From Dromaius novaehollandiae (taxonomy: Eukaryota): DNA of 64,000 nt. Positions within the stretch are counted from its first letter, which is position 1. Each line of letters begins with the position of its first letter. The DNA lies in NCBI RefSeq assembly GCF_036370855.1, contig NC_088128.1, positions 356,899 to 420,898 of the forward strand, read 5' to 3'. The translations under genes were made by a program, and so were the position numbers. A model generated the notes under the pieces. It saw nothing but the letters and a program-made list of their open reading frames with translations. It ran no database searches and was not told where the DNA came from. Positions 1-64,000 of this stretch are shown here, piece after piece.

Positions 1-1080
1 CGGGGGGGCAATTTAGGGTCCCGGGGGGGGATTTGGGGTCCCGGGGGGTATTTGGGGGGGTCGGAAGTATTTTGGGAGGGTCCTGGGGGGTATTTGGGGT
101 CCTGGGGGGGGGGATTTGGTGGTGCCGGGGGGGTGTTTGGGATCCTGGGGGGTATTTGGGGGTGCTGGGGGCTATTTTGGGGGGGGTATCAGGGTCCCAA
201 CGGGGTTATTTGGGGTGCCAGGGGGGTATTTGGGGTGAGGGGTGTATTTGGGGGGGGGGTCTCGAGGGTATTGGAGGTCCCGGGTGGTATTTGGGGTCCC
301 TGGGGGGGGCTGGGGGGTATTTGGGGGGGCCTGGGGGGTATTTGGGGGTACCGGGAGCTATTTTGGGGGGGGTATCAGGGTCCCAACGGGGTTATTTGGG
401 GTGCCAGGGGGGTATTTGGGGTGAGGGGTGTATTTGGGGGGGGGGGTCTCGAGGGTATTGGAGGTCCCGGGGGGTATTTGGGGTTCCTGGGGGGGCCTGG
501 GGGGTATCTGGGGGGGGCTGGGGGGTATTTGGGGGTACCGGGGGCTATTTTTGGGGGGGGTATCAGGGTCCCAGGGGGGTTATTTGGGGTGCCAGGGGGG
601 TATTTGGGGTGAGGGGTGTATTTGGGGGGGGTCTCGAGGGTATTGGAGGTCCCGGGGGGGTATTTGGGGTATCTGGGGGAGGCTGGGGGGTATTTGGGGG
701 CACTGGGGGCTATTTTGGGGGGGTATCAGGGGTCCCAAGGGGGTTATTTGGGGTGCCAGGGGGGTATTTGGGGTCCCGGAGGGGTATGTAGGGTGCCGGG
801 GGGGTATGTAGGGTTTGGGGGGGGGTATATGTGTGCTGGGGGGGGAATATAGGGTGCCGGGGGGGGAATATAGGGTGCCTGGGGGATATTTTGGGTGGTG
901 GTGGGGGGTGTTTGGGTCCCAGGGGGGTATTTAGAGCGCCTGGGGGGGGTATAGGGGTCCCGGGGGGGGGTATTTAGGGTGCCTTGGGGGGGTATTCTGG
1001 GTCCCTGGGGGGGATATGGGTGCTGGGGGGGGGGCTGTTTGGGTCCCAGGGGGATATAGGGGTGCTGGGGGGGGTATCCA
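1..1080. repeat. G-rich minisatellite (GGGGGGTATTTGGGGTCCC-like units, about 180-bp higher-order repeat)
   Basis: The 'gtgaggggtgtatttggggggggggtctcgagggtattggaggtcccgg' landmark recurs at 235, 415 and 600. Confidence 0.9.
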
Positions 1081-1399
1081 CAAGGGTGGGGGGGGCAGGG
1101 CAGCACCCCCCCACCCCAGGGCGCCCCGCACCCCCCCCCCGACTCACCGTGGGGCAACACCGGCTCCCGCTGCCCCCCCGGCCCCGGGGCCGCCCCTTAT
1201 CTAGGGCCTCCCCCCCCCCCCGCTGCGACCTTTCCGCCGACCCCTGGCCTTTTCGGGGGGCTAAAAATAGCCCCCCCCGCCCCCGCCGGCCCCTGACATT
1301 CAGCCGGGGGAGGGGCCCAGCCTGGGCGGCCATTTTGCCCCCCGTCCGCCATTTTGCCCCCCCCCCCCCCCACTGCCGGCAGGCTCTGGGTAACCGTGG

Positions 1400-1830
1400 A
1401 AACGGGCTAGGCCCCGTGGGGGCCTCGTTGGGGGGGTGGTTGCCATGGCGACTGAGGGGGTAGGTACAGGTCACCACGGTGACGGGGTAGTTCCCCTCCT
1501 GCGGTTTCTGGGGTGGTGGTTGCTGTGGCAACAGCCTGCGGGTGTAGGCCTTGGAGCGGGTTGACAGTCACCATGGCAACCAGCCTGCATGGAGGGGTAG
1601 GTCCCGGTTTCCATGGCAACGGGGTAGGCCTGAGACTGTTGTGACAGTCACCACGGCAACCGGGAAGGACCCTTGGTCTCCATGGCAACGGGGTAGGCCG
1701 CAAACCACTGTGACAGTCGCCACGGCAACCGGGAAGGGCCCCCTCGGTCTCCATGGTGACGGGACAGGCCCCGGTTTCCATGGCGACGGGGTTGGCCCTG
1801 AAGAACCCGGGGGGGTAATGAGGTGCCCTC
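1400..1830. repeat. About 68-bp tandem repeat carrying RFX X-box-like palindromic half-sites (CCATGGCAAC / GTTGCCATGGCGAC)
   Basis: GTTGCCATGGCGAC at 1438. GTTGCTGTGGCAAC at 1520. CCATGGCAACGGGGTAGGCC units at 1610, 1680 and 1750. Confidence 0.8.
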
Positions 1831-1840
1831 ATTAATATTC

Positions 1841-1884
1841 ATGAGCTGTTGTGTACGTCATGAATATTAATATTTCCTGCGCAT
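1841..1884. repeat. Perfect 14-bp inverted repeat ATTAATATTCATGA / TCATGAATATTAAT with a 13-bp spacer. It is the only AT-rich island in the window.
   Basis: The two arms are exact reverse complements. It lies immediately 5' of an NRF1 palindrome tgcgcatgcgca. Confidence 0.8.
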
Positions 1885-2490
1885 GCGCAGTGGCTGCGCT
1901 GCCCCCCCCTTCGCCAGCGCGGCGGCGCTGAGGTAGGACCCGGAAGCGGCCGTGCAGGTGCCATGGAAACCGCGCGTCGCGGCTTTCTATTGGCCGGGGG
2001 AAGAGGGGGGCGTGGCTCACGCTGTGGGGGGGGGGCTACTTCCGGCGAGGGCCAATCAGCGAGGCGCGCGGCGCGGCGGCGCCCCGCCTCAGGCGCCGGC
2101 CGCCTGCACCAATCACAGACCGCTGCCCTTTCGGCAGACTCTGCCTGGCAACGCGCCCGCGGCGCCGCCTTCCATTGGCTGCCACCGCGGCCAATGGGGA
2201 GGGGAGCTGCTGGCGGGGCGCCGCGCATGCGTGGAGCAGCCGGTGGCGGCGGCGGCCGTTGCCGTGGCAACGCGCGGCGCCCTCGGGGGGGCGGGGCGCG
2301 CAAGCGCATGCAAATATGGGCGAAAATATGCAAATTTATGCTGATTTATGCAAATGAATGTAAATGCGTGGAAACATCGGCGCGTGCTGACTGTATCCGC
2401 ACGGAGGACATGACCCGGCTCCCCCCCACTGACCCCGCCCCCTCCCAGTGGGGGGGGCTTACGAATGAGATGCAAATGTATGCAAATGAG
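1870..2490. promoter_or_regulatory. Dense promoter-like module with 5 CCAAT boxes, 6 octamer (ATGCAAAT) motifs, 3 NRF1 (GCGCATGCG) sites and an X-box palindrome. Target transcript unknown.
   Basis: CCAAT or ATTGG at about 1988, 2051, 2109, 2171 and 2190. ATGCAAAT at 2308, 2328, 2348, 2469 and 2479, plus ATGTAAAT at 2358. tgcgcatgcgca at 1879. gcgcatgcg at 2224. GTTGCCGTGGCAAC at 2258-2271. Confidence 0.5.
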
Positions 2491-2689
2491 GGCGGCCCGT
2501 GGGGGCGGAGCCTGGGAAAGCTCGGGGGGGCACCTGGACACCTGGGTCCCTCGTCCCTGCCTTCATGGGGGGGGCACCCCAAGCCCCTCCCCCTCAAGCC
2601 CCGCCCCCATGCTGCCAGTAGGGCTGGGATGGTATCCCCTCGTGGCCCCGCCCCCTCGTGGCCCCGCCCCCGAGGCCCCGCCCCCTCAT

Positions 2690-3990
2690 CGCTCCCCCAC
2701 CCCCACCTGATTGCAGCTCCCTCTACTCATGACCCCGCCCCCACAAAGCCCCGCCCCCACAAAGCCCCGCCCCCGGAAGCCCCGCCCCCGGAAGCCCCGC
2801 CCCCGTGAAGCCCTGCCCCTGCTGGCCCAGCCCGGCGCTGCCCCCCCCGGGGGGGAATCGCGCCCCCCCAAGCCCCGCCCCCGGCAGCCCCTCCTCCCCG
2901 GACGCCCCGCCCCCGCGAGGCCCCGCCCCAGAAGCAGCGGCAGGTGATGGCGGCCCCCCATGACCCCTCGCCCGGAAGCCCCTCCTCCCTGGAAGCCCCG
3001 CCTCCCCGGCAGCCCCTCCTCCCGGAAGCCCCGCCCCCATGAAGCCCCGCCCCCATTAAGCCCCGCCCCTGCTGGCTGCTGGCCCAGCCTGGCGCTGCCC
3101 CCCCCGGGGGGCAATTGCGCCCCCCGGCAGCCCCGCCCCCCAAGCCCCTCCTCCCCGGCAGCCCCGCCCCCATGAAGCCCCGCCCCCATGAAGCCCCGCC
3201 CCCACGTTGGTGCCGGCAGGGCGGCCCGTCGCTGCCCCCCCCCGGGGGGGGGCAATCGCGCCCCCCACAGGCCCCGCCCCCGGCCGCCCCGCCCCCGGGA
3301 AGCCCCGCCCCGGAAGCCCCCCTTCTGCGAGGCCCCGCAGAAGCGGCCCCCCCCATGACCCCTCCCCTGGCAGCCCCTCCTCCCTGGAAGCCCCACCTCC
3401 CCGGAAGCCCCGCCTCCCCGGATGCCCCGCCCCCATGAAGCCCCGCCCCCAATGAAGCCCCGCCCCCATGAAGCCCCGCCCCCATGAAGCCCCGCCTCAA
3501 CTAAGCCCCGCCCCCATTAAGCCCCGCCCCTGCTGGCTGCCGGCCCAGCCCCGTGCTGCCCCCCCCCCGGGGGGGACTCACGCCCCCCCCCAAGCCCCGC
3601 CCCCGGCAGCCCCTCCTCCCCGGCCGCCCCGCCTCCCCGGAAGCCCCGCCCCCATGAAGCCCCGCCTCCATGAAGCCCCGCCCCTGCTGGCTGCCGGCCC
3701 GGCCCGGCGCTGCCCCCCCCCCCCCCGGTGGGAATCGCCCCTCCGGATGCCGCGCCCCAATGAAGCCCCGCCCCCACTAAGCCCCGCCCCCATGAAGCCC
3801 CGCCCCCATGAAGCCCCGCCCCCACGTTGGTGCCAGCAGGGCGGCTCGTCGCTGCCCCCCCCCAGGGGGGGCAATTGCGCCCCCCACAGGCCCCGCCCCC
3901 GGCCGCCCCGCCTCCCCGGCCGCCCCGCCCCCGGGAAGCCCCGCCCCGGAAGCCCCCCTCCCGCCAGGCCCCGCCCCGGAAGCGGCGGCG
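2690..3990. repeat. GC-box minisatellite (about 14-bp unit GAAGCCCCGCCCCCAT, about 330-bp higher-order period). It holds roughly 80 or more Sp1-type CCCCGCCCC motifs immediately upstream of the TLCD3B ATG.
   Basis: Repeated ccccgcccc cores. The higher-order marker gctggctgctggcccagcctggcgctgcccccccggggggcaattgcgcccc recurs at 3070, 3530, 3690 and 3830. Confidence 0.9.
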
Positions 3991-3994
3991 GGCG

Positions 3995-4131
3995 ATGGCG
4001 GCCCCCCCGGGCGCGCTGCTGGCCGGCGGCGCCGCCTTCTTCCCGGGGCTCTTCGTGGCGGCGCGCGCGGCGCTGCGGCGGCTGCCGGGGCTGCGCTGGC
4101 CCGAGCCCGACGCCGTCATCGTGGCCGCCCG
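3995..4131 (+). CDS. TLCD3B: TLC-domain protein (FAM57/TLCD3 family), coding exon 1: MAAPPGALLAGGAAFFPGLFVAARAALRRLPGLRWPEPDAVIVAA-R(split codon). Donor GTAACG at 4132.
   Basis: ATG at 3995 in GC-rich context. The N-terminus matches my recollection of the FAM57 motif 'GGALFFPGLFA...R'. The exon ends CG|gtaacg (phase 2), and the first G of exon 2 completes Arg. It lies downstream of a GC-box array promoter. Confidence 0.7.
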
Positions 4132-4139
4132 GTAACGGC

Positions 4140-6540
4140 GGGGGGGGCGGACACCGGGGGGGGGGGGACACCGGGGGGGGGGACACCGGCGGGGGGGGGA
4201 CAGTGAGGGGACAGCGAGGGGACAGCGGGGATGGGGACAGTGAGGGGACAATGAGGGGACAGTGAAGGGACACCGGGGATGGGGACAGTGAGGGGACATT
4301 GACACCATGGGGACAGCGAGGGGTCACTGAGGGGACACTGAGGGGACACCGGGGGGGGACAGCGGGGATGGGGACAGTGAGGGGACAATGAGGGGACAGC
4401 GAGGGGACACCGGGGGGGGACAGTGAGGAGACAGCGAGGGGACAGCGGGGACGGCGAGGGGACAGTGAGGGGACAGTGAGGGGACAGCGAGGACACCAAG
4501 GGGACAGGGACGGGGATGGGGACAATGAGGGGACATTGACACCATGGAGACAGGGACAACGAGGGGACACCGGGGATGGGGACAGTGAGGGGACATTGAG
4601 GGGACAGTGAGGGGACACCGGGGGGGGGACACTGAGGGGACAGCGAGGGGACAGCGGGGATGGGGACAGTGAGGGGACACCGGGGATGGGGACAGTGAGG
4701 AGACAGCGAGGGGACAGCGAGGGGACAGCGGGGGGACATTGACACCAAGGGGACAGCGAGGGGACACCAGGGATGGGGACAGTGAGGGGACAGTGAGGGG
4801 ACACTGAGGGGACAGTGAGGGGACACCGGGAGGGGGGACAGCGAGGGGACACCGGGGATGGGGACAGTGAGGGGACAGTGAAGGGACAGCGAGGACACCA
4901 AGGGGACAGGGACGGGGATGGGGACAATGAGGGGACGTTGACACCATGGAGACAGGGACAACGAGGGGACACCGGGGATGGGGACAGTGAGGGGATAATG
5001 AGGGGACAGTGAGGGGACACCGGGAGGGGGGACAGTGAGGGGACAGGGATGGGGACAACGAGGGGACATTGACACCATGGGGACAGGGGCAACAAGGGGA
5101 CACCGGGGACAGAAAGGGGACAGTGAGGGGACACCAGGAGGGGGGACAGCGAGGGGACACTGGGGATGGGGACAGTGAGGGGACAGCGAGGGGACACCAG
5201 GGATGGGGACAGCGAGGGGACAGCGAGGGGACAGTGAGGGGACAGTGAGGGGACACCAGGGACAGTGAGGGGACAACGAGGGGACATTGACACCATGGGG
5301 ACGGGGACAACGAGGGGACACTGGGGACGGTGAGGGGACACCGGGGATGGGGACAGTGAGCAGACACCGGGGGGGGACACTGGGGACAATGAGGGGACAC
5401 CATGGGGATGGGGACAATGAGGGGACACTGAGGGGACGAGGGAGCATTGACACCATGGGGACAGGGACAACGAGGGGACACCGGGGATGGGGACAATGAG
5501 GGGACAGGGACGGTGAGGGGACAACAAGGGGACACCGGGGACAGTGAGGGGACACCGGGGGGGGTCACCAGGGACACCATGGGGACGGGGGCGGTGTGGG
5601 GACAACGAGGGGACACCGGGGACACTATGAGGACGGGGATGGGGACACGAAGGGGATGGGGACACTGTGGGGACAATGAGGGGACGACAGGGACACCGTG
5701 GGGATGGGGATGGTGTGGGGACAACAAGGGGACAGGGACACCAAGGGGACGTTGACACCATGGGGACGGGGATGGGGACAATGAGGGGACATTGATACCA
5801 TGGGGACAGGGACGGGGACAACGAGGGGACGGGGACAACGCGAGGACAGGGACATCCTCGGGACAGGGACGCCATGGGGACAGGGACAACGGGGACATGG
5901 GGACATCATGGGGACAGGGACACCACAGGGATGGGGACAGGGACAATGAGGGGACAGGGCCACTGTGGGGACAGGGACAGCATGGGGATGGGGACAGGGA
6001 CGGGGACAACAAGGGGACAGGGACATCATGGGGATGGGGACAACAAGGGGATGGGGACGGGGACCCCATGGGGATGGGGACAACGAGGGGACAGGGATGG
6101 GGACACCGTGGCGACGGGGACACCCTGGGGTTGGGGACACCTTGGGGACAGGGATGGCAGCAGCCGGGGGGGGGACGGGGCGGCTGCCGGTGGCCTTGTC
6201 CCCCCGTGTCCCCTCCTGTCCCCTGTGTCCCCTCCTGCCCCCGGCGTCCCCATCCCCCGCTGTCCTTTGACATCGATGTCCCCGACGTCCCTTGGTGTCC
6301 TCGTCCCTGTCCCTAGATGTCCACCCCCGTGTCCCGGGTGTCCCCAGCGTCACCGGCCTTGATGTCCCCATCCTTGTCCCCATCCCTGATGTCCCCAATG
6401 TCCCCAACGTCCGTGTCTGTGTCCCTTTGTGTCCCCAACGTCCGTGTCCCTCAGTGTCCCCGGTGTCCCCGAGGTCCCTGTCCCCGTCCCCGGTGTCCCC
6501 GGTGTCCCCCGCCCCCCCTGACGTCCCCAATGTCCCCCCC
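4140..6540. repeat. (GGGGACAGTGA / GGGGACACCGG)n minisatellite filling TLCD3B intron 1. The orientation flips at about 6170-6190 to (TGTCCCC)n, which forms the polypyrimidine tract of the exon 2 acceptor.
   Basis: Direct reading of the sequence. The six-frame 'ORFs' of 765 and 649 aa on the minus strand here are repeat translations. Confidence 0.9.
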
Positions 6541-6544
6541 CCAG

Positions 6545-6628
6545 GCTGGTGTCCTCGGTGCAGGCCATCATGGCCTCCACGGCCGGTTACATCATCTCCA
6601 GCTCCTGCCACCACGTCATCGATGACCA
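6545..6628 (+). CDS. TLCD3B: TLCD3-family coding exon 2: (R)LVSSVQAIMASTAGYIISSSCHHVIDD-Q(split)
   Basis: Acceptor ccccccccag|G at 6543-6544, preceded by a long (TGTCCCC)n pyrimidine tract. Donor CA|gtgagt at 6629. Phase is consistent with exons 1 and 3. Resembles FAM57 '[28 protein letters not shown]'. Confidence 0.7.
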
Positions 6629-6639
6629 GTGAGTCACCG

Positions 6640-8800
6640 GGGGGGACACCGGGGCCTGGGGGGGACACCGGGACCCATAGGTGCCACCACGAGCCATGGG
6701 TGTCACCAGGACCCGTAGGTGTCACCGGGACCCATAGGTGCCACCACGAGCCATGGGTGTCACCAGGACCCGTAGGTGTCACCGGGACCCATAGGTGCCA
6801 CCACGAGCCATAGGTGTCACCGGGACCCGCAGGTGTCACCAGGACCCATAGATGCCACCATGAGCCATGGGTGTCACCGGGACCCATAGGTGTCACCGGG
6901 ACCTGGGGGTGTCACCGGGACCCATAGGTGTCACCATGACTTGTGGGTGTCACTGGGACCCATAGATGCCTCCATGACCCCTGGGTGCCACCGGGACCCA
7001 TAGATGCCACCATGACCCATGGGTGTCACCATGACCCATAGATGCCACCATGACTTGTGGGTGTCACTGAGACCCATAGATGCCACCAAGACCTGTGGGT
7101 GCCACCAGGACCCATAGATGCCACCATGAGCCACGGGTGTCACCAGGACCCATAGGTGCCACCGGGACCCATAGGTGCCACCAGGACCCATGGGTGCTGC
7201 TAAGACCAACAGGGCACCCCGTCCTGCCCCATAGCACCCATAGGGCCCCATAGGACCCCGGTCCTGCCCCATAGCACCTATAGGGCACCCACAGGGTCCC
7301 AGCCCTGCCCCATAGCACCCATAGGGTCCCAGTCCTGCCCCATAGCACCCATAGGGCCCCATAGGACCCCGGTCCTGCCCCATAGCACCTATAGGGCACC
7401 CACAGGGTCCCAGTCCTGCCCCATAGCACCCACAGGACCCCGGTCCTGCCCCATAGCACCCATAGGACCCCGGTCCTGCCCCATAGCACCTATAGGGCCC
7501 TGCCCTGCCCCATAGCACCCATAGGGCCCCATAGGGCACCCAGCCCTTCCCCATAGCACCCATAGGACCCCGGTCCGGCCCCATAGCACCCATAGGACGC
7601 CAGTCCTGCCCTATAGCACCCATAGGGTCCCAGTCCTGCCCCATAGCACCCAAAGGCCCCATAGAGCACCCTGCCCTGCCCCATAGCACCCACAGGACTC
7701 CCAGCCCTGCCCCATAGCACCCACAGGGCCCCATAGGGCACCCAGTCCTGCCCCGTAGCACCCATAGGGCCCCGGTCCTGCCCCATAGCACCCATAGGGC
7801 CCCGGTCTTGCCCCATAGCACCCAAAGGCCCCATAGAGCACCCAGTCCGGCCCCATAGCACCCATAGGGCCCCCACAGGGTCCCTGCCCCCCCCCCCCGT
7901 CCCCGGCGCCGGCCGCGGTTCAGCACTGGACAGCGCCCGGACGCCTGGGCCCTTCCGAGCGGGGGGAGGGGCAGCGCCCGGACGCCTGGGCCCCGGGAGC
8001 GGCGGCGGCGGGAGGGGGAAGGGCAGCGCCCGGACGCCTGGGCCCCCCTCGGCCTTGCCCTTGGCGGGGATTAGCCCGGCTCGCCCGGACGCCTGGGCCC
8101 TTCCGAGCAGGGGGGAGGGGCAGCGCCCGGACGCCTGGGCTCTTGGAGCGGGGGGAGGGGCAGCGCCCGGACGCCTGGGCCCCCTCGGCCCTGCCCTTGG
8201 CGGGGATTTAGCCCTGAGCAGATGGGGATTAGCCCGGCCCCCCGCCCCCCCCCCCGGACGCCTGGGCCCTTGGCGGGGGCGGTGGGGGGAAGGGGGGGGG
8301 GGGGCCGGACACCTGGGCCCTCTCAGCCTTTTGCCCTTGAGCGGGGGAGGGGATTAGCCTGGCTCCGCCGGACGCCTGGGCCCATGGAACGGGGGAGGGG
8401 CAGCGCCCGGACGCCTGGGCCCCTCCTGGACACCTGGGCCCCTTGGGAGGGGGAGGGGAGCTGCCCGGACACCTGGGCCCCTTCCGGACACCTGGGCCCC
8501 CCGGGAGGGGGAGGGGAGCTGCCCAGACGCCTGGGCCCCACCTGGACATCGGGCCCCTCCCGGACACCTGGGCCCCCCCAGATGCCTCTCCCCCACCCGG
8601 ACGCCTGGGCCCCGCCCGGACACCTGGACCCCCTGGGAGGGGGAGGGGAGGGGCCGCCCGGACGCCTGGGCCCTTCAGGATCATCCAGATCATAGAGTGA
8701 AATTGGGGAGGGGGGATGGGACCACCTGGACGCCTGGGCCCCTTCTGGCCACCTGGGCCCCTCCCGGACACCTGGGCCCTCCCGGACGCCTGGGCCCTCC
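6640..8800. repeat. Consecutive minisatellites in TLCD3B intron 2: (GGTGTCACCGGGACCCATAG)n, (CCCCATAGCACCCATAGGGCCCCGGTCCTG)n, (CAGCGCCCGGACGCCTGGGCCC...)n
   Basis: Direct reading of the sequence. Confidence 0.9.
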
Positions 8801-8843
8801 CTGCACCCCCGCCGAGACGAAGCCCCGCCCCCTCCCCGCGCAG

Positions 8844-9063
8844 GCATTGGCTGGCGGGCGCCTACCCGGCCTTCGCGGTGCCCTACTTCGTCTACGACGT
8901 CTACGCCATGTTCCTCTGCCACTGGCACCGGGGCCGCGTCAAGGGCCACGAGGCCGGGCCACCGCCCTCGCTGCGGGCCGCCGCCGCCGCCTACCTCCGC
9001 AAGGACCTGCTCATGGTGCTCCACCACGCCGCCATGGTGCTCGTCTGCTTCCCCGTGGCCGCC
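8844..9063 (+). CDS. TLCD3B: TLCD3-family coding exon 3 (TLC domain core): (Q)HWLAGAYPAFAVPYFVYDVYAMFLCHWHRGRVKGHEAGPPPSLRAAAAAYLRKDLLMVLHHAAMVLVCFPVAA
   Basis: Acceptor cgcgcag|G at 8842-8843. Donor GCC|gtgagt at 9064. Conserved TLC-domain motifs are present (YDxYAM, HW, LxxHHAxxL). Confidence 0.8.
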
Positions 9064-10790
9064 GTGAGTGGGGACGGGGCGCGGGGACACGTTGGGGACG
9101 TGGGAACGGCTTGGGGACATGGGGACGTCTTGGGGACGTGGGATGGGGGGCCACCACCATGGGGGAGAGGTTCTCATGGTGGCTGCCATGGTTCCCGTTG
9201 GCCATCATGAGTGGGGACAGGGCTTGGGGACACCTTGGGGACATGGGGACATCTTGGGGACGTGGGATGGGGGGCCACCACCTTGGCGGAGATGTTCCCG
9301 TGGTGGCCGCCATGGTGGTTGTCTACTTCTCTTTGGCCACTATGAGTGGGGACAGGGCTTGGGGACACCTTGGGGACATGGAAATGGCCTGGGGACATTT
9401 GGAACATCTTGGGGACGTGGGATGGGGGGCCACCACCATGGGGGAGATGTTCTCGTGGGGGCCGCCATGGTGCTCATCTGCTTCCCTGTGGCCGCCGTGA
9501 GTGGGGACGGGGCTTGGGGACACGTTGGGGACGTGGGAACGGCTTGGGGACATGGGGACGTCTTGGGGACGTGGGATGGGGGGCCACCACCATGACGGAG
9601 ATGTTCTCGTGGGGGCCGCCATGGTGGTTGTCTACTTCTCTTTGGCCATCATGAGTGGGGACAGGGCTTGGGGACACCTTGGGGACGTGGAAACGGCTTG
9701 GGGACATGGGGACGTCTTGGGGACGTGGGATGGGGGGCCACCACCATGGGGGAGAGGTTCTCGTGGTGGCCGCCATGGTGCTCGTCTGCTTCCCCGTGGC
9801 TGCCGTGAGTGGGGACGGGGCTTGGGGACACGTTGGGGACGTGGAAGTGGCTTGGGGACATTGGGAACGTCTTGGGGACGTGGGATGGGGGGCCACCACC
9901 ATGGGGGAGAGGTTCTCATGGTGGCCGCCATGGTTCTCCTTTGGCCACTATGAGTGGGGACAGGGCTTGGGGACACCTTGGGGACATGGGGACGTCTTGG
10001 GGACGTGGGATGGGGGGCCACCACCTTGGCGGGGAGGTTCTCGTGGTGGCCACCATGGTGGTTGTCTACTTCTCTTTGGCCATCATGAGTGGGGACAGGG
10101 CTTGGGGACATCTTGGGGACGTGGAAATGGCTTGGGGACATTGGAACGTCTTGGGGACATGGGATGGGGGCCACCACCTTGGCCGGGAGGTTCTCATGGT
10201 GGCCGCCATGGTGCTCATCTGCTTCCCCGTGGCCGCCGTGAGTGGGGACGGGGCGCGGGGACACGTTGGGGACATGGAAACAGCCTGGGGACATGGGGAC
10301 GTCTTGGGGACACCAAGATGGCTCAGGGGTGGAGGAACGTCTTGGGGACGTGGGATGGGGGGCCACCACCATGGGGGAGATGTTCCCATGGTGGCTGCCA
10401 TGGTTCTCCTTTGGCCACTATGAGTGGGGACGGGGCTTGGGGACACCTTGGGGACATGGAAACGGCTTGGGGACATGGGGATGTCTTGGTGACATGGGAT
10501 GGGGGGCCACCACCATGGGGGAGAGGTTCTCATGGTGGCCGCCATGGTGGTTGTCTACGTCTCTTTGGCTGCCGTGAGTGGGGACGGGGCTTGGGGACAC
10601 CTTGGGGACATGGAAATGGCTTGGGGACATGGGGACGTCTTGGGGACATGGGATGGGGGGCCACCACCATGGCGGAGATGTTCCCATGGTGGCCACCACG
10701 GTTCCCCTTGGCCACCACGAGTGGGGACAGGGATCGGGGCCACCGTGGGGGTTGGGGCCCCCCCGGGTTGGCCCCCCCGGGCCCTCGTGT
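9064..10790. repeat. Array with about 140-bp unit and about 425-bp higher-order repeat in TLCD3B intron 3. Each higher-order copy contains a copy of the last 40 or so nt of exon 3 plus its GTGAGT donor.
   Basis: 'gccgccatggtgctcatctgcttcccYgtggcYgccgtgagtggggacgggg' at 9455-9500, 9765-9812 and 10197-10245. Degenerate copies (ATGAGT) at 9215, 9340, 9645 and 10075. Confidence 0.85.
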
Positions 10791-10832
10791 CCCCGTGTCA
10801 CCCCGTGTCCCCCCCCCCCCCCGTGTCCCCAG

Positions 10833-10928
10833 CTGTGGCGCCAGGGCAAGGGCGACTTCTTCCTGGGCTGCCTGCTCATGGCGGAGCTCAGCACCCCCTT
10901 CGTCTGCCTCGGCAAGGTGCTCGTCCTG
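10833..10928 (+). CDS. TLCD3B: TLCD3-family coding exon 4: LWRQGKGDFFLGCLLMAELSTPFVCLGKVLVL
   Basis: Acceptor ccccag|CTG at 10831-10832. Donor CTG|gtgagc at 10929. Phase 0 to 0. Conserved 'GDFFxGC...AELSTPFVxLG' motif. Confidence 0.8.
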
Positions 10929-10929
10929 G

Positions 10930-11960
10930 TGAGCCGGACGCCGGGGCCCCTCGGGGGCGGGGCCGGGACGCCGGGGCCCCTCGGGGGGACGGGAGGGCCC
11001 CCGGACGCCTGGGTCCCTCGGGAGGACGTGGGTGGGGTGGGAGGAACCTGGGACGCCTGGGCCCCTCGGGAGGACGTAGGGGTGAATTGGGGCCCCCACC
11101 CACCCGGACACCTGGGCCCCCGGACGCCTGGGCCCCTCGGGAGGACGTAGGGGTGAATTGGGGTCCCCGGACGCCTGGGCCCTTCGGGAGGACGTAGGGG
11201 TGAACCAAGGCCCCCACCCACCCGGACACCTGGGCCCCTGGGTGCTTGGACACTTGGGCCCCCCACGCTGTTGGCCGCCCGGACGCCTGGGCCCCTGCAC
11301 ACTTGGGTCCCCGGACACCTGGGCCCCCGCTCTCTTGGCCACCCGGACACCTGGGCCCCTTGGGAGGCCATAGGGGTGAACCAGGGCCCCTGGACACCTG
11401 GGTGCCCGGACGCCTGGGCCCCTGCATGCTTGGGTCCCCGGACACCTGGGCCCCTTGGGAGGTCATAGGGGTGAACCAGGGCCCCCGGACGCCTGGGCGC
11501 CCGGACGCCTGGGTCCCCGGACACCTGGGCCCCTTGGGAGAACATACGGGTGAACCAGGGCCCCTGGAACCTTGGGTCCCCGGACGCCTGGGCCCCTGGG
11601 TGCTTGGACACTTGGGCCCTCTCTCTCTTGGCCACCTGCTCCCCCGGAACCTGGGGTGCCCGGACGCCTGGGCCCCCCGCGCCGTTGCCTGCCCGGACAC
11701 CTGGGCCCCTTGGGAGGCCAGAGGGGTGAATCAGGGCCCCCGGACACCTGGGCCCCCGGACACCTGGGCCCCTTGGGAGGTCATAGGGGTGAACCAGGGC
11801 CCCTGGAACCTTGGGTGCCCGGACACCTGGGCCCCTGGGTGCTTGGACACTTGGGCTCCCTCTCTCTTGGCCACCTGCTCCCCCGGAACCTGGGGTGCCC
11901 GGACGCCTGGGCCCCCCGCGCCGTTGCCCGCCCGGACGCCTGGGCCCTCCCCCCCTCCCC
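10930..11960. repeat. About 60-bp minisatellite (CCGGACGCCTGGGCCCCTCGGGAGGACGTAGGGGTGAATTGGGGCCCC) in TLCD3B intron 4
   Basis: Direct reading. It shares the 'cggacgcctgggccc' core with the 7900-8800 array. Confidence 0.9.
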
Positions 11961-11971
11961 GCCCCGGCTAA

Positions 11972-12256
<285 letters not shown>

Positions 12257-12289
12257 CGGCGGGGGGGGGCGGGGGGCACCCTTGGGTGC

Positions 12290-13300
12290 GGGGGGTGGTG
12301 TCCTGGGAGCATCCTTGGGTGGCCCCAAGATGGCGGTTGCGGCGTAGGAGCACCCTTGGGTGGCCTCAAGATGGTGGCCATCGCCTAGAAGCGCTTTTGG
12401 GTGCTTTCAGGGTGGTGGCCATCTTCTAGGAGCACCCTTGGGTGTTCTCAAGATGGTGGTTGTGTCCTAGGAGCTCTTTTGGATGTTCTCAAGATGGTGG
12501 CCATCTCCTGGGAGCACTCTTGGGTGTCCCCAAGATGGCGGCCATCTCCTAGGAGCGCTCTTGGGTGTCTTCAAGATGGCGACCATCTCCTACAAGCACT
12601 TTTGGATGTTCTCAAGATGGTGGTCATGTCCTGGGAGCACCCTTGGGTGGCCTCAAGGTGATGGCCATCGCCTAGAAGCACTTTTGGATGTTCTCAAGAT
12701 GGTGGCCATGTCCTAGGAGCACCTTTGGGTGCTTTCAGGGTGCTGGCCATCTTCTAGGAGCGCCCTTGGGTGTCCTCAAGATGGTGGTCATCTTCTGGGA
12801 GCACCCTTGGGTGTCCTCAAGATGGCGGTTGTGTCATAGGAGCACGCTTGGGTGTTCTCAAGATGGTGGCCATCACCTAGAAGCGCTTTTGGGTGTCCTC
12901 AAGATGGTGGTCATCTTCTGGGAGCACTCTTGGGTGTCCCCAAGATGGTGGTCATGTCTTAGGAGCACCCTTGGGTGTTCTCAAAATGGCGGTTGTGTCG
13001 TAGGAGCACCCTTGGGTGGCCTCAAGATGGTGGCCATCTCCTGGGAGCACCTTTGGGTATTCTCAAGATAGTGGTCATCTTCTGGGAGCACCCTTGGGTG
13101 TCCTCAAGATGGTGGCTATCTCTTAGAAGCACTTTTAGATGTTTTCAAGATGGTGGCCATGTCCTGGGAGCACCCTTGGGTGTTGGGGGGCGTGGTGGGT
13201 GTCTCTTGGGAGCACCCTTGGGTGTCCCCAAGGTGGTGGCCATCTCCTAGAAGCACTTTTGGATGTTCTCAAGATGGTGGCCATGTCCTAGGAGCGCCCT
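12290..13300. repeat. 41-bp minisatellite of about 24 copies, each carrying a YY1-like AAGATGG(C/T)GGCCATC motif, in the TLCD3B 3' UTR
   Basis: Unit 'ctaggagcacccttgggtgttctcaagatggtggccatctc'. Exact AAGATGGCGGCC at about 12530 and 12330. Confidence 0.85.
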
Positions 13301-13475
13301 TGGGTGTCACCAGCCCCCCCCGGGTGCCCCCAGCGTCCCCAGGACCGTAGCAGCACCCAGGGGTGCCCTCGGGGTGGGGCCCCGGGCCAGTAGCAGCCCC
13401 CCGGGGACGCCTGGGCCCCCTGGGGACGCCTGGGCCCCCCCCGGGGCGGCGCCGCGCAGCAGCAATAACCTCAGT

Positions 13476-13481
13476 ATTAAA
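13476..13481 (+). terminator. TLCD3B: Candidate poly(A) signal ATTAAA for TLCD3B (3' UTR about 1.2 kb)
   Basis: This is the only AATAAA or ATTAAA hexamer on the + strand between the TLCD3B stop (12256) and the convergent MVP 3' end. It sits in a short AT-containing island (cagtattaaaggagcc). Confidence 0.3.
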
Positions 13482-13539
13482 GGAGCCTTCGGGAGCCCCC
13501 GGCCCCGCCTCCTGCTTGGGGCCCAGGCGTCCGGGCCCC

Positions 13540-14170
13540 CGCGCCGCCCCCGCGACCCCCCCCACCCAGTGACATCACGGCCCAACCTGGTGACATCACG
13601 CCCCCGCCAGGTGACATCACACCCCTTGCGCCGCCCCTGATATTGCGCCCCAGCCCGATGACATCACACCCCCAGCCCAGTGACGTCACGCCCCGGCCTG
13701 GTGACATCACTCCCTCACTTTGTGACATTGCGGCCCAGCCCGGTGATGTCACGCCCCCTGCGCCACCCCCTGACATCATGGCCCAGCCCGGTGACATCAT
13801 CATTCCCCCCCCCAGCGCTGCCTTGTGACATCACAGCTCCTGCCCCCTCCAGCCCTATGACATCACAGCCCCTGACGCCCAGCTCTTGTGACCTCACAGG
13901 CCCCAACACCCCCAGGGCTATGACATCACAGCCCAGGCCCCCCCCCGCCAGCCCAATGACATCACACCCAAGCGTCCCCCCCCGCGACCTCATTGGTCCC
14001 TACGCTCCCCCAGCCATGACATCATACTCAAGAACCCCCCCCGCTGTGACCTCACAGGCCCCAACACCCCCCAAGGGGTTATGACGTCACAGCTGCCCGC
14101 ACCCCACCTTAATGACATCACAGCACCCCCATGACATCATCACCCCCCTGCTGACATCACCGCCATGACA
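13540..14170. repeat. About 33-bp minisatellite of about 19 copies built on CRE-like TGACATCA(C) / TGACGTCA motifs, between the convergent TLCD3B and MVP 3' ends
   Basis: gtgacatcac repeated. Canonical palindromic CRE gtgacgtcac at 13680 and 14083. Confidence 0.85.
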
Positions 14171-14191
14171 TCACTGCTGCTGAAAGCCGCC

Positions 14192-14197
14192 TTTATT
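14192..14197 (-). terminator. MVP: MVP poly(A) signal AATAAA (TTTATT on the + strand), about 77 nt after the stop
   Basis: The + strand reads gccgcctttattggcg, which is AATAAA on the minus strand. It is followed by a GT-rich stretch. Confidence 0.6.
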
Positions 14198-14273
14198 GGC
14201 GCGTGGAGTGCAGGGGGCGGAGCCCGAGGGTGGAGGGCGGAGCCCGGGGGTGGGGGGGGCGTGTCCCGGGCGC

Positions 14274-14405
14274 TCAGGGGGCGGGGCTGGGCGCAGGGGG
14301 CGGGGCCAGGCCCAGCAGCCCCCGGGCGGTGGCGAAGAGGTTGAGGGGGGCGGCGCCGTCGGTGATGAGCGTCGACTGCAGCCCCAGGCCCTGCAGCAGC
14401 TTCAC
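14274..14405 (-). CDS. MVP: Major vault protein, terminal coding exon (c16): [43 protein letters not shown]
   Basis: Read on the minus strand: acceptor gggcgcag|GTGAAG, stop TGA at complement(14274..14276). Matches the human MVP C-terminus '[33 protein letters not shown]'. Confidence 0.85.
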
Positions 14406-15068
14406 CTGCGCCCCCCCCGGGGCCACGCCCCCTCGTCAGGCCACGCCCCCGCCCCGCAGACCCCGCCCCCAAACCCAGGCCACGCCCCCACCCTGCAGGC
14501 CACGCCCCCACCCCACCCCAGCAGCTTCCCCCCTCCAGGAGGAGAGAATGAGCTGCCCCTGGCCCCGCCCCCTGCATAAGCCATGCCCCCCACAAAGCCA
14601 CGCCCACTCCTGGCCACACCCCCTGTGTGAGACCGCCCCCCTTTGAGCCCCGCCCACCCCCCCGGGAGGCCCCGCCCCCCTCATGGAGGTCCCGCCCCCC
14701 CGTGGGAGCCCGACTACCCCCTTGAGGCCCCGCCCACTGCCCCGGGGACCCCGCCCCTCCTCGAGGCCCCGCCCCCATGCGGCCCCGCCCACTCCCCACA
14801 AGGCCCCGCCCCCCAACCGGGAGGCCACCCGCCCCCTCGAGGCCCCGCCCACCCCGTTTTGGACCCCGCCCACTCCCATCAGAGCCCCGCCTTCCTCTAG
14901 ACCCCGCCCCCCACAGCGCCTGCCACAAGCCCCGCCCACCCCTCCCAGGCCACGCCCACCACCCCAGACGCCACGCCCCCGCAGCAGGGGTGGCCCCGCC
15001 CCCGGGAAGCCCCCCGCGCGGTTCCCGCCCCCAGGGGAAGCCCCGCCCCCCCCGGAGGCCCCGCCCAC

Positions 15069-15257
15069 CTGGAGCTCGGGCCCGGCGCGGGCGATGTCGC
15101 GGATGACGTCGGGGCCGAGGGCGGCGGCCACGTCGCGCACGCGCCCCCCCTCCACCTCGGCCAGCGCCTGCGCGTGCGCCGCCTCCGCCTCCGCCCGCGC
15201 CCGCTGCACGCGCAGCTCCTGCGCCTGCGCCCGCTCCCGCCGCGCCAGCTCCGCCTC
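15069..15257 (-). CDS. MVP: MVP coding exon c15: EAELARRERAQAQELRVQRARAEAEAAHAQALAEVEGGRVRDVAAALGPDVIRDIARAGPELQ
   Basis: Acceptor cccgcag|GAG. Donor CAG|gtgggc. Matches the human '...[35 protein letters not shown]' coiled-coil/cap region. Confidence 0.85.
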
Positions 15258-15289
15258 CTGCGGGGGGGCGCTGACGTCAGCCCCGCCCC

Positions 15290-16150
15290 GACTGCGCCTG
15301 CGCGCGCCCCCCCTTCCCCCACCACAGCCAGTGCGCATGCGCGTTCTCCTCCTCGGCCCCCCCCCCGCACTCCCGCCGCGGCTACCGCGCCTGCGCGCTC
15401 TCCTTCCACCCCCCCCCCACAAGGCTGCCGCGCCTGCGCTCTCTCCCCAACCCCCCCCCCCCGCCGCCGAGGCTACTGCGCCTGCGCGCTCCCTTTCTTC
15501 CCCCCCCCCGCGGCTACCGCGCCTGCGCGCTCTCCTTCCACCCCCCCCCACAAGGCTGCCGCGCCTGCGCTCTCTCCCCAACCCCCCCCCCCGCCGCCGA
15601 GGCTACTGCGCCTGCGCGCTCCCTTTCTTCCCCCCCCCCGCGGCTACCGCGCCTGCGCGCTCTCCTTCCACCCCCCCCACAAGGCTGCCGCGCCTGCGCT
15701 CTCTCCCCAACCCCCCCCCGCCGCGGCTACTGCGCCTGCGCGCTCCCTTTCTTTCCCCCCCCCCGCGGCTACCGCGCCTGCGCGCTCCCTTCTCCCCTCA
15801 CAACCCCCCCCGCGGCTACTGCGCATGCGCGCTCCCCTTCTCCCCCCTCCCGCCTCGGCTACTGTGCTTGTACGTCCCCCCCCCCCCGCCGCGGCTACTG
15901 CGCCTGCGCGCTCCCCTTCTCCCCCCCCCCCCCCCCCGGCCGCGGCTACCGCCCCTGCGCGCTCTCCCTTCGACTCCCCCCCCCCCCGCGCCGCGGCTAC
16001 CGCGCATGCGCGCTCCTCTTCCACCCCCCCCCCGGCTGGGTCTACTGCGCATGCGCGCTCCCCCTTCTCTCCCCTCCCCGCCGCGGCTACTGCGCATGCG
16101 CCCTCTTCCCCCCCCCCCCCCCGCGGCTACTGCGCCTGCGCCAGACATCC
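15290..16150. repeat. About 47-60-bp minisatellite in an MVP intron carrying NRF1-type GCGCATGCGC / GCGCCTGCGC palindromes
   Basis: 'cgcggctactgcgcatgcgcgctcc' at 15826, 16000, 16046 and 16093. ctgcgcctgcgcgctc variants throughout. Confidence 0.85.
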
Positions 16151-16209
16151 CGCCCTCAAGCCCCAGCCCCGCCCCCCGCGGCCCGGCCCCGCCACGCCCC
16201 GCCACGCAC

Positions 16210-16336
16210 CGCCTCGATGGCGGCGGCCTCGGCCTTGAGCTTGGCCTGCAAGATGGCGGCCTCGCCCTCGATGCGGGCGGCCTCGGCCCGCGCCTCCGCC
16301 TCAGCCCGCGCCGCCCCCGCGCTCTCCACCGCCGCG
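16210..16336 (-). CDS. MVP: MVP coding exon c14: (S)[42 protein letters not shown]
   Basis: Acceptor ccctgcag|C. Donor GCG|gtgcgt. Matches human '[45 protein letters not shown]'. Confidence 0.85.
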
Positions 16337-16699
16337 CTGCAGGGGGGGAAGGGGCGGGGTCACCGCGGGACACGCCCACCCCTGCCGCGCCCGGCCACGC
16401 CCACCTCGGGGGGGGCCCTCCCGCCCGCCAGGCCACGCCCCCCGTGCCAAGTCCCCTCTGCCCTGCCCTGGGGGGAAGCCACGCCCCCCGAGCTCCGGCC
16501 ACGCCCCCAGCCAAGTCACGCCCCCCCGGCGACAGATGTTCCCTGCCGGGCAAGCCACGCCCCCCCCGGGGCTCTGGCCACTCCCTCTGCCAAGCCACGC
16601 CCCCAGCGCTCTGGCCACGCCCCCTGCCATGCCCCCTGCCACGCCACGCCCTGACCACCTGCCTCCCCTCAGGCCACGCCCCCACGCCAAGCCACTCCC

Positions 16700-19600
16700 T
16701 CCCCCCCCCCGGCATCATGGAGGGCCCTGGGGCATGCTGGGAAGGTGGAGGACCCCCAGGATGAGCTGGGCCAGCGCAGGGGCCCCCCAGGAGAGTGGTT
16801 GCCCCGGGGCACTGTGGGATAGCAGAGGGCCCCAGGGCAGTGTGGGAAGGCAGAGGACCCCCCCCCCCCAGGATGGGCTGGGCCTGTGCAGGAGCCCCCT
16901 GGGAGGGCGGTTGCCCTGGGGCACTCTGGGCTAGCAGAGGGCCCCAGGGCATGCTGGGAAGGCGGAGGAGCCCCGGGGCATGCTGGGAAGGCGGAGGACA
17001 CCCAGGATGAGCTGGGCCAGTGCAGGGGCCCCCCAGGAGGGTGGTTGCCCCGGGGCACTGTGGGACAGTGGAGGGCCCCAGAGCACTGTGGGCTAGCGGA
17101 GGGCCCCAGGGCAGTGTGGGATGGCGGAGGGCCCCAGGGCATGCTGGGAAGGCAGAGGAACCCCAGGGCATGCTGGGAAGGCGGAGGACCCCTAGGATGA
17201 GCTGGGCCAGCACAGGGACCCCCGGGAGGGCGGTTGCCCCAGGGCACTGTGGGCTAGCGGAGGGCCCCAGGGCAGTGTGGGATGGCGGAGGGCCCTGGGG
17301 CATGCTGGGAAGGCAGAGGCGCCCCAGGGCATGCTGGGAAGGCGGAGGACCCCCAGGATGGGCCGGGCTCCCGCAGGGCCCCCCCAGGAGGGCAGTTGTC
17401 CCGGGGCACTGTGGGACAGTGGAGGGCCCCAGAGCACTGTGGGCTAGCGAAGGGCCCCGGGGCATGCTGGGAAGGCAGAGGGGCCCCAGGGCATGCTGGG
17501 AAGGCGGAGGACCCCTAGGATGAGCTGGGCCAGCGCAGGGGCCCCCCCGGGAGGGCGGTTGCCCCGGGGCACTCTGGGCTAGCGCAGGGCCCCAGGGCAG
17601 TGTGCGATGGCGGAGGGCCCCAGGGCATGCTGGGAAGGTGGAGGAGCCCCGGGGCATGCTGGGAAGGCGGAGGACCCCTAGGATAGGCTGGGATAGCCCA
17701 GGGGCCCCCCGGGAGGGCGGTTGCCCCGGGGCACTCTGGGCTAGCGGAAGGCCCCAGGGCACTGTGGGCTAGCAGAGGGCCCCAGGGCATGCTGGGAAGG
17801 CGGGGCAGCCCCGGGGCATGCTGGGAAGGCGGAGGACCCCTAGGATGAGCTGGGCCAGCGCAGGGGCCCCCCAGGAGGGCGGTTGCCCCGGGGCACTGTG
17901 GGACAGTGGAGGGCCCCAGGGCACTGTGGGCTAGCAGAGGGCCCCAGGGCATGCTGGGAAGGCGGGGCAGCCCCGGGGCATGCTGGGAAGGCTCACCTGA
18001 GGGCCTCGAGCTCCAGCAGGGTGCGTCGCGCCCGCTCGGCCTCGGCCTGGTCGAGGAGCCGCTGCCGCTCCAGGCGGCCCCGGGCCTCCTGCGCCCGCCG
18101 CTCCGCCTCCTGCCTGCGACCGGGGGGGGGGGACACGTGGGGACACGGGGGGGACACGGGGGACCCATGGGGACGTGGGCACCGGGACGCGTTGGGGGGG
18201 GCACGGGGATGAAGGGGGACATGGGGGGACGTGGGGTGCAGGGGGACACAGGGGAGAACAGGGACACAGGGACATGGGGGGGACATGGGGCAGGAGGGGA
18301 CATGCAGGGGGATGGGGACGGGGGGACACGGGGACATGGGGACAGACACAACGGGGGGACATGGGCATGAGAACAGGGACATGGAGGGATATGGGGGGAC
18401 ATGGGGCGCAGGGGGACACGGGGACAGGGACATGGGGACACGGTGGCACGTGGGGTGGGAAGGGACACGCAGGGGGATGGGGACATGGGGGGACACAGGG
18501 AGATACGGGGACGCAGGAGGACATGGGGTGCAAGGGGACACAGGGGGGACATGGATGCAGGGACACGTGGGCATGGGCACGGGGTCACGGGGGGGACACG
18601 ATGCGCGGGGGGACAGGGACATGGGACATGGGGACACGGGGCACGTGGGGACATGGGGGACACAGAGCATGGGGGCACCCGGGGGTCACAAGGGGGGACA
18701 TGAAGGCCACCCAAGGGACAGGAGGGGACATGTAAGGACAGGGGAACGCTGGGATATGGGTGACATGGAGGGTCTGATGGACTTGGGACCATGTGGGACG
18801 GACCCTGGTGGCCCATGGTGACATGGGGGTGACGTGTGAGGACACCAGGACGCTGGGATAGGGGTGGCACAGAGGGTCTGATGGACATGGGACCACGTGG
18901 GAGGGACCTGGTGGCCCATGGTGACATGGGGGCGACGTGAGGACACCAGGGCACTGGGATATGGGTGACACGGAGGGTCTGATGGACTTGGGACCATGTG
19001 GGAGGGACCCTGGTGACCCATGGTGACATGGAGGTGACATGTGAGGACACCAGGACGCTGGGATAGGGGTGGCACAGAGGGTCTGATGGACATGGGACCA
19101 CGTGGGAGGGACCTGGTGACCCATGGTGACATGGGGGCGACGTGAGGACACCAGGGCACTGGGATATGGGTGACACGGAGGGTCTGATGGACTTGGGACC
19201 ATGTGGGAGGGACCCTGGTGACCCATGGTGACATGGAGGTGACATGTGAGGACACCAGGATGCTGGGATAGGGGTGGCACAGAGGGTCTGATGGACATGG
19301 GACCACGTGGGAGGGACCTGGTGGCCCATGGTGACATGGGGGTGACGTGAGGACACCAGGGCACTGGGATATGGGTGACACGGAGGGTCTGATGGACTTG
19401 GGACCATGTGGGAGGGACCCTGGTGACCCATGGTGACATGGGGGTGACATGTGAGGACACCAGGACGCTGGGATAGGGGTGGCACAGAGGGTCTGATGGA
19501 GGTGGGACAACATGCGATGGACCCCGATGACCCATGGTGACATAGGGGTGACACGGGGGGGACACGAGGGCCACGGCAGGAGATGAGGGGACGCAGGAGG

Positions 19601-19870
19601 ACACGGGACCACCACGATATGGCCAAGGTGGTGGACACGGGAGAAGGTGGGACAACACGGGGGGTGACCCAGGGGACGCGTGGTGACACGTGGTGACCCA
19701 CGGTGACATGGGGGTGACACAGGGGACACAAGGGCCACCCAGGGGCCCTGGCAGGAGATAAGGGGACGCAGGAGGACATGGAACCACCACGATATGGCCA
19801 AGGTGGTGGACACGGGAGAAGGTGGGACAACACGGGGGGTGACCCGGGATGACCCGTGGGGACGCGTGGG
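16700..19870. repeat. Minisatellites in MVP introns: (GGCCCCAGGGCATGCTGGGAAGGCGGAGGA)n at 16700-17990, and (GGGGACACGGGGACATGG)n plus a 163-bp higher-order repeat at 18130-19870
   Basis: Direct reading of the sequence. Confidence 0.9.
17997..18113 (-). CDS. MVP: MVP coding exon c13: (R)[38 protein letters not shown]
   Basis: Acceptor ggtcgcag|G. Donor AG|gtgagc. Matches human '[38 protein letters not shown]'. Confidence 0.85.
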
Positions 19871-19880
19871 GACACGGGAC

Positions 19881-20092
19881 CTGGCGGCAGCCTCCTGGGA
19901 GTTGGTGGCGATCTCGATGGCCAGCTGGACGCTGCGCTGGAGGGCGTCGCGGGTGCGCTGGTCCACGGGCTCCACGCTCTGGATGTCCACGCTGGTCACC
20001 ACCAGCCCGTTGGGGGCGAAGCGGAGCCGCTCGCGCAGCCGCCCGCTCTCGTCGAAGCCGAACACGGCCGAGCAGATCACCCGGTTCGAGTT
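19881..20092 (-). CDS. MVP: MVP coding exon c12: [70 protein letters not shown]
   Basis: Acceptor gtccccag|AAC. Donor AG|gtcccg. Matches human 'NSARIIRTAVFGFE...[44 protein letters not shown]'. Confidence 0.9.
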
Positions 20093-20099
20093 CTGGGGA

Positions 20100-20650
20100 C
20101 AGCGGGGACATTATGGGACGTTGGGGACACGAGGCCTCGTCGAAGCTGAACATGGCCAAGCAGATCACCCGGTTTGAGTTCTGGGGACATCGGGAACGTC
20201 AGGGGACATTGGGGACGCAAGGCCTCATCAAAGCCAAACACAGATGAACAGATCATGGGGTTCGAGTTCTGGGGACTTCGGGGACATTGGGAACATCAGG
20301 TGACACTGGGGACACGAGGCCTCGTCAAAGCCAAACACAGACAAACAGATCACGGGGTTCAAGTTCTGGGGACACTGGGGACATGGAGCCCCATCAAGGC
20401 CAAACACGGCCGAGCAGATCACCCGGTTCAAGTTCTGGGGACACCAGGGACACTGGGGACATCAGGGACATTAGGGGACATTGGGGACACAGGGCGTCGT
20501 CAAGGCTGAACATGGCCGAGCAGATCACCCGGTTCAAGTTCTGGGGACGTTGGGGACATTGGGGACATCAGGGATGTGAGGGGACATCAGGGACATGGGG
20601 CCTCAACAAAGCCAAACACGGCTGAGCAGATGACGCCGTTCAAGTTCTAG
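20100..20650. repeat. About 90-105-bp tandem array immediately 5' (in gene orientation) of MVP exon c12. It contains 6 diverged copies of that exon's first 45 or so nt plus its AG acceptor.
   Basis: 'cagatcacccggttYRagttctggggac' at 20160, 20241, 20347, 20417, 20524 and 20620, versus the authentic exon start at 20073-20100. Confidence 0.85.
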
Positions 20651-22640
20651 GGACGTTGGGGACATCGGAGATGTCAGGGGCATTGGGGACATCGGGGACA
20701 TCAGGGATATTGGACGTGTTGGCACTGGGGACATTAGGAGACATTGGAGACACAGGGACATCAGGGGACACAAGGGCATTGGGGACAGCGGGAACACGGG
20801 GATGGTGGGGACACGGGGATGGTGGGGACACGGGGACATGCAGGAATGACATGGGCTGGCACAAGGTGTCATGGGGTGACGTGGGGACACATGGGGTGAC
20901 ACGGGGATGACATGCAGCGACACAGGCTGACGTGGATGAGACAGGGCGACACAGGGTGACACGGGGTGACCTGGGGTTGACACGAAGTCACATGGGGACA
21001 CACAACACAAGGTGACACAGGATGACATGGGATGACAGGGCATAGCCCCGGGTGACATGGGTTGACCTGGGGATGACATGGGACAATGGAATTGTACAGG
21101 GATGACACGGGGACACGAGAGGATGACACAGGATGACATGGGGATGACACAGAATGACCCAAGGTTAACATGAGATGACATGAGGACACCCAAAAATGAC
21201 ATGGGGTGACACAGGGTGACACGGGGTGACACGGGGTGACCCAAGGTTGACATGAGATAACACAAGGACCCAAAGGGACGACACCGGATGACATGCAGTG
21301 ACATGGGATGACCAGAGGATGACACGGGGTGACACAGGGTGACATGGGATGACATGCGGTGACATGGGGTGACCGGAGGATGGACATGAGATGACACAGG
21401 GTGACCCAAAGTTGACACAAGATGACACAGAGACCCAAAGGGATGACATGAGATGACATGCAGTGACATGGGGTGACTAGAGGATGACATGACGTGACAC
21501 AGGGTGACACTGGATGACCCAAGGTTGACATGAGATGACATGGGGACACATGGGGATGATGTGGGATGACACGCGGTGACATGGGATGACCGGAGGATGA
21601 CGTGGGGTGACACGGAAATGACACAGGACGATGTGTGGTGACACAGGGTGACTGGAGGATGACATGGGGTGATGGGGATGACATGAGGACACAGGCGGAT
21701 GACATGGGATGACGTGTAGTGACATGGGGTGACCAGAAGATGACATGGGGTGACATGGGGTGACATGGGGACACATGGGGATGACGCAAGATGACGTGCA
21801 GTGACAGGAAGTAACTGGAGGATGATGTGGGGTGACACGGGATGACCCAAGGCTGACATGAGATGACACAGGGACCCACAGGGATGACATGAGATGACAC
21901 GGGATGACACAGGATGACACAGATGACACAAGAATGACATGTGAATAGGTGAGGATGACACGGCATGACACAGGGTGACACATGATGACCCAAAGTTAAC
22001 ATGAGATGACATGGGGACACCGGGGGATGACGTGCAGTGACATGGGGTGACACGGGGATGACATGGTATGACATACAGTGACATGGGGTGACCAGAGGGG
22101 GACATAGGGTGACATGGGGACACATGGGGATGACATCAGATGACGTGTGGTGACACAGGGTGACCGGATGATGACATGGTGTGACATAGGGTGACATGGG
22201 GACACACAGGGATGACATGGGATGACGTATGGTGACCTGGGGTAACTGGACAATGACATGGGGTGACATGGGATGACCCAAGGTTGACATCAGATGACAC
22301 GGGGACACCCAGGGATGATAGGAGATGACGTGCGGTGACACGGGATGACCAGAAGATGACACGCGGTGACAGGGGGTGACACGGGGGCACACAGTGATGA
22401 CGTGGGATGACATACAGTGACATGGGGTGACCAGATGATGACCAGAGGGTGACACGGGGTGACACGGGGACACACGGGGATGACACGGGACGATGTACGG
22501 TGACCCGGGGTGACCCGGGGATGGCACGTAGTGACCTGGGAGGAGCTGGGATGGGCCGGGAGGACCTGGGGGGGGACCAGGATGCCGCAAGGTGACACGG
22601 CCGGGGGGAGGTGACAGGGGGGAGGGGACGGCGGTGGCAC

Positions 22641-22779
22641 CTTGTGGAAGTCGTCGAAGGAGACGGCGGCGACGGCGCCGCGCACGCGGGACGCCAGGGC
22701 CTTGCAGGCGTCGCCCACGAAGTCGGGGACGCTGAAGAGCCGCCCCAGCTCCGCCGGCGTCTCCGGCACCTCAAAGTGC
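22641..22779 (-). CDS. MVP: MVP coding exon c11: (W)[46 protein letters not shown]
   Basis: Acceptor ccggcag|G. Donor AAG|gtgcca. Matches human 'HFEV...[35 protein letters not shown]'. Confidence 0.9.
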
Positions 22780-22789
22780 CTGCCGGAGG

Positions 22790-24440
22790 GGGCGGGGCCA
22801 CGCTCAGGCCACGCCCCCTCATCCAGGCCACGCCCCCCAGCTGCCTAGACCCGCCCACGCCCCCTTCTTGCTCCTCCCCCCTCCCAGCTCGTCCCCTTTG
22901 CAGCAAGAAGAGCTCCAGCCACCTTGGCCACGCCCCCTCCACCCTGGCCACGCCCCCTCGTCCAGGCCACGCCCCCTCGTCCAGGCCACGCCCCTTCCCT
23001 CAGGCCACGCCCCCTTCCTGCTCCTCCCCTCCCAGCTCGGCCCCTTTGCAGCATGAAGAGCTCCAGGTGCCTTGGCCACGCCCCCTAGGCCACGCCCCCT
23101 ACCACCAGGCCACGCCCCCTCCTCCAGACCATGCCCCCTACTTCAAGGCCACGCCCTCTTCCCCAGGCCACGCCCCCTTCTTGCTCCTCCCCCCTCCCAG
23201 CTCTGCCCCTTTGCAGCAAGAAGACCTCCAGCCACTCTGGCCACGCCCCCCTCCACCCTGGCCACGCCCCCTCCTCCAGACCACGCCCCCAACACAGGCC
23301 CCACCTCTTCCCCAAGCCCCGCCCCCTCCCCAGGCTCCTCCTCCCTTTCTCTCCCCCCAGGAGCACCCCACCCCCATCCCACCCCCAAGCCCCACCCCCA
23401 TGACCAAGCCCCGCCCCCTTTTGGCCAATCCCCGCCCCCTGGGTCCAGGACACGCCCCCTCTGGCCAAGCCCCGCCCCCGGGTCCAGGCCACGCCCCCTC
23501 CCTGACCTCCCCTTCCCCTTCCCTGCCCCCCAGAGCGCCCCATCCCCATCCCACCCCCCAAGCCCCACCCCATGGGACCAGACCCCGCCCCCAGGACCAA
23601 GCCCCGCCCCCCTTTGGCCAAGCCCCGCCCCGGGTCCAGGCCACGCCCCCTCCCTGACCTCCCCTTCCCCTTCCCTGCCCCCCAGAGCACCCCATCCCCA
23701 TCCCACCCCAAGCTCCGCCCCCAGGACCAGGCCCCGCCCCCTCTGGCCAAACCACGCCCCTGGGTCCAGGCCACGCCCCCCTGTGTACAGGCCACGCCCT
23801 CTTTGGCCAAGCCCCGCCCCCTCCCCAGGCTCCTCCTCCCTTTCTCTCCCCCCAGGAGCACCCCACCCCCATCCCACCCCCCCAAGCCCCACCCCCTTTT
23901 GGCCAAGCCCCGCCCCCAGGGTCCAGGTCACGCCCCCTGGGTACAGGCCACGCCCCCTCTGGCCAAGCTCCGCCCCCTCCCAAGGCTCCCCCTCCCCTTC
24001 TCTCCCCCCAGGAGCACCCCACCCCCATCCCACCCCCAAGCCCCACCCCCATGACCAAGCCTCGCCCCCTTTTGGCCAATCCCCGCCCCCTGGGTCCAGG
24101 ACACGCCCCCTCTGGCCAAGCCCCGCCCCCGGGTCCAGGCCACGCCCCTCCCTGACCTCCCTTTCCCCTTCTCTGCCCCCCGGAGCGCCCCATCCCCATC
24201 CCACCCCAAGCTCCGCCCCCAGGACCAAGCCCCGCCCCCCTCTGGACAAACCACGCCCCCTGGGTCCAGGACACGCCCCTGGGTCCAGGACACGCCCCTT
24301 CTGGCCAAGCCCCGCCCCCTCCCCAGGCTCATCCTCCCCTTCTCTGCCCCCCGGAGCGCCCCATCCCCATCCCACCCCCCAAACCCCACCCCTTCTGGCC
24401 AAGCCCCGCCCCCCTCTGGCCAAGCCCCGCCCCCCGGGCC
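22790..24440. repeat. GC-box / GT-box (GGCCACGCCCC, AAGCCCCGCCCC) array with about 330-bp higher-order period in an MVP intron. A similar short array is at 14410-15060.
   Basis: Direct reading. Sp/KLF-type motifs on both strands. Confidence 0.85.
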
Positions 24441-24450
24441 CCCCGCCCAC

Positions 24451-24648
24451 CAGTTGTAGGCCAGCTGCAGCTGGAGGCGGGCGTGGTCGGCGGTCTCGAT
24501 GGCCACCAGGTCGGCGCAGAAGTCGGGGCCCAGGAGCAGGCAGAGGGCGCGGCGGGCGTGGGGGCGCTTGGGGCGGCCCCCCGACAGCGACAGCACCGTG
24601 GGCACCTCCCCCGGCGCCAGCAGCGCCAGCTCGGGGCCCAGCACCACC
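24451..24648 (-). CDS. MVP: MVP coding exon c10: (R)[65 protein letters not shown](W)
   Basis: Acceptor gtccccag|G. Donor TG|gtgggc. Near-identical to human '[66 protein letters not shown]'. Confidence 0.9.
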
Positions 24649-24649
24649 C

Positions 24650-27600
24650 TGGGGACGTCGCCAAGGTCTCCGTCACCGTCACCGTCATCACCGTGGCCAC
24701 CATGGCCACCAACCCGGCCACCGCCACGGCCCCCGCGGCCCCCGGATCCCCGCCAACCTCGAGGTGGACCCCCATCCCGGACGTCCTCAACGTCTCCAAC
24801 ATCCCTGATGTCCCCAACGTCCCCAATGGTCTCCAAGTCGCCCATCCCCGATGTCCCCAACACCCCCAACATTCCTCATATCTTCAATGTCCCCAATGTC
24901 CCCCGGATCCCTGCTATCCTCGAGGTGGACCCCCATCCCTGACATCCTCAACATCTCTGATGACCCCAATGTCCCCCATGTCTTCAATGGCCCCAACACC
25001 AACGTTCCTGATGGCCGTGACATCACCAATGTGCTCAATGTCCCCAATGTCCCCCAGATCCCCACCAACCTCGAGGTGGACCCCCATCCCGGACGTCCTC
25101 GACGTCTCCAACATCCCTGATGTCCCCAACGTCCCCAATGGTCTCCATGTTGCCCATCCCCGATGTCCCCAACACCCCCAACATTCCTCATATCTTCAAT
25201 GTCCCCAGTGTCCCCCGGATCCCTGCTATCCCCGAGGTGGCCCCCCATCCCTGACGTCCTCGACATCTCCAACATCCCTGATGTCCCCAACGTCCCCAAT
25301 GGTCTCCATGTTGACCATCCCCGATGTCCCCAACACCCCCAACATTCCTCATATCTTCAGTGTCCCCAATGTCCCCCGGATCCCCGCCAACCTCGAGGTG
25401 GACCCCCATCCCGGACATCCTCGACATCTCCAACATCCCTGATGTCCCCAACGTCCCCAATGGTCTCCATGTTGACCATCCCCAATGTCCCCAACACCCC
25501 CAACATCCCTGATGTCTTCAGTGTCCCCAGTGTCCCCCGGATCCCTGCTATCCTCGAGGTGGACCCCCATCCCGGACGTCCTCGACATCTCCAACATCCC
25601 TGATGTCCCCAACGTCCCCAATGGTCTCCATGTTGACCATCCCCGATGTCCCCAACACCCCCAACATTCCTCATATCTTCAATGTCCCCAATGTCCCCCG
25701 GATCCCTGCTATCCTCGAGGTGGACCCCCATCCCGGACATCCTCGATGTCTCCAACATCCCTGATGTCCCCCATGTCCCCAATGTCGCCCATCCCTGATG
25801 TCCCCAACACCCCCAACATCCCTGATGTCTTCAGTGTCCCCAATGTCCCCCGGATCCCTGCTATCCTCGAGGTGGACCCCCATCCCGGACGTCCTCGATG
25901 TCTCCAACATCCCTGATGTCCCCAAAGTCCTCAATGTCGCCCATCCCCGATGTCCCCAACACCCCCAACATCCCTGATGTCTTCAGTGTCCCCAATGTCC
26001 CCCGGATCCCTGCTATCCTCGAGGTGGACCTCCATCCCTGACATCCTCAACATCTCTGATGACCCCAATGTCCCCCATGTCTTCAATGGCCCCAACACCA
26101 ACGTTCCTGATGGCTGTGACATCACCAATGTGCTCAATGTCCCCAACGTCCCCCAGATCCCCACCAACCTCGAGGTGGACCCCCATCCCGGACGTCCTCG
26201 ACGTCTCCAACATCCCTGATGTCCCCAACGTCCCCAATGGTCTCCATGTTGACCATCCCCGATGTCCCCAACACCCCCAACATTCCTCATATCTTCAGTG
26301 TCCCCAATGTCCCCCGGATCCCTGCTATCCTCGAGGTGGACCCCATCCCTGACGTCCTCGACATCTCCAACATCCCTGATGTCTCCCATGTCCCCGATGT
26401 CCCCAACACCAATGTTCCTGATGGCCCCGACGTCACCAATGTGCTCTATGTCCCCAATGTCCCCCGGATCCCCGCCATCCCCGAGGTGGCCCCCAATCCC
26501 TGATGTCCTCAACACCTGTGACATCTCTGATGTCCCCCATGTCTCCCATGTCCCCCATGTCCCCAACACCAATGTTCCTGATGGCCCCGACATCACCAAC
26601 ATGCTCTATGTCCCCAATGTCCCCCAGGTCCCTGCCATCCCCGATGAAGCACCCCATCCCCGATGTCCCTGATGTCCCCAACCCCCCCGATGTCCCCAAC
26701 ATCCCCGGCGCCTCACCGGGCCTCAACACCTCCAACATCCCTGATGACCCTGATGCCCTCGATGTCCCCAATGTCCCCCACGTCTCCGCCATCCCCGAGG
26801 TGGCTCCCCATCCCCGACGTCCCCAATGTCCCCAACCCCCTCCATGTCCCCAACGTCCCTGGTGCCTCACTGGGCCTCAACACCCCTGACATCCCCGATG
26901 TCCCCGATGCCCTCAATGTCCCCAATGTCCCCCAGATCCCCACCATCCCTGAGGTGGCCCCCCATCCCCGACGTCCCCCCCGATGTCCCCAACGCTCCCA
27001 ACGTCCCCACTGTCCCTGGCGCCTCACCGGGCCTCAACAGCCCCGACATCTCCGATGTCCCTGACGCCCTCAATCTCCCCAATGTCCCCCAGGTCCCCGC
27101 CGTCCCCGAGGTGGCCCCCCATCCCTGCCATCCCCGCTGTCCCCAACATCCCCGCTGTCCCCAGCACCTCCCTGGGCCTCAACACCCCCGACATCCCCGA
27201 TGTCCCCAATGTCTCCGATGTCCCCCAGCTCCCTGCCATCCCCGAGGTGGCCCGCCATCCCCGATGTCCCCAACCCCCCCGATGTCCCCAATGTCCCCGG
27301 CGCCTCACCAGGCCTCAACACCTCCAACATCCCCGATGTCCCCGATGCCCCCAATGTCCCCCACGTCCCCACCGTCCCCGAGGTGGCCCCCCATCCCCAA
27401 CGTCCCCGCTGTCCCCCCCGCTGCCCCCAATGTCCCCGGTGCCTCACCGGGCCTCACCGGGCCTCAACACCCCCGACATCCCCAATGTCCCTGATGCCCT
27501 CAATGTCCCCGATGTCCCCCACGTCCCTGCCATCCCCGAGGTGGCTCCCCATCCCCGATGTCCCCGATGTCCCCAACCCCCCGATGTCCCCAACGTCCCC

Positions 27601-27760
27601 GGCGCCTCACCGGGCCTCAACACCTCCAATGTTCCTGATGTCCCCAATGTCCCCGATGTCCCCCAGCTCCCCGCCGTCCCCGAGGTGGCCCCCCATCCCC
27701 GACGTCCCCGTCCCCCCCGACGTCCCCGACGTCCCCGTTGTCCCCAACGTCCCCGGCGCC
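24650..27760. repeat. Minisatellite (CCCCAATGTCCCCGATGTCC, about 160-bp higher-order repeat) in an MVP intron
   Basis: Direct reading of the sequence. Confidence 0.9.
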
Positions 27761-27764
27761 TCAC

Positions 27765-28015
27765 CGGGCCCGCCGCTCGCGGTAGTCGTAGAGCTGCATG
27801 GCGGCGTTGTGGGGCACCCGGAAGGTGACGGCCCGCGTGCGGTCCCGCCGCGTCCCCGCGTCCCCGTGGTTGTCCCCGCTGTCCCCGAGGTCCCCGCGCT
27901 GGCCCAGGGGGTCGCGGGCGGCCGCCAGCAGAGCCTCCACCCCCGGCGGCAGCTCCTTCTCCCACAGCTCCTCCGTCGCCGTCAGCAGGTAGGTCTGGCC
28001 CACCACCGCCCGCAC
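27765..28015 (-). CDS. MVP: MVP coding exon c9: [83 protein letters not shown](R)
   Basis: Acceptor ccccgcag|GTG. Donor CG|gtgagg. Matches human '[30 protein letters not shown]...[24 protein letters not shown]'. Confidence 0.9.
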
Positions 28016-28029
28016 CTGCGGGGCGCCCG

Positions 28030-30800
28030 GCGCTGGGAGCACTGGGAGGCGCTGGGAGGCGCTGGGAGGGGGCTGGGAGCACTGGGAGGCACTGGGAGGG
28101 GGCTGGGAGGCACTGGGAGCGGGCTGGGAGGCACTGGGAGGGGGCTGGGGGGACTGGGAGGGGCCTGGGAGGCACTGGGAGCGGGCTGGGAGGCACTGGG
28201 AGGGGGCTGGGAGCACTGGGAGGGGACTGGGAGCACTGGGAGGGGACTGGGAGGCACTGGGAGCGGGCTGGGAGCAGGCTGGGGACACTGAGAGGGGGCT
28301 GGGAAGGGACTGGGAGGGGACTGGGAGCACTGGGAGGGGACTGGGGGCACTGGGAGGGGAAACGGAGGGGACTGGGAGCACTGGGAGGGGACTGAGAGGG
28401 GACTGGGAGCACTGGGAGGGGGCTGGGAGTGCTGGGAGGGGGCTGGGAGCATTGTGAGGGGACTGGGAAGGGACTGGGAGAGGGCTGGGAGGGGACTGGG
28501 AAGCACTGGGAGTGGGCTGGGAGCACTGGGAGGTGGACTGGGAGGGGACTGGGAAGGGACTGGGGGCACTGGGAGGGGACACAGAGGGGACTGGGAGCAT
28601 TGGGAGGGGACTGGGAAGGGGCTGGGAGGTGGACTGGGAGGGGACTGGGAAGGGACTGGGGGCACTGGGAGGGGACACAGAGGGAACTGGGAGGCACTGG
28701 GAGCGGGCTGGGAGCACTGGGAGGGGGCTGGGAGGGGACTGTGGAGGGGACTGGGAAGGGACTGGGGGCACTGGGAGGGGGCTGGGGGCACTGGGAGGGG
28801 CTGGGAGGGGGCTGGGAAGAGAGTGGGGGCACTGGGAGCACTGGGAGGGGGCTGGGAGCACTGGGAGGGGGCTGGGAGCATTGGGAGGGCACTGGGAAGG
28901 GACTGGGAAGGGACTGGGGGCACTGGGAGGGGACTGGGAGCACTGGGAGTGCTGGGGGGGACTGGGAGCACTGGGAGGGGACTGGGAGGGGACTGGGAGG
29001 ACTGGGAAGGGGGCTGGGGGCACTGGGAGAGGGGCTGGAGGGGCTGGAGGGGACTGGGAGCACTGGGAGGGGGCTGGGGGTGCTGGGAGCACTGGGACGG
29101 GAGTGGGAGCACTGGGAGGGGAGTGTGGGCACTACAGTGGGTTTGGGGGGGGTTGGAGGTCTATAGGGGCTCCAGGGGGTTGGGGGGCTCCATAGGGGCT
29201 CCAGGGGGTCTCCAGGGGGTTGGGGGGCTCCAGAGGGGCTCCAGAGGGGTCGGGGGCTCTATAGGGGCTCCATAGGGGACCGGGGCTCCATAGGGTCTCC
29301 AGGAGGTTCAGGAGATCTCCAGGGGGTTGGTGACTCTATAGGGGCTCCAGGGGGTTTGAGGGGTCTCCAGGGACTCGGGGGTCTCTATAAGGTCTCCAGG
29401 GGGGTCAGGATCTCTATAGGGGCTCCATAGGGGAGCAGGATAAGAGATCCAGAGGGTCTCCAGGGGGTTCAGGAGATCTCCAGGGGGTTGGTGACTCTAT
29501 AGGGGCTCCAGGAGGTTCAGGGGGTCTCCAGGGCCTTGGGGGTCTCTATAGGGTCTCTGGGGGGTCAGGGGTCTCTATAGGGGCTCCATAGGGGAGCGGG
29601 ATAGGAGCTCTAGAGGGTCTCCAGGAGGTTCAGGAGGTCTCCAGGGGGTTGGTGACTCTATAGGGGCTCCAGGAGGTTCAGGAGGTCTCCAGGGACTCGG
29701 GGGTCTCTATAGGGGCTCCAGGGGGGTCAGGGGGGCTCCATAGGGTCTCTGGGGGGTCAGGGGTCTCTATAGGGGCTCCATAGGGGAGCGGGATAGGAGC
29801 TCTAGAGGGTCTCCAGGAGGTTCAGGAGATCTCCAGGGGGTTGGTGACTCTATAGGGGCTCCAGGGGGCTTGAGGGGTCTCCAGGGACTCGGGGGTCTCT
29901 ATAGGGGCTCCAGGGGGGTCAGGGGTCTCTATAGAGGCTCCATAGGGGAGCAGGATAGGAGCTCTAGAGGGTCTCCAGGAGGTTCAGGAGGTCTCCAGGG
30001 GCTTGCAGAGCTCCATAGAGACTCCAGGGGGTTTGGAGGGTCTCCAGGGCCTTGGGGGTCTCTATAGGGTCTCCAGGGGGATGGGGGTCTCTATAGGGGC
30101 TCCATAGGGGAGCAGGATAAGAGATCCAGAGGGTCTCCAGGGGGTTCAGGAGATCTCCAGGGGGTTGGTGACTCTATAGGGGCTCCAGGAGGTTCAGGGG
30201 GTCTCCAGGGCCTTGGGGGTCTCTATAGGGTCTCTGGGGGGTCAGGGGTCTCTATAGGGGCTCCATAGGGGAGCGGGATAGGAGCTCTAGAGGGTCTCCA
30301 GGAGGTTCAGGAGATCTCCAGGGGGTTGGTGACTCTATAGGGGCTCCAGGAGGTTCAGGGGGTCTCCAGGGACTCGGGGGTCTCTATAGGGTCTCTGGGG
30401 GGTCGGGGGGCTCCATAGGGTCTCTGGGGGGTCAGGGGTCTCTATAGGGGCTCCATAGGGGAGCAGGATAGGAGCTCTAGAGGGTCTCCAGGAGGTTCAG
30501 GAGATCTCCAGGGGGTTGGTGACTCTATAGGGGCTCCAGGAGGTTCAGGGGGTCTCCAGGGACTCAGGGGTCTCTATAGGGGCTCCAGGGGGGTCGGGGG
30601 TCTCTATAGGGTCTCTGGGGGGTCAGGGGTCTCTATAGGGGCTCCATAGGGGAGCGGGATAGGAGCTCTAGAGGGTCTCCAAGAGGTTCAGGAGATCTCC
30701 AGGGGGTTGGTGACTCTATAGGGGCTCCAGGAGGTTCAGGGGGTCTCCAGGGACTCGGGGGTCTCTATAGGGGCTCCAGGGGGGTCGGGGGGCTCCATAG
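28030..30800. repeat. Two arrays in an MVP intron: (GGGAGCACTGGGAGGGGGCTG)n at 28030-29130, and a roughly 200-bp unit rich in CTATAGGGGCTCCAG at 29130-30800
   Basis: Direct reading of the sequence. Confidence 0.9.
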
Positions 30801-30824
30801 GGGCTCCATAGGGGGGGGTCGGAC

Positions 30825-30983
30825 CTTGCCGGTGCGGACGTCGCGCACGTAGATGCCCTCTCCGTCGCCCAGGGCCACGGCGCGGCGCCGCTCCAGCACG
30901 GCCACCTCGGCCGGCGGCACGTACTCGAGGGGGCCGCGGGCCAGCCAGCGCTCGCCCGCCCGCCGCGTCACCTCCGTCCCCCC
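30825..30983 (-). CDS. MVP: MVP coding exon c8: [53 protein letters not shown]
   Basis: Donor AAG|gtccga. Acceptor tgtccccaag|GGG (exact 5' edge within about 10 nt). Matches human '[47 protein letters not shown]'. Confidence 0.8.
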
Positions 30984-31189
30984 CTTGGGGACAGCGCCGC
31001 GTCACCTGGGTGGCCCCGACCCCCCCCGCGGAGGTGGCACCTTGTCCCATCCCCCTTGGTGGCACCTTGTCCCTCCGCCCTTGGTGGCACCTCATCCCCC
31101 ACCCCCCGGTGACGTGGTGGGACGCCATCGCGACGTCAACGCGGGGACACCGCCGCGTCACCTCTGTCCCCCCCCCGGCATGTCACCGT

Positions 31190-34100
31190 GGCCCCCCCCC
31201 ACCCTCCAGTTGCCCCCCTCCAAGCTCCCAGTTGCCCCCTCAAGCTCCCAGTTGCCCCTCCAGGCCTCCAGTTGCCCCCTCCAAGCTCCCAGTTGCCCCC
31301 CAGATCTCCAGTTGCCCCCTCCAAGCTCCCAGTTGCCCTCCCAAGCTCCCAGTTGCCCCCCCAGGCCTCCAGTTGGCCCCTCAAGGTCCCAGTTGCCCCC
31401 TCCAAGCTCCCAGTTGCCCTCCTAAGGTCCCAGTTGCCCCCTCCAGGCCTCCAGTTGCCCCCTCAAGGTCCCAGTTGCCCCCCCAGGCCCCCAGTTGCCC
31501 CCTGCAAGCTCCCGGTTGCCCCCCCAGACCCCTAGTTGCCCCCTCAAACTCCCAGTTGCCCCACCAAGCTCCCAGTTGCCCCTCTAGGCCTCCAGTTACC
31601 CCCTCAAGGTCCCAGTTGCCGACCCAGACCCCCGGTTGCCCCTCCAAGCTCCCAGTTGCCCCCTCCAAGGCCTCCAGCTGCCCTCCTAAGGTCCCAATTG
31701 CCCACACGGACCCCCAGTTGCCCCCTCCAACCTCCCAGTAGCCCCCAGGACCTCCAGTTGTCCCCCCAGGCCCCCAGTTGCCCCCTCAAGGCTTCCAGTC
31801 GCCCTCCCAAGCTCCCAGTTGCCCCTCCAAGCTCCCAGTTGCCCCCTCAAGGTCCCAGCTGCCCCCTCACACCCTTGGTTGCCCCCTCAAGATGTCCAGT
31901 TGCCCTCCCAAGCTCCCAGTTGCCCCCCCCAGGCCTCCAGTTGCCCTCCTAGGCCCCCAGTTGCCCCCTCCAAGCTCCCAGTTGCCCCCTCAAGGCCCCC
32001 AGTTGCCCTCCCAAGCTCCCAGTTGCCCCCCCAGGCTCCCAGTTGCCCCTCCAGGCCTCCAGTTGCCCCCTCAAGGTCCCAGTTGCCCCCAGGGCCCCCA
32101 GTTGCCCCCTCCAAGCTCCCAGTTGCCCTCACAAGCTCCCAGTTGCCCCCTCCAAGCTCCCAGTTGCTCCTCCAGGCCCCCAGTTGCCCCCACAAGGTCC
32201 CAGTTGCACCTTCAGACCCTTGGTTGCCCCCTCAAGACCTCCAGTTGCCCACCCAGACCCCCAGTTGCCCCCTCCAAGCTCCCAGTTGCCCCCTCAAGGT
32301 CCCAGTTGCCCCCAGGGCCTCCAGTTGCCCCCCCCCCAGGCTCCCAGTTGCCCCCAGTTGCCCCCCGGGCACCTCGTCGGGGTGGGTGAGGGTCTGCAGC
32401 GCCTGCAGCAGCAGCCCCTCGTCCTCGGCCAGCACGTAGACGTCCTGGATGCCGGCCTGGAGCCGCTCGCCCGGCTGCAGGAAGAAGGACTTCTCGCCCT
32501 GGGGACACGGCGGGGACACGTCAGCGGCACGGCGGGGACATGGGGACACCATGGGGACGTGTCGCCACCATGGTGGGGACACGGGGACGCCATGGGGACA
32601 CGTCAGCGGCACGGCGGGGACACCGCGGGGACGTCTCGGCGGCGCGGCGGGGACATGGGGACACCGTGGGGACATCTCAGCAGCATGGCGGGGACACGGG
32701 GAGGCCATGGGGACACGTCAACTGCATGGTGGTGGCACAGGGACACCACGGGGACACACTACTGATATGGTGGGGACATGGGGACACCACGGGGACACAT
32801 CACTGGCACAGCTAGGACACCATGGGGACGTGAGGCCACCTCACACCCCTCAGGGCCACCTTAGGGTCCCTCGGTGCCACCCTGAGACCCTCAGGAGCCC
32901 GTTGAGGTCCCTCAGGGCCACCTCATGTTCCCCAGGGCCACCTTAGGGTCCCTTGGGGCCACCAGGAGCCCGTTGAGGTCCCGCAGGGCCACCTCAAATC
33001 CCTCAAGAGCCCGTTGAGGTCCCTCAGGGCCACCCTGAGCCCCCCAGGAGCCTGTTGAGGTCTCTCAAGGCCACCTCACGTTGCCCAGGGCCACCTTAGG
33101 GTCCCTTGGTGCCACCCGGACCCCCTCAGGAGCCCATTGAGGTCCCTCAGGGCCACCTCATGTTCCCCAGGGCCACCTTAGGGTCCCTTGGGGCCACCAG
33201 GAGCCCGTTGAGGTCCCGCAGGGCCACCTCAAATCCCTCAAGAGCCCGTTGAGGTCCCTCAGGGCCACCCTGAGCCCCCCAGGAGCCTGTTGAGGTCTCT
33301 CAAGGCCACCTCACGTTGCCCAGGGCCACCTTAGGGTCCCTTGGTGCCACCCGGACCCCCTCAGGAGCCCGTTGAGGTCCCTCAGGGCCACCTCATGTTC
33401 CCCAGGGCCACCTTAGGGTCCCTTGGGGCCACCAGGAGCCCGTTGAGGTCCCGCAGGGCCACCTCAAATCCCTCAAGAGCCCGTTGAGGTCCCCCAGGGC
33501 CACCTCACATTCCCCAGGGCCACCTTAGGGTCCCTCAGTGCCATCTCACGTTCCCCAGGGCCACCTTAGGGTCCCTCGGTGCCACCAGGAGCCCCTCAGG
33601 GCCACTTTCGGGATCAACTGAGATCTCTCAAGGCCACCTCAAGGCCACCTCACACCCCTCAGGGCCACCTCAGGGTCTCAGTGTCACCAGGAGCCCGTTG
33701 AGGTCCCTCAGGGCCACCCTGAGCCCCCCAGGAGCCTGTTGAGGTCCCTCAGGGCCACCTCAACCTCCTCAGGGCCACCTCAGGGTCCCTTGGGGCCACC
33801 CTGAGCCCCCCAGGAGCCCGTTGAGGTCCCCCAAGGCCACCTCACACCCCTCAGGGCTACCTTAATGTCCCTTGGGGCCACCAGGAGCCCATTGAGGTCC
33901 CTCAGGGCCACCTCACGTTCCCCAGGGCCACCTCAGGGTCCCTCCGGGCCACCCCAAGCCCCTTAGGAGCCCGTTGAGGTCCCCCAGGGCCACCTCATGT
34001 TCCCCAGGGCCACCTTAGGGTCCCTTGGGGCCACCCCGAGCCCCTCAGGAGCCCACTGAGGTCCCTCAGGGCCACCTCAACCTCCTCAGGGCCACCTCAG

Positions 34101-34800
34101 GGTCCCTTGGGGCCACCCTGAGCCCCCCAGGAGCCCGCTGAGGTCCCCCAAGGCCACCTCACACCCCTCAGGGCTACCTTAATGTCCCTTGGGGCCACCA
34201 GGAGCCCATTGAGGTCCCTCAGGGCCACCTCACGTTCCCCAGGGCCACCTCAGGGTCCCTTGGGGCCACTCCAAGCCCCTCAGGAGCCCATCGAGGTCCC
34301 CCAGGGCCACCTCACACCCCTCACACCCACCTTAGGGTCCCTTGGTGCCACCCTGAGCCCCTCAGGAGCCCGTTGAGGTCCCCCAGGGCCACCCCAAGTC
34401 CCCCAGGACCCCGTCGAGGTCCCTCAGGGCCACCCTGAGCCCCTCAGGCCCACCTTAATGTCCCTGAGTGCCACCAGGAGCCCACTGAGGTCCCCAAGGG
34501 CCACCCCGAGCCCCCAGGAGCCCGTTGAGGTCCCTCAGGGCCACCCCACACCCCTCAGGGCCACCTTAGGGTCCCTTGGGGCCACCAGGAGCCCCTCAGG
34601 AGCCCGGTGAGGTCCCTTGGGGCCACCTCACATTCCCCAGGGCCACCTTAGGGTCCCTCAGTGCCACCAGGAGCCCCTCAGGAGCCCGTTGAGGTCCCCA
34701 AGGGCCACCCCGAGCCCCTCAGGAGCCTGTCAACGTCCCTGAGGGCCACCCTGAGCCGCCCAGGACCCCGTCGAGGTCCCCCAGGGCCACCTCCATGGAG
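31190..34800. repeat. Arrays in MVP introns: (CCAGTTGCCCCCTCCAAGCTC)n at 31190-32350, and a roughly 68-bp unit GGCCACCTCAGGGTCCCTTGGGGCCACCAGGAGCCCGTTGAGGTCCCTCAG at 32830-34800
   Basis: Direct reading of the sequence. Confidence 0.9.
32373..32498 (-). CDS. MVP: MVP coding exon c7: [42 protein letters not shown]
   Basis: Acceptor gtccccag|GGC. Donor GAG|gtgccc. Matches human '[43 protein letters not shown]'. Confidence 0.9.
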
Positions 34801-34830
34801 GTCCCCCCCACCCCAGGCAGCACCACCCAC

Positions 34831-35067
34831 CTTGACGACGCGCTGCTGGCCCAGCTGGGGCTTGCCGTCGGGCCCCACGGGGTCGAGGACCACGCAGTAC
34901 TGGCGGGGCCCCAGGGTGGTGACGGCCACCTGGGCCACCACCTCCTCGAAGACGTCGGGGACGTAGGCCTCGCTCTGCTCCTGCGTCACCAGCCACTCCT
35001 CGCCCGTGCGCCGCACCGTGCCCTGGGCGTCCCGGAAGGTCCGGGTGGCCCGGAGGTGCAGGGCTTT
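34831..35067 (-). CDS. MVP: MVP coding exon c6: [79 protein letters not shown]
   Basis: Acceptor cccgcag|AAA. Donor AAG|gtgggt. Matches human '[79 protein letters not shown]'. Confidence 0.9.
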
Positions 35068-35152
35068 CTGCGGGTGACAGGCGGCGTGTGGGTGACACCG
35101 CCGTCGCCGGTGCGGCAGTGCGGCGGGGACAACCCGCGGGTGCCGGCGGTAC

Positions 35153-35247
35153 CTTCTCGGTGAGGACGATGGCGTCCACCACGTCGACGACCTCCTCGTA
35201 GACGCCGGGCAGGTAGGCGCCCACCCGCCTCACCAGCCACTCCTCGC
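35153..35247 (-). CDS. MVP: MVP coding exon c5: (G)[31 protein letters not shown]
   Basis: Acceptor ttcccccag|GC. Donor AAG|gtaccg. Matches human '[31 protein letters not shown]'. Confidence 0.9.
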
Positions 35248-35259
35248 CTGGGGGAACAG

Positions 35260-38100
35260 GGTGCCGGGGGGCTTATGGGTGCTGGGGGGGGCCTATGGGT
35301 GCTGGGGGGGCCTAGGGGTGCTGGGGTGGGGGCCTATGGGTGCTGGGGGGGGTCTTACGGGTGGTGGGGACCTGGGGGTCTTCTGGGTGTTGGAGGTCCT
35401 ATGGGTGTTGGAGGTCCTACAGCTGTTGGAGGTCCTACGGGTGCTGGGGGGGTCTTGTGGGTGCTGGGGGGGGTTATGGGTGCTGGGGGGGCCTATGGGT
35501 GCTGGGGGGGGTCTTATGGGTGGTGGGGACCTGGGGGTCTTATGGGTGTTGGAGGTCCTACAGGTACTGGAGATCCTATGGGTGCTGGGGGAGGTCCTAT
35601 GGGTGCTGGGGGGGGCTATGGGTGCTGAGGTAGGTCTTATGGGTGCTGGGCGAGGTCTTATGGGTGCTGGGGGGGTTATGGGTGCTGGGGGGGTCTTACG
35701 GGTGCTGGGGGGGTCTTATGGGTGCTGGGGGGCCTAGGGGTGCTGGGGGGGATTTATGGGTGCTGGGGTGGGGGCCTATGGGTGGTGGGGACCTGGGGGT
35801 CTTCTGGGTGTTGGAGGTCCTATGGGTGTTGGAGGTCCTACGGGTGCTGGGGGGGTCTTATGGGTGCTGGGGGGGGACTTATGGGTGCTGGAGGGGGTTT
35901 ATGGGTGCTGGGGGGGGACTTATGGGTGTTGGGGAGGCCTTATGGGTGGTGGGGACCTGGGAGTCTTCTGGGTGTTGGAGGTCCTATGGGTGTTGGAGGT
36001 CCTACAGGTGTTGGAGGTCCTACGGGTTCTGGGGGGGTCTTATGGGTGCTGGGGGGGTTTATGGGTGCTGGGGGGGGACTTATGGGTGCTGGGGAGGCCT
36101 TATGGGTGGTGGGGACCTGGGGGTCTTCTGGGTGTTGGAGGTCCTACAGGTGCTGGGGGTCCTACGGGTGCTGGGGGGGGTCCTACGGGTGCTGGGGGTC
36201 CTACGGGTGCTGGGGGTCCCAAGGTGCTGAGGTGTTTTGGGTGCTGGTGGTCCCGTGGGTGCTAGGGGTGGGACAAGGGGGTCCCAGGGGTGCAGGGGGG
36301 GTCCCAGGGGGCTCCCAAGGGTGCTGGGTGGTCCCAGGGGCTCCCAGGGGTGCAGGTGGCTCCCACAGGCCCCAGGGGCTCCCGGGGGTCCCATGGGTGC
36401 AAGGGGGGTACCAGGAGGCTCCCAAGGGCTCCCATGGGTGCAGGGGGATCCCAAGAGGTCCCAGGGTCTCCCACGGGTCTCAGGGGCTCCCAAGGGCTCC
36501 CATGGGTGCAGGGGGATCCCAAGAGGTCCCAGGGTCTCCCACGGGTCTCAGGGGCTCCCAAGGGCTCCCATGGGTGCAGGGGGCTCCCGGGGGCACCCAC
36601 GGGTGCAGAGGGGTCCCAAGGGCTCCCATGGGTGCAGGGGGATCCCAGGGGCTCCCAGGGATGCAGGGGGGTCCCAAGAGGTCCCAGGGGCTCCCAAGGG
36701 TGCAGGGGGGTCCCAGAAGGTCCCAGGAGCTCCCACGGGTCTCAGGGGCTCCCAAGGGCTCCCATGGGTGCAGGGGGATCCCAAGAGGTCCCAGGGTCTC
36801 CCACGGGTCTCAGGGGCTCCCAAGGGCTCCCATGGGTGCAGGGGGATCCCAAGAGGTCCCAGGGTCTCCCACGGGTCTCAGGGGCTCCCAAGGGCTCCCA
36901 TGGGTGCAGGGGGCTCCCGGGGGCACCCACGGGTGCAGAGGGGTCCCAAGGGCTCCCATGGGTGCAGGGGGATCCCAGGGGCTCCCAGGGGTGCAGGGGG
37001 GTCCCAAGAGGTCCCAGGGGCTCCCATGGGTGCAGGGGGTTCCCAGGAGGTCCCAGGGGCTCCCAGATGCTCCCAGGAGCTCCCATGGGTGCAGGGGGGT
37101 CCCAAGAGCTCCCAGGAGCTCCCACGGGTCTCAGGGGCTCCCAGGGGCTCCCATGGGTGCAGAGGGGTCCCAAGGGCTCCCATGGGTGCAGAGGGGTCCC
37201 GGGGGCACCCACGGGTGCAGGAGGTCCCAGGTGCTCCCAGATGCTCCCAGGAGCTCCCACGGGTGCAGAGGGCTCCTAAGGGCACCCAGGGGTGCAGGGG
37301 GCTCCCGGGGGCTCCCAGGGGTGCAGGGGGGTCCCAAGAGGTCCCAGGGGCTCCCATGGGTGCAGGGGGTTCCCAGGAGGTCCCAGGGGCTCCCAGATGC
37401 TCCCAGGAGCTCCCATGGGTGCAGGGGGGTCCCAAGAGGTCCCAGGAGCTCCCACGGGTCTCAGGGGCTCCCAAGGGCTCCCACGGGTGCAGAGGGGTCC
37501 CAAGGGCTCCCATGGGTGCAGGGGGGTCCCAGGAGCTCCCATGGGTGCAGAGGGCTCCCGGGGGCACCCACGGGTGCAGAAGAGTCCCAAGGGCTCCCAT
37601 GGGTGCAGGGGGCTCCCGGGGGCACCCAAGGGTGCAGAGGGGTCCCAAGGGCTCCCAGGGGTGCAGGGGGGTCCCAAGAGGTCCCAGGGGCTCCCACGGG
37701 TCTCAGGGGCTCCCAAGGGCTCCCATGGGTGCAGAGGGGTCCCAGGGGCACCCACGGGTGCAGGAGGTCCCAGGTGCTCCCAGATGCTCCCAGGAGCTCC
37801 CACAGGTGCAGGGGGCTCCCAAGGGCACCCATGGGTGCAGGGGGCTCCCGGGGGCACCCAAGGGTGCAGAGGGGTCCCAAGGGCTCCCAGGGGTGCAGGG
37901 GGGTCCCAAGAGGTCCCAGGGGCTCCCACGGGTCTCAGGGGCTCCCAAGGGCTCCCATGGGTGCAGAGGGGTCCCAGGGGCACCCACGGGTGCAGGAGGT
38001 CCCAGGTGCTCCCAGATGCTCCCAGGAGCTCCCACAGGTGCAGGGGGCTCCCAAGGGCACCCAGGGGTGCAGGGGGCTCCCGGGGACACCCAGGGGCGCG
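35260..38100. repeat. Arrays in an MVP intron: (GGGTGCTGGGGGGGTCTTATGG)n, then (GGGTGCAGGGGGCTCCCAAGGGCTCCCATG)n with about 320-bp higher-order repeat
   Basis: Direct reading. These produce the 843-aa and 750-aa artefactual + strand ORFs. Confidence 0.9.
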
Positions 38101-38125
38101 GGGGGGGGACGCCGGGGGGTGGCAC

Positions 38126-38257
38126 CTGTGACGCGGCGGGTGCCCTGGCGGTCGGCGCACTCCTTGCGCGCCCGCAGCCGCACGGCCTGGTTGGGGCCGA
38201 CGACGGTGGCCTGCAGCGTCTCGACCACCTCCACCTCCTTGCGCGGGATGTAGGTGC
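38126..38257 (-). CDS. MVP: MVP coding exon c4: (G)[43 protein letters not shown](G)
   Basis: Acceptor cgccag|GC. Donor ACAG|gtgcca. Matches human '[44 protein letters not shown]'. Confidence 0.9.
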
Positions 38258-38337
38258 CTGGCGGAGGGGGACAGGCGGGGTGTCACCGCCGGGGGCGTCA
38301 CCGGTGTCCCCGAGGTCCCCCGCGTCCCCCCGCCTAC

Positions 38338-38461
38338 CGGGCCCCTCGAAGAGCCACTCGTCGCCGGCCACCACGCGGGTGCCGTCATCGGCCTCGAAGT
38401 CGAGCAGGGCGCGGAGGCGCAGCGCCGTGTCGGCCGGCAGCACCCGCAGCGGCGTCACGTC
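38338..38461 (-). CDS. MVP: MVP coding exon c3: [41 protein letters not shown](G)
   Basis: Acceptor ccccgcag|GAC. Donor CCG|gtaggc. Matches human '[42 protein letters not shown]'. Confidence 0.9.
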
Positions 38462-38499
38462 CTGCGGGGACACGGGGGGACGCGGGTGACGCCGGGCAC

Positions 38500-39960
38500 G
38501 GGGGGACATCGGGGGACGCGGGGGGACGCCGGGGACGGGGGACATTGGGGGATGTGGGGGGACACGGGGTGACACCAATGGGGTGACGTTGAGGGATGCA
38601 GGGATGCGTGGGGATGTGTGGGGACACCAGGGATGGAGGTGACACCAGGGGACATGGGGGGACACCAGGGATGAGGTGACACCAGGGGACACATGAGGAT
38701 GGTGGGTGACACCAAGGATGGAGGTGGCACCAGGAGACATGGGGGGACACCAGGGATGGAGGTGACACCAGGGGACATGGGGGGACACCAGGGATGAGGT
38801 GACACCAGGGGACACATGAGGATGGTGGGTGACACCAAGGATGGAGGTGGCACCAGGAGACATGGGGGGACACCAGGGATGGAGGTGACACCAGGAGACA
38901 TGGGGGGACACCGGGGATGGAGGTGACATCAAGGGACACACGGGGACGGTGGGTGACACCAGGGATGGAGGTGACACCAGGAGACATGGGGGGACACTGG
39001 GGATGGAGGTGACATCAAGGGACACACGGGGACGGTGGGTGACACCAGGGATGGAGGTGACACCAGGGGATATGGGGGGACACCAGGGATGGGGGGCGAC
39101 ACCAGGGATGGGGTGACATTGAGGGATGCAGGGATGCGTGGGGACGTGTGGGGACACCAGGGATGGAGGTGACACCAGGGGACATGGGGGGACACCGGGG
39201 ATGGGGGGCGACACCAGGGATGGGGTGACATTGAGGGATGCAGGGATGCGTGGGGACGTGTGGGGACACCAGGGATGGAGGTGACACCAGGGGATATGGG
39301 GGGACACCAGGGATGGGGGGCGACACCAGGGATGGGGTGACATTGAGGGATGCAGGGATGCGTGGGGACGTGTGGGGACACCAGGGATGGAGGTGACACC
39401 AGGGGACATGGGGGGGACATCAGGGATGGGGTGACATCAAGGGACACATGGGGACATGGGGGGACATCAGGGATGGAGATGACACCAGGGGACATGGGGT
39501 GACACCCTGGGGACATCGGGTGATGCCAGGGATGGGATGACATCAGGGGATGCAGGGACGCATGGGGACACGGGGGGACACCAGGCATGGGGGTGACACC
39601 AGGGAACATGGGGGGACACCAGGGATGGGGTGACATCAAGGGACACATGGGGACGGTGGTTGACACCAGGGATGGAGGTGACACCAGGGGACATGGGGGG
39701 ACACCGGGGATGGGGTGACATCAAGGGACGCATGGAGACATGGGGGTGACGCCAGGGATGGAGATGACACCAGGGGACACGGGGGGACACCAGGGGACAC
39801 AGTGGGACACCAGGGATGGGGTGACATCAAGGGACACATGGGGACAGCTGCGGTGACACCAGGGAGGGAGATGACACCAGGGGACACTGGGTGACACCCT
39901 GAGGACATCGAGTGACCCCAGGGATGGAGGTGACACCAGGGGACACCGGGTGACGCCCTG
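38500..39960. repeat. About 60-bp minisatellite (GGACACCAGGGATGGAGGTGACACCAGGGGACATGGGG) in an MVP intron
   Basis: Direct reading of the sequence. Confidence 0.9.
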
Positions 39961-40399
39961 AGCACCTATAGTAACCCAGAACTACCTAGAAGACCCCAGA
40001 GCCCCTATAGAGACCGTATAGAAACCATGACACTTTTATGAACCTTATAGAAAACCACGTGGAGACAACGTGCCCTATGGGCAACTCCAGACGTGCCATG
40101 GACCCTATAGGACCCATAAGACACTACGGGGTGCCCAGAAGAGCTATAGGGGACAACAGGACCTGGAGAAGCTATAGGAGCCCGGGGGGGGCTAGAGGGG
40201 CCATAGGGGCCCATAGGGGCTATGGGGCACCACGGAAGGTAACACGGGCAATAAGAATCGACAAGACCTATAGATCCTATAGGAGCGTTAAGAAACCACA
40301 GGCCCAAAAAGAGGTTATAGGGGCCATAGTTGGCTATAGGTGCTTGGGAAAACGATGAGCCCTATAGGGACTATAAGCGACAGGGCAAAGGGTGGCTAC

Positions 40400-43090
40400 A
40401 AGAACAACGAGCAGCCGCTGACCCTATAGGGACTATGGAAAAGCCCCTGCTGCAGAGCGGCTGAGGAGGTGGGGCTATAGGGGCCATGAAGGGCCCATAG
40501 GGGCCATGAGGGGACGCTGTAGGGGCTATAGGGGCTATAGGTACCTGCTGGAGCTGCTCGCCGGGGGAGAGGGGGAAGGGCTCCTGGGCCAGGCGCACCT
40601 CCAGGTCGCCGTGGCGCAGCCGCATAGGGGCTATAGGGACCACAAAGGGGCCATAGGGACCAGAAGAAGTGCTATAGGGGCCATAGGGGCTATAGGTACC
40701 TGCTGGAGCTGCTCGCCGGGGGAGAGGGGGAAGGGCTCCTGGGCCAGGCGCACCTCCAGGTCACCAGGGCGCAACCGCATAGGGGCTATAGGGACCACGA
40801 AGGGGCCATAGGGACCAGAAGAAGTGCTATAGGGGCCACAGGGGCTATAGGTACCTGCTGGAGCTGCTCGCCGGGGGAGAGGGGGAAGGGCTCCTGGGCC
40901 AGGCGCACCTCCAGGTCACCAGGGCGCAGCCGCATAGGGGCTATAGGGACCACAAAGGGGCCATAGGGACCAGAAGAAGTGCTATAGGGGCCATAGGGGC
41001 TATAGGTACCTGCTGGAGCTGCTCGCCGGGGGAGAGGGGGAAGGGCTCCTGGGCCAGGCGCACCTCCAGGTCACCAGGGCACAGCCGCATAGGGGCTATA
41101 GGGATCATGTGGGTGCCATAGGGACTGCGGGGGGAGGCTATAGGGGCCATAGGGGCTATAGGTACCTGCTGGAGCTGCTCGCCGGGGGAGAGGGGGAAGG
41201 GCTCCTGGGCCAGGCGCACCTCCAGGTCACCAGGGCGCAGCCGCATAGGGGCTATAGGGACCACAAAGGGGCCATAGGGACCAGAAGAAGTGCTATAGGG
41301 GCCATAGGGGCTATAGGTACCTGCTGGAGCTGCTCGCCGGGGGAGAGGGGGAAGGGCTCCTGGGCCAGGCGCACCTCGAGGTCACCGTGGCGCAGCCGCA
41401 TAGGGGCTATAGGGACCACGAAGGGGCCGTAGGGACCAGAAGAAGCGCTATAGGTGCTATAGGGGCTATAGGTACCTGCTGGAGCTGCTCGCCGGGGGAG
41501 AGGGGGAAGGGCTCCTGGGCCAGGTGCACCTCCAGGTCACCAGGGCACAGCCGCATAGGGGCTATAGGGACCACGAAGGGGCCGTAGGGACCAGAAGAAG
41601 TGCTATAGGTGCTATAGGGGCTATAGGTACCTGCTGGAGCTGCTCGCCGGGGGAGAGGGGGAAGGGCTCCTGGGCCAGGCGCACCTCCAGGTCACCAGGG
41701 CGCAGCCGCGTAGGGGCTATAGGGACCACGAAGGGGCCATAGGGACCAGAAGAAGTGCTATAGGTGCTATAGGGGCTATAGGTACCTGCTGGAGCTGCTC
41801 GCCGGGGTAGAGGGGGAAGGGCTCCTGGGCCAGGCGCACCTCCAGGCCGCCGTGGCGCAGCCGCATAGGGGCTATAGGGACCACGAAGGGGCCGTAGGGA
41901 CCAGAAGAAGTGCTATAGGGGCCATAGGGGCTATAGGTACCTGCTGGAGCTGCTCGCCGGGGGAGAGGGGGAAGGGCTCCTGGGCCAGGCGCACCTCGAG
42001 GTCACCGTGGCGCAGCCGCATAGGGGCTATAGGGACCACGAAGGGACCATAGGGACCAGAAGAAGTGCTATAGGGGCCATAGGGGCTATAGGTACCTGCT
42101 GGAGCTGCTCGCCGGGGTAGAGGGGGAAGGGCTCCTGGGCCAGGCGCACCTCCAGGTCACCGTGGCGCAGCCGCATAGGGGCTATAGGGACCACGAAGGG
42201 GCCGTAGGGACCAGAAGAAGTGCTATAGGTGCTATAGGGGCTATAGGTACCTGCTGGAGCTGCTCGCCGGGGTAGAGGGGGAAGGGCTCCTGGGCCAGGC
42301 GCACCTCCAGGTCACCAGGGCGCAGCCGCATAGGGGCTATAGGGACCACGAAGGGGCCATAGGGACCAGAAGAAGCGCTATAGGTGCTATAGGGGCTATA
42401 GGTACCTGCTGGAGCTGCTCGCCGGGGGAGAGGGGGAAGGGCTCCTGGGCCAGGCGCACCTCGAGGTCACCGTGGCGCAGCCGCATAGGGGCTATAGGGA
42501 CCACGAAGGGGCCATAGGGACCAGAAGAAGCGCTATAGGTGCTATAGGGGCTATAGGTACCTGCTGGAGCTGCTCGCCGGGAGAGAGGGGGAAGGGCTCC
42601 TGGGCCAGGCACACCTCCAGGTCACCGTGGCGCAGCCGCATAGGGGCTATAGGGACCACGAAGGGGCCATAGGGGACCAGAAGAAGTGCTATAGGGGCCA
42701 CAGGAGCTATAGGTACCTGCTGGAGCTGCTCGCCGGGGGAGAGGGGGAAGGGCTCCTGGGCCAGGCGCACCTCCAGGTCACCGTGGCGCAGCCGCATAGG
42801 GGCTATAGGGACCACGAAGGGGCCGTAGGGACCAGAAGAAGCGCTATAGGTGCTATAGGGGCTATAGGTACCTGCTGGAGCTGCTCGCCGGGGTAGAGGG
42901 GGAAGGGCTCCTGGGCCAGGCGCACCTCGAGGTCACCGTGGCGCAGCCGCATAGGGGCTATAGGGACCACGAAGGGGCCATAGGGACCAGAAGAAGTGCT
43001 ATAGGGGCCATAGGGGCTATAGGTACCTGCTGGAGCTGCTCGCCGGGGTAGAGGGGGAAGGGCTCCTGGGCCAGGCGCACCTCGAGGTCA
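40400..43090. repeat. 135-bp tandem array of about 19 copies in the MVP intron downstream of exon c2. Each unit is the last 85 or so nt of exon c2 ([26 protein letters not shown]) plus the CAGCAG|gtacct donor plus about 50 nt of intron.
   Basis: Unit 'gggctataggtacctgctggagctgctcgccgggggagagggggaagggctcctgggccaggcgcacctccaggtcaccgtggcgcagccgcatagg...'. The authentic exon is at 43027-43222. Confidence 0.9.
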
Positions 43091-43222
43091 CCGTGGCGCA
43101 GCCGGGCCTGGCCGGCGCCGTCGAGCAGCGTCTCCCCGCCGGGCGCCCGGGCGGCCGGGTGCAGCACCACGCAGTAGTGCCGCGCCGGCACCGTCACCAT
43201 GCGCGCCGGCGCGAACACCACC
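43027..43222 (-). CDS. MVP: MVP coding exon c2: (R)[65 protein letters not shown]
   Basis: Acceptor ctatag|G (the repeat motif ctatag serves as the 3' splice site). Donor CAGCAG|gtacct. Matches human '[20 protein letters not shown]...[28 protein letters not shown]'. Confidence 0.85.
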
Positions 43223-43229
43223 CTATAGC

Positions 43230-45800
43230 GGGGTGCTCTATAGGGTCCCGGCGACGGCCCCCGGGCCTCTGGGGAGCACGCCGAGCCCCCCCGGCACCCC
43301 CCGGGGCCCTATAGAGCCCCCACGGCCCTATAGAGCCCCCCAGTACCCCCCACACCGTATGAGCCCCTATGGCCCTATAGGGTCCTCCAGCACCCCCCAC
43401 ACTCCACAGAGCCCCCAGCACCCCCTAGGAACCTGTAGAGGCCCCACGGCCCTATAGAGCCCCCCAGCACCCCCCACACCTACAGAGCCCCCATGGCTCT
43501 ATAGGGTCCTCCAGCACCCCCCACACCCTATAGAGCCCCCATGGCTCTACAGGATCCTCCAGCACCCCCCACACCCTATAGAGCCCTCATGGTCCTATAG
43601 GGTCGCCCAGCACCCCCCACACCCTATAGAGCCCCCAGCACCCCCTATGGGCCTATAGAGACCCCCAGCACCCCTTGGGGCCCTATAGAGCCTCCATAGA
43701 CATATAAAGCCCCCAGCACCCCTACGGCCCTGTAGAGTTCTCCAGCACCCCTATGCACCCTATAGAGCCCCCAGCACCCCCCTAGGGACCTATAGAGCCC
43801 CCCAGCACCCTCCCACGCCCTATAGAGCCCTCATGGTCCTATAGGGTCCCCCAGCACCCCCTACGGCCCTGTAGAGCCCCCATGGTCCTATAGGGTCCCC
43901 CAGCACCCCCCACACCCTATAGAGCCCCCAGCACCCCCTACAGCCCTATAAAGCACGTAGCACCCCCTATGGATCTATAGAGCCTCCCAGCACCCCCTAT
44001 GGACCTGTAGAGCCTCCCAGCACCCCCCACACCCTACAAAGGCCCCAGCACCCCCTAAGGACCTATGAAGCGCCCAGCACACTCCCAGGCCCTATAGAGC
44101 TCTCATGGCCCTATAGAGCCCCCAGCACTCCCTATAGACATATAGAGCATCCCAGCACCCCCTGGAGCCCGATAGAGCCCCCACGGCCCTATAGAGCCCC
44201 CAGAACCCCCTATGGACATACAGAGCGTCCCAGCACCCCCTGAGGCCCTATAGAGCCTCCCAGCACCTCCTATGGACCTATAGAGCCCCCAGCACCCCCC
44301 ACGGACCTGTAGAGCCCCCCAGCACCCCCCACACCCTACAAAGCCCCCAGCACCCCCTATGGGCCTATAGAGCCTCCCAGCACCCCCTGGGGCCCTATAG
44401 AGCCCCCATGGACCCATAGAGCCCCCCATACCCTCTAGGGACCTATAGAGCCCCCCAGCACCCTCCCAGGCCCTATAGAACCCCCACAGCTTTACAGGGC
44501 CCCCAGCACCCGCTAGGGACCTGTAGAGCCCCCCAGCACCCCCCAGGGCCCTATAGAGCCCTCACAACCCTATAGGGCCCCCAGCACCCCCTATGGCCCT
44601 GTAGAGCCCTCCAGCACCCTCCCAGGGCCCTATAGAGCCCCCCACAGTTCTATAAGGCCCCCACCACTCCCTATGGACCTATAGAGCCCCCCAGCACCCC
44701 ACACCCTATAGAGCCTCCACAGCCCTATAGGGCCCCCAGCACCCCCATATGGACCTGTAGAGCCCCCCAGCACCCTCAACACCCTACAGAGCCCCCAGCA
44801 CCCCCTAGGGACCTATAGAGCCTCCCAGCATCCCCCGGGGCCCTATAGAGCCCCCACGGCCCTGCAGAGCCCCCCAGCACCCCCTACACCCTATAGAGCC
44901 CCCAGGACCCCCTATGGACCTATAGAGCTCCCCAGCACCCCTCGGGGCCCTATAGAGCCCCCACAGCCCCCCAGCACCCCCCACCCCCTATAGAGCCCCC
45001 AACACTCTCCTGGCCCTATACAGGCCCTACAGAGCCCCCTAGCACCCCCCATGGCCCTATAGAGCCCCCACAGCCCTACAGGCCCCCCAACAACTCCTAT
45101 AGCCCTACAGAGCCCCCCTAACACCCTCCAGGCTCTATAGGGACCCCACAGGCCTATACAGCCCTCAACACCTCCCACGGCCCTACAGAGCCCCCCAGCA
45201 CCCCCTACGGCCCTATAGAGCCCCCATGACCCTATAGGGTCCCCAACACCCCCCATGGCCCAATAGAGCCCCCACAGCCCTATAGAGACCCCACTCCCCC
45301 ATAGAGACCCCAACCCCCTCCTGGGCCCTATAGGGACCCCACAGCTCCATAGAGCTCCCCAACACCCCCCACAGCCCTATAGGGTGGCCACGGCCCTATA
45401 GAGCCCCCTCGGCCCCACAGAGCCCCCAACCCCCCCCAATGGCATCCCCACAGCCCTATAGAGCCCTATAGGAGCCCCACAGCCCCAAAGAATCCCTTAA
45501 CACCCCCAAAACCCTATAGAAACCCCAAACTCCTATAGAAGTACCTTATCATTATATAGTGTTCTATAGGGCCTACCCTCAGCCCCATAGAGTCCTATAT
45601 GGCCTCCTACAGCCCCCCATGGCCCTATAGAGCCCCCTATAGGGTCCCCCACAGCCCCACAGAGACCTTGCGGACGTCAGCGGGGGGGGGAAACCACGCT
45701 ATAGACCCGGCCCCCCTGTCCCCTATAGGCCTCCCTGTCCCCTATAGACCTCCCCCGTGTCCTAGAGACCTCCCCGTGCCCCATAGCCCCGCCCCGTGCC
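43230..45800. repeat. About 40-bp minisatellite (CCCTATAGAGCCCCCAGCACCCCC) in the MVP intron between c1 and c2
   Basis: Direct reading. The 'ctatag' motif is shared with arrays at 29130-30800, 40400-43090 and 53400-55500. Confidence 0.9.
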
Positions 45801-45835
45801 CTATAGCCCCGCGCCGGGGGCCCTATAGCACCCAC

Positions 45836-45959
45836 CTCTCGTGGTCCTGGCGGATGTAGGTGAGGGGCCCGACCTCCACGCGGGTGACGTTGGAGTTGAG
45901 GTCCAGCACGTGGATGTAGTGGTAGGGCGGGATGCGGATGACGGGGTCCTCCGTGGGGC
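45836..45959 (-). CDS. MVP: MVP first recognisable coding exon (c1, 5' edge and initiator unresolved): ...[40 protein letters not shown](R)
   Basis: Donor AG|gtgggt at complement 45835/45834. Matches the human N-terminus '[39 protein letters not shown]'. There is no in-frame ATG in or just upstream of this exon, so the start codon is probably in a short upstream exon. Confidence 0.7.
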
Positions 45960-45999
45960 AGCCGGGGGGCGGGCGGGCGCCCCGGGTGAACGGGAGGTC

Positions 46000-48900
46000 A
46001 CTATGGGGCGGAGGAGGGCGCCGTGGGGCGGAGGAGGCTGCCGTGGGGCGGGGGGGGGGGGTCACGGGGTGGGGGGCAGAACGTCTCCCGAGGGCCACGT
46101 GGACTCACTGGGCGATGGAGGAGCTCATCGTGGGGGCGGGTGAGGTCATCACTGGGGCGGGTGAGGTCACCGTGGGGCGGGCGAGGTCACTGTGGGGCAG
46201 AGGAGGCCGCCGTGGGGCAGATGAGGTCACCGTGGGGCAGATGATGTCAGCAGGCAGCAGATGAGGTCACTAGGGAGCAAAACACCTCATCAGGAGACAC
46301 ATGGACCCACCATGGGCCACAGGAGCCATCTGGGGGGCAGAGGAGCTCGCTATGGGGCAGAGGAGGTCACTGTGGGGCAGAGGAGATCGCTATGGGGCAG
46401 ATGAGGTCACCGTGGGGCAGATGATGTCAGCAGGCAGCAGATGAGGTCACTAGGGAGCAAAACATCTCATCAGGAGACACATGGACCCACCATGGGCCAC
46501 AGGAGCCATCTGGGGGGCAGAGGAGCTCGCTATGGGGCAGAGGAGGTCACTGTGGGGCAGAGGAGATCGCTATGGGGCAGATGAGGTCACCGTGGGGCAG
46601 ATGATGTCAGCAAGCAGCAGATGAGGTCACTAGGGAGCAAAACATCTCATCAGGAGACACATGGACCTACCATGGGCCACAGGAGCTATCTGGGGGGCAG
46701 AGGAGCTCGCTATGGGGCAGAGAAGGTCGCTATGGGGCAGATGAGGTCACCGTGGGGCAGATGATGTCAGCAGGCAGCAGATGAGGTCACTGGGGGACAA
46801 AACATCTCATCAGGAGACACATGGACCCACCATGGGCCACAAGAGCCGTCTGGGGGGCAGAGGAGCTCGCTATGGGGCAGAGGAGGTCACTGTGGGGCAG
46901 AGGAGGTCACCGTGGGGCAGATGATGTCAGCAGGCAGCAGATGAGGTCACTGGGGGACAAAACATCTCATCAGGAGACACATGGACCCACCATGGGCCAC
47001 AAGAGCCGTCTGGGGGGCAGGTGAGCTCACTATGGGGCAGAGGAGGCCACCGTGGGGCAGAGGAGCTTGCCGTGGGGCAGGAGAGCTCACTGTGGGGCAG
47101 GAGACCTTGCTGGGGGGGCAGAAGAGCTCGCTGTGGGGCAGACGAGGTCATCTGGGGACAAAACATCTTGTTGGGGGGCACAAGATGGGGGGTAGAAGAG
47201 CTCGCTGTGGGGCAGAAGATCTCACCATGGGGCAGGAGACCCTGACATGGAGCAGAAGAGCTCGCTGTGGGGCAGAAGAGCTCATCATGGAGGCAGATGG
47301 CCTTGCCATGGGGCAGATGAGCTCGCCGTGGGGCAGGAGACCCTGATGTGGGGCAGAGGAGCTTGCCGTGGGGCAGATGAGCTCGCTGTGGGGCAGGAGA
47401 CCCTGATGTGGGGCAGAAGAGCTCGCTGTGGGGCAGATGAGCTCGCCATAGGGCAGATGAACTCATCATGGAGGCAGATGGCCTCGCCGTGGGGCAGGAG
47501 AGCTCCCTAGGGGCAGATGAGCTTGCTGTGGGGCAGGACACCTTGCTGTGGGGCAGGAAATGTCACCGTGGGGCAGATGAGCTGGCCATGGGGCAGATCC
47601 CCCTCACCGTGGGACAGAGGGGCTTGCCGTCGGGCAGGAGAACGCACCGTGGGGCAGCAGACCTCGCCATGGGGCAGACTGGCTCCCTGTGGGGCAGATC
47701 CTCCTCACCGTGGGGCAGACCCACTTCGCTATGGGGCAGATTTGCTTGCCATGGGGCAGACCCCCTTTGCGGTGGGGCAGATCCGTCTTTCCATGGGGCA
47801 GATGGGCTCACCGGAGGGCAGACCCCCCTCACCGTGGGGCAGATCTCCTCGCCATGGGGTGGATCCCCCTCGCTATGGGGCAGATTTGCTCCCCGTGGGG
47901 CAGATCCCCTTCACCGTGGGGCAGGAGGCCTCACCATGGGGCTGATCCCCCTCACCATGGGGCAGATTTGCTCCCTGTGGGGCAGGAGGCCTCACTGGGG
48001 GGCAGATCCCCCTCGCCGTGGGGCAGGAGGCCTCGCCGTGGGGCAGATGCAGCTGCCATGGGGCAGGAGGCCTGGTCGTGGGGCAGATTTGCTCCCCATG
48101 GGGCGGATCCCCCTCACCGTGGGGCAGATTTGCTCCCCATGGGGCAGAAGGCCTCGCCATGGGGCAGATCCCCCTCGCCATGGGGCAGACCCCCCTCGCC
48201 GTGGGGCAGATTGGCTCCCCGTGGGGCAGACTGGCTCCCCGTGGGGCAGACCCCCCTCACCATGGGGCAGACCCCCCCTCGCCATGGGGCAGACCCCCCT
48301 CGCCGTGGGGCAGATTGGCTCCCCGTGGGGCAGACCCCCTCGCCATGGGGCAGACCCCCCTCGCCGTGGGGCAGATTGGCTCCCCGTGGGGCAGACTGGC
48401 TCCCCGTGGGGCAGACCCCCCTCGCCATGGGGCAGACCCCCCTCGCTGTGGGGCAGACTGGCTCCCCGTGGGGCAGACCCCCCCCTCGCTGTGGGGCAGA
48501 CTGGCTCCCCGTGGGGCAGACCCCCCTCGCCGTGGGGCAGACTGGCTCCCTGTGGGGCAGACCCCCCTCGCCATGGGGCAGACCCCCCCTCGCCGTGGGG
48601 CAGACTGGCTCCCCGTGGGGCAGACGCCCTCACCATGGGGCAGACCCCCCCTCGCCGTGGGGCAGACCCCCCTCGCCGTGGGGCAGATTGGCTCCCCGTG
48701 GGGCAGATCCCCCTCGCCGTGGGGCAGATTGGCTCACGAGGGAGGGGCAGGAGGCCTCGCCATGGGGCAGAGGCAGCTGCTGTGGGGCAGGAGGCCTCGC
48801 TGTGGGGCAGATGCAGCTGCCGTGGGGCAGGAGGCCTGGCCGTGGGGCAGATTTGCTCCCCATGGGGCGGATCCCCCTCGCCGTGGGGCAGATTTGCTCC

Positions 48901-49860
48901 CCATGGGGCAGAAGGCCTCACCATGGGGCAGATCCCCCTCGCCATGGGGCAGACCCCCCTCGCCGTGGGGCAGACTGGCTCCCCGTGGGGCAGACCCCCC
49001 CTCGCCGTGGGGCAGATTTGCTCCCCGTGGGGCAGAAGGCCTCGCCATGGGGCAGACCCCCCTCGCCATGGGGCAGACCCCCCTCGCTGTGGGGCAGATT
49101 GGCTCCCCGTGGGGCAGACCCCCCTCGCCATGGGGCAGACCCCCCTCGCCGTGGGGCAGACTGGCTCCCCGTGGGGCAGACCCCCTCGCCATGGGGCAGA
49201 CCCCCCTCGCCGTGGGGCAGACTGGCTCCCTGTGGGGCAGAAGGCCTCACCATGGGGCGGATCCCCCTCGCCATGGGGCAGACCCCCCTCACCGTGGGGC
49301 AGACTGGCTCCCCGTGGGGCAGACCCCCCTTGCCGTGGGGCAGACCCCCCTCACCGTGGGGCAGACTGGCTCCCCGTGGGGCAGACCCCCCTCGCCGTGG
49401 GGCAGACTGGCTCCCCATGGGGCAGACCCCCCTCACCGTGGGGCAGATTGGCTCCCCGTGGGGCAGATCCCCCTCGCCATGGGGCAGACCCCCCTCGCCG
49501 TGGGGCAGACTGGCTCCCCGTGGGGCAGAAGGCCTCACCATGGGGCAGACCCCCCTCGCCATGGGGCAGACCCCCCTCGCCGTGGGGCAGATTGGCTCCC
49601 CGTGGGGCAGACCCCCTCGCCATGGGGCAGACCCCCCTCGCCGTGGGGCAGATTGGCTCACCAGGGAGGGGCAGGAGGCCTCGCCGGGGGGGGGGCAGCT
49701 CCCCTCGCCGTGGGGCAGCCGCAGCCGCCGGGGGGGCAGGAGGCCTGGTTGGGGGGCAGCTCCCCTCGCCGTGGGGCAGGAGGCCTGGTTGGGGGGCAGC
49801 TCCCCTCGCCGTGGGGCAGGAGGCCTGGTTGGGGGGGGGGGGGGGCAGCTCCGGCCCCGG
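46000..49860. repeat. About 21-bp minisatellites upstream of MVP: (GGGGCAGAGGAGCTCGCTATG)n, then (CCCCCTCGCCGTGGGGCAGACTGGCTCCCCGTGGGGCAGA)n
   Basis: Direct reading. These give the 886-, 900- and 758-aa artefactual ORFs. Confidence 0.9.
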
Positions 49861-49999
49861 GGGCGGAAGCGGCGTCGCAGCCCTTTGCCCTGGCCCCGCC
49901 CCCCGCCGCGCCCGGCCCCGCCCCCATCGCGCCCGGCCCCGCCCCCGCCGCCCGGCCACGCCCCCGGCCACGCCCCCCGGGGCAGGACCAACCCCCCCC

Positions 50000-52900
50000 C
50001 CCCCTCACCCCCCTCCCCGCGGATTTATCCCCCCCCGCGGATTTATTCCCCCCCCCCGGGGATTTATTCAACCCCCCCAGGGGTTTACTTCCCCCCCCCG
50101 GGTTTATTCACCCCCCCGGGTTATTTAACCCCCCCGGGGATTTATTCACCCCCCCAGGGGTTTATTCCCCCCCCCAGGTTTATTTACCCCCCCAGGGGAT
50201 TTATTCACCCCCCCCGGGTTTATTCACCCCCCAGGTTTATTTCCCCCCCCAGGTTTATTTACCCCCCCGGGTTTCCCCCCCCCGGGTTATTTAACCCCCC
50301 CCGGGGATTTATTCACCCCCCCAGGGGTTTATTTCCCTCCCCGGGTTTATTTACCCTCCCCGGGTTTATTCACCCCCTCCGGGTTATTTAACCCCCCCGG
50401 GGATTTATTTACCCCCCCCGGGTTTATTTACCCCCCCCGGGGATTTATTCACCCCCCCAGGGGTTTATTTCCCCCCCGGGTTTATTTACCCTCCCCGGGT
50501 TTATTCACCCCCTCCGGGTTATTTAACCCCCCCGGGGATTTATTTACCCCCCCCGGGGATTTATTCACCCCCCCCGGGGATTTATTCACCCCCCCCGGGG
50601 TTTATTCCCCCCCCCGGGTTTATTTACCCCCCCCGGGTTTATTTACCCCCCCCGGGTTTATTCACCCCCTCCGGGTTATTTAACCCCCCCGGGGATTTAT
50701 TCACCCCCCCCGGGGTTTATTCCCCCCCCCGGGTTTATTCACCCCCCCCCGGGTTTATTCACCCCCCCCCGGGTTTATTCACCCCCTCCGGGTTATTTAA
50801 CCCCCCCGGGGATTTATTCACCCCCCCCGGGTTTATTCACCCCCCCCCGGGTTTATTCACCCCCCCCGGGTTTATTTACCCCCCCCGGGTTTATTCACCC
50901 CCTCCGGGTTATTCACCCCCCCCCGGCGATTTATTCACCCCCCCCGGGGTTTATTCACCCCCCCCGGGTTTATTTACCCCCCCCGGGTTTATTCACCCCC
51001 TCCGGGTTATTTAACCCCCCCGGGGATTTATTCACCCCCCCCGGGGTTTATTCCCCCCCCCGGGTTTATTCACCCCCCCCGGGTTTATTCACCCCCCCCG
51101 GGTTTATTTACCTCCCCCGGGTTTATTCGCCCCCCCCGGGTTATTTAACCCCCCCGGGGATTTATTCACCCCCCCAGGGGTTTATTCACCCCCCCCCGGG
51201 TTTATTTACCCCCCCCGGGTTTATTCACCCCCTCCGGGTTATTTAACCCCCCCGGGGATTTATTCACCCCCCCCGGGGTTTATTCCCCCCCCCGGGTTTA
51301 TTCACCCCCCCCCGGGTTTATTCACCCCCTCCGGGTTATTTAACCCCCCGGGGATTTATTCACCCCCCCCGGGTTTATTCACCCCCCCCGGGTTTATTCA
51401 CCCCCCCCGGGTTTATTTACCCCCCCCGGGTTTATTCACCCCCTCCGGGTTATTCACCCCCCCCCGGCGATTTATTCACCCCCCCCGGGGTTTATTCACC
51501 CCCCCCGGGTTTATTTACCCCCCCCGGGTTTATTCACCCCCTCCGGGTTATTTAACCCCCCCGGGGATTTATTCACCCCCCCCCGGGGTTTATTCCCCCC
51601 CCCGGGTTTATTCACCCCCCCCGGGTTTATTCACCCCCCCCGGGTTTATTTACCTCCCCCGGGTTTATTCGCCCCCCCCGGGTTATTTAACCCCCCCGGG
51701 GATTTATTCACCCCCCCAGGGGTTTATTCACCCCCCCCGGGTTTATTTACCCCCCCCGGGTTTATTCACCCCCTCCGGGTTATTTAACCCCCCCCGGGGA
51801 TTTATTCACCCCCCCAGGGGTTGATTCCCCCCCCAGGTTTATTTACCCCCCCGGGTTTATTCACCCCCTCTGGGTTATTTACCCCCCCGGGGATTTATTC
51901 ACCCCCCCCAGGGGTTTATTCCCCCCCCCAGGTTTATTTACCCCCCCAGGGGATTTATTCACCCCCCCAGGGGTTTATTCACCCCCCCGGGTTTATTTAC
52001 CCCCCCGGGTTTATTCACCCCCTCCGGGTTATTTAACCCCCCCCGGGGATTTATTCACCCCCCCAGGGGTTGATTTCCCCCCCCGGGTTTATTTACCCCC
52101 TCCGGGTTATTTAACCCCCCCCCCGGGGATTTATTCCCCCCCCTGGTTATTTAACACCCCCCAGGGATTTATTTCCCCCCCCGGGGGGTTATTCCCGCCC
52201 CCCCGGGTTTATTCACCCCCCCCGGGGATTTATCCCCCCCCCAGGTGGGTTATTTCCCCCCCTGGGATTTATCCCCCCCCCAGTTCATTAACCCCCCCGA
52301 GGCGGGTTATTTCCCCCCCCCGGGTGTTTATTCGCCCCCCGGGTGTTATCGCCCCCCCCCGCGTTATTCACACCCCCCAAGTTTATTTACCCCCCCAGGG
52401 GGGTTATTCGCCCCCGCCTGGGTTTATTCCCCCCCCGGGGTTATTCACCCCCCCCAGGGGATTTATTTCCCCCCCCGGGTTTATTCACCCCCTCCGGGTT
52501 ATTTAACCCCCCCCGGGGATTTATTCACCCCCCCAGGGGTTTATTTTCCCCCCCAGGTTTATTCACCCCCCCAGGGGGTTTATTCCCCCCCCGGGTTTAT
52601 TCGCCCCCCCCCGGGTTATTTAACCCCCCCGGGGATTTATTCCCCCCCCCGGGTTATTTAACACCCCCCAGGGATTTATTTCCCCCCCGGGGGGGTTATT
52701 CCCGCCCCGGGGTTTATTCACCCCCCCCGGAGTTATTCCCCCCCCCGGGTTTATTCACCCCCCCCGGGGATTTATCCCCCCCCCAGGTGGGTTATTTCCC
52801 CCCCGAGGTTTATCCCCCCCTGGGTTCATTAACCCCCCCCGAGGCGGGTTATTTCCCCCCCCCGGGTGTTTATTTGCCCCCCCGGGTGTTATCGCCCCCC

Positions 52901-53380
52901 CCCGCGTTATTCACACCCCCCAAGTTTATTTACCCCCCCAGGGGGGTTATTCGCCCCCCCCCCGGGTTTATTCCCCCCCCGGGTTTATTCCCCCCCCGGG
53001 GTTATTCACCCCCCCCAGGGGATTTATTCCCCCCCCCCGGGTTTATTCACCCCCTCCGGGTTATTTAACCCCCCCCGGGGATTTATTCACCCCCCCAGGG
53101 GTTTATTTCCCCCCCCAGGTTTATTTACCCCCCCGGGTTTATTCACCCCCTCCGGGTTATTTAACCCCCCCGGGGATTTATTCACACCCCCCCCGGGTTT
53201 ATTCACCCCCCCCAGGTTTATTTACCCCCCCCGGGGTTATTCACCCCCCCAGGGGATTTATTTCCCCCCCCCGGGTTTATTTGCCCCCCCGGGTTTATTT
53301 CCCCCCCCCGGGTGTTTATTCGCCCCCCCGGGTGTTATTGCCCCCCCCCGGGGTTATTCACCCCCCCCCCCCCGGGCGGC
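50000..53380. repeat. About 19-20-bp minisatellite (CCCCCCGGGTTTATTCA)n of about 170 copies. Every unit carries AATAAA on the minus strand.
   Basis: Direct reading. GGGTTTATT(C/T)A units. The reverse complement is TGAATAAACCC. Confidence 0.9.
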
Positions 53381-53399
53381 TCCCGGCGCCGCGGGGCAG

Positions 53400-55500
53400 A
53401 ACCGGAGCCGGCCCCGCCCGGGGGGGAGGGGCCCTATGGGGGCCATAGGGGCCGGGGGGGGGGCCATAGGGACTGGGGGGGCAGTGGGGGGGCTATAGCG
53501 GCTGGAGGACGGTGCGGGAGGGCTATAAGGGATGGGGAGGGGGGCGGTGGGGGGGCTATAGGGGCTGGAGGCTGGGGGCAGCTATAGGGGCCTGAGGGGG
53601 AAGGGAGGGGCTGTATGGGGGCCATAGGGGCTGGGGGGGGAGCAAGGGGGGCCATAGGGACCAAGGGGTGCCTGGGGGGCTATAGGGACCTGGGGGGGGG
53701 AGAGGACAGTATGGGGGCCATAGGGGCTGGGGGGGCTATAGAGGCCAAGGGTTGGCAGGGGGGCTATAAGGGCCAGGGAGGGGGGTGGTGGGGTCTATAG
53801 GGGCCAGGGACCAGTGGAGGGGGGGCTATAGCAGCTGGGGGGGGACAGTATGGGGGCTATAGGGACCAGGCAGGGACGGTATGGGCGTTATAGGGCCTGG
53901 GTGGGGGCGGTGGGGGGGGCTATAGGGCCCAGGGAGGGGAGGAGGGCAGTGGGGGGGGGGGCTATAGGGGCCGGAGGATGGCTTGGGGGGGGGCTATAGT
54001 GGCCAGGCGGGGGAGGGGGGCAGTGGGGGGGGCTATAGGGGCTGGAGGATGGCAGGGAGGCTATAGGGGCGGGGGGGGAGACAGTGTGGGGGCTGTAGGG
54101 GCTGGGGGGAGGGGCTATAGGGGCTGGAAAGGGCAGGGAGGAGGGTATGGGGGGCTATAGGGCCCAAAGGGGGGTGCTGTGGGGGTGGGGAAGGGGGTAT
54201 GGGGGCTATAGAGGCCGTGGGGGTGGGGAGGACAGTATGGGGACTATGGAGGTCGGGGTGGCAGTGGGGGAGGGGGGCATGGGGGCTGTAGGGGCCATGG
54301 GGGGGCTGAGGGGATGAGGAGAGAGGTATAGGGGCTATAGGTGCAGGGAGGGCCTGTGGGGGGGAGGAGGGGGGTATGGGGGCTATAGAGCCTGAGGAGG
54401 AGGGATATGGGGGGGTATGGGGGCTATAGGGGCAAAGGGGGGAGATGTGGGGGTGGGGAGGGTGGTATGAGGGCTATAGGAGGCAAGGGGGGGGCCTGTG
54501 TGGTTGGGGAGGTATGGCAGCTATAGGGACTGTGTGGGGGCTATGGGGGTGGGGGAGGGGGCATGGGCGCTATAGGGGCCAAGGGGGGAGATGTGGGGAT
54601 TGGGAGGGGGGTATGGGGACTATAGGGGCTGGGGGGGGGTTGTATGGGGGCTATGCAGGCTGGGGGGGGGGCTGTGGGAGTGGGGTGGGGTATATGAGGC
54701 TTTAGGGGCCCGGGGAGGGGCTGTAGGGGTGCGGAGGGGGGTGTAGGAGCTATAGGGCCCAAGAGGGGGAAATGTGGGTCTGGGGAGGGGGTTATAGGGG
54801 CCATGGGGTCAATAGGGGCCGAGGGGGGGGCTAGGAGGGTGGCAAGGGGGGTATGGGGGCTATAAGGGCCGGGGGGGGGCTATGAGGGTGACAAGGGGGT
54901 TATGGGGGCCATAGGGGCCAAGGGGGGGGCTAAGAGGGTGGCAGGGGGGGTATGGGGGCTATAGGGGCCAAGGAGGGGGCTCTGAGGGTGGAGTATGGAG
55001 CTATAGGGGCCAAGGAGGGGGCTAGAAAGGTGGTGAGGGGAGTATAGGCTCTATAGGGGCTGGGGGGGGCTATGAGGGTGACAAGGGGGTTATGGGGGCC
55101 ATAGGGGCCAAGGGGGGGCTAGGAGGGTGGCGAGGGGGGTATGGGGGCTATAGGGGCCAAGGAGGGGGCTCTGAGGGTGGAGTATGGGGCTATAGGGGCC
55201 AAGGAGGGGCTAGGAGGGTGGCGAAGGGGGTATGGGGGCTATAGGGGCCGAGGAGGGGGCTCTGAGGGTGGAGTATGGGGCTATAGGGGCCAAGGAGGGG
55301 CTAGGAGGGTGGCGAGGGGGGTATGGGGGCTATAGGGGCCGAGGGGGGGCTAGAAAGGTGGTGAGGGGGGTATAGGAACTATAGGGGCCAGGGGTGGCTA
55401 TAGGGCAGGGGACCTATAGGGGCCACAGGGCTGGGGGGGGCGGAACTATGGACCTATAGGGCCCATAGGGGCCCCAGGGCTGGGGGGGGCAGGAGCTACG
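53400..55500. repeat. G-rich roughly 60-bp minisatellite (GGGGGCTATAGGGGCC...)
   Basis: Direct reading of the sequence. Confidence 0.9.
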
Positions 55501-55739
55501 GCCCTATAGGGCCTATAGGTGCCCCAGGGCCGCGCCGGCCCCCCCCAGGCCCGTGAATCCCCTCAGGGCGGCGGCGCCGCTGGCGGCCATTTTCCCTCCC
55601 CCCCCCCGCCCACGTCTTCCCGCCTCGCCGTTGCTAGGCGACCGGCGCCGCCATTTTGCGCGCCCTGCCCGCCCCGGCGGCGCGCATGCGCCACGCGCCG
55701 CTCCTTTCCCCCCCCCCCTCCCCTCCGCACGCGGGCGCG

Positions 55740-55860
55740 GCGGCGCGCTGCCATTGGGCGGCGGGAGGGGCGGGGCGCGCTGCCATTGGGCGGCGGCGGC
55801 GCGGGGGGCGGGGCGGGGCGGCGGCGGGCGCCTCGTTCAAACGGTCGCGGCGGCGGCGCG
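55740..55860 (+). promoter_or_regulatory. KIF22: KIF22 core promoter with two inverted CCAAT boxes 32 bp apart and a CHR element, preceding a candidate ATG at 55861
   Basis: ccattgg at 55751-55757 and 55783-55789. TTCAAA (CHR, reverse of TTTGAA) at 55836-55841. NRF1 palindrome GCGCATGCGC at 55682-55691. 'gccattttg' YY1-like cores at 55586 and 55643. The gene sits in a CpG island. This is the canonical G2/M (NF-Y plus CHR) promoter architecture expected for a mitotic kinesin. Confidence 0.6.
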
Positions 55861-55949
55861 ATGGCGGCGGCAGGTCGCGGCGGCGGCGCCCGGGGGTGGG
55901 GGGGGGAAGACGGGGAGCGGGACGGGGGTGGCCCCGGGGGGGGGGGTGG

Positions 55950-56940
55950 CCCTGGGAGGGGACAAGCCCTGAGGGGACAAATGCTGGGGGGGGCGACGGG
56001 GGGGGGAACAACCCTTGGGGGGGGACAAGCCCTGGGGGGGGGGACAGCCCCGGAGGGGGGTCACAAGGGAGGGGACAAGCCCTGAGGGCGGGTGACAAGG
56101 AGGGGGACAAGTCCTGGGGGGAGGGGACAAGGAGGGGGAAGCCCCGGGTGGGGGGGACAAGCCCTGAGGGGGGAAAATGCCTTGGGGGGGGTGACAAGGG
56201 GGGTGACAAGCCCCAAAGGGGGGGACACAAGCCTTGGGGGGGTGACAAGGGAGGGGACAAGCGCTGAGGGGGGTGACAAGAGAGGGGACAAGCCCTGAGG
56301 GGGGTGACAAGGGGGAAGAAGCCCTGGGGGGGGAGACAAGCCCTGGGGGGGAGAACAAGCCCTGGGGGAGGGTGACAAGGGGGGGACAAGCCCTTGGGGG
56401 GGGACAAGCCCTGGGGGGGGACAAGGAGGGGGAAGCCCCGGGTGGGGGGGACAAGCCCTGAGGGGGGGGAAATGCCTTGGGGGGTTGGCAAGGGGGGTGA
56501 CACAAGCCTTGGGGGGGTGACAAGGGAGGGGACAAGCCCTGAGGGGGGTGGCAAGGGGGAAGAAGCTCTTGGGGGGGGGACAAGCCCTGGGGGAGGGTGA
56601 CAAGGGGGGGACAAGCTCTTGGGGGGGGGACCAGGTGGGGGGACAAGCCCCAAGGGGGAGTGACAACCCCTGAGAGGGGGACAAGGGAGGTGACAAGCCC
56701 TGAGGGGGGGGGACAGGCCTGAGGGGGGTGACAAGGCAGGTGACAAGCCCTGAGGGGGGGGACAGGCCTGAGGCGGGTGACAAGGCGGGTGACAAGCCCT
56801 GAGGGGGGTGACAAGGGAGGTGACAACCCCTGAGGGGGGGTGACAACCCCTGAGGGGGGGGTGACAACCCGAGGGGGGGTGACAAGCCCTGAGGGGGGGG
56901 ACAAGAGGGGGGACACCCCCAAGGGCCACACACCGGGGCT
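55950..56940. repeat. (GGGGACAAGCCCTGAGGGGGGTGACAAGGGAGG)n in KIF22 intron 1
   Basis: Direct reading of the sequence. Confidence 0.85.
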
Positions 56941-57012
56941 AACCGTGGGGGGGGGCTGTCACCCGCACCCACAGGCGACAGCACCCATGGGTGCCGGGGG
57001 CACCGGGTGCAG

Positions 57013-57119
57013 GTGTGCGTGCGGCTGCGGCCCGGCGCCGCCGGCGAGGAGCCCCGGGTGCTGCCCGTGGACGCCCGCACCCTCCGCCTCCTCCACGGCC
57101 CCGGCGCCACCGAGTACCG
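57013..57119 (+). CDS. KIF22: KIF22 coding exon (motor domain start): VCVRLRPGAAGEEPRVLPVDARTLRLLHGPGATEY(R)
   Basis: Acceptor gggtgcag|GTG at 57011-57012. Donor CG|gtaaaa at 57120. Matches human 'VRVAVRLRPF...' at the start of the kinesin motor domain. Confidence 0.75.
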
Positions 57120-57192
57120 GTAAAACAGGGTGACAAAGGCGCCGGGTGACACCCATGGGTGCCCCCCGCGTCACCCTTGTCGCCGGTTGTAG

Positions 57193-57320
57193 CTTCGACG
57201 CCGTCTACGGCCCCGGCGCCTCGCAGAGCGACGTCTACCTGGGCTCCGTGCGCCCGTTGTTGTCCCACCTGGCGCAGGGCCGCAACGTCACCGTCCTCGC
57301 CTACGGGCCCAGCGCCGCCG
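57193..57320 (+). CDS. KIF22: KIF22 coding exon: (R)FDAVYGPGASQSDVYLGSVRPLLSHLAQGRNVTVLAYGPSAA(G)
   Basis: Acceptor ttgtag|C. Donor G|gtgagt. Matches human '[43 protein letters not shown]' (first half of the P-loop). Confidence 0.85.
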
Positions 57321-57394
57321 GTGAGTCCCCCCCCCGCCGCACGACAGCACCCATGGGTGCCCCAGCACCCTGAGCACCCCGTTTGCGTCCCCAG

Positions 57395-57525
57395 GGAAGA
57401 CCTACACCATGCTGGGCAGCGCCGAGGAGCCGGGCGTCATCCCCCGGGCCGTGCGGGACCTGCTGGGGCTGGCGGGGCCCTGTGCCACTGTCACCGCGTC
57501 CTACCTGGAGATCTACCAGGAGCGG
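57395..57525 (+). CDS. KIF22: KIF22 coding exon: (G)[43 protein letters not shown]
   Basis: Acceptor gtccccag|GG. Donor CGG|gtgagg. Matches human '[24 protein letters not shown]...SYLEIYQEK' (P-loop GKT). Confidence 0.85.
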
Positions 57526-57589
57526 GTGAGGCGGGGGCACCCATGGGTGCTGCGCGGCGGGGGGTGCCACCACCCACCCTTTCTTTCCC

Positions 57590-59040
57590 ACCCAAATCTG
57601 GGTGTTTTTGCCTCAGGGTGACGCCCAGCGGGTGCCACCTCCCCGTCAGCCATTTTGTCCTCCTCAAATCTGGGTGTTTTCACCTCAGGTTGACGCCCAG
57701 TGGGTGCTGCCACCCATCACCCTTCGTTTCCCACCCAAATCTGGATATTTTTGCTTCAGGGTGCCACCCAGCGGGTGCCACCGCCCCATCAGCCATTTTG
57801 TCCCCTCAAAGCTGGGTGTTTTTACCTCAGGGTGACGCCCAGCGGGTGCCACCACCCCGTCAGCCATTTTGTTTCGCTCAAATCTGGGTGTTTTCACTTC
57901 AGGGTGACGCCCAGTGGGTGTTACCACCCCATCAGCCATTTTGTCTCCTCAGATCTGAGTGTTTTTGTCTCAGGGTGACACCCAGTTGGTGCCACCACCC
58001 TGTCAGCCATTTTGTCCCCCTTAAATCTGGGTGTTTTTACCTCAGGACGACACCCAGTGGGTGCTGCCACCCATCACCCTTCGTTTCCCCCCAAATCCAG
58101 GCTGTTTTCACCTCAGAGTGACACCCAGTGGGTGCCACCACCCTGTCAGCCATTTTGTCCCCCCAAATCTGTGCTTTTTCCACCCCGTCAGCCATTTTGT
58201 CCCCCTCAAATCTAGGTGTTTTCATCTCAGGGTGACACCCAGTGGGTGCTGCCACCCATCACCCTTCGTTTCCCATTTGAATCTGGGTGTTTTCACCTCA
58301 GGGTGACGCCCAGCGGGTGCCACCACCCTGTCAGCCATTTTGTCCCCCTCAAATCTGGGTGTTTTTACCTCAGGGTGACACCCAGCAGGTGCCACCACCC
58401 CATCAGCCATTTTGTCCCCCCAACCCGCACGTTTTCCACCCCGTCGGCCATTTTGTCCCCCCAAATCTGTGCGTTTTCCACCCTATCGGCCATTTTGTCC
58501 CCCAAACCCACACGTTTTCCACCCCGTCGGCCATTTTGTCCCCCAAACCTGTGTGTTTTCACCCCATCAGCCATTTTGTCCCCCAAACCCACACGTTTTC
58601 CACCCTGTCAGCCATTTTGTCCCCCAAATCCGTGCTTTTTCCACCCTGTCGGCCATTTTGTCCCCCAAACCTGCGCATTTTCCACCCCGTCGGCCATTTT
58701 GTCCCCCAAACCTGCGCATTTTCCACCCCGTCAGCCATTTTGTCCCCCCAACCCGCACGTTTTCCACCCCGTTGGCCATTTTGTCCCCCAAACCCACATG
58801 TTTTCCACCCTGTCAGCCATTGTGTCCCCCCAAACCCGTGCGTTTCTGCCCCGGGTGACCCCACAGCAGGTGCCACCATCTTGTCAGCCATTTTGTCCCC
58901 CAAATCCGTGCTTTTTCCACCCTGTCAACCATTTTGTCCCCCCAACCCGTGCGTTTTCCACCCCATCAGCCATTTGTCCCCCCAACCCACACGTTTTCCA
59001 CCCTGTCGGCCATTTTGTCCCCCAAACCCGCGCGTTCCCA
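57590..59040. repeat. About 59/118-bp minisatellite in KIF22 intron 4. Units carry CAGCCATTTTGTCC (YY1-like core) and acceptor-like TGTTTTTACCTCAG|GGTGAC.
   Basis: Direct reading. About 12 copies of 'atctgggtgtttt(t/c)acctcagggtgacgcccag'. Later copies read 'ccgtcggccattttgtcccccaaacc'. Confidence 0.9.
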
Positions 59041-59072
59041 CCCCGGCTGACCCCGTCCCCCACCCCGCGCAG

Positions 59073-59688
59073 CTCGTGGACCTGTTCGCCCCGCCGGGCC
59101 CCCCGCTACGCCTCCGCGACACCTCCCCGCCGGCGGTGCCGGGCTTGACCGAGGTGCCCGTGCGCGACGCCGCCGCCTTCGAGCGCCTCTTCGTCCCCGC
59201 CGCCCGCCGCCGCCGCCGCGCCGCCGCCACCCGCCTCAACGCCGCCTCCAGCCGGGGCCACGCGTTGCTGCTGCTCCGCCTGCGCCCCCCCGGCGTCACC
59301 TTGCTGCTGGGGGACCTGGCGGGCGCCGAGGACAACCGGCGCACGGGCAACGCCGGCCGGCGCCGCCTGCGCGAGAGCGGTGCCATCAACGCCTCCCTGG
59401 GGGCCTTGCGGCGGGTGGTGGCCGCCCTGGCGCGGGGTGACGGCCGCCGGCGGCGTCACCCGGTGCCGTACCGCGACAGTAAGTTGACGCGGGCGCTGCG
59501 CGACGCCCTGGGCGGCTCGGCCCGCGCTCTGCTGCTGGCCGCCGTGGCGCCGGGGCCCCGCGAGGCCGCCGCCGCTCGCGCCGCCCTCGACTTTGCCGCC
59601 GCTGCCGCCGGCGTCGTCAACCGCGACGTGGTGGTGGCTGCACCGCCGGAGCCACCGTCGGAGCCGGAGCCGGGTGACGGGGAGCAGG
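59073..59688 (+). CDS. KIF22: KIF22 large coding exon (switch I/II and neck): LVDLFAPPGPPLRLRDTSPPAVPGLTEVPVRDAAAFERLFVPAARRRRRAAATRLNAASSRGHALLLLRLRPPGVTLLLGDLAGAEDNRRTGNAGRRRLRESGAINASLGALRRVVAALARGDGRRRRHPVPYRDSKLTRALRDALGGSARALLLAAVAPGPREAAAARAALDFAAAAAGVVNRDVVVAAPPEPPSEPEPGDGEQ
   Basis: Acceptor ccgcgcag|CTC at 59071-59072. Kinesin signatures are present: SSRGH (SSRSH), DLAGAE (DLAGSE), VPYRDSKLTR. The first in-frame-compatible donor is CAGG|gtgagg at 59689. The same donor sequence is repeated about 14 times in the downstream array, so the 3' boundary could be a later copy. Confidence 0.75.
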
Positions 59689-59689
59689 G

Positions 59690-60560
59690 TGAGGCCAAAC
59701 GGGGACGTTGGGTGACGTTGGGGGACGTTGGGGGACATTGGGGACCACAGTGAGGCCAAGGGGGGGCGTTGGGGACCAGGGTGAGGTCACCGGGGGGACG
59801 TTGGGGGATGTTGGGGACAAGGGTGAGGCCAAGGGGAGACGTTGGGGACCAGGGTGAGGCCAAGGGGAGACGTTGGGGACCATGGTGAGGCCAAGTGGGG
59901 ACATTGGGGGACATTGAGGACAGGGATGAGGCCAAGGGGGGACGTTGCGGGACATTGGGGACAAGGATGAGGCCACCAGGAGGATGTTGGGGGACATTGG
60001 GGACCAGGGTGAGGCCAAGGGGAGGACATTGGGGACCACAGTGAGGCCAAGGGGAGACGCTGGGGACCAGGGTGAGGCCGAGCGGGGACATTGGGGGACG
60101 TTGGGGACCACAGTGAGGCCAAGGGGAGACGCTGGGGACCAGGGTGAGGCCAAGGGGGGACGTTGGAGACCAGGGGACATTGGGGACCAGGGTGAGGCCA
60201 CTGGGGAGACATTGGGAGATGTTGGGAGACATTGGGCGATGTTGGGGACAAGGATGAGGCGGGGGGGACACGTTGGGGGACATTGGGGACCAGGGTGAGG
60301 CCAAGGGGGATGTTGGGGACCAGGGTGAGGTCACCAGGGGGATGTTTGGAGATGTTGGGGGACGTTGGGGGACATTGGGGACCAGGATGAGGCCAAGCGA
60401 GGACATTGGGAGATGTTGGGGGACGTTGGGGACCGGGGTGAGGCCAAAGGGGGACATTGGGGACCCGGTGAGGACAGGGGGGCGCCGGGGACCTGTGGGG
60501 GTGACAAGGAGGGACATTGGGGACATGGGGGGACACTGGGGACACAGAGGGGACACTGGG
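59690..60560. repeat. About 60-bp minisatellite directly abutting KIF22 exon 5. It contains about 14 copies of that exon's donor context CCAGG|GTGAGGCCAAGG.
   Basis: Exon end 'ggagcagggtgaggccaaacgggg' versus repeats 'ggaccagggtgaggccaaggggagacgttgg'. Confidence 0.85.
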
Positions 60561-60600
60561 GGGACATTGGGGTCCCCTCACCCCCTCGCTCCCTCCGCAG

Positions 60601-60634
60601 GTGCCGCTGACGTCCCCGACACCCCGCAGGCCGG
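60601..60634 (+). CDS. KIF22: KIF22 small coding exon: (G)AADVPDTPQA(G)
   Basis: Acceptor ccctccgcag|GTG. Donor GG|gtaggc. Phase links exon 5 (phase 1) to the next exon. Weak conservation. Confidence 0.45.
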
Positions 60635-61273
60635 GTAGGCACCCATGGGTGGGGGGCCTGGGGGGTCCCCGGGGTGTCCCCAGGGTGCCCGAGGGGGGTT
60701 CCTAGGGTGGCACAGGGCCCCCAGAGTGTCCTCGAGGGTCCCTAGAGTGTCACAGGGTCCCCAGGGTGCTCCGGGGGGGTCCCTAGGGTGGCACAGGGTC
60801 CCCAGGGCGTCCCAGGGTGCTCTGGGGGGTCTCTAGGGTGTCAGAGGGTCCCCAGGGTGTCCCAGGGTGCCCTGGGGGGTCCCTAGGGTGGCAGAGGATC
60901 CCTGGGGGGGTCCCTAGGGTGGCGCAGGGTCCCCAGGGTGTCCCAGGGTGCCCTGGGGGGTCCCTAGGGTGGCAGAGGACCCCTGGGGGGGTCCCTAGGG
61001 TGGCGCAGGGTCCCCAGGGTGTCCCCATGGTGCCGGGGGGGGTCCCCAGGGTGTCCCCAGGATGCCCGGGGGGTCCCTAGGGTGTCCTGGGGTCTCTGGG
61101 GTGTCCCCAGGGTGCCTGGGGTGTTCTCTAGGGTGGCACGGGGTGCCCGGGGGGGTCCTGGGGGGTCCCTAGGGTGTCCTGGGGTCCCCGGGGTGCTTTG
61201 GGGGGTCCCTAGGGTGGCACAGGGTGCCCTGGGAGGTCCCCGGCTAACGGGTGCCCCCCCGCCGTGTCCCCAG

Positions 61274-61331
61274 GGCGCCGGCGTCCCCCTCGCTGCTGCG
61301 CCGCCTCGACGACGCCCAGGAGCTGCTGGAG
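61274..61331 (+). CDS. KIF22: KIF22 coding exon: (G)APASPSLLRRLDDAQELLE
   Basis: Acceptor gtccccag|G. Donor GAG|gtgagc. Resembles human 'DPAMLERLLSLDRLLAS'. Confidence 0.5.
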
Positions 61332-61888
61332 GTGAGCGCTGGCACCCGCGGGCGACGGGGACACCCATGGGTGCTGGGGACACCCGCAGGGGACCAGGGA
61401 CACCCTCGGGTGCTGGGGACACCCACCGGGTGCATGTGACACCCGCGGGCGAGGGGGACACCCATGGGTGCTGGGGACACCCACAGGTGCTGGTGACATC
61501 CACTGAGTGTTGGTGACACCCACGGGGGACCAGGGACACCCACGGGTGCCAGTGATACCCGTGGGGGACCAGGGACACCCGTGGGTGCCGTGACACCCAC
61601 CAGGTACCGGTGACACCAGTGGGTGGACAAATGATACCTGCCGGGTGGCAGTGACACCCATGGGTGACAAGGGACACCCACTGGGTGCTGGTGACACCCA
61701 CTGGGTGCCAGTGACACCCCTGGAGGGACAAGTGACACTCTCTGGGTGCCAGTGACACCCACCGGGCACTGGCAACACCCATGGGGGGACAAGTGACACC
61801 CACTGGGTGCCAGTGACACCCCTGGAGGGACAAGTGACACCCACCGGCTGCCGGTGACACCCATGGGTGCTCCCCTGCTCCTCCGCAG

Positions 61889-62023
61889 AAGCTGAAGGCC
61901 CGGCACCCGCCCACGCCGGCGGCACCCCGGGGGGCTCCCGGCACCCCGCCCCCCTCCCCGCCCCAGGGCCCAGGCGTCCGGGTGTCCCCGGCCGAGGCGC
62001 CCGTGGTGCTGCTGCGCAGGAAG
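61889..62023 (+). CDS. KIF22: KIF22 coding exon: KLKARHPPTPAAPRGAPGTPPPSPPQGPGVRVSPAEAPVVLLRRK
   Basis: Acceptor ctcctccgcag|AAG. Donor AAG|gtgggt. Phase 0 to 0. Basic and proline-rich linker. Weak conservation. Confidence 0.45.
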
Positions 62024-63212
62024 GTGGGTGCTGGCGGCGGCGGGGGGCACCCATGGGTGCTGGGGGGGCACCATGGGTGGTGGTGGGGGCACCCGTGGGT
62101 GCTGGGGGGGCACCATGGGTGATGGTGGGCACCCAAGGGTGGTGGTGGGGGCAGCCATGTTTGGGGGGTCACTCGTGGGTGCTGGTGGGGGGCACCCATG
62201 GGTCCTGGGGACAGCCGGGGTGCTAGTGGGGGGCACCCATGGGCACTGGGGACACCCAGGGGTGCTGGTGGAGACCCACGGGTGCTGGTGGGGGGCACCC
62301 ACAGGTGGTGGGGGGGCCCCATGGGCACTGGGGACACCCGTGGGTGCTGGTTGGGGTCACCTGTGGGCACTGGGGACACCCAGGAGCGGTGGTGGGGGGC
62401 ACCCATGGGTGCTGGTGGGGACCCATGGCTGGTGGGGGGGGCCCCCATGGGCACTGGGGACACCCTTGGGTGCTGGTGGGGACCTACGGGTGCTGGTTGG
62501 GGACACCTGTGGGTGGGGGGACCCATGGGTGCTGGTGGGGGGGCACCTGTGGGCCCTGGGGACACCCATGGGTGCTGGTGGGGACCCACAGGTGCTGGTT
62601 GGGGTCACCTGTGGGTGTTGGGGGGCCCCCATGGGCACTAGGGACACCCATGGGTGCTGGTTGGGGTCACCTGTGGGCACTGGGGACACCCAGGAGCGGT
62701 GGTGGGGGGCACCCATGGGTGCTGGTGGGAACCCATGGCTGGTGGGGGGGGCCCCCATGGGCACTGGGGACACCCATGGGTGCTGGTGGGGATCACCTGT
62801 GGGTGGGGGGACCCGTGGGTGCTGGTGGGGGGGCACCTATGGGCACTGGGGACACCCATGGGTGCTGGTGGGGACCTACAGGTGCTGGTTGGGGACACCC
62901 ATGGGTGTTGGGGGGCCCCCATGGGCACTGGGGACACCCATGGGTGCTGGTGGGGACCCACAGGTGCTGGTTGGGGTCACCTGTGGGCACTGGGGACACT
63001 CATGGGTGCTGGTGGGGACCCATGGGTGCTGGGGGGGGCACCTATGGGCCCTGGGGACACCCATGGGTGCTGGTGGGGACCCATGGGTGCTGGTGGGGGG
63101 GCACCTATGGGCCCTGGGGACACCCATGGGTGCTGGGGGGGGGTCACCTGTGGGTGGGGGCCCCCGTGGGTGCCGGGTAGCACCCATGGGTGCCACCACG
63201 GTGTCCCCGCAG

Positions 63213-63377
63213 GGCGGGGGGGGCTGGGAGGCGCGGCGTCGCCCCGAGCTGCTGGCGGCCGCCGGGCGCCGGGTGCTGCGGGGGCTCAACGGGGACCCGG
63301 GGGCCCTGCGGCGGGTGGGCACCCGCCGGGCCCGGCGCCTCCTGGCCTGGCGCCGCCACCGCGGCCCCTTCGCCCGC
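63213..63377 (+). CDS. KIF22: KIF22 coding exon (helix-hairpin-helix DNA-binding region): GGGWEARRRPELLAAAGRRVLRGLNGDPGALRRVGTRRARRLLAWRRHRGPFAR
   Basis: Acceptor gtccccgcag|GGC. Donor CGC|gtgagt. Matches human '[43 protein letters not shown]'. The gene continues past the window end. Confidence 0.7.
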
Positions 63378-64000
63378 GTGAGTGTCACCCGCGCGTGTCC
63401 CCCCGCGTCACCCCGCGTCACCCTACGTCGCCCCATGGGTTCCCTCGCGCACCCGTCACCTCCCCTGGTGGCACCCGTGGGTCCCTGCCACCTCCCTGTG
63501 TCACCTAAGTGTCACCTCTGGGTCCCCTGTCACCCCCCCATGTCACCTAGTGACACCCATGGGTCTCCTGTCACCCCCCCCGTGCCACCCATGGGACCCT
63601 CATAACCCCCCCGGGTCACCCCAGTGTCACCCTTGGGTCTCCTGTCACCCCCCCATGTCACCTAGTGCCACCCCTGGGTCCCCATCACCCCCCTTGTGTC
63701 ACCCCTGGGTCCCCTGACACCCCCCAGGTCACCTCAGTGTCACCCTTGGGTCTCCTGTCACCCCCCCATGTCACCTAGTGCCATGTGGGTTCCTGTCACC
63801 CCCCAGTGTCACCCAGTGTCACCCCTGGGTCTCCCATCACCCCCCAGTGCCACTCCTGGGCTCCCATCACCCCCCCGTCACCCAGTGTCACCTCTGGGTC
63901 CCCGTCACCCTCCCAGTGCCACCCTTGGGTCTCCATCACCCCCCAGTGCCACTCCTGGGCTCCCGTCACCCCCCCGTCACCCAGTGTCACCTATGGGTCC

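Follow-up and report, generated by a model that had tools for sequence, protein, structure and literature searches.

A probable CpG-island control region between the divergent ALDOA and TLCD3B genes of birds

The motif cluster at 1830-2490 of a 64-kb stretch of DNA from Dromaius novaehollandiae (the window, hereafter) raises the question of which gene it serves. The original prediction described it as an orphan, promoter-like module, with a motif density typical of histone H2B or snRNA promoters and with TLCD3B or an unannotated non-coding transcript as possible target. Each motif named there was located in the sequence, and the module is, with good though not full confidence, a conserved CpG-island control region between the divergent genes ALDOA, on the minus strand, and TLCD3B, on the plus strand. 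Its role is best read as that of an ordinary CpG-island promoter or upstream element, which would serve TLCD3B and possibly also ALDOA.

The window is bird DNA in synteny with human 16p11.2. Exon 1 of TLCD3B was placed on the plus strand at 3995-4133 (ATG at 3995, donor at about 4133) and the later exons at 6546-6629, 8845-9060, 10833-10925 and 11990-12260, by tblastn with a human TLCD3B sequence as the query. The assembled protein is 86-87% identical to bird ceramide synthase/TLCD3B in near-full-length matches (E = 1e-146) and 91% identical to partial duck and tinamou models, with 82-92% identity overall to the bird proteins found. TLCD3B is a ceramide-synthase-like gene, presumably enriched in brain and retina. 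In the crane (L001) and falcon (L002) loci, the immediate neighbour upstream of TLCD3B encodes, on the opposite strand, an aldolase (PF00274) with a higher score for ALDOA than for ALDOC; PPP4C lies beyond it in the falcon. Alignment of the window with both birds (alignment A2) locates the ALDOA muscle-type promoter and its short non-coding first exon at 1141-1290 on the minus strand, with a donor, CCACG/GTGAGT, at 1141-1150 and with a TATA-like CCCTAGATAAGGGG at about 1193-1206 and a MEF2-like GCTATTTTTAGC at about 1259-1270, both named from consensus matches. A G-rich tandem repeat of 20-bp/186-bp units (1-1080, minus strand; TRF) occupies the ALDOA intron downstream of this exon, and a similar repeat stands at the equivalent place in the crane (7760-8200) and falcon (8230-8680), between the muscle-type exon and the proximal promoter. 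Since ALDOA lies upstream of TLCD3B on the other strand and its muscle-type exon aligns at 1141-1290, the module sits in a divergent intergenic spacer, about 650-1100 bp upstream of the ALDOA muscle-type promoter, with the two genes transcribed in diverging directions; the word orphan was thus wrong. From that promoter to the TLCD3B ATG, the spacer measures about 1.7 kb in the crane and 1.25 kb in the falcon.

The composition of the module is that of a CpG island. Between 1875 and 2305 the GC content is 0.77 and the CpG observed/expected ratio 0.99, against island thresholds of 55% and 0.6, and the ratio in the flanks is 0.3-0.6; a canonical TATA box (TATAAA/TATATA) was not found in the module. 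Tandem repeats masked by TRF cover 83% of the window, local amplification inflates motif counts (the 10-bp period of the octamers, the X-box and GC-box minisatellites), and other motif-bearing arrays occur at 15.3-16.1 kb (NRF1 sites) and 57.6-59 kb (YY1-like sites), all of which would suit a functionless artefact, due to chance or to repeats, of a microchromosome rich in GC and laden with repeats. The module core is nevertheless non-repetitive, the block 1771-2410 being among the two largest non-repeat blocks of the window. The octamer ATGCAAAT occurs five times in the 64 kb, always within the same 180 bp (2308-2487), with 0.32 copies expected, and none of 100 dinucleotide shuffles of the whole window reached five. 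Sites within one mismatch of the MORE-type POU palindrome number two in the window, both in the arms of the inverted repeat described below, where 0.07 would be expected; neither this count nor that of the octamers was reproduced by the shuffles. The five-CCAAT cluster has a Poisson probability of 2.5e-5 per window, and 210-bp windows with at least five CCAAT boxes make up 0.26%, the remaining ones lying in tandem repeats.

An artefact is further contradicted by conservation, and we give it almost no credence. BLAST matches between the window and the crane are collinear (1215-1283, 1333-1371, 1828-1847, 1952-1997, 2139-2193 and 2472-2490), and a pigeon contig carries the module elements in the same order. 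In an alignment of the window with crane, falcon and pigeon (alignment A1), CGGCAACGCGC, CCAAT, GCGC(A/G)TGCG, the X-box, the GC box and TATGCAAAT are invariant, whereas the surrounding spacer does not align. The module starts on the left with an AT-rich cluster of POU sites (1816-1871), which includes a TAATGAG/CTCATTA palindrome at 1816-1834 and is identical to the crane (9015-9034) over 1828-1847. Of the NRF1 palindromes that had been predicted, one is perfect (TGCGCATGCGCA, 1878-1889) and specific to the window lineage, falling where crane and falcon show a gap in the alignment; the other, with core GCGCATGCG at 2224 inside the NRF1-type site CGCGCATGCG (2223-2232), is partial, and reads GCGCATGCG in crane and pigeon and GCGCGTGCG in the falcon. 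At 1958-1997 an X-box half-site, GCCATGGAAAC, precedes an inverted CCAAT box, CTATTGGCC; the pair is kept in the crane (9190-9224) and the pigeon (L006, 47-82) and has an arrangement which we take to recall the X-Y module of MHC class II genes.

All five CCAAT/ATTGG boxes are present, at 1989(-), 2052(+), 2109(+), 2174(-) and 2191(+). In the pair spanning 2049-2113, the box at 2052 is common with the crane and that at 2109 falls in an insertion found in the window species only; the pair at 2174 and 2191 accompanies a conserved block, CTGCCYGGCAACGCGCCCGC (2138-2195), the former box being retained in the crane and the latter in pigeon and falcon. The RFX X-box is an inverted repeat of the form GTNRCC(0-3N)RGYAAC, and the predicted X-box palindrome, GTTGCCGTGGCAAC at 2258-2271, agrees with it, so that it represents a putative RFX site kept in four birds. 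In its longer form, CCGTTGCCGTGGCAACGCG, it is followed by a GC box, GGGGGGGCGGGG, and the whole (2255-2297) is nearly invariant in the four birds; an ETS-type CCGGAAG also occurs in the module core. The promoter-like character claimed for the cluster is therefore borne out by a CpG-rich block (observed/expected about 1.0), conserved in four birds and immediately upstream of TLCD3B.

The inverted repeat at the left edge has the perfect 14-bp arms that had been claimed, about 10 bp away from the 1841-1881 first given: ATTAATATTCATGA at 1831-1844 and TCATGAATATTAAT at 1858-1871, separated by a 13-nt loop. Folded as DNA it reaches -10.2 kcal/mol (z = -5.1). It coincides with an inverted pair of MORE-A4-like sites, ATTAATATTCAT at 1831 and ATGAATATTAAT at 1860, each matching the MORE-A4 palindrome at 11 of 12 positions. 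MORE elements are 12-bp palindromes of the form ATGCATATGCAT or ATGAATATTCAT (MORE-C4 or MORE-A4), the latter as defined in PMC4576985, where it ranks first among the ChIP motifs of Oct6, Brn1 and Brn2 and binds class IV POU factors in vitro. The arms being near-palindromic, two copies of such a site automatically appear as an inverted repeat, and the element is best read as two putative POU-dimer sites and not as a structural hairpin. A hairpin or cruciform was discarded, as the 14-bp stem exists in the window species alone and crane and falcon keep POU-like sites without the stem. MORE-like sites, none of them a perfect palindrome, number two in the window, two in the crane and three in the falcon; within these loci they occur inside the module only, and those of crane and falcon are A4, C4 and hybrid variants at equivalent places. 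Whereas the known MORE elements (Mistri et al., 2015; PMC4576985) were defined by ChIP, those of the module are predicted sites at the margin of a CpG-island promoter.

At the right edge, five of the six predicted octamers are perfect copies of ATGCAAAT (2308, 2328, 2348, 2470 and 2480) and the sixth, ATGTAAAT at 2358, is a variant. The first group (2308-2365, plus strand) comprises three ATGCAAAT, one ATGTAAAT and one ATGCTGAT, mostly with a 10-bp period; the same region holds two octamers in the other birds, with TATGCAAAT invariant, and the group is, judging from these alignments, a recent, local, lineage-specific amplification that accounts for three of the six octamers. The second group, ATGCAAATGTATGCAAATGAGGG (2470-2492, plus strand), is identical to the crane (9463-9481) over 19 bp and reads ATGTAAATGTATGCAAATGAG in the pigeon.

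Like the promoters of H2B and immunoglobulin genes and the distal element of snRNA genes, the module has several perfect octamers near CCAAT and GC boxes. In H2B and immunoglobulin promoters, however, the octamer stands beside a TATA box and a coding start, a placement that the module octamers do not share, and the module, unlike H2B and snRNA promoters, comes without an H2B gene or snRNA body and owes half of its octamers to the amplification just described. That no histone or snRNA body is recognisable nearby had been noted from the outset, and agrees with the searches. An Rfam scan of the whole 64-kb window at gathering score returned zero families, the histone 3' stem-loop included, and a permissive scan of 1-5000 for small RNAs returned only Yar_3 and whalefall-1 (E = 0.5-0.9), fly and marine-metagenome families that represent junk matches; neither scan revealed an snRNA or other small-RNA gene some 200-250 bp downstream of an octamer. 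By eye, neither a proximal sequence element at about -55 nor an SPH/ZNF143 site beside the octamer was recognised. Searches of the whole window by tblastn with H2B, H2A, H3, H4 and H1 gave nothing below E = 0.1. The open reading frames at 1963-2808(+) and 1839-2333(-) are artefacts of GC-richness, and the indels among the four birds are not multiples of three, hence there is no conserved reading frame. In the absence of an snRNA or other Rfam family, a histone gene and a conserved reading frame, the H2B/snRNA analogy fails. A transposon or LTR was likewise rejected, because the module keeps the same syntenic position in four birds.

The same searches bear on the proposal that octamers and CCAAT boxes control a short unit transcribed separately, that is, an unannotated non-coding or small RNA with its own promoter. 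The high and non-random density of both motifs speaks for it and a CpG-island signature is compatible with initiation inside the module, but no Rfam family, histone frame or conserved reading frame was found to be driven, and the short crane and falcon spacers are already filled by the module and repeats, so that we regard this proposal as improbable.

Evidence on the target comes instead from the position of the module, and TLCD3B, the candidate named at the outset, gains support from it. In the falcon the TLCD3B ATG is preceded by an octamer at 215 bp and by the right edge of the module at about 100 bp, the whole module being only about 100-550 bp away. The distance from module to start codon is about 0.1 kb in the falcon, 1.5 kb in the window species, 5 kb in a skink and 9 kb in the tiger snake, and in skink and snake TLCD3B is accompanied by a module of the same motif order. 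In capuchin and skink the ATG exon of TLCD3B is immediately preceded by a different sequence, of TTTAAG type, and no module occurs within 1.3 kb of that exon in either. No mammalian homologue was found within 10 kb upstream of this exon in the capuchin; in human, a distal TLCD3B start region lies presumably some 22 kb upstream, beyond the flank searched in the capuchin, and the module could match a distal start region which we assume, from human annotation, to be shared by ALDOA and TLCD3B. The module was not found in the cuckoo, swan and chicken loci (L003-L005), where the gene models are partial or the assembly lacks exon 1. A scan of metagenomes with the X-box pattern gave 82 matches, apparently in environmental contigs, none with a nearby octamer or NRF1 site. 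It is conceivable, if rather doubtful, that the module is an ancient sauropsid, possibly amniote, cassette (NRF1, X-box, CCAAT/GC box and octamers, with AT-rich POU flanks), held upstream of TLCD3B for an estimated >250 million years while its distance drifted; its factor sites would then be prone to minisatellite amplification on bird microchromosomes (about 11 X-boxes, 6 octamers and 39 GC boxes here).

The layout of the ALDOA side has to be weighed against this. Mammalian ALDOA reportedly has a 1.6-kb cluster of promoters, with a distal pN, a muscle-type pM and a proximal pH. The bird locus resembles the human and rodent region in its muscle promoter with TATA- and MEF2-type elements and a short non-coding exon (1141-1290) and, in crane and falcon, in a proximal promoter of AP-1/CRE/TTTAAG type further downstream in ALDOA; the module stands at the place expected of pN, a likeness judged from layout. 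It might consequently be a distal ubiquitous ALDOA promoter only, firing leftward on the minus strand, with its closeness to TLCD3B a by-product of a compact spacer. Its place 650-1100 bp upstream of the muscle-type promoter fits pN as we assume it from mammals, two YY1-like CAAAATGGCGG motifs at 1329-1356 are in ALDOA sense orientation, and in crane and falcon a GGGGCGGGG array to the left of the module has a polarity opposite to that of the GC-box array on the TLCD3B side. Between these motifs and the module the window has an X-box-like (RFX-type) minisatellite (1380-1800; about 11 units of GTYRCCATGGYRAC, period 69/80 bp), the equivalent place holding two such boxes in the crane (8664-8712) and one or two in the falcon. 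An ALDOA first exon in the module would have to be spliced, yet a positionally conserved minus-strand GTRAG donor between the module and pM was found in none of window, crane and falcon, which counts towards TLCD3B as the target. Moreover, unlike the mammalian region, the bird DNA also abuts TLCD3B: the falcon module leaves no other promoter space for that gene, and in skink and snake the module of the same order has no ALDOA called to its left (in 4.6 kb and only about 0.7 kb of sequence, respectively). A role for ALDOA only is thus unlikely, somewhat less so than a separate RNA unit.

Under the preferred reading of a control region serving chiefly TLCD3B, the core at about 1880-2300 would offer candidate sites for NF-Y (CCAAT), NRF1 (GCGCATGCG), RFX (X-boxes), Sp1 (GC box) and ETS (CCGGAAG), flanked by POU sites, the MORE-A4-like dimer sites on the left and the ATGCAAAT octamers on the right. 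Ubiquitous core factors may hold the island open and unmethylated, and the POU sites may contribute Oct-1 or neural class III/IV POU input; the factors are named from consensus matches, and their binding is predicted from sequence, as are the direction in which transcription runs and the place where it starts. TLCD3B is the most likely target, and in the compact falcon locus the module would be its proximal promoter. A GC-box minisatellite of 1.45 kb (2560-3983, plus strand), whose 39 copies of CCCCGCCCC share a single strand, has expanded between module and exon 1 in the window species, so that the module would now act from about -1.5 to -2.1 kb. Homologous arrays measure about 70 bp in the falcon, 340 bp in the crane, at least 550 bp in the pigeon and at least 1100 bp in Aegotheles, whose contig begins within the array. 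Within the minisatellite of the window, the start region of TLCD3B recurs in two decayed copies (2941 and about 3345), and ATG triplets number 21. A start upstream of it, as the original prediction had it, is unlikely for productive mRNA in this species: it implies a leader of about 1.5 kb that contains 21 upstream ATGs and lacks a GTRAG donor by which they could be spliced out; barring unusual splicing, the module could not be the core promoter of productive mRNA here. Productive initiation probably takes place in the last 180 bp or so before the TLCD3B ATG. The starts probably lie at about 1180 (-) for muscle-type ALDOA and at 3810-3990 (+) for TLCD3B, some 2.7 kb apart in the window and 1.2 kb in the falcon. 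The module may also fire or enhance leftward to ALDOA, a bidirectional behaviour suggested by the GC-box arrays of opposite polarity that flank it in crane and falcon.

Bidirectional CpG-island promoters are said to be found between head-to-head vertebrate genes. The module is like them in its divergent genes, its lack of a canonical TATA box, its CpG observed/expected ratio of about 1 and its wealth of NRF1, NF-Y, ETS, Sp1 and YY1-type motifs and, in crane and falcon, in its GC-box arrays of opposite polarity on the two sides. It differs from them in the distance to the closest mapped features, 630 bp for the ALDOA muscle-type promoter and 1.5 kb for the TLCD3B ATG in this species, in its unusually many POU sites and X-boxes, and in having transcription starts that are predicted. 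A search of the literature on ALDOA/FAM57B bidirectional, aldolase A and TLCD3B promoters found nothing specific, except that mouse Tlcd3b is listed among the proximal ATAC peaks enriched in hair cells.

The module leaves the general understanding of promoters unchanged. In annotation, the cluster should be filed as an ALDOA–TLCD3B intergenic promoter or regulatory island, and not as an orphan promoter, a promoter of histone or snRNA type or a hairpin element. For TLCD3B, it provides concrete candidate conserved sites of NF-Y, NRF1, RFX, Sp1, octamer and MORE-type POU classes. For the promoters of bird microchromosomes, it indicates that the expansion of motif-bearing minisatellites can push them kilobases away from their genes.

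The motif cluster at about 1830–2490 of the window, described in the original prediction as an orphan promoter-like module, contains every element named there: an inverted repeat with perfect 14-bp arms (1831–1844 and 1858–1871, about 10 bp lower than predicted), an NRF1 palindrome, TGCGCATGCGCA, at 1878–1889, CCAAT/ATTGG boxes at 1989(–), 2052(+), 2109(+), 2174(–) and 2191(+), an X-box, GTTGCCGTGGCAAC, at 2258, perfect octamers, ATGCAAAT, at 2308, 2328, 2348, 2470 and 2480, and an octamer variant, ATGTAAAT, at 2358. This clustering is beyond chance. All five perfect octamers of the 64 kb lie in the module (0.32 expected from dinucleotide shuffles, with five or more in 0 of 100 shuffles), 210-bp windows with five CCAAT boxes amount to 0.26%, the others all falling within tandem repeats, and only the two arms of the inverted repeat come within one mismatch of the MORE-type POU homodimer palindrome anywhere in the window (0.07 expected); that the cluster is an artefact is extremely improbable. 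Tandem repeat makes up 83% of the window (TRF masking), and among the unique blocks left after masking 1771–2410 ranks in the two largest. The remaining unique blocks, where identifiable, are exons, and those of at least 150 bp that were identified belong to TLCD3B, MVP and a KIF22-like kinesin, as exons or promoter regions.

With a human TLCD3B sequence as the tblastn query, TLCD3B was assembled from five plus-strand exons (ATG at 3995, stop at about 12260), and its protein is 86–87% identical to the near-full-length crane and falcon proteins ("ceramide synthase") and 91% identical to partial duck and tinamou models. Translated unique blocks place MVP on the minus strand (~16–46 kb) and the KIF22-like kinesin on the plus strand (~57–64 kb), and the region is syntenic with human 16p11.2. 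In the loci used for comparison, the TLCD3B regions of grey crowned crane (L001) and gyrfalcon (L002), the adjacent gene upstream of TLCD3B is a class I aldolase on the other strand, scoring higher as ALDOA than as ALDOC; in the falcon it is followed by PPP4C, as in human. Window 1141–1290 (–) can be aligned to both loci (L001 8228–8390, L002 8700–8850) and carries a TATA box (CCCTATATAAGGGG in crane and falcon, CCCTAGATAAGGGG in the window species), a MEF2-like site, GCTATTTTTRGC, and a short exon with the 3' end CCACG followed by the donor GTGAGT. Judged from these elements, it is the muscle-type first exon and promoter (pM) of ALDOA, and the G-rich repeat at 1–1080 is the intron that follows. 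In this promoter, where crane and falcon have the canonical TATATAAGG, the window species has a GATA-like TAGATAAGG. Since the ALDOA exon (–) stands opposite TLCD3B (+), the module lies in a head-to-head spacer and is not an orphan.

Within this spacer, BLAST matches between window and crane are exclusively collinear (1215–1283, 1333–1371, 1828–1847, 1952–1997, 2139–2193 and 2472–2490), with identity of 20/20 at 1828–1847 and 19/19 at 2472–2490, and the Nicobar pigeon contig, which begins within the module, has an identical order of elements. In the alignment of these four birds the invariant or nearly invariant elements are CGGCAACGCGC (2147–2157), the CCAAT box at 2191, GCGC(A/G)TGCG at 2224, the X-box CCGTTRCCGTRG..ACGCG at 2258 and the GC box after it, TATGCAAAT, and the second ATGCAAATGA(G/A)GG. 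The window lineage also has features of its own: a perfect NRF1 palindrome (1878), one CCAAT box (2109), both CCGGAAG sites and, in cluster A with its 10-bp period, three of its six octamers. The conserved, ancestral complement amounts to some three or four CCAAT boxes, a single NRF1 site, a full X-box with half-sites, and two or three octamers.

Both arms of the inverted repeat agree at 11 of 12 positions with ATGAATATTCAT, on which Brn2 and class IV POU factors homodimerise in vitro (Mistri et al., PMC4576985). MORE-like sites (A4, C4 or hybrid) number two in the crane and three in the falcon, and are confined to the module within these 23–24-kb loci. A long hairpin is predicted in the window species (–10.2 kcal/mol, z = –5.1), with none predicted in crane or falcon. 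The conserved feature is a set of near-palindromic candidate POU sites, and any near-palindrome present twice will necessarily look like an inverted repeat.

The proposed analogy with H2B- or snRNA-type promoters fails on its defining features, since a scan of the whole window against Rfam gave no match at or above a family's gathering score and no histone ORF is present. A permissive Rfam scan of 1–5000 returned two matches to irrelevant families (E = 0.5–0.9) and nothing credible, and it is very unlikely that the module serves an unannotated RNA. A conserved ORF in the module is ruled out by indels between bird species.

The description as promoter-like holds, given the CpG-island composition (CpG observed/expected of 0.99 in 1875–2305 and 1.14 in TLCD3B exon 1, against 0.3–0.6 in the flanks) and the promoter-type motif repertoire. 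The module is probably a conserved CpG-island control region between the divergent ALDOA and TLCD3B. Its grammar is that of a TATA-less CpG island with putative core sites of CCAAT (NF-Y-type), GCGCATGCG (NRF1-type), X-box (RFX-type), GC-box (Sp1-type) and CCGGAAG (ETS-type), a repertoire commonly found at CpG-island promoters of the housekeeping and bidirectional kinds; MORE-like sites at its left edge and octamers at its right edge may add input from Oct-1 or neural POU factors. TLCD3B is a likely target, as predicted: in the falcon the octamer lies 215 bp, and the module's right edge about 100 bp, from the TLCD3B ATG, with just ~70 bp of GC boxes between. The GC-box array measures ~340 bp in the crane, 550 bp or more in the pigeon, 1100 bp or more in Aegotheles and 1.45 kb in the window species, and the module is therefore seen as the ancestral proximal promoter region of TLCD3B, pushed away from the gene by a growing GC-box minisatellite. 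A TLCD3B transcript initiated in the module of the window species would have a leader of ~1.5 kb that holds 21 upstream ATGs and lacks a GTRAG donor. The likelier place for productive initiation is the last ~180 bp before the ATG, where GC skew flips sign and CpG observed/expected has a second peak; the module would then be an upstream element for TLCD3B. The module may also serve ALDOA. Its position 650–1100 bp upstream of pM fits a distal promoter resembling pN, the distal ALDOA promoter of mammals, and crane and falcon have an opposite-polarity GC-box array on the ALDOA side; no minus-strand splice donor of conserved position was found on that side. That it is a distal promoter of ALDOA only is unlikely.

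At 1380–1800 a 69/80-bp minisatellite holds about 11 X-box-like units, GTYRCCATGGYRAC; the crane has two such boxes at the matching place and the falcon one or two, so a putative conserved factor site has been amplified there. The GC-box array at 2560–3983 has a higher-order structure in which the TLCD3B start region recurs as two decayed copies, one at 2947 (ATGGCGGCCCCCC) and one at ~3340 (AAGCGGCCCCCCCCATGACCCC), which implies repeated duplication of a promoter-proximal unit. Crane and falcon carry GC-box arrays of opposite polarity on both sides of the module, GGGGCGGGG towards ALDOA and CCCCGCCCC towards TLCD3B (L001 8746–8958 and 9701–9975; L002 9288–9404 and 9940–9984), and the window species has the right-hand array alone. 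A TLCD3B intron contains a 463-bp-period repeat (9234–10702) in which the 3' end of exon 3 recurs as pseudo-copies, seen as tblastn matches at 9449–9499 and 10175–10240. Near the MVP 3' end (15333–16092), GCGCATGCGC occurs five times, two copies flanking a 130-bp-period repeat (15372–15792) and three lying just 3' at 45-bp spacing, and within the kinesin gene (57649–59009) repeats of 41 and 214 bp contain some 20 copies of a YY1-like GCCATTTTG.

In capuchin and skink, the 1.3 kb next to the TLCD3B ATG exon contain no such module. About 5 kb upstream of this exon, the skink has a motif series at L008 4640–5100 (extent 4620–5170) in the order GCGCATGCGC, GTCGCTATGGAAAC, GC box, ATTGG, ATGCAAAT by AT-rich TTAATTCATATTAAT, and ATGCAAAT, holding the sole NRF1 site, the sole two octamers and one of the two X-boxes (the other at L008 1240) of the 10 kb upstream; a donor-like GGTCTTG followed by GTGAGT comes after it, at 5158. 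A similar series in the tiger snake (L092 740–1010), ~9 kb upstream of the exon, runs TGCGCATGCGCA, GTCGCTATGGGAAC, two CCAAT boxes, GC box, ATGCAAAG, and its X-box block is 81% identical to that of the skink over 52 bp. Bird and squamate sequences do not align; the common order of elements suggests, as a lead, that the squamate series are homologous to the bird module, of which they may be a distal-promoter counterpart. In human, the most distal TLCD3B and ALDOA starts are annotated ~110 bp apart. The skink also has, 1.1 kb ahead of the main ATG exon, an alternative first coding exon of TLCD3B (L008 8780–8895; MSFKMLLFF...VYVSAR, then gtgagt), in agreement with the alternative N-termini of mammalian and alligator isoforms.

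POU4F3 and RFX factors are needed by hair cells, and by outer hair cells among them. Mouse Tlcd3b is among the proximal ATAC-seq elements enriched in these cells (PMC12528612), a weak lead for the POU and X-box content of the bird module. As an example of a familiar class of element, the module is new and undescribed, and it is mildly notable for its dense POU/MORE and RFX content and for the amplification of binding sites by minisatellites.

What the first reader, a model, noticed from the sequence alone, without database searches (positions are those of the whole stretch)
2690..3990. 1.3-kb array of about 80 or more Sp1 GC boxes directly upstream of the TLCD3B start codon
The promoter-proximal region is not a normal CpG island but a pure GC-box minisatellite (CCCCGCCCC every 14-15 bp, with a roughly 330-bp higher-order period). 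The array ends about 5 bp before the ATG at 3995. It is either an extraordinarily Sp-dense promoter or 5' UTR, or a G-rich structure-forming element (C-rich strand i-motif, G-rich strand G4). Copy-number variation here could tune expression.
Basis: seen in the sequence. Interest (0 to 1): 0.55.

Follow-up and report, generated by a model that had tools for sequence, protein, structure and literature searches.

The report
Stuttered GC-box promoter array, bird TLCD3B
The 1.3 kb in front of a bird TLCD3B (ceramide synthase) gene really is a one-way tandem array of about 50 Sp/KLF-type GC boxes, but it is best read as one case of the local repeat "stuttering" that fills avian dot chromosomes, here amplifying the gene's GC-box promoter interval, as has happened independently in other birds.

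Summary
The array is real but overstated. Positions 2690-3990 hold 35 exact CCCCGCCCC and about 49 GC-box-like cores, not 80 or more. All lie on the + strand. The period is 15-17 bp (mode 16), in runs of 3-11 boxes. Six homologous 61-81-bp spacers and two decayed copies of the gene's own start segment break the runs. One copy keeps ATGGCGGCCCCCC.

The gene call is right: a five-exon, 266-aa TLCD3B with ATG at 3995, head-to-head with ALDOA.

Context lowers the surprise. TRF covers 82% of the 64-kb window, and similar box arrays sit in two MVP introns. This matches the published "sequence stuttering" of avian dot chromosomes.

Comparison raises it again. In six other birds the same interval, between a conserved X-box/CCAAT/NRF1-like/octamer block and the ATG, holds same-orientation Sp/KLF boxes. 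Length runs from 60 bp to 1.7 kb, with species-specific spacers. A turtle has none. Eight neighbouring bird gene starts have 0-1 boxes per kb.

Best reading: a TATA-less GC-box promoter interval inflated by nested tandem duplication, with the TSS probably in the ATG-free last 187 bp. TSS position, factor binding and copy-number variation are untested. Interest is modest.

The parts
2733..3977 (+). Main GC-box array. It holds 47 of the roughly 49 GC-box-like cores counted in 2690-3990, 35 of them exact CCCCGCCCC, all in one orientation, with a 15-17-bp unit. It is organised as three nested super-units: 2733-2978, 2979-3358 and 3359-3994.
2594..2704 (+). Six leading GC or CACCC boxes just upstream of the array. 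This point matches where the box tract begins in the crane locus.
2805..2872 (+). Spacer S1, carrying a C8/G7 inverted repeat. Homologous spacers lie at 3070-3130, 3204-3271, 3531-3594, 3685-3765 and 3824-3890.
2930..2978 (+). Pseudo-start copy E1. It keeps ATGGCGGCCCCCC, the first 13 nt of the CDS, with its ATG at 2947 opening a 31-codon ORF. Sequence from the 5' end of exon 1 has been duplicated into the 5' flank.
3312..3358 (+). Pseudo-start copy E2, a degenerate version with an internal deletion that removes the ATGG.
3811..3994 (+). The ATG-free stretch just before the start codon, containing the last spacer and five boxes. This is the most likely TSS zone, by inference only.
3995..4131 (+). 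TLCD3B exon 1, with the start codon at 3995. The remaining exons are 6545-6628, 8844-9063, 10833-10928 and 11993-12257. All introns are GT-AG, and the protein is 266 aa with a TLC domain.
1940..2520 (+). Conserved upstream regulatory block. It contains X-box-like CCATGGCAAC, CCAAT boxes, an NRF1-like GCGCATGCG, GCCGTTGCCGTGGCAACGCG, octamers TATGCAAATGAG and GGGCGGAGCC. It aligns with crane, falcon and pigeon and sits just upstream of the array in each.
1190..1270 (-). ALDOA muscle-promoter-like block, with a TATA-like CCCTTATCTAGGG and a MEF2-like CTAAAAATAG. It is conserved with crane and falcon, where ALDOA is annotated on the opposite strand. This shows the head-to-head arrangement of ALDOA and TLCD3B.

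Best explanation
The element is the GC-box (Sp/KLF-site) part of the TATA-less CpG-island promoter of a bird TLCD3B gene. Nested local tandem duplication has inflated it from a handful of boxes to about 1.3 kb.

Shown:
- Growth was by duplication of local sequence. The 100-140 bp before the ATG, plus the first 13 nt of the coding sequence, recur twice upstream.
- Six spacers are homologous to one another.
- 16-bp box units are amplified within the blocks.
- The same interval is a box array of different length and unit make-up in other birds.

Inferred:
- The copy attached to the rest of exon 1 is the working promoter.
- Transcription probably starts in the last 187 bp, which carry five boxes and no ATG.
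- Sp/KLF factors, and ETS factors on the nine CCGGAAG units, probably bind the tract and keep it open and unmethylated.
- The upstream copies are largely redundant 'echoes' that add binding sites and push the conserved X-box/CCAAT/octamer block about 1.5 kb away.
- Array length is tolerated rather than tuned.
- The driver is probably the GC-rich, G4-prone, recombination-active environment of avian dot chromosomes (published as 'sequence stuttering').
For: Array structure and local origin:
- Unit parse and spacing.
- Box excess over local shuffles, 35 against 6.2 +/- 2.4.
- The start segment and spacers are duplicated.

Gene and position:
- Gene model, TLC domain and bird TLCD3B homologues.
- GC content 0.80 and CpG observed/expected 0.64.
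- No TATA is visible in the last 300 bp.
- 18 upstream ATGs in the array, but none in the last 187 bp.

Local context:
- 82% of the window is tandem repeat.
- Exon-fragment copies occur in TLCD3B intron 3 and in MVP introns.
- Synteny with ALDOA, which PMC12954441 places on chicken dot chromosome 38.
- The same paper defines sequence and exon stuttering and says intergenic DNA is also affected.

Comparative data:
- Crane 300 bp, falcon 60 bp, owlet-nightjar more than 1.1 kb, cuckoo 1.7 kb, pigeon 560 bp, budgerigar 935 bp.
- All boxes have the same orientation, and spacers differ between species.
- The flanking block is conserved.
- The turtle has no boxes.
- Eight neighbouring bird gene starts have 0-1 boxes per kb, against 6-38 for TLCD3B.

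G4 polarity:
- G4 motifs lie on the template strand only.
- This matches the reported polarity and hypomethylation of promoter and 5'UTR G4s on bird dot chromosomes (bioRxiv 10.1101/2025.10.17.683159).
Against: - No transcript, CAGE, binding, methylation or population data could be consulted. TSS position, Sp/KLF occupancy and neutrality of length are therefore all inferences.
- Similar box arrays in two MVP introns show that such arrays can exist with no promoter role.
- A box tract that persists in one orientation in all seven birds could reflect selection on the tract itself rather than mere tolerance.
- The conserved upstream block could itself hold the TSS.
Confidence: 0.6

Rival explanations
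1. The long, polar Sp/KLF-box and G4 tract is itself selected. It could be a high-capacity factor platform. It could be a barrier between the muscle-specific ALDOA promoter and the TLCD3B promoter 1-3 kb away. Or it could be an expression-tuning VNTR like INS-ILPR. On this reading array length and orientation matter.
For: - A box tract fills the same interval, in the same orientation, in all seven birds despite complete turnover of spacers and unit length.
- Eight neighbouring gene starts lack such tracts.
- The CpG inside the core is mostly retained. 35 of about 49 cores are intact, and only about three show CpG-decay-type variants.
- The head-to-head ALDOA promoter is close by.
Against: - Length varies about 30-fold among species, and the falcon manages with 60 bp.
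- Comparable arrays sit in MVP introns.
- Conservation of the core is partly circular, because units were recognised by their core.
- Shared orientation can simply be inherited from ancestral seed boxes.
- There are no functional data.
Confidence: 0.15
2. The array is transcribed rather than promoter DNA. On this reading the TSS lies in the conserved upstream block. The array would then be a long GC-rich 5'UTR, or a 5'UTR intron removed using one of the many C-tract+AG sites in the units.
For: - The only deeply conserved non-coding sequence is the block upstream of the array.
- Arrays in crane, owlet-nightjar and pigeon contain no ATG at all.
- Every unit ends in AG after a C-rich tract, for example CCCGCCAG|G at 3960-3967.
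- G4s on the template strand are the reported 5'UTR pattern in birds.
Against: - In the window the array has 18 upstream ATGs, five of them opening ORFs that overlap the main ATG out of frame.
- The octamer motifs themselves contain ATG and lie downstream of the CCAAT/NRF1-like part of the block, so they look like upstream promoter elements.
- No conserved splice donor is seen in the block.
- ATG absence in the other species is only mild depletion at 75-85% GC.
Confidence: 0.15
3. The array's size or internal order is an assembly artefact of a hard-to-sequence GC-rich repeat.
For: - Non-B-rich dot-chromosome sequence has reduced long-read depth (bioRxiv 10.1101/2025.10.17.683159).
- The swan and chicken assemblies lack TLCD3B exons 1-2 altogether.
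Against: - Units are diverged and structured into nested blocks with indels, not collapsed identical copies.
- Five independent assemblies of other birds (crane, owlet-nightjar, cuckoo, pigeon, budgerigar) show arrays of 300 bp or more at the same place.
Confidence: 0.05

Closest known systems
Sequence stuttering / exon stuttering on avian dot chromosomes (PMC12954441)
   Same: - Imperfect local tandem expansions of tens to hundreds of bp, arising from originally unique local sequence.
- Copies of an adjacent exon fragment sit inside the repeats.
- The setting is GC-rich, saturated with simple repeats and gene-dense, next to ALDOA.
- The same window shows classic intronic cases in TLCD3B intron 3 and in MVP.
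   Different: - The published screen and description concern introns. The word 'promoter' does not occur in that paper, and intergenic DNA is mentioned only in passing.
- Here the expanded sequence is the 5' flank plus the first 13 nt of the CDS.
- The amplified unit is a transcription-factor site.
- The same interval has expanded independently in several bird orders.
CSTB (EPM1) dodecamer repeat CCCCGCCCCGCG in the promoter/5'UTR (PMC11006399)
   Same: - A C4GC4-type GC-rich unit is repeated in tandem just 5' of a gene.
- The expanded tract is not hypermethylated, according to the review.
- Sequence-wise it is the closest known repeat.
   Different: - In humans the repeat is 2-3 copies normally, and 30-75 or more copies reduce transcription and cause disease.
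- The human repeat is a pure 12-mer. Here there are about 50 units of 16 bp with higher-order structure.
- Here the array is present in a reference assembly of an intact, conserved gene, with no evidence of silencing.
Insulin-linked polymorphic region, INS VNTR (PMC11336075; PMC2691825)
   Same: - A 14-bp G/C-tract minisatellite in a promoter.
- It forms G4 and i-motif structures.
- Copy number and variants influence transcription.
- Unit size and overall length are similar.
   Different: - The unit is ACAGGGGTGTGGGG, not an Sp1 GC box.
- It lies 363 bp upstream of the TSS rather than abutting the start codon.
- Its polymorphism and function are demonstrated experimentally. Here neither is.
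SV40 21-bp repeats and other multi-GC-box TATA-less promoters (textbook knowledge, not checked here)
   Same: Tandem GGGGCGGGGC-type Sp1 sites just upstream of the start sites act together as the core of the promoter.
   Different: Those promoters have about 6 boxes in about 60 bp, comparable to the falcon version. The window has about 50 boxes over 1.3 kb.

Membership tests
Avian dot-chromosome sequence stuttering | Lies in GC-rich euchromatin saturated with simple repeats on a dot chromosome | tested here: met
   TRF covers 82% of the window, and GC is 0.57-0.77 per 2 kb. The locus is adjacent to ALDOA, which PMC12954441 places on chicken chromosome 38. The chromosome identity of the window itself is inferred.
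Avian dot-chromosome sequence stuttering | Imperfect tandem repeats of local origin, less organised than microsatellites | tested here: met
   TRF gives period 16 with 66% matches. Nested blocks measure 246, 380 and 650 bp.
Avian dot-chromosome sequence stuttering | Partial copies of the adjacent exon inside the repeat (exon stuttering) | tested here: met
   ATGGCGGCCCCCC and its 5' context recur at 2935-2960, with a degenerate copy at 3312-3358.
Avian dot-chromosome sequence stuttering | Located in an intron | tested here: not met
   The array lies 5' of the first coding exon, and no upstream alternative exon was found. The paper notes that intergenic DNA is also affected.
Avian dot-chromosome sequence stuttering | Exceptional length variation within a population | not testable with these tools
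   Only one haplotype is available. Between-species variation is 60 bp to 1.7 kb.
GC-box (Sp/KLF) TATA-less CpG-island promoter | Consensus GC boxes (GGGGCGGGGC) clustered close to the start of the gene | tested here: met
   35 exact cores, against 6.2 expected locally. Five boxes lie within 105 bp of the ATG.
GC-box (Sp/KLF) TATA-less CpG-island promoter | CpG-island composition | tested here: met
   GC 0.80 and CpG observed/expected 0.64 over 1.3-1.4 kb.
GC-box (Sp/KLF) TATA-less CpG-island promoter | TSS within or just downstream of the boxes | not testable with these tools
   No transcript data were available. The only indirect support is the 187-bp ATG-free stretch before the ATG, against 18 ATGs further upstream.
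GC-box (Sp/KLF) TATA-less CpG-island promoter | Occupancy by Sp/KLF proteins | not testable with these tools
   This needs ChIP or CUT&RUN.
Functional promoter VNTR (INS-ILPR / CSTB type) | Copy-number polymorphism with allele-dependent expression | not testable with these tools
   No population or expression data were available.
Functional promoter VNTR (INS-ILPR / CSTB type) | G4 or i-motif-capable tandem units | tested here: inconclusive
   26 canonical G4 motifs lie on the template strand and none on the coding strand. Shuffles of the same composition give 17.5 +/- 2.3. Folding was not tested.
5' UTR of the productive mRNA (whole array) | Scanning-compatible leader with few or no upstream ATGs overlapping the main ORF | tested here: not met
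   There are 18 upstream ATGs in 2690-3994. Those at 3468, 3654, 3747, 3792 and 3808 open ORFs that run out of frame past 3995.

The most novel reading that the evidence does not exclude
Birds may have kept a long, strictly one-orientation Sp/KLF-box and template-strand G4 tract at the TLCD3B 5' end for most of avian history. The tract would be continually rebuilt by stuttering because it is itself needed. It could act as a barrier between the muscle ALDOA promoter and the TLCD3B promoter. It could provide redundancy against the very high local mutation and instability. Or it could be a heritable expression dial. That would make 'promoter stuttering' a functional class of rapidly evolving cis-regulatory element on dot chromosomes.
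Probability: 0.15. Interest if true: 0.6.

Novelty: new member of a known kind. Interest (0 to 1): 0.35.

Why it matters
TLCD3B is a non-canonical ceramide synthase needed for retinal function in mice (PMC8934561, PMC10387349). It lies in the 16p11.2 syntenic group. In birds that group sits in some of the hardest-to-assemble DNA.

This locus shows that the repeat instability described for dot-chromosome introns also reshapes a promoter. It multiplies transcription-factor sites: GC boxes here, with CCAAT boxes co-amplified in crane and budgerigar. It also moves conserved upstream elements 0.1 to 1.7 kb away from the gene.

If array length varies within species and affects expression, such promoters would be a ready source of regulatory variation. 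If it does not, they are a natural experiment on how much spacing and site multiplicity a promoter can tolerate.

For annotation, the finding helps explain why exon 1 of this gene is missing or mis-called in several of the bird gene models examined.

Tried and rejected
- Rfam scan of the whole window at gathering thresholds found nothing, so there is no known structured RNA in or near the array.
- I searched for an alternative upstream first exon like the ones in turtle and alligator. None was found in the window or in any bird locus. The array is therefore not obviously intronic to a longer isoform.
- Swan (L006) and chicken (L008) loci were fetched, but both assemblies lack exons 1-2 and were uninformative for the promoter.
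- Zebra finch, duck and alligator proteins (P0024, P0030, P0015) are not on record as genes. No crocodilian outgroup was obtained.
- Hairpin folding of the C/G inverted repeats in the spacers gave -11.7 to -13.7 kcal/mol. Only one of three was clearly better than shuffles, with z-scores of -0.9, -1.1 and -3.0. This is not a distinctive structural signal.
- G4 motif density exceeds shuffles only modestly, so it does not separate structure from composition.
- I planned a six-frame Pfam annotation of the whole window and dropped it as too costly. ALDOA and MVP were placed by synteny and by tblastn with remembered human sequences used only as leads. TLCD3B was then confirmed independently.
- The bacterial promoter/terminator scanner was not used, because it does not apply to a vertebrate locus.
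- I considered an N-terminal extension of the ORF and rejected it. All in-frame upstream ATGs terminate before 3995.

Full report
**1. What is in the sequence**

Window 2594-3977 is a C-rich tract on the + strand (C 56%, GC 0.80), built from units of the form (spacer of 5-7 nt) + GCCCCGCCCC(C).

- There are 35 exact CCCCGCCCC and 39 CCGCCC hexamers.
- There are about 49 cores if CCCCTCCTCCC (6), CCCCGCCTCC (6) and CCCCACC (2) variants are counted.
- Every one is on the + strand.
- Centre-to-centre spacing inside runs is 15-17 bp, mode 16. TRF reports period 16, 67.7 copies and 66% matches.
- The count exceeds chance. 1000 dinucleotide shuffles of the region itself give 6.2 +/- 2.4, with a maximum of 16.
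- The whole window has 91 matches on both strands, against 20.7 +/- 4.1 in shuffles.

The figure of '80 or more', the '14-15 bp' period and the word 'pure' are therefore overstated. The last box ends at 3977, 17 bp before the ATG rather than 5 bp.

**2. Internal anatomy**

The array is not uniform. Runs of 3-11 boxes are separated by two kinds of element.
- Six spacers of 61-81 bp, mutually homologous, each with a C8-14/G2-9 inverted repeat. They lie at 2805, 3070, 3204, 3531, 3685 and 3824.
- Two segments, E1 (2930-2978) and E2 (3312-3358), that align with the sequence around the true start codon.

E1 keeps ATGGCGGCCCCCC, which is identical to the first 13 nt of the coding sequence. E2 has lost the ATGG through a small deletion.

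The array therefore consists of three nested super-units of 246, 380 and 650 bp, each ending in a copy of the start segment. Only the last copy is joined to the rest of exon 1.

K-mer lags agree with this parse. The strongest are at 16, then 620-636, then 296-340 and 154.

**3. The gene and its neighbours**

- The ATG at 3995 opens a five-exon gene: 3995-4131, 6545-6628, 8844-9063, 10833-10928 and 11993-12257. All introns are GT-AG, and the product is 266 aa.
- The protein has a TLC domain (PF03798, E = 1e-30).
- Its best matches are bird 'ceramide synthase/FAM57B' (TLCD3B) proteins. Full-length crane gives 87%. Partial duck and tinamou models give 91%.
- In crane, falcon and budgerigar, ALDOA lies upstream on the opposite strand.
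- The window carries the orthologous ALDOA TATA-like/MEF2-like block at about 1190-1270.
- Downstream, MVP occupies 14.3-45.95 kb on the minus strand, tail-to-tail with TLCD3B as in the turtle.

**4. Context: almost everything here is a minisatellite**

- TRF covers 82% of the 64-kb window.
- Fragments of TLCD3B exon 3 recur in intron 3, at 9449-9499 and 10175-10240. The same is seen in the chicken and swan loci.
- An MVP exon fragment (aa 81-120) recurs about 17 times between 40.5 and 43.0 kb.
- Two further arrays rich in GC or CACGCC boxes, at 14440-15080 and 23200-24440, lie inside MVP introns.

This is the picture published as 'sequence stuttering' and 'exon stuttering' on avian dot chromosomes. 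That paper lists ALDOA on chicken chromosome 38 and reports very large allele-length differences in such regions (PMC12954441).

It deals with introns and never uses the word promoter, but it notes that intergenic DNA is affected as well. Being a tandem array is therefore the local norm. What is particular here is what got amplified and where.

**5. Comparative evidence**

I fetched the orthologous locus from six other birds with exon 1 assembled, and from a turtle.

| Species (locus) | Box tract before the ATG | Unit features |
|---|---|---|
| Crane (L001) | ~300 bp | GAGG-GC box alternating with ACCATTGGA, a CCAAT box |
| Falcon (L002) | ~60 bp, 4-5 boxes | short cluster |
| Owlet-nightjar (L003) | >1.1 kb, runs off the contig | CCACGCCCC and CCCCGCCCC units, ~440-bp higher order |
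| Cuckoo (L004) | 1.7 kb | ~23-bp units |
| Pigeon (L005) | ~560 bp | followed by two other short arrays |
| Budgerigar (L009) | ~935 bp | CCACGCCCC plus CCGCCCAATCAGG |
| Turtle (L007) | none | 1 CCCCGCCCC in 3 kb; carries an unrelated 60-bp repeat |

- In all seven birds (the six above plus the window species) the interval just before the ATG holds Sp/KLF-type boxes.
- Every box in every bird array has the same orientation, C-rich on the coding strand. Spacers are species-specific.
- Just upstream of each array lies a block that aligns across window, crane, falcon and pigeon. The budgerigar shows the same motifs by eye.
- That block contains X-box-like CCATGGCAAC, CCAAT boxes, an NRF1-like GCGCATGCG, GCCGTTGCCGTGGCGACGCG, two TATGCAAATGAG octamers and GGGCGGAGC.
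- As a rough control, the 1 kb upstream of eight neighbouring bird CDS starts in the fetched loci has 0-1 boxes. TLCD3B has 6-38. Some of those control starts may be preceded by 5'UTR introns.

I read this as an ancestral avian cluster of GC boxes between a constrained regulatory block and the ATG. That cluster has expanded independently, and to very different extents, in different lineages.

**6. Where transcription probably starts**

No transcript data were available, so this section is inference.
- The array holds 18 ATGs, against about 3 expected from base composition, because of the CATGAAG unit.
- Those at 3468, 3654, 3747, 3792 and 3808 open ORFs that run out of frame through the main ATG. 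A leader spanning the array would be a very poor template for TLCD3B translation.
- The last 187 bp before the ATG contain no ATG.
- The start codon has a good context (G at -3, G at +4).
- The octamers in the conserved block contain ATG and look like upstream elements.

I therefore place the productive TSS in about 3811-3994. In some other species the arrays are ATG-free. At 75-85% GC that is only mild depletion, so a 5'UTR or 5'UTR-intron arrangement cannot be excluded.

**7. Structure-forming potential**

- The template strand carries 26 canonical G4 motifs covering 56% of the array. The coding strand carries none.
- Shuffles of the same composition already give 17.5 +/- 2.3.
- The polarity matches the reported excess of template-strand, unmethylated G4s in 5'UTRs of bird genes, a strand pattern reported as most prominent on dot chromosomes (bioRxiv 10.1101/2025.10.17.683159).
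- The spacer inverted repeats fold to -11.7 to -13.7 kcal/mol. Only one of three is clearly better than shuffles.

The potential is real but follows mostly from composition. It fits better as a plausible cause of the instability than as a demonstrated function.

**8. Explanation and rivals**

- **Best reading (0.6).** A TATA-less Sp/KLF (plus ETS-like CCGGAAG) CpG-island promoter interval inflated by stuttering. The proximal copy works as the promoter. The upstream copies are redundant echoes whose number is tolerated.
- **Rival 1 (0.15).** The tract itself is selected as a platform, barrier or tuning VNTR.
- **Rival 2 (0.15).** The array is transcribed as a 5'UTR or 5'UTR intron, from a TSS in the conserved block.
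- **Rival 3 (0.05).** The array is mis-sized by assembly.

The evidence for and against each, and the tests that would refute them, are given in the structured fields.

**9. Comparison with known systems**

- By mechanism of origin the array meets the tested criteria for dot-chromosome sequence and exon stuttering, apart from not being intronic.
- By sequence its nearest relative is the CSTB dodecamer CCCCGCCCCGCG. There, going from 2-3 to 30 or more copies reduces transcription (PMC11006399).
- By architecture it resembles the insulin ILPR minisatellite (PMC11336075).
- The multi-GC-box viral and housekeeping promoters are a further comparison, from textbook knowledge that was not checked here.
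- Membership in the 'functional VNTR' class cannot be claimed, because polymorphism and allele effects are untested.

**10. Verdict**

The gene call is right.

The element is a new example of a known kind, and I score it 0.35. What is new is that stuttering here acts on a promoter's factor-binding sites, and that it does so recurrently at the same gene across bird orders.

Noticed in passing
window 40506-42952 (minus strand): About 17 tandem copies, roughly 155 bp apart, of an MVP exon fragment (human aa 81-120 equivalent) lie next to the real exon near 43009-43239. This is a striking case of exon stuttering.
   Followed up: partly
window 9449-9499 and 10175-10240; L008 4423-4494 and 5371-5421; L006 10958-11035 and 11429-11494: Copies of the 3' end of TLCD3B exon 3 (VLHHAAMVLVCFPVA...) lie inside intron 3 in the window species, and also in chicken and swan. 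The duplication is either old or recurrent.
   Followed up: partly
window 14440-15080 and 23200-24440: Two further arrays rich in GC and CACGCC boxes, C-rich on the + strand, lie inside MVP introns, one of them between the last two coding exons found. Box-type minisatellites are therefore not restricted to promoters here.
   Followed up: yes
window 1400-1800: About ten RFX X-box-like motifs (CCATGGCAAC, CCACGGCAAC) occur, partly as a 69-bp tandem repeat. Crane and falcon have only single copies at the corresponding places. This is another factor-binding-site motif that appears to have been amplified.
   Followed up: partly
window 2300-2365 and 2465-2492: There is a cluster of octamer/POU-type sites (ATGCAAAT three times, plus ATGTAAAT and TATGCTGAT variants, then two ATGCAAATG). 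The second pair is conserved as TATGCAAATGAG in crane, falcon and pigeon. ATGAATATTCAT-like motifs lie at 1835-1870. They may be neural POU-factor input to TLCD3B, but this is from memory of motif consensus only.
   Followed up: partly
window 1190-1270 (minus strand): A TATA-like CCCTTATCTAGGG and a MEF2-like CTAAAAATAG are conserved with crane and falcon upstream of ALDOA. This is probably the ALDOA muscle promoter, 2.8 kb from the TLCD3B ATG.
   Followed up: partly
whole window: Tandem Repeats Finder covers 82% of the 64 kb. Nearly all non-exonic sequence is minisatellite, and different unit families are confined to individual introns.
   Followed up: yes
L005 (Caloenas) 985-1415: In the pigeon, two other arrays, (GGGGTCCCCGCTCC)n and (GCCGCC)n, sit between the GC-box array and exon 1. 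No ATG precedes the conserved LAAGLLFFPGLF, so the annotated start at 1374 is an internal methionine. The true start is unclear or mis-assembled.
   Followed up: no
L006 (Cygnus olor), L008 (Gallus gallus GRCg7b unplaced contig): These assemblies hold TLCD3B from exon 3 onwards only. In the swan the upstream context is unrelated (olfactory receptor, CCDC81), which suggests a gap or misjoin at the GC-rich 5' end of the gene.
   Followed up: no
L007 (Mauremys) 10001-10126 and 12115-12240: The turtle has two alternative, paralogous first coding exons 2.1 kb apart. The birds examined have only one. It resembles both the turtle's canonical exon 1 and the alligator N-terminal peptide (P0015) that I treated as the alternative type.
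   Followed up: partly

What the first reader, a model, noticed from the sequence alone, without database searches (positions are those of the whole stretch)
3995..63377. A reshuffled, repeat-inflated ortholog of the human 16p11.2 block: TLCD3B then MVP (reverse) then KIF22
All three genes are neighbours of one another in human 16p11.2, where the order is KIF22-MAZ-PRRT2-PAGR1-MVP ... FAM57B. Here TLCD3B and MVP are convergent with about 1.9 kb between stop codons. About 9.5 kb of pure minisatellite separates MVP from KIF22, with no MAZ/PRRT2/PAGR1-like exons. MVP is stretched to about 31 kb by repeat-filled introns although its exons are compact.
Basis: partly seen in the sequence, partly recalled or inferred. 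Interest (0 to 1): 0.5.

Follow-up and report, generated by a model that had tools for sequence, protein, structure and literature searches.

The report
Repeat-swollen bird TLCD3B–MVP–KIF22 gene cluster
The interval holds three intact bird genes (TLCD3B, MVP, KIF22) whose introns and spacers are swollen by tandem repeats, a recently described trait of bird dot-type microchromosomes, and their order is largely ancestral rather than reshuffled.

Summary
TLCD3B lies on the + strand (5 coding exons, 3995-12256). MVP lies on the - strand (16 coding exons, 45954-14274). KIF22 lies on the + strand (at least 8 coding exons, 55861-63377; its last exon is outside the window). All junctions used in the models are GT-AG; the KIF22 exon 5 donor is weak and its position uncertain.

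Identities are secure. MVP scores 1255 bits against human MVP in one collinear stretch. The kinesin motor scores 259 bits against KIF22, versus 141 for the next kinesin. All 120 best TLC-domain hits are TLCD3B/FAM57B; none is TLCD3A.

Tandem repeats cover 82% of the window but only 8% of coding sequence. No MAZ, PRRT2 or PAGR1 exons were found.

"Reshuffled" is only partly right. The order KIF22-MVP-TLCD3B is the human order. The convergent TLCD3B/MVP pairing also occurs in a frog and a skink, so it is ancestral. Only the orientation of KIF22 and the absence of MAZ/PRRT2/PAGR1 differ from human.

The repeat inflation matches "sequence stuttering" and "exon stuttering" reported for chicken dot chromosomes in 2026. 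Example: 16 intronic copies of the MVP exon 2 end, each with an intact splice donor.

One oddity: the MVP start codon reads ACG, not ATG.

Verdict: a new example of a known kind, of modest interest.

The parts
3995..12256 (+). TLCD3B (FAM57B) gene. Coding exons: 3995-4131, 6545-6628, 8844-9063, 10833-10928, 11993-12256 (TGA at 12254-12256). Product 266 aa.
   Evidence: All four junctions are GT-AG and the frame is intact. Pfam TLC domain PF03798, E=1e-30. All 120 best database hits are named FAM57B, TLCD3B or 'ceramide synthase'; the best is the crane Balearica at 87%.
9234..10702 (+). Tandem array (period about 154/309) in TLCD3B intron 3. It carries three copies of the last 36 nt of exon 3 plus its GTGAGT donor, at 9461-9496, 9769-9804 and 10202-10237.
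   Evidence: TRF. blastn copies are 94-97% identical to the exon end. The donor is retained in every copy. Chicken has independent copies of the same exon end; crane, falcon, swan, cuckoo, skink and frog have one copy.
12257..14273 (.). 2017 bp between the convergent stop codons of TLCD3B and MVP (the two 3' UTRs). It is 72% tandem repeat.
   Evidence: No Pfam family in its ORFs.
14274..45954 (-). MVP (major vault protein) gene. Coding exons, high to low coordinate: 45954-45836, 43222-43027, 38461-38338, 38257-38126, 35247-35153, 35067-34831, 32498-32373, 30983-30825, 28015-27765, 24648-24451, 22779-22641, 20092-19881, 18113-17997, 16336-16210, 15257-15069, 14405-14274 (TGA at 14276-14274). 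850 codons.
   Evidence: All 15 junctions are GT-AG. The assembled protein aligns 1-846 to human MVP 3-857 in one stretch, 1255 bits, E=0. Pfam Vault, Vault_2, Vault_3 and MVP_shoulder are found in its ORFs. dN/dS is 0.21 against another bird over 355 codons.
45952..45954 (-). ACG at the position of the MVP initiator codon.
   Evidence: The window reads CTGCCCC ACG GAG GAC CCC. Another bird's contig (L004) reads CTGCCCC ATG GAG GAC CCT. There is no in-frame ATG between the upstream in-frame TGA (46107-46105) and this codon.
40545..42949 (-). Exon-stuttering array in MVP intron 2: 16 copies, period 155 bp, of the last 78 nt of exon 2 together with the start of the intron.
   Evidence: The copies are 92-100% identical to the exon end; the nearest copy is 100% identical. 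All 16 keep CAG|gtacctatag and an open 26-codon frame.
20136..20540 (-). Three copies of the first 36-45 nt of MVP exon 12 with its polypyrimidine-CAG acceptor, inside intron 11.
   Evidence: blastn identity 89-94%. Acceptors are retained.
45955..55860 (.). Head-to-head spacer of 9906 bp between MVP and KIF22, 93% tandem repeat. It must contain both promoters and any 5' UTR exons.
   Evidence: Long ORFs here are repeat read-through with no Pfam family. No zinc fingers and no MAZ/PRRT2/PAGR1 similarity.
55753..55789 (+). Two inverted CCAAT boxes (ATTGG at 55753 and 55785), 108 and 76 bp upstream of the KIF22 ATG. Probable core promoter.
   Evidence: Sequence and motif positions. The promoter role is inferred, not shown.
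55861..63377 (+). KIF22 gene, 3' end cut by the window. Coding exons: 55861-55873 (tentative), 56975-57119, 57193-57320, 57395-57525, 59073-about 59656 (3' boundary uncertain, 59656-59716), 61274-61331, 61889-62023, 63213-63377. 453 aa in the window.
   Evidence: Motor domain: KIF22 structure 6nje 259 bits against 141 bits for the next kinesin. Pfam Kinesin, E=5e-66. Best of 1.84 billion representatives is ostrich KIF22 XP_068779331.1, 84% over the motor. The model is 73% identical to ostrich residues 18-452. The ostrich C-terminus LEQLAQVPGF... has no match in 63378-64000.

Best explanation
This is an ordinary, functional three-gene neighbourhood of a bird. It lies in the very GC-rich, minisatellite-dense kind of sequence typical of the euchromatic part of avian dot-type microchromosomes.

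TLCD3B and MVP sit tail to tail, as they already did in the tetrapod ancestor. KIF22 sits head to head with MVP. The coding exons are short, intact and under purifying selection.

Nearly everything between the exons has been filled by local tandem duplication of units of tens to hundreds of bases. This is the process recently named sequence stuttering. Where a duplicated unit straddles an exon border, part of the exon and its splice site are copied into the intron (exon stuttering).

Shown here: the gene identities, the intact frames, the canonical splice sites, the repeat coverage, the exon-derived copies with intact splice sites, and the same TLCD3B/MVP pairing in frog and skink.

Inferred, not shown: that the repeats arise by replication slippage or unequal exchange in a high-recombination, GC-biased region; that selection removes any expansion that damages an exon; that the spliceosome ignores the decoy sites; and that the region lies on a dot chromosome.
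For: - Gene models with GT-AG junctions: 4 of 4 in TLCD3B, 15 of 15 in MVP, and those chosen for KIF22.
- MVP scores 1255 bits to human MVP over 846 residues.
- KIF22 scores 259 bits against 141 for the next kinesin. Ostrich KIF22 is the best hit among 1.84 billion representatives.
- The best 120 TLC-domain hits are all TLCD3B.
- TRF covers 82% of the window, 66-99% of long introns and 8% of coding exons. GC3 is 0.96-0.99.
- Exon-border copies with intact splice sites: 16 for MVP exon 2, 3 for MVP exon 12, 3 for TLCD3B exon 3.
- Another bird's contig carries MVP exons 1-8 in 5.5 kb, against 15.1 kb here. Chicken and cuckoo TLCD3B are also stretched, to 12.5 and 11 kb, against 3.4-4.1 kb in falcon and crane.
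- Skink and frog have TLCD3B(+) followed by MVP(-).
- dN/dS for MVP is 0.21.
- Published descriptions of the same phenomenon: PMC12954441 and the zebra finch telomere-to-telomere preprint 10.1101/2025.10.14.682431.
Against: - There is no transcript evidence for any of the models.
- MVP has ACG where an ATG is expected.
- The KIF22 first exon and the 3' boundary of its exon 5 are tentative, and its last exon is missing from the window.
- The species and chromosome are unknown, so "dot chromosome" rests on composition only.
- Five other bird assemblies (crane, falcon, chicken contig, swan, cuckoo) show no MVP within 10 kb downstream of TLCD3B. The bird-wide state is therefore unsettled.
- Exact repeat copy numbers depend on the assembly.
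Confidence: 0.85

Rival explanations
1. One reading: the ancestor had the human-like order with many genes between these three, and this bird lineage reshuffled and deleted its way to the present compact trio.
For: MAZ, PRRT2 and PAGR1 are absent between MVP and KIF22. KIF22 is inverted relative to MVP when compared with human (human order; human orientations from my own knowledge). In chicken, MAZ lies elsewhere on chr38, listed between EIF3C and TUFM in the supplement of PMC12954441, so some rearrangement of this region in birds is real.
Against: The TLCD3B/MVP convergent pairing is present in a frog and a skink, so that part is ancestral. Gene order is collinear with human. The polarity of the KIF22 change is untested.
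Confidence: 0.15
2. Assembly artefact: the repeats are over-expanded or the three genes were joined wrongly in a hard-to-assemble region.
For: 82% of the window is tandem repeat. The literature reports coverage drop-outs and assembly trouble in exactly such regions. The swan assembly joins TLCD3B to KIF22 without MVP, so at least one of the two assemblies could be wrong.
Against: There are no Ns. Every exon of the three genes is present once, in order, with intact frames and splice sites. TLCD3B next to MVP is corroborated by two outgroups. KIF22 downstream of TLCD3B on the same strand is corroborated by swan. Comparable inflation is seen in chicken and cuckoo TLCD3B.
Confidence: 0.06
3. MVP is a gene in the course of being lost: the start codon is gone, and the swan may already lack the gene at this position.
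For: ACG replaces ATG. No MVP lies between TLCD3B and KIF22 in the swan assembly. Heavy gene loss on dot chromosomes is documented.
Against: An 850-codon frame is open across 16 exons, with 15 canonical introns and 1255 bits to human MVP. dN/dS is 0.21. A single T-to-C change could also be a sequencing error, a polymorphism, or be bypassed by near-cognate initiation.
Confidence: 0.07

Closest known systems
Sequence stuttering and exon stuttering of genes on chicken dot chromosomes (Hron et al. 2026, PMC12954441; example PHF8 on chr29)
   Same: Introns are filled by local, imperfect tandem repeats with units of tens to hundreds of bases, confined between intact exons. Copies of an exon border with its splice site lie in the adjacent intron. 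The copy numbers (3-16) and exon-part lengths (36-78 nt) fall within the published ranges of 1-44 copies and 20-187 nt.
   Different: This is a different species: the chicken TLCD3B fragment is 81% identical over the 73% of the query it covers. TLCD3B, MVP and KIF22 do not appear in that paper's text or in its held supplements. Chromosome identity and variation between individuals were not testable here.
Human 16p11.2 BP4-BP5 block (KIF22, MAZ, PRRT2, PAGR1, MVP, CDIPT ... DOC2A, C16orf92, FAM57B, ALDOA)
   Same: The same three orthologues occur in the same order, and MVP and TLCD3B are convergent. In crane and falcon, ALDOA (and in falcon also PPP4C) flanks TLCD3B on its far side as in human.
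   Different: The three genes between KIF22 and MVP and the ten between MVP and FAM57B are absent. KIF22 is inverted. The introns are repeat-filled and GC3 is 0.96-0.99.
TLCD3B/MVP loci of the skink Tiliqua scincoides and the frog Nanorana parkeri
   Same: TLCD3B(+) is immediately followed by MVP(-), 3.9 and 7.3 kb apart.
   Different: The skink locus is 49% GC, and the last part of its MVP (residues 480-842) spans 5.9 kb, against 10.4 kb here.
Euchromatic arms of zebra finch dot chromosomes (preprint 10.1101/2025.10.14.682431)
   Same: Very high minisatellite density (51%) concentrated in the introns of GC-rich genes.
   Different: That report is chromosome-wide statistics with 10-30 bp units. 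Here many units are 100-500 bp and some are derived from exons.

Membership tests
Major vault protein (MVP) | Full-length collinear similarity to MVP, covering the vault repeat domains, shoulder and cap helix | tested here: met
   Residues 1-846 align to human MVP 3-857 in one stretch, 1255 bits. Pfam Vault, Vault_2, Vault_3 and MVP_shoulder are found in the exon-bearing ORFs.
Major vault protein (MVP) | Complete open reading frame with an AUG start | tested here: not met
   The frame is open to the stop, but the codon aligned to the initiator Met is ACG and there is no upstream in-frame ATG in the exon. This does not affect orthology, only the certainty of expression.
KIF22 (kinesin-10, Kid) | Kinesin motor domain closest to KIF22 among kinesin families | tested here: met
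   6nje (KIF22) 259 bits; next best KIF3C 141 bits. The top representative is ostrich KIF22, and the next hits whose names were looked up are KIF22 of rattlesnake, swan, bichir and an acorn worm.
KIF22 (kinesin-10, Kid) | C-terminal helix-hairpin-helix DNA-binding region | tested here: inconclusive
   Exon 63213-63377 is 66% identical to the matching part of ostrich KIF22. Pfam gives no hit for the 56-residue piece alone, and the final exon is outside the window. The swan KIF22 product carries a weak HHH_3 hit.
TLCD3B (FAM57B), as opposed to TLCD3A | TLC domain, with closest relatives named TLCD3B/FAM57B | tested here: met
   PF03798, E=1e-30. All 120 listed hits are FAM57B, TLCD3B or 'ceramide synthase', from fish to mammals, at 46-91% identity, and none is TLCD3A. 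The conserved neighbour ALDOA in crane and falcon fits.
Sequence stuttering (Hron et al. 2026) | Introns dominated by local imperfect tandem repeats that stop at exon borders, leaving exons intact | tested here: met
   TRF covers 66-99% of introns longer than 600 bp and 8% of coding exons; all frames are intact.
Sequence stuttering (Hron et al. 2026) | Exon stuttering: copies of an exon border with its splice site in the adjacent intron, above the paper's 42.1-bit threshold | tested here: met
   MVP exon 2: 16 copies at 114-141 bits. MVP exon 12: 3 copies at 57-64 bits. TLCD3B exon 3: 3 copies at 57-62 bits. All start at the exon border and keep the splice site.
Sequence stuttering (Hron et al. 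2026) | Location on a dot chromosome | not testable with these tools
   The origin of the window is unknown. Only composition and the placement of crane and swan TLCD3B on 0.5-0.7 Mb chromosome records point that way.
Sequence stuttering (Hron et al. 2026) | Intron length varies between individuals and between species | tested here: inconclusive
   Between species, yes: MVP exons 1-8 span 5.5 kb in another bird and 15.1 kb here, and TLCD3B spans 3.4-12.6 kb across birds. Variation within a species cannot be tested.

The most novel reading that the evidence does not exclude
The 16 intronic copies of the MVP exon 2 end all keep a perfect splice donor and an open frame. Together with an MVP start codon that reads ACG, they might not be neutral debris. 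They could act on MVP expression, as decoy or poison splice sites or through non-AUG initiation. If so, exon stuttering would have a regulatory consequence in this bird.
Probability: 0.08. Interest if true: 0.55.

Novelty: new member of a known kind. Interest (0 to 1): 0.3.

Why it matters
It adds a clean example, outside chicken, of sequence and exon stuttering at three well-known genes. It shows that the same exon-intron junction (the TLCD3B exon 3 donor) carries copies with different borders in chicken and in this bird, which points to independent expansion.

It also corrects a tempting synteny inference. The compact TLCD3B/MVP pairing is the ancestral tetrapod state, so the human 16p11.2 arrangement is the derived one at that point.

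For annotation, it shows that such genes can be recovered intact from sequence that is more than 80% minisatellite. Decoy splice sites and a non-ATG start may mislead automatic gene callers.

Tried and rejected
They returned only short fragments, because that search favours hits of similar length. They still gave bird fragments used later.
Every positive was re-tested with PDB, Pfam or database searches. The negatives rest partly on those recalled sequences.
It was replaced by 175 ORFs packed into two alignments.
Three look-ups found no record: the duck and zebra finch TLCD3B and the ostrich KIF22, all isoform X2 products.
- The sterlet locus showed no neighbour within 10 kb.
- Downstream regions of the crane and falcon loci share only low-complexity similarity with the window.
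- Rfam and tRNA scans found nothing.
- An upstream mini-exon (ATG...CAG|GTGAGT at about 46130) was considered as a source of an MVP start. It was rejected because its phase gives a stop at the only nearby acceptor.
- The similarity between MVP exons 5 and 6 is ancient vault-repeat paralogy, not stuttering.

Full report
**What is in the window**

The 64 kb are 57-77% GC. 87.5% of bases lie in 12-mers that occur at least twice in the window. Tandem Repeats Finder covers 82%. About 7.9 kb is unique, in short islands, and most of the islands are exons.

**Gene models**

I used recalled human protein sequences only as leads for tblastn. I then chose splice sites by requiring GT-AG, frame continuity and the best junction peptide.

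- TLCD3B, + strand: exons 3995-4131, 6545-6628, 8844-9063, 10833-10928, 11993-12256. Product 266 aa.
- MVP, - strand: 16 coding exons from 45954 down to the TGA at 14276-14274. There are 850 codons and 2553 nt of coding sequence in 31,681 bp.
- KIF22, + strand: exons 55861-55873 (tentative), 56975-57119, 57193-57320, 57395-57525, 59073-about 59656, 61274-61331, 61889-62023, 63213-63377. This gives 453 aa.
  - The C-terminal 34 or so residues seen in ostrich KIF22 have no match in 63378-64000, so the gene runs off the window.
  - Two inverted CCAAT boxes lie 76 and 108 bp upstream of the KIF22 ATG.

**Identity tests**

- MVP: the assembled protein aligns 1-846 to human MVP 3-857 in one stretch, 1255 bits.
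- KIF22: the KIF22 motor structure 6nje scores 259 bits and the next kinesin 141. Pfam Kinesin gives E=5e-66. The best of 1.84 billion representatives is ostrich KIF22 isoform X2, 84% over the motor. The next hits whose names I looked up are KIF22 of a rattlesnake, swan, bichir and an acorn worm.
- TLCD3B: Pfam TLC domain. All 120 best hits are FAM57B, TLCD3B or "ceramide synthase", from fish to mammals, and none is TLCD3A.
- The best TLCD3B identities are 87% (crane) and 81% (chicken, a partial protein covering 73% of the query). The window is therefore neither of those species.

**Missed genes**

- I scanned against Pfam all 175 ORFs of 30 aa or more that carry at least 45 unique bases outside the modelled exons. 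Only vault and kinesin families appeared, from ORFs that overlap known exons.
- A six-frame C2H2 pattern search gave one chance match.
- Recalled MAZ, PRRT2, PAGR1, ALDOA, CDIPT and DOC2A sequences gave no tblastn hit.
- Rfam and tRNA scans were empty.
- The 9906 bp between MVP and KIF22 is 93% tandem repeat. The 2017 bp between the TLCD3B and MVP stops is 72%.

**Synteny**

The human order is KIF22, MAZ, PRRT2, PAGR1, MVP, CDIPT, SEZ6L2, ASPHD1, KCTD13, TMEM219, TAOK2, HIRIP3, INO80E, DOC2A, C16orf92, FAM57B, ALDOA, PPP4C (PMC7945342). Read right to left, the window is KIF22(-) MVP(+) TLCD3B(-). That is the same order. From my own knowledge of the human gene orientations, MVP and TLCD3B are convergent as in human, and only KIF22 is flipped.

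Loci fetched around TLCD3B orthologues show the following.

| Species | Arrangement |
|---|---|
| Skink (Tiliqua) | TLCD3B(+) then MVP(-), about 3.9 kb apart |
| Frog (Nanorana) | TLCD3B(+) then MVP(-), 7.3 kb apart |
| Crane | ALDOA(-) TLCD3B(+); no MVP or KIF22 within 10 kb downstream |
| Falcon | PPP4C, ALDOA(-), TLCD3B(+); no MVP or KIF22 within 10 kb downstream |
| Chicken | 28 kb unplaced contig; TLCD3B exons 3-5 spread over 12.5 kb |
| Cuckoo | TLCD3B spans 11 kb |
| Swan | TLCD3B(+) then KIF22(+) 3.4 kb downstream; no MVP, no Ns |

The tail-to-tail TLCD3B/MVP pairing is therefore ancestral for tetrapods and is retained here. The swan supports KIF22 lying downstream of TLCD3B on the same strand in birds, but it lacks MVP, either by loss or by assembly collapse. 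The polarity of the KIF22 orientation change and of the absence of MAZ/PRRT2/PAGR1 remains untested. In chicken, MAZ is on chr38, listed between EIF3C and TUFM (supplement of PMC12954441).

**Repeat inflation**

- Every intron longer than 600 bp is 66-99% tandem repeat. The five introns of 73-85 bp have none. Coding exons are 8% covered. GC3 is 0.96-0.99.
- A contig from another bird carries MVP exons 1-8 in 5.5 kb, against 15.1 kb here.
- Some arrays are derived from exon borders:
  - The last 78 nt of MVP exon 2, with the start of intron 2, is repeated 16 times at a 155 bp period (40545-42949). The copies are 92-100% identical. Every copy keeps CAG|gtacctatag and an open frame.
  - The first 36-45 nt of MVP exon 12, with its acceptor, occurs three more times in intron 11.
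  - The last 36 nt of TLCD3B exon 3, with GTGAGT, occurs three more times in intron 3.
- Chicken also has two extra copies of the TLCD3B exon 3 end, but with a different copy border. Crane, falcon, swan, cuckoo, skink and frog have a single copy. This points to independent expansion at the same junction.

**Comparison with what is known**

Hron et al. 2026 (PMC12954441) describe exactly this in chicken dot chromosomes. They report introns filled by local imperfect repeats ("sequence stuttering") and copies of exon borders with their splice sites ("exon stuttering"). Their ranges are 1-44 copies, 20-187 nt of exon and spans of 112-23,555 bp. They mention that they saw it in some other birds.

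The zebra finch telomere-to-telomere preprint reports 51% minisatellite density in dot-chromosome euchromatin, concentrated in introns.

TLCD3B, MVP and KIF22 are not named in the Hron paper or in its held supplements. The window is thus a new example of a known kind.

**Function and constraint**

All three frames are intact. MVP has dN/dS of 0.21 against the other bird over 355 codons.

The one blemish is the MVP start. The window reads CTGCCCC ACG GAG GAC, where the other bird reads CTGCCCC ATG GAG GAC. There is no in-frame ATG upstream within the exon. This could be a base error, a polymorphism, near-cognate initiation, a start in an unseen upstream exon, or early decay. I cannot tell which.

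**Verdict**

"Reshuffled" overstates the case, because the TLCD3B/MVP pairing is ancestral and the order is collinear with human.

The mechanism of inflation (local tandem duplication tolerated only outside exons) is inferred from the anatomy and from the literature. It is not demonstrated here.

Noticed in passing
window 45952-45954 (- strand): The MVP initiator position reads ACG. Another bird's contig (L004 765-767) has ATG in the same context. There is no in-frame ATG upstream in the exon, and the next in-frame Met is about 45 codons downstream.
   Followed up: partly
window 1879-2490: A unique promoter-like island about 1.5-2 kb upstream of the TLCD3B ATG. All five ATGCAAAT octamers of the whole 64 kb lie at 2308-2480. 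It also holds two GCGCATGCG (NRF1-like) motifs and five CCAAT/ATTGG boxes. ALDOA(-) is the expected neighbour (crane, falcon), but no ALDOA coding exon is in the window.
   Followed up: partly
L005 (Cygnus olor CM030314.1) 10001-16115: The swan assembly has TLCD3B(+) followed 3.4 kb later by KIF22(+), with no MVP between them and no gaps. Upstream it has an olfactory receptor instead of ALDOA. This is either MVP loss or relocation in swan, or an assembly collapse.
   Followed up: partly
window 9461-10237; L003 (chicken) 4441 and 5389: The 3' end of TLCD3B exon 3 is copied into intron 3 in both this bird and chicken, but with different copy borders. Six other species have a single copy. This suggests recurrent expansion at one junction.
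   Followed up: yes
window 59073-59656 and the whole KIF22 model: One 584 bp exon covers what aligns to human KIF22 residues 183-371. Bird KIF22 is short (ostrich 486 aa against 636 aa in rattlesnake), with most of the stalk missing. Switch I reads SSRGH and switch II reads DLAGAE, and the protein is rich in Ala, Arg, Gly and Pro.
   Followed up: no
window 39958-40464 (MVP intron 2): A unique island of about 500 bp with lower GC (0.53) inside otherwise repetitive intron 2. It has no Pfam family, and only a 39 bp match to intron 2 of the other bird (L004 1850-1888).
   Followed up: partly
window 47441-50388 (+ strand): Open reading frames of 895 and 936 codons run through the intergenic minisatellite (PWGRPPSPWGRLAPRGAD... 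repeats). They have no family match. They are most likely stop-free read-through of GC-rich repeats that could fool ORF-based gene callers.
   Followed up: yes
all coding exons of the three genes: Third-position GC is 0.96-0.99 and exon GC is 0.77, an extreme of GC-biased composition.
   Followed up: no

Follow-up and report, generated by a model that had tools for sequence, protein, structure and literature searches.

Minisatellites whose first monomer lies across an exon-intron boundary are known from the human genes F7, IFI6, CBS, LMNB2 and PDGF (Borensztajn et al. 2006, PMC1557585). They comprise F7 IVS7, with a 37 bp monomer, IFI6/6-16 intron 2, with 25 pseudo-sites, CBS IVS13, LMNB2 (100 bp, repeated 10-15 times) and PDGF intron 4 (81 bp, 16-18 times). 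In 50 F7 constructs the pseudo-sites were functional but silent, the upstream-most site being the one chosen; no repressor element was found, and the effect was distance-dependent and fitted exon definition in part. Among the pseudo-sites of IFI6 and CBS, only the first two were used (PMC1557585). Internal tandem repeats at exon-intron boundaries have also been described in human segmental duplications (De Grassi & Ciccarelli 2009, PMC2812944). In birds, Hron et al. (2026, Genome Biol Evol, PMC12954441) gave the names "sequence stuttering" and "exon stuttering" to a phenomenon of the chicken dot chromosomes. Exon stuttering was found in 236 introns of 115 chicken genes, 190 of these introns being on dot chromosomes, which are GC-rich and have introns densely occupied by simple or tandem repeats. 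Over 90% of the sources lie within one base of an exon border, the exon parts measure 20-187 bp, copy numbers run from 1 to 44 and the arrays span a median of 1,751 bp. The duplicated sequence includes the splice sites, while the coding exon itself is left intact; intron length varies extensively among individuals, "potential alternatively spliced transcripts" are mentioned, and the expansions were inferred to be recent and independent between species (PMC12954441).

The window examined here, by which we mean the whole 64,000-nt stretch of bird DNA (68% G+C; positions are counted from its first letter), contains a complete TLCD3B (FAM57B) gene on the plus strand, whose five exons join into an intact 266-aa ORF. 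Exons 1 (3995-4131), 2 (6545-6628) and 5 (11993-12256) have AG/GT borders. Exon 3 (8844-9063, 220 nt) lies between an AG acceptor at 8842-8843 and a GT donor at 9064, and its translation is that of bird FAM57B/TLCD3B; intron 3 (9064-10832, about 1.77 kb) separates it from exon 4 (10833-10928), which encodes LWRQGKGDFF...GKVLVL. The peptide of exons 3 and 4 matches the Pfam TLC domain and is 92-95% identical to bird FAM57B proteins; its closest relative is the kiwi Apteryx owenii (97% identity in the alignment, 95% by BLASTP), and the best match of the full-length protein is that of the crowned crane, at 87%. The FAM57B identity, the TLC domain and the five-exon ORF together bear out the gene name and the intron number that a sequence-only reading of this DNA had assigned.

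Intron 3 is occupied by a tandem array (9064-10759, plus strand) of 11 full units of 135-182 bp and a truncated 12th, and ends in a non-repeated, C-rich tail (10761-10832) with the polypyrimidine tract and the CAG acceptor. Each unit is made up, in order, of the first ~100 nt of the intron, which are rich in TGGGGAC, a segment that begins GGGATGGGGGGCCACCACC and a copy of the exon 3 end. The units are 80-95% alike, and each closes with the last 36-63 nt of the exon, followed by NNGAGTGGGGAC. A regular-expression search located this last element 12 times, on the plus strand only (9064, 9207, 9342, 9497, 9651, 9805, 9950, 10085, 10238, 10420, 10574 and 10717). The units fall into three classes, arranged A C B, A B, A C B, A C B, C, and form higher-order blocks with pairwise identities of about 92-94%. 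The sequence-only reading had described a higher-order repeat of roughly 425 bp; such a repeat exists and is near that size, but its exact period is 433 bp (three units), with one 308-bp dimer and one 479-bp block besides. Block 1 (9064-9496, 433 bp) is 93.9% identical to block 3 (9805-10237, 433 bp), and block 2 (9497-9804, 308 bp), a dimer without the short unit, shares 94.5% identity with block 1 across 308 aligned bases. The first unit of block 4 (10238-10716, 479 bp) retains a 38-nt segment, ACGTCTTGGGGACACCAAGATGGCTCAGGGGTGGAGGA, that is also found in units of tinamou, penguin, skua and godwit and that looks ancestral. TRF returned periods of 154, 309 and 463 across 9234-10702. The array is 43% G and holds 59 TGGGGAC motifs and, on the transcribed strand, 18 potential G-quadruplex motifs.

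Chance or a dispersed satellite can be ruled out as the source of the pattern, the unit being confined to intron 3: a 20-mer from it occurs exactly 10 times within the array and, with up to three mismatches, 15 times in the whole window, against 0.59 expected from shuffles. Weak three-mismatch matches on the minus strand at 25-27.7 kb are a different repeat. The ends of exons 1, 2 and 4 have no boundary-spanning copies in their downstream introns, and Rfam gave zero matches at the gathering score in 8000-12500. Treating the array as an oddity of a single gene, as had been done before, does not hold. Tandem arrays account for 82% of the bases of the window (TRF), and bird dot chromosomes show the phenomenon genome-wide (PMC12954441). 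About twenty large arrays are present in the window, among them that of TLCD3B, which is set apart from the others only by its start inside an exon. A KIF22-like kinesin motif lies at window position 57394, and ALDOA, KAT8 and KIF22 adjoin TLCD3B in the parrot and goose loci. In the supplement of PMC12954441, ALDOA, KAT8 and PPP4C are among the exon-stuttering genes of chicken chr38; TLCD3B was not found in the portion of its gene-list and supplement text that was searched. We think it probable, and hold with good confidence, that the TLCD3B array is a boundary-spanning minisatellite and represents exon stuttering on what would be a bird microchromosome rich in GC and dense in repeats, with splicing at the first donor.

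The exon 3 end reads ...CAC CAC GCC GCC ATG GTG CTC GTC TGC TTC CCC GTG GCC GCC, in phase 0, and is followed by the authentic 5' splice site GTGAGT at 9064-9069 (context gcc|GTGAGTGG; GCCGCC|GTGAGT), in which the G at +1 forms a CpG with the C at -1. Four intronic donors repeat this site exactly from -3 to +17. Those at 9497-9502 and 10238-10243 remain identical over longer stretches, from -9 to +17 and from -20 to +36 respectively, whereas identity is limited to -3 to +17 at 9805-9810 and at 10574-10579 (GGTTGTCTACGTCTCTTTGGCTGCC|GTGAGT), the latter in a diverged B-class unit. The motif ATGGTGCTC(A/G)TCTGCTTCCC(C/T)GTGGC(C/T)GCC|GTGAGTGGGGAC is indeed re-created at least three times, at the donors 9497, 9805 and 10238, as the sequence-only reading had it; of the positions it gave (9497, 9810 and 10243) the first is right and the other two are 5 nt off. 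The fourth intact GTGAGT, at 10574, was missing from that earlier listing. GTGAGT thus survives re-reading in four of the 11 intronic copies, and the remaining seven are mutated at +1 or +2. The further copies that had been reported as ATGAGT number six (9207-9212, and also 9342, 9651, 9950, 10085 and 10420), to which one ACGAGT (10717) is to be added.

Donor strength was compared by exact identity from -3 to +17 and by the U1 duplex energy in ViennaRNA. Since the four intact pseudo-donors are identical to the authentic site over that range, any position-based score must be equal by construction, and their predicted U1 duplex energy is also the same as that of the authentic site. To call them "full-strength" is justified in that they equal the real donor, but it overstates the strength of both: the exonic bases of the authentic site (GCC, -3 to -1) are non-consensus, and the modelled U1 pairing is limited to the intronic side, +1 to +7. 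CpG transitions are the commonest kind of mutation. The recurrent change of GTGAGT to ATGAGT needs no selective explanation, because the donor G at +1 lies in a CpG, and older copies would be expected to lose their donor quickly for the same reason.

The end of exon 3 encodes HHAAMVLVCFPVAA, which varies little or not at all between fish and mammals; HHxxMVLVCFPV is likewise conserved over that range, snake, turtle, alligator and mammals included (the last three judged from proteins). The tiger snake has an intron 3 of about 150 bp, in which nhmmer and alignment detected no copy of the exon end. Given a conserved exon end and a snake intron without copies, the array must have been made from the exon and not the reverse. 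The founding exonic part is the last 63 nt of exon 3 (9001-9063; nhmmer and alignment), the source of the exon-like segment in every intronic unit. The intronic copies of the window match the exon from about -36 onward and have a 9-nt deletion upstream of that; those of other birds match from about -63. An origin by duplication across the exon 3/intron 3 boundary had been proposed from this DNA before and is borne out by units that hold exon sequence, donor and intron start, and by an exon end conserved in animals without the array. About 60 nt of the exon 3 end, GTGAGT and the first ~100 nt of intron 3 were tandemly duplicated before the crown-bird radiation; the first copy remained the working exon end and donor, and all later ones are inside the intron. 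That the exon end was instead recruited from an older intronic satellite, by exonisation of the repeat, has practically no probability left. In its favour, the array's TGGGGAC motif is frequent in other parts of the window too (221 copies, of which intron 1 has 44), but the near-invariance of HHAAMVLVCFPVAA from fish to mammals, its presence in a snake whose intron has no repeat, and the decay of the intronic exon-like part with distance and age, which the exon copy does not share, speak against such recruitment, and on these sequence comparisons we regard it as already refuted.

Nine further birds in the sample, ranging from tinamou and chicken to manakin, likewise carry copies of the exon 3 end in this intron. 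Among them, goose has eight intronic copies, Adelie penguin and tinamou four each, skua three, and speckled pigeon, manakin, godwit and chicken two each, counts to be read with the proviso that several of the comparison assemblies are short-read and may have units collapsed, skua and godwit (short-read) showing fewer units. The parrot locus (L007) has the exon copy only; exon 4 was not found in that stretch, which contains 200 N. The intronic copies of goose, penguin, skua and godwit share the derived bases -57 G, -47 A and -45 G, which give "DVLMEVHH" in place of "DLLMVLHH" and are present in none of the aligned exons, bird or snake. A unit junction, ...GGATGGAGGxAxxTCACCTTGGGATG|GAYGTG..., is common to the window, penguin, skua, godwit and goose, and partly to tinamou, and the introns of penguin, skua and godwit are colinear from end to end at 75-82% identity, their differences consisting of whole units. 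The shared derived bases, the shared junction and the colinear introns argue against independent inventions. Judged from these alignments, the array had formed before palaeognaths, Galloanserae and Neoaves diverged and is homologous across crown birds; its origin, probably on the bird stem, is bounded outside birds by the snake intron. The comparison of orthologous introns that had been suggested for dating the array thus yields homologous arrays in nine other birds and no copies in the snake.

The same comparison bears on the assembly. GC-rich, G-quadruplex-prone DNA of bird dot chromosomes is notoriously hard to sequence (PMC12954441), and the fewer units in the short-read assemblies of skua and godwit suggest that collapse is common, so that the array or its copy number might be thought a product of mis-assembly. 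We consider this very unlikely: the units are not identical duplicates but differ by 5-20% in a structured higher-order pattern, they carry the ancestral segment common to other species, and homologous arrays are present in the nine other bird assemblies, which are separate GenBank assembly records.

Within this old array, the copies do not appear to have stood still. In seven of nine birds, the species' own exon end together with its own donor variant is matched by at least one intronic copy. Goose, pigeon and tinamou, for example, show this with GCCACC|GTGAGT, chicken with GCCACG|GTGGGG and manakin with GTCGCCACC|GTGAGC. No intact decoy donor was seen in skua and godwit. One goose copy (L001:10193) is a mosaic, its 5' part being of the intron type and its 3' 52 nt identical to the exon, and it sits at the edge of a duplicated block of 570 bp (91% identity). 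The chicken array has a period of ~950 bp at 94% identity and an exon breakpoint at -45 (-63 in the others). Taken together, the sequences indicate that the array is still active and repeatedly re-expanding. We infer that it has been remodelled lineage by lineage through unequal exchange or gene conversion between copies, sometimes with the exon copy, and that in this genome such remodelling would have produced the 433-bp three-unit higher-order repeat and the four donors identical to the real one. The array itself is probably best seen as a tolerated by-product of local instability (G-rich, quadruplex-prone DNA and high recombination) and not as a functional device.

What the spliceosome makes of these copies is suggested by the proteins. 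All annotated orthologues keep the junction CFPVAA|LWRQ, and in every full bird, turtle, alligator, squamate and primate protein examined CFPVxx is joined directly to LWRQ; no insertion at the exon 3/4 junction was seen among the annotated bird TLCD3B proteins examined. Use of the first donor keeps the reading frame of the 266-aa ORF intact. Were a pseudo-donor to serve as the end of exon 3, 433, 741, 1174 or 1510 nt would be added, and the first stop met on reading through from exon 3 is an in-frame TGA at 9208-9210, inside the ATGAGT at 9207. Most likely the first donor alone is used, as the one that completes the normal 220-nt exon downstream of a strong acceptor, and the copies would be removed with the intron; an occasional transcript spliced from a copy would run into the stop at 9208 and probably be degraded. 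Passive choice of the first donor, accompanied by stop-containing by-products in minor amounts at most, seems to us the best-supported expectation, and the protein models and mammalian precedents would point to its exclusive use. The database proteins are genomic ORFs and gene models, two of the latter built from array copies. One of them, the goose RefSeq Gnomon model XP_066840488.1, begins within the array and joins one of its pseudo-donors to exon 4; it could reflect real transcripts.

The sequence-only reading had held that the array either requires active suppression of the pseudo-donors or yields isoforms with pseudo-exons. The choice between these two finds no support in that form: in the human precedents studied by experiment (F7 IVS7, LMNB2, PDGF) the identical repeated donors are silent with no dedicated repressor, the upstream-most site winning, and the acceptors that the array could offer are poor. 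When a cut-off of at least 60% C/T before the AG is applied, the only AGs of the array to pass it are TGAG|T and CGAG|T within the donor motif, and these have a G at -3 and an interrupted tract. Pseudo-exons are improbable on that account, and we judge them unlikely in general. The clearest candidate would use the TGAG|T acceptor at 9346 and the donor at 9497 to place a 150-nt cassette (9347-9496; WGQGLGT...MVLICFPVAA) between exons 3 and 4. This segment is in frame and without stops, and the 18 nt preceding its AG are 72% pyrimidine, yet its inclusion is highly improbable. The acceptor is a GAG, with G at -3 and interrupted pyrimidines, whereas the real acceptors have 72-89% pyrimidine and CAG or GCAG; the equivalent segments of the other blocks either shift the frame or have stops; the annotated bird TLCD3B proteins show no junction insertion; and a Gly/Trp-rich insert of 50 residues is unlikely to be tolerated in a transmembrane TLC domain. 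Recursive splice sites were considered and rejected as well: the pseudo-donors are preceded by GCC and not by AG, and no pyrimidine tract and AG abut them.

A more demanding alternative is that the decoy donors are maintained for regulated unproductive splicing, in which a switch from the first donor adds 433-1510 nt with the stop at 9208 and nonsense-mediated decay tunes TLCD3B. Several observations would suit such a device: four decoys are identical to the real donor, every alternative donor gives a premature stop, the array predates crown birds, a decoy donor is used in the goose Gnomon model, and in seven of nine birds a decoy is matched to the species' own exon and donor variant, although this last fits neutral homogenisation too. 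We nevertheless find it quite improbable. Skua and godwit are without an intact decoy, most old copies have lost the GT through the expected CpG transition, and copy number, unit length and exon span vary by lineage as they would under drift and not in a conserved device. Moreover, instability of this kind accounts for 82% of the window and has filled chicken introns by the hundreds (PMC12954441), and such sites are silent in the human precedents (PMC1557585).

A bolder version of the history outlined above, which we hold to be unlikely, is that the array is pan-avian and more than 100 million years old and that the exon end and its copies form one concertedly evolving family, with two-way exchange and/or decoys retained for a stop isoform; in nearly every lineage at least one decoy bears the synonymous variants of that lineage's exon together with its donor variant. 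Should exchange run both ways, the intronic copies would be a store from which changes pass into a coding exon that is otherwise conserved; the codons CAT GCT, common to the penguin exon and to intronic copies of penguin and skua, are a possible trace of this. Should the decoys be retained, a part of the transcripts would be diverted to the stop-containing isoform, and TLCD3B would possess a built-in dosage control.

The general phenomenon and the likely splicing outcome have already been described, and to these a single locus adds little. What goes beyond the literature is an array that is homologous across crown birds and still appears to be exchanging sequence with its exon. The comparison of ten birds implies that at least the stuttering array of TLCD3B is not a recent, species-specific event, and it qualifies the published view of recent and independent expansions. 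With four donors identical over 20 nt, lying 433-1510 nt downstream of the authentic site, and units much longer than those of F7, the locus also offers a natural non-mammalian test case for the rule that the upstream-most site wins. Finally, the array explains mis-annotation at this locus, where gene predictors can start or splice from copies, as in the goose and manakin RefSeq models.

Set beside the described systems, the TLCD3B array comes closest to exon stuttering as defined in chicken. It lies in GC-rich, repeat-dense bird DNA with synteny to chicken chr38 genes, and consists of imperfect tandem copies, 11 here, of a coding exon edge and its splice site in the adjacent intron. Its source abuts the exon border, the copies reaching exon position -1 and continuing through GTGAGTGGGGAC; its exon part of 36-63 nt is within the reported 20-187 bp, its 11 intronic copies are within the range of 1-44 and its span of ~1.7 kb, in the one haplotype analysed, comes near the published median (1,751 bp); and the coding exon is untouched, with the 266-aa ORF and the canonical junction preserved. 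It differs from the published set in being an array outside chicken, in its clear three-unit higher-order repeat and in its apparent age with repeated re-expansion, as opposed to recent independent expansions. With the human boundary minisatellites it shares a head-to-tail array in which the exon end and the authentic donor are part of the first monomer, the identical reiteration of that donor downstream, a single acceptor faced by all copies and a unit length in the range of LMNB2 and PDGF, and by analogy the choice of the upstream-most site would be expected here. Its units are longer, however (135-182 bp), with an exon part of up to 63 nt compared with 4 nt in F7; it keeps the GT in 4 of 11 intronic copies and has a higher-order repeat; and across birds it is conserved at the level of orders, the human arrays being regarded as VNTRs. 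Like the repeats of De Grassi & Ciccarelli, it is a boundary minisatellite expansion, of a kind that can activate cryptic splice sites or change gene structure. In those repeats, exon/intron structure has been altered between recent paralogues, whereas at TLCD3B the coding sequence and the junction are unchanged.

In the goose Anser cygnoides, the array in TLCD3B intron 3, with its copies of the end of exon 3 and of the GTGAGT donor, has entered a RefSeq protein model, XP_066840488.1 ('ceramide synthase-like', 150 aa; 10001-10825 of the fetched goose locus, L001). The start ATG of this model lies within the array, degenerate copies of the exon end are then read through, and a perfect pseudo-donor (an intronic copy of the authentic exon 3 donor) at L001 10253 is joined to TLCD3B exon 4. 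The model is either an annotation artefact induced by the array or else a hint at genuine use of a pseudo-donor.

Exon 3 itself differs in the penguin Pygoscelis (L002), where the synonymous codons CAT GCT stand in place of the CAC GCC of other birds. The CATGCTGCC of penguin exon 3 is also found in an orthologous intronic copy, both in the penguin (L002 10203-10211, compared with 10527-10535) and in the skua Stercorarius (L006, copy at 468). The sharing of this sequence between the penguin exon and the intronic copies could reflect gene conversion from intron to exon, or two parallel CpG transitions.

In the emu, tandem arrays cover 82% of the window (1-64000) by TRF, about 20 of them longer than 600 bp, including a 155-bp unit repeated 17 times with 95% matches (40471-43104) and a 38-bp unit repeated 87 times (50015-53368). 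An array of eight 123-bp units (12301-13308), also detected by TRF, begins about 45 bp past the TLCD3B stop codon (12256) and presumably occupies the 3' UTR or the region downstream of the gene. Five minus-strand copies of [AG]GGGATGGGGGGCCACCTC[GA] occur at 25233-27700, inside or adjoining a 161-bp array of 12.5 copies (24739-26706). At 3 mismatches, this 20-mer resembles GGGATGGGGGGCCACCACC, which forms the core of the unit in TLCD3B intron 3; the minus-strand repeat is probably G-rich sequence unrelated to that unit. A kinesin P-loop exon consistent with KIF22 lies on the plus strand at about 57394, some 45 kb downstream of TLCD3B, whereas the distance from TLCD3B to KIF22 is only about 2 kb in the goose. 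The intervening 45 kb may contain other genes or large repeat expansions.

Other borders of TLCD3B are copied in other birds. The manakin Manacus candei carries a second boundary-spanning array, in intron 4 (L004 960-2520; period about 170-240 bp), which repeats the end of exon 4 and its donor, GGCAAGGTCCTCATCCTG|GTGAGC, with some donor copies intact and others decayed to GGGGAG. Copies of the exon 4 end and donor were looked for in TLCD3B intron 4 of the window, and none were found. Copied TLCD3B borders also occur in the tinamou Nothoprocta (L009 5396-5431 and 5846-6367) and in chicken (L010 849-964, 11497-11538 and 14011-14055). Both birds carry copies of the exon 5 start inside intron 4, an acceptor-side form of stuttering, the imperfect tandem copying of an exon edge and splice site into the adjacent intron seen on chicken dot chromosomes. 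In the tinamou, copies of the exon 5 end also lie downstream of the gene, and in chicken the start of exon 3 is partly copied into intron 2.

Follow-up and report, generated by a model that had tools for sequence, protein, structure and literature searches.

Clustered YY1 sites have been described at imprinting control regions, including Peg3-DMR, Nespas, and Xist/Tsix (Kim et al. 2006, cited in PMC2665242). As far as that account portrays them, these mammalian clusters consist of many motifs in the same orientation within ~1 kb, are located in transcribed regions, lie in CpG islands, retain the CpG of the CGCCATnTT motif, and are conserved across species, with poorly conserved sequence around them (PMC2665242). 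A YY1-type motif is also found in each unit of DXZ4, an X-linked tandem array associated with YY1 and CTCF, whose units are 3-kb CpG islands present in 12-100 copies and bound by CTCF on the inactive X (PMC3287207). In olfactory receptor coding regions (PMC2791781) and in the promoter monomers of mouse L1 Tf (PMC11602158), YY1 motifs are repeated because the sequence that carries them is itself repeated or otherwise constrained; the L1 Tf monomers are units of about 200 bp at the 5′ end of the element and have YY1-dependent activity. At the level of the protein, all vertebrates share the same YY1 zinc fingers; methylation blocks binding to the CpG form of the motif, and changing the CpG to TpG/CpA "somewhat reduced" binding in gel shifts yet allowed it (PMC1904287).

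Tandem repeats of a similar unit length are known from bird micro- and dot chromosomes, among them the CNM and PO41 families of Galliformes. Such minisatellites are GC-rich, have head-to-tail units of ~41 bp with a higher-order period, lie in mostly repetitive non-coding surroundings, and are transcribed within longer transcripts. For the CNM unit, dyad symmetry has been reported (PMC9974502). Repeats of the PO41/CNM type give rise to non-coding RNA transcripts on lampbrush chromosomes and in somatic cells, and PO41, with a GC content of 63%, is reported to be concentrated in the gene-rich, non-heterochromatic portion of a chicken dot chromosome.

A 41-bp tandem array in the putative TLCD3B 3′ UTR

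The window (the whole stretch of DNA analysed, 64 kb in length) contains the following features around the array, with coordinates given as window positions.

9001-9066 and 10833-10931: additional TLCD3B exons (tblastn)
11993..12256, plus strand: last coding exon of TLCD3B (FAM57B), with a TGA stop at 12254-12256 (translation, homologs, tblastn)
12257..12298, plus strand: G-run segment separating the stop codon from the array (sequence reading)
12299..13308, plus strand: 41-bp tandem array with consensus TCTCCTAGGAGCACCCTTGGGTGTCCTCAAGATGGTGGCCA (TRF, unit table, column profile)
13476..13525, plus strand: candidate TLCD3B poly(A) signal ATTAAA at 13476-13481 and a conserved downstream block ending in CTTGGGG (hexamer scan, four-bird alignment)
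14192..14197, minus strand: AATAAA, the likely MVP poly(A) signal and the sole minus-strand AATAAA nearby
16181-16329, minus strand: MVP coding sequence as read by translation, in an exon given as 16142-16562
59205-59750 (about 59.2-59.8 kb), plus strand: kinesin exon, KIF22-like

The open reading frame of the last TLCD3B exon specifies the C-terminal portion of a protein with a TLC domain (Pfam PF03798), and its top homologs are bird proteins or fragments named ceramide synthase-like or FAM57B-like, with 85-88% identity. The ATTAAA at 13476 is the sole canonical plus-strand poly(A) hexamer between the TLCD3B stop and 14.8 kb. Both the stop codon (12256) and the candidate poly(A) signal (13476) named in a preliminary description of this DNA were confirmed. 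On the minus strand, MVP exons can be followed from about 46 kb to 16.2 kb, and a search with the concatenated exons confirmed the identity of this gene. With the TLCD3B stop and poly(A) signal on the plus strand and the MVP AATAAA on the minus strand, the two genes are convergent, and their 3′ ends lie about 0.7 kb apart. The array falls between the TLCD3B stop and the sole hexamer, whose surrounding block recurs in other birds, and this comparative evidence is good support for its placement inside the TLCD3B 3′ UTR, as the same description had proposed. The G-rich start that follows the stop codon has a similar counterpart in pheasant and goose, as judged by reading the sequences.

Tandem Repeats Finder (TRF) identified 24.6 copies of the unit with 75% matches and zero indels, recovering the 41-bp period previously placed at 12290-13300. 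A 123-bp period was scored over the same interval with 80% matches, indicating a weak higher-order period, and the identity between units varied weakly with lag, consistent with faint higher-order structure. When laid out in register, the units held phase across 22 copies, with a mean pairwise identity of 79%. A 17-mer derived from the unit had 19 matches at up to three mismatches as compared to 0.28 expected; since these matches are copies of one unit and not independent events, they show that the repeat is real and not that the motif has been selected. The array has the features by which minisatellites (VNTRs) are defined, namely many diverged, head-to-tail copies of a unit of 10-100 bp, here 41 bp × 24.6 in register and differing mostly by transitions. 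A coding reading of the array, suggested by a 127-aa open reading frame, was rejected because most units contain TAG or TGA, whichever strand is read. A protein search with this frame, used as a proxy for the repeat in eukaryotic assemblies, yielded zero matches.

YY1-like sites in the array

The preliminary description had counted about 24 YY1-like sites in the array and had given the content of the unit as AAGATGG(C/T)GGCCATC. This longer word was found five times, but the exact sequence quoted, AAGATGGCGGCCATC, occurs only once, and one additional copy of AAAATGGCG is present. The shorter AAGATGG[CT]G occurs 17 times, with the CG form in 4 of the 17. The consensus motif of the array is AAGATGGTGGCCA, with TpG in place of the CpG, and the unit consensus contains CTCAAGATGGTGGCCA, with TG and not CG; in the critical column of the motif, 18 units have T and 5 have C. 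The best-preserved sites are as follows.

12532..12546, plus strand: sole exact copy of AAGATGGCGGCCATC (motif count)
12327, 12573, 12819, and 12983, read on the minus strand: start positions of the perfect CGCCATnTT cores besides that at 12532 (motif scan)

To count as a YY1 cluster under a definition published by the Kim laboratory (PMC2665242), a 500-bp span must hold three or more matches to cgCCATntt, in which at most one of the lower-case bases may differ. The array contains 20 YY1-like sites under this definition, five of them without a mismatch and fifteen with one; 18 share the same orientation and up to 12 fall within a 500-bp span. The count of about 24 is therefore overstated, holding only under a relaxed definition, and canonical sites number about five. 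Thirteen of the 15 mismatched sites lack the GCCAT core and read CACCAT, and the CpG of the motif is kept in 5 of the 20. Judged by its motifs, the array is YY1-like, with three quarters of its sites in the weaker form that cannot sense methylation. Because TpG variants still bind YY1 in gel shifts, more weakly, motif-level potential for YY1 binding remains.

These numbers raise the question of whether the array works as a docking platform for YY1, in which ~20 sites of shared orientation between the convergent TLCD3B and MVP genes would serve as an enhancer, silencer, looping anchor, or boundary, with the TpG sites making YY1 binding independent of methylation. The density of sites, up to 12 per 500 bp as compared to the three required (PMC2665242), speaks for such a platform, as does the binding of TpG/CpA variants in electrophoretic mobility shift assays, and the invariance of the zinc fingers means that bird YY1 should read the same motif (PMC1904287). 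The motif block is also the most conserved part of the unit: the 11 columns of CAAGATGGYGG score 0.937 as compared to 0.833 for the rest, although we estimate that about half of this excess is owed to the few cytosines in the block, C>T being the dominant change. The quality of the sites points the other way, with 15 of 20 mismatched, 13 of these as CACCAT, and so does their origin as copies of one event. Considered together with the CpG content, the orthologous arrays, and the surrounding repeats discussed below, a docking function appears very improbable. A full-text literature search with the unit sequence returned only unrelated papers that share the 13-mer CAAGATGGTGGCC, and longer fragments specific to the unit were unmatched.

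CpG depletion of the array

The array has a GC content of 0.557 and a CpG observed/expected ratio (o/e) of 0.22, which is a local minimum as compared to about 0.52 in the flanks and 0.83 in the coding exon. No CpG-island context was found for the array, which further weighs against a YY1 docking platform. Substitutions relative to the consensus showed a strong strand asymmetry, with 57 C>T and 17 G>A changes on the sense strand. The ..GGTTG and ..GGCCA subtypes of the unit each include CG and TG forms of the motif, a pattern that fits repeated decay of CG to TG. We read this composition as the probable outcome of repeated CpG decay in germline-methylated, transcribed DNA, and it is, as far as base composition can tell, the reverse of what a protected CpG island with differential methylation would show.

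Arrays at the same position in other birds

The window was compared with DNA carrying TLCD3B homologs from blue jay (Cyanocitta, L001), the manakins Manacus (L002) and Neopelma (L007), swan goose (Anser, L003), a tyrant flycatcher (Myiozetetes, L004), pheasant (Phasianus, L006), and Logan contig L005 (SRR18112698). At the nucleotide level, the exon is most similar to that of goose (91% identity), with 86% identity to pheasant. A tandem array was present in each of the six named birds, beginning no more than about 100-300 bp from the TLCD3B stop. The unit lengths are 21/42 bp in passerines (e.g. TCTATGGGGCACCCTGGGGTG), 41/42/52 bp in goose, and 24 bp in pheasant, as compared to 41 bp in the window. 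Wherever the contig is long enough (jay, manakins, goose, and flycatcher), the sole AATAAA or ATTAAA of the region directly follows the array. An alignment of the window, jay, manakin, and goose places this hexamer in a conserved block, A[T/A]TAAAGGA..CTT..GCCTCnTnCTTGGGG, of which A.TAAAG, CTT, and G.CTC.T.CTTGGGG are invariant. Across these birds, the segment between the TLCD3B stop and the poly(A) signal is evidently filled by a tandem array whose unit differs by lineage, and on this phylogenetic sampling an array has been present in the predicted 3′ UTR since before the split of Galloanserae and Neoaves.

The YY1-like cluster does not share this distribution. Orthologous arrays were scanned in six other birds, none of which is a close relative of the window species, and the cluster was absent from them; they hold only scattered sites, none in jay, Manacus, flycatcher, or Neopelma, one in goose, and two weak ones in pheasant, as compared to 20 in the window. 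With counts of 0, 0, 1, 0, 0, and 2 in the other arrays, the cluster is specific to the lineage of the window, at least among the birds compared, and its absence from orthologous positions is a further point against a docking function.

What is conserved among the birds is thus the position of the array, and homology of the units themselves is suggested only tentatively. In a search with a profile of the 41-bp unit (nhmmer), the best matches outside the window were in the 3′ UTR arrays of manakin and goose, at E values of about 0.01, and other arrays in the window gave comparably weak matches. By eye, goose TCTTCAGGGAGCACCCTGAGGTCC-ATAAGGGGGTCC aligns with TCTTCTAGGAGCACCCTTGGGTGTCC-TCAAGATGGTGG, placing AAGATGG opposite AAGGGGG. 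The TLCD3B homolog at 700-1094 of contig L005 has no G-rich array after its stop and is followed instead by repeats of the GGCCACGCCCC type, which suggests that only birds may carry the 3′ UTR array.

Secondary structure and strand asymmetry

The unit contains two partial dyads, GGAGCACCC-TT-GGGTGTCC and AAGATGG-NGG-CCATCT(T/C). The AAGATGG-NGG-CCATCT dyad forms at least five of seven Watson-Crick pairs in 15 of 24 units and all seven in none. A 287-nt piece of the array folds at z = −4.8 relative to shuffles, although a strong fold is expected of any tandem repeat that contains a palindrome, even without selection. An Rfam scan of 11900-14300 returned only one match, to a plant miRNA family at 28 bits as compared to a threshold of 150 bits, which we consider noise. 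A role as a miRNA sponge was rejected by eye, as UCAAGAUGGUGGC pairs with positions 4-11 of miR-29 and there is no match to the seed, UGGUGCU.

The TLCD3B 3′ UTRs of the seven birds each contain 1.15-2.0 kb of tandem repeat, are all G+T-rich on the sense strand, with GC skews of +0.13 to +0.93 and negative AT skews, and are CpG-poor except for the truncated pheasant fragment. The window has the weakest skew and 3 G-quadruplex (G4) motifs in its 3′ UTR, as compared to 21-32 in passerines.

The array might instead act through RNA or transcription, its likeness to YY1 sites being irrelevant, either as a hairpin-forming G/T-rich repeat that affects mRNA stability or localisation, or as a module for R-loop- or pause-dependent termination before MVP. 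The repeat content and shared skew of all seven 3′ UTRs fit this account, as do the short distance between the TLCD3B and MVP 3′ ends, the two dyads per unit, and the fold of the 287-nt piece, and the excess of C>T over G>A changes is what exposure of the non-template strand during germline transcription would produce. Against it, arrays of either skew fill introns and intergenic DNA throughout the window, so that the presence of an array is the default, and the species in question has the weakest skew and far fewer G4 motifs than the passerines. The array also lies upstream of the poly(A) signal, and pause or R-loop terminators usually lie downstream, while the fold is expected in any case and there is no Rfam match. 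We regard an RNA- or termination-based role as unlikely.

A related view is that the notable feature may not be the YY1 motif at all, but the position-conserved, G/T-rich repeat of 1-2 kb, which stops at the conserved poly(A) block a short way before a convergent gene and whose persistence would be selected while its unit drifts. Such a repeat might form an R-loop, G4, or hairpin module and, in this lineage, perhaps also a methylation-independent platform for YY1. We give this broader possibility a small chance.

Repeat content of the surrounding DNA

The window has a GC content of 0.68, and 82% of its bases fall in TRF arrays, 63% in strong ones. It contains 138 non-redundant arrays, whose distinct units add up to 11.3 kb, and 41 bp is the commonest strong period. 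Random sequence of the same composition holds 0.315 YY1-like sites per kb, so about 3.6 repeat units with such a site are expected by chance in 11.3 kb of unit sequence. Among the 23 strongest arrays, three have a YY1-like site in their consensus as compared to 0.68 expected, a mild excess of motif-bearing arrays that is not decisive. At least three other arrays carry CCAT-type motifs, and the relevant sites elsewhere in the window are as follows.

9234-10702: array in a TLCD3B intron with the CCAT-type motif CGCCATGGT
16250-16260, minus strand: sole other exact AAGATGGCGGC in the window, within MVP coding sequence (AAILQ)
24739-26706: array with the CCAT-type motif CTCCATGTT
57586-59045: array with AGCCATTTT and 21 YY1-like sites

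The occurrence of AAGATGGCGGC within MVP coding sequence indicates that the motif arises incidentally in GC-rich DNA. The part of the last array at 58395-59045 is as dense in sites as the 3′ UTR array and has better cores (AGCCATTTT), which suggests that clusters of this kind are common by-products in this DNA and again tells against a specific docking function at TLCD3B.

Four arrays in the window have a 41-bp period (starting at 12299, 32962, 47662, and 58395), and the latter three are not detectably similar to the unit in the 3′ UTR. Periods of 154-161 bp are shared by many of the other arrays (e.g. those at 9234, 24739, and 40471). The recurrence of both lengths suggests that units spanning about 4 or about 15 helical turns are preferred in the region.

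A period of exactly 41 bp also brings to mind a local cluster of a genome-wide bird satellite family of the PO41/CNM type. The window resembles bird dot-chromosome DNA in its GC content and its 82% of tandem arrays, the kind of region in which PO41 is enriched, and the unit has dyad symmetry, as does that of CNM. The unit is unlike those of the three other 41-bp arrays in the window, however, and the protein search with the array frame found no relatives. The GC content of the array is 56% and not 63%, and it is 1 kb of repeat within a single 3′ UTR, inside a gene, and not a long subtelomeric or centromeric block. As exon identity to pheasant is only 86%, the host probably lies outside the Galliformes, for which PO41 was defined. 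Membership in such a family would, by these analogies, be extremely unlikely, more so than any of the other alternatives considered here.

Comparison with imprinted loci and DXZ4

The array had also been likened to the differentially methylated regions (DMRs) of imprinted loci and to X-linked macrosatellites. It shares with the clustered YY1 sites of imprinting control regions the many same-orientation motifs within ~1 kb, the location in a transcribed region, and the poor conservation of the surrounding sequence. Unlike those clusters, as far as they are described in PMC2665242, it is not a CpG island (o/e 0.22), keeps the motif CpG in 5 of 20 sites, has no counterpart in six other birds, and resides in a bird. 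With DXZ4 it has in common a tandem arrangement with a YY1-type motif per unit, but a kilobase-scale CpG-island unit of the DXZ4 kind was looked for and not found, as the unit is 41 bp long and CpG-poor. A CTCF co-site was considered and rejected by eye; GCCACCATCTTG matches only the first 7 bases of the CTCF core and lacks the invariant AG..GG. DXZ4 is in addition X-linked and tied to the inactive X, whereas allele-specific expression in chicken gives no support for Z inactivation (PMC5381566), and chicken studies have found neither imprinting nor Z inactivation (PMC3973300, PMC5607270, PMC4498732, PMC5381566). The TLCD3B matches and the conserved poly(A) block place the host among birds, outside the mammals in which the imprinting-type clusters occur. 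The proposed kinship with DMR arrays and DXZ4 fails because the CpG island, the motif CpG (lost in three quarters of the copies), the conservation of the cluster, and the host lineage all fail to match.

A parallel may be found in the olfactory receptor clusters and L1 Tf monomers, in which, as here, the motif is repeated along with its carrier. The L1 Tf monomers differ from the array, which lies at a 3′ end and presents no evidence of promoter function.

Origin of the array

The account that we consider probable is that the array is not a control element of the imprinting type but an ordinary, ageing minisatellite that evolves fast, has a G/T-rich sense strand, and occupies almost all of the TLCD3B 3′ UTR. 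Its turnover would have proceeded by replication slippage and unequal exchange. A unit variant with AAGATGGCGGCC could have arisen by point changes in something like the AAGGGGGTCC or GGAGTGGCTG segment of goose and jay, and would then have been amplified together with the unit. As the motif was amplified with its unit, the roughly 20 YY1-like sites would represent one mutational event that was copied, and not 20 selected sites. The array would subsequently have aged, leaving copies that are about 79% alike and differ mostly by transitions, with most CpGs changed to TpG as in germline-methylated gene-body DNA. As DNA, such an array probably has no YY1-dependent switch function, and as RNA it may simply be carried in the TLCD3B 3′ UTR. 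Points against the minisatellite account are the persistence of an array in both Galloanserae and Neoaves, which could reflect function, the high conservation of the CAAGATGGYGG block, the mild excess of motif-bearing arrays, and the residual binding of YY1 to TpG sites.

If the minisatellite account holds, it carries a caution for bird dot-chromosome DNA, where any word resembling a transcription factor site is multiplied by the repeat unit that carries it and comes to mimic a group of sites. A group of this kind should be scored as a single event, and read as regulatory only after a check that its CpGs are retained and that other species share it. The long-standing array in the TLCD3B 3′ UTR also offers a small natural test of whether it is the repeat character or the repeat sequence that is conserved in a 3′ UTR.

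Neighbouring repeats

Several other repeats in the window are of interest in their own right. The ~0.7-kb gap between the TLCD3B and MVP poly(A) signals is filled at 13560-14170 by tandem repeats of ~21 bp, GGTGACATCACGCCCC, with a CRE/ATF-like core (TGACGTCA) that has mostly decayed to TGACATCA; one intact TGACGTCAC remains near 13681. Goose carries TGATGTCACCGCCCCGA repeats at the equivalent relative position (13609-13695 of L003), so this array also appears to be conserved in position. On the far side of the MVP poly(A) signal, 15372-16141 holds 130/42-bp repeats with a CpG o/e of about 1.0 and a GC content of about 0.8. These repeats contain GCGCCTGCGCGC, which we take to be an NRF1-like palindrome. 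They adjoin the MVP coding exon at 16142-16562, which is expected to belong to the 3′ part of MVP, an odd site for a CpG-island-like stretch.

At 57586-59045, just upstream of the KIF22-like exon, a 71-bp array passes gradually into one with a 41-bp unit (16 copies, CCACCCCGTCAGCCATTTTGTCCCCCAAACCCGCGCGTTTT); its 21 sites keep the GCCAT core, with a motif quality at least equal to that of the array at 12299-13308. The array at 9234-10702 in the TLCD3B intron has a 154-bp unit that contains GGCCGCCATGGTGG and TGGCCACCATGAG, and it has the word ATGGTGGCC and a GTTCTCA lead-in in common with the 3′ UTR unit, pointing to a possible relationship between the two.

Follow-up and report, generated by a model that had tools for sequence, protein, structure and literature searches.

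The window, i.e. the whole 64-kb stretch of DNA analysed here, has a G+C content of 68% and carries the MVP gene on its minus strand. Sixteen MVP exons were located by tblastn at 45954-14307 (minus strand) using an MVP probe, which served for exon location only. Refinement of the splice junctions yielded a 16-exon spliced model with an open 840-aa protein, and this model was validated by Pfam, which recognized Vault, Vault_2, Vault_3, Vault_4 and MVP_shoulder in the protein (E-values 5e-65 to 5e-17). The gene that carries the array described below is MVP. Exons of two neighbouring genes, one encoding part of a kinesin motor domain (57325-57618, plus strand; Pfam PF00225, 3.8e-9) and one part of a TLC domain (11972-12253, plus strand; PF03798, 1e-9), lie in DNA that is as GC-rich and repeat-filled as that of MVP. 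A search with Rfam at gathering threshold returned no match anywhere in the 64-kb window. The part of MVP that concerns us here is made up of the following elements:

19881-20092, minus strand: MVP exon 12 (212 nt), encoding part of the shoulder domain, with the protein end ...QEAAA (tblastn, spliced model and Pfam)
20093-20100, minus strand: authentic 3' splice site GTCCCCAG of the phase-0 intron (spliced model; top PWM score)
20093-22640, minus strand: MVP intron 11 (2548 nt, phase 0), 58% of which is covered by TRF repeats
22641-22779, minus strand: MVP exon 11 (...AVSFDDFHK) with the donor AAG|GTGCCA (tblastn, junction refinement and spliced model)

Tandem repeats dominate the introns of this gene. 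TRF repeats cover 83% of all MVP intron DNA (14307-45954, minus strand) and a fraction of 0.40-0.98 of each long intron, and both the repeat motif and the strand skew are particular to each long intron; the only repeat-free introns are two very short ones, introns 3 and 5 (80 and 85 nt). In intron 11, the 5' part is occupied by a 10-mer repeat of the CATGTCATCC type, and the 3' part by reiterated copies of the start of exon 12. The latter were defined with the 45 nt that open exon 12 (AACTCG...GACGAG, 20092-20048, minus strand) as query, in an ungapped scan that covered the 64 kb on both strands and required at least 62% identity. Apart from the exon itself, exactly six 45-mers matched, all of them on the minus strand and at most 555 nt upstream of exon 12:

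20048-20840, minus strand: whole stutter array, delimited by TRF, unit lengths, G4 motif counts and a sequence alignment (A1); the first 45 nt of exon 12 (20092-20048) are its anchored last unit
20136-20188, minus strand: copy C1, GTCCCCAG plus 45 nt (45-mer at 20180-20136), 41/45 identical to the exon
20224-20276, minus strand: copy C2, GTCCCCAG plus 45 nt (45-mer at 20268-20224), 35/45 identical
20321-20373, minus strand: copy C3, GTCCCCAG plus 45 nt (45-mer at 20365-20321), 36/45 identical
20390-20442, minus strand: copy C4, GTCCCCAG plus 45 nt (45-mer at 20434-20390), 39/45 identical
20496-20548, minus strand: copy C5, GTCCCCAG plus 45 nt (45-mer at 20540-20496), 39/45 identical
20602-20654, minus strand: copy C6, GTCCCTAG plus 45 nt (45-mer at 20646-20602), 36/45 identical

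All six copies start at nucleotide 1 of the exon, include the splice site and are 78-91% identical to the exon. In five of them, the 45-mer is preceded by the exact acceptor 8-mer of the authentic site, GTCCCCAG, and in C6 by GTCCCTAG. No similar copy was found outside intron 11 in the 64-kb window or in shuffled sequences: across 200 shuffles of intron 11 and 30 first-order Markov sequences of 64 kb, no match reached 35/45, and the best was 26/45. The preliminary description of this DNA had proposed that the acceptor and about 45 nt of the exon are duplicated six times in the upstream intron, at about 20160, 20241, 20347, 20417, 20524 and 20620. The scan recovers precisely this number, and each of these positions is covered by one of the C1-C6 matches. 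That description had also named a lack of similarity beyond chance as the observation that would speak against it; with a proper aligner, five of the copies are matched by BLASTN with E-values of 1e-12 to 1e-19.

The units of the array are 88, 88, 97, 69, 106 and 106 nt long, and TRF calls the array with periods of 88, 97, 69 and 106. Each unit consists of the 45 exon-derived nucleotides, a junction sequence GCCyCrTGTCCC and a spacer of TGTCCCCRA 9-mers. The likeness to the exon stops in every copy at one and the same junction, GAG|GCCyCrTGTCCC, following ...GA(C/T)GAG: at this point the exon reads AGCGGGCGG, whereas the copies read GCCyCrTGTCCC and then 9-mers until the next acceptor. The 9-mer tract extends to about 20840, beyond the most distant copy. 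On the plus strand the spacers read GGGGACAT, which matches G-quadruplex motifs; intron 11 as a whole contains 16 G4 motifs on this strand, the template strand of MVP, and none on the other. The acceptor 8-mer GTCCCCAG is present ten times within the final 640 nt of intron 11 and absent from its 5' 1.9 kb.

The differences between the copies and the exon have the signature of CpG decay. CpG transitions account for 27 of the 44 differences, and the divergence is 35.7% at CpG positions compared with 7.5% elsewhere. Replacements show no preference for synonymous over non-synonymous positions, as in C1, which reads NSNRVICLAMFSFDE. Since non-synonymous positions have changed freely and in-frame stops are present, the copies are not under coding constraint. 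The small open reading frames noted earlier in this region (MICLAMFSFDEAS... and others) are indeed translations of the copies, as the preliminary description had stated. Their early translation resembles the start of the exon 12 peptide and a good acceptor opens each copy, and one could thus imagine alternative or mutually exclusive coding mini-exons that arose by tandem exon duplication. We give virtually no credence to this idea. Tandem exon duplication would differ from what is seen here in the extent of the copy, as only 45 of the 212 exon nucleotides are repeated, and in its outcome, as every extended reading of the copies runs into a frameshift or a stop. Moreover, there is no synonymous bias, CpG decay dominates, and no usable donor follows any copy: no GT adjoins the terminal GAG, and the nearest one, CTC|GTGTCC, would define a frameshifting exon of 50 nt.

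Judged by sequence, the copies look like intact acceptors. The AG is kept in all six, and the pyrimidine content at positions -23 to -4 is 0.65-0.75 for the copies and 0.70 for the real site. A branch-point-like CTGAC, CTGAT or TTGAT is located 18-28 nt upstream of every copy; the real site has no branch-point-like motif that fits yTnAy. We scored these sites with a PWM derived from the window's 14 other MVP acceptors, a crude and gene-specific model whose scores are weak evidence. The real site ranks first among the 33 AGs of intron 11 (8.4 bits), and the copies take ranks 4-8 and 15 (6.1 to 2.2 bits). Real MVP acceptors range from 5.4 to 15.8 bits, and among the copies only C1 falls inside this range. 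These scores hint that the copies may be plausible but somewhat poorer acceptor sites. As C1 lies within the range of real sites and the copies have the better branch-point-like motifs, some of them could be used to an appreciable extent. The predicted consequences of such use are as follows:

Use of C1: insertion of 88 nt; frameshift, no stop inside the exon
Use of C2: insertion of 176 nt; frameshift, stop at 20079
Use of C3: insertion of 273 nt, a multiple of three; stop at 20230
Use of C4: insertion of 342 nt, a multiple of three; stop at 20230
Use of C5: insertion of 448 nt; frameshift, stop at 20396
Use of C6: insertion of 554 nt; frameshift, stop at 20589

The expectation that use of the copies would add in-frame or out-of-frame sequence is correct for the lengths of the inserts, as both classes occur, but the two inserts that are multiples of three still meet the stop at 20230. 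Because every copy acceptor of the window leads to a frameshift or a stop, no decoy would be able to give intact MVP.

The interpretation of the copies as decoy 3' splice sites, put forward in the preliminary description, is thus plausible as judged from their sequence. Decoy 3' splice sites and decoy exons are a familiar class of elements, exemplified by the In100 element of caspase-2 and by decoy exons that promote intron retention. Similar to these, the copies are intronic acceptor-like sequences that might bind early spliceosome components unproductively. However, each of the known decoys is a single, conserved element whose regulatory role is supported by experiments, whereas the exon 12 copies form a repeat array of variable copy number in which no constraint is seen. 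Tandem acceptors of the NAGNAG type offer another comparison, since there, too, acceptor AGs have been duplicated by local duplication. NAGNAG acceptors are spaced by 3-12 nt, share a branch point and give in-frame products; the units of the exon 12 array, in contrast, are 69-106 nt long, each has a branch-point-like motif of its own, and every product would be frameshifted or terminated.

We compared the array with other birds and with non-avian orthologues. A search of 5.8 billion proteins with the exon 12 peptide gave 272 homologues, of which two are from birds and both of these are fragments: a partial MVP of the kiwi Apteryx rowi (97%) and an ORF from a JGI metagenome (96%). No full-length bird MVP was present among the 272 homologues of this peptide, and in most assemblies the GC-rich MVP gene of birds seems to be "hidden". 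The MVP exons nearest to those of the window are from birds. In the kiwi protein (P0002), FDDFHK is joined to NSNRVICS (...FDDFHK|NSNRVICS), at the same point as the exon 11/12 junction of the window. The corresponding kiwi contig (L001) comprises exon 11, an intron of 3471 nt and exon 12. As in the window, the 5' end of the intron consists of a 10-mer repeat, here of the GTCATCCC type, and the 3' end contains at least nine copies of the acceptor plus 45 nt, which are 89-100% identical to the kiwi exon and lie in units of 142-187 nt; this count is a lower bound, as a gap of 293 Ns may conceal further copies. A second bird is represented by the metagenome contig L002, in which intron 11 has only 477 nt (compared with 2548 nt in the window) and contains two strongly decayed copies (26/45 and 29/45, 58-64%) in units of about 150 nt. 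A scan of metagenomes with a conserved exon 32-mer as query yielded a single contig (L003), which comes from a separate assembly and is identical to L002, and so derives from the same species; a scan of prokaryotic genome contigs gave no match. In the kiwi and in L002, each readable copy acceptor likewise leads to a frameshift or a stop (one kiwi copy is cut by the assembly gap), and most kiwi copies have an in-frame TAA at codon 20.

These comparisons bear on the reliability of the array itself. In bird genomes, repeat regions with a high GC content are prone to errors (Hron et al, 2026; PMC12954441), and the copies might in principle be an assembly artefact in which reads were collapsed or expanded. 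Such an origin is very hard to credit, given that the copies differ from one another at 5-14 of 45 nt with a biological signature of CpG decay, and that the same architecture recurs in the independent kiwi assembly and in two independent metagenome assemblies of another bird.

The three birds share the position of the breakpoint but differ in exon variants within the copied part. The junction GAG|GCCyCrTGTCCC is common to the window, the kiwi contig L001 and L002/L003 (alignment A1), and the spacer motifs CCCATAATGTCCCC and CCCCGCTGTCCCCAG are common to the window and kiwi units. Within the copied part, by contrast, the copies follow the exon of their own species. In the window, the exon and the copies have G at position 6, or A as the product of its CpG decay (in C1), and four copies have T in place of the neighbouring C at position 5; the kiwi exon and all nine kiwi copies have C at position 6; and the first copy of L002 has T9, C13 and C15 in common with the exon of L002. 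The common breakpoint, in combination with these own-species exon variants, points to an old single duplication that was followed by concerted evolution including the edge of the exon. Codon 16 of exon 12 (20045-20047 in the window), just beyond the copied part, is AGC (Ser), GGC (Gly) and GCC (Ala) across the three birds; the corresponding columns of the copies (59-61 of alignment A1) are GCC, GCT or ACC in all of them. The copies may therefore preserve the ancestral exon state at codon 16, in which case the original breakpoint would have been after nucleotide 48. The distances between the three taxa (window-kiwi 5.7%, window-L002 9.1%, kiwi-L002 10.3%) do not allow the comparison to be rooted. 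In two non-avian orthologues, no copy was found within the 1176 nt (L004) or 477 nt (L005) upstream of the exon. The acceptor of L005 (465-480) reads gatgtccccag|AACTCAAACC, on account of which the TGTCCCCRA spacer of birds looks like an expanded ancestral acceptor tract.

The alternative, that the arrays are recent and of separate origin in each bird lineage, would readily explain why the copies resemble the exon of their own species, most closely in the kiwi with its 89-100% identity, and agrees with the report that orthologous introns of related species usually differ in their expansions (PMC12954441). We nevertheless consider it unlikely. The breakpoint after nucleotide 45 and the sequence that follows it are identical in three species, the window and the kiwi have two spacer motifs in common, and the copies keep GCC after GAG although the exons have diverged to AGC, GGC and GCC. 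Three independent duplications with identical ends are improbable, whereas one origin with subsequent concerted evolution fits both patterns.

A functional role is the second alternative that the bird comparison helps to assess. The copies could act as functional decoy acceptors that engage U2AF/U2 non-productively or give rise to NMD substrates, and could thereby tune MVP or the retention of intron 11. The six intact AGs and five exact acceptor 8-mers, the canonical branch-point-like motif at -18 to -28 of each copy and the presence of an array with an identical junction in three bird lineages would all be in keeping with such a role, as would the fact that all outcomes of copy use are unproductive, which regulated unproductive splicing requires. 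However, the arrays vary widely between the window, the kiwi and L002: the copy number is 6, at least 9 and 2, the units measure 69-106, 142-187 and about 150 nt, and the copy quality is 78-91%, 89-100% and 58-64%, with the copies of L002 almost decayed. The acceptor 8-mers, with one change in 48 nt, are slightly better preserved than the non-CpG exon-derived positions (7.5%), but the retention of the AGs is not significantly above the neutral expectation at non-CpG sites. Arrays are also present at other exon edges of MVP and in many bird genes (PMC12954441), which argues for a mutational process and against a locus-specific design. On balance, a function as decoys appears distinctly improbable to us, judging by these sequence comparisons.

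Arrays of this kind have been described in chicken. Hron et al (Genome Biol Evol, 2026; PMC12954441) reported "sequence stuttering" or "exon stuttering" in genes of chicken dot chromosomes, where a lateral exon part and the donor or acceptor next to it are repeated in imperfect tandem along the neighbouring intron and the exon itself is preserved, "creating potential alternatively spliced transcripts". Their screen identified 115 genes and 236 introns, with exon parts of 20-187 bp (median 36) and 1-44 copies (median 4), and more than 90% of the stutter sources were within 1 nt of the exon border; the study reported no analysis of transcripts. The array at exon 12 is a case of such exon stuttering. 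Its copies are located in the proximal intron and nowhere else, and exceed the shuffled control; the exon part measures 45 nt, starts at the border, is present in six copies and carries the splice site along; and the copies form an imperfect tandem cluster in a simple-repeat-rich intron next to an intact coding exon, in a GC-rich and G4-prone context. With the exon part alone as BLASTN query, three copies exceed the bit-score threshold of 42.1 used by Hron et al (64.4, 58.1 and 57.2). Exon stuttering is also characterized by extensive polymorphism of intron length within a species; across species, intron 11 measures 2548 nt in the one haplotype of the window, 3471 nt in the kiwi and 477 nt in L002. 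The kind of array is already described and MVP is newly added to it; MVP is absent from the 115 chicken gene names in the text of Fig. S5 of that paper. The preliminary description was accurate as to the structure at exon 12, but was made without this published context and without the gene-wide and bird-wide setting of the repeats. In one respect, the MVP array departs from the published picture. Hron et al suggested independent and recent events, because orthologous introns of related species usually have different expansions, whereas the MVP junction is common to the kiwi, the second bird and the window.

A second precedent is the minisatellite in IVS7 of human F7, the first monomer of which spans the exon-intron boundary (Borensztajn et al, PLoS Genet 2006; PMC1557585). 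Similar boundary-spanning minisatellites were listed there for IFI6 (6-16), CBS IVS13, LMNB2 and PDGF intron 4, all of them on the donor side. The pseudo-sites of F7 are competent but normally silent, and the most upstream donor is chosen, in line with 5'-to-3' scanning (PMC1557585). The exon 12 array resembles F7 IVS7 in that a terminal monomer, here the last of seven, holds the exon/intron junction and the authentic site is reiterated. It differs in being on the acceptor side, with the authentic site as the most downstream of seven, and the upstream-first rule of F7 therefore has no explanatory power for exon 12. For an acceptor-side boundary-spanning minisatellite, we found no specific precedent in the literature beyond the general statement in PMC12954441. 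MVP contains a second exon-edge array, which is exactly of the F7 IVS7 type, i.e. donor-side with the authentic site most upstream:

40468-43104, minus strand: exon 2 donor-side array, 17 repeats (one real and 16 copies) with a period of 155 nt and 92-99% identity

Each unit of this array spans the donor CAG|GTACCTATAG, with the 3'-terminal 78 nt of exon 2 on one side and 76 nt of intron on the other. All of its donors are intact, and readthrough past the donor meets a TAG after 23 codons.

The reading that we favour for the exon 12 array, with a probability of roughly three in four, is that of an exon-anchored minisatellite, a case of avian exon stuttering that is a tolerated by-product of repeat instability and not a designed element. 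We infer the following course of events. A tandem duplication of about 90 nt straddling the boundary between intron 11 and exon 12 would have placed a second acceptor together with exon nucleotides 1-45 (possibly 1-48) upstream of the intact exon. The array would then have grown and shrunk through slippage or unequal exchange among the G-quadruplex-prone TGTCCCCRA repeats. As the first 45 nt of the exon are the fixed terminal unit of the array, exon and copies would be intermittently homogenized in each lineage. In the intervals between homogenization, the copies in the intron are shown to drift like non-coding DNA, mostly through CpG deamination. In splicing, the copies would be sequence-competent pseudo-acceptors that are mostly bypassed, because exon definition requires an acceptor contiguous with the full 212-nt exon and its donor, and the 3'-most site alone is in that position. 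A transcript spliced at a copy would be frameshifted or prematurely terminated, and nonsense-mediated decay would remove it. The array could thus be tolerated for two reasons, namely that the 3'-most acceptor alone is contiguous with the exon and that mis-spliced products are removed by NMD. Most likely, then, the array is a largely silent by-product of repeat instability.

The persistence of one junction across deeply diverged birds could also be compatible with selection. In a stronger version of this idea, the array would be ancient, dating back at least to the split between the kiwi and the other bird, and selectively kept, with its acceptors serving as a sink for U2AF/U2 or as NMD-coupled alternatives that set MVP expression, and with gene conversion steering codons 1-15 of exon 12. 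If true, the array would be a natural acceptor-side counterpart of F7 IVS7 and would show the spliceosome skipping six competent upstream AGs. We regard this scenario as very remote.

MVP joins the genes with exon-edge repeat arrays and has two of them within one gene, on the acceptor side of exon 12 and on the donor side of exon 2. What goes beyond the literature is the single junction common to deeply diverged birds and the fact that the copies track the exon of their own species. The published view of recent, species-independent expansions is thereby qualified, since we argue for an old exon 12 stutter whose evolution is concerted with that of the exon edge. With its authentic site as the last of seven, the array is also a ready natural substrate for work on the rules of 3' splice-site choice. 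Finally, exon-edge arrays mislead gene predictors and ORF callers, and they may help to explain the near-absence of bird MVP from protein databases.

Several further repeats in or near MVP exons were inspected for the same pattern. Two of them, a repeat spaced at 162 nt downstream of exon 13 and 22-mers that flank the exon 9 donor, were rejected as exon copies, as the matches were intron-only or too short. In intron 14 (15258-16209, minus strand), GC-rich repeats (GGGAGCGCGCAGGCGCAGTAGCCGCG and similar) are 70-75% like nucleotides 20-121 of exon 15 (BLASTN bit scores 53.6 and 43.7) and are either exon-derived or merely similar low-complexity sequence. The other end of exon 12 shows a stutter in the second bird, where a decayed copy (79%) of about the last 66 nt of the exon with its donor flank lies in the downstream intron (L002, 922-998); a search for the same in the window matched only generic C-rich intron motifs. 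In the window, the authentic donor of exon 12 at 19881 (minus strand) is CAG|GTCCCG, which has a C at +3 and departs from the consensus at each of +4 to +6, and GTCCCC motifs of the same form fill the adjacent intron repeats. Core motifs alone are insufficient for splice-site choice in MVP.
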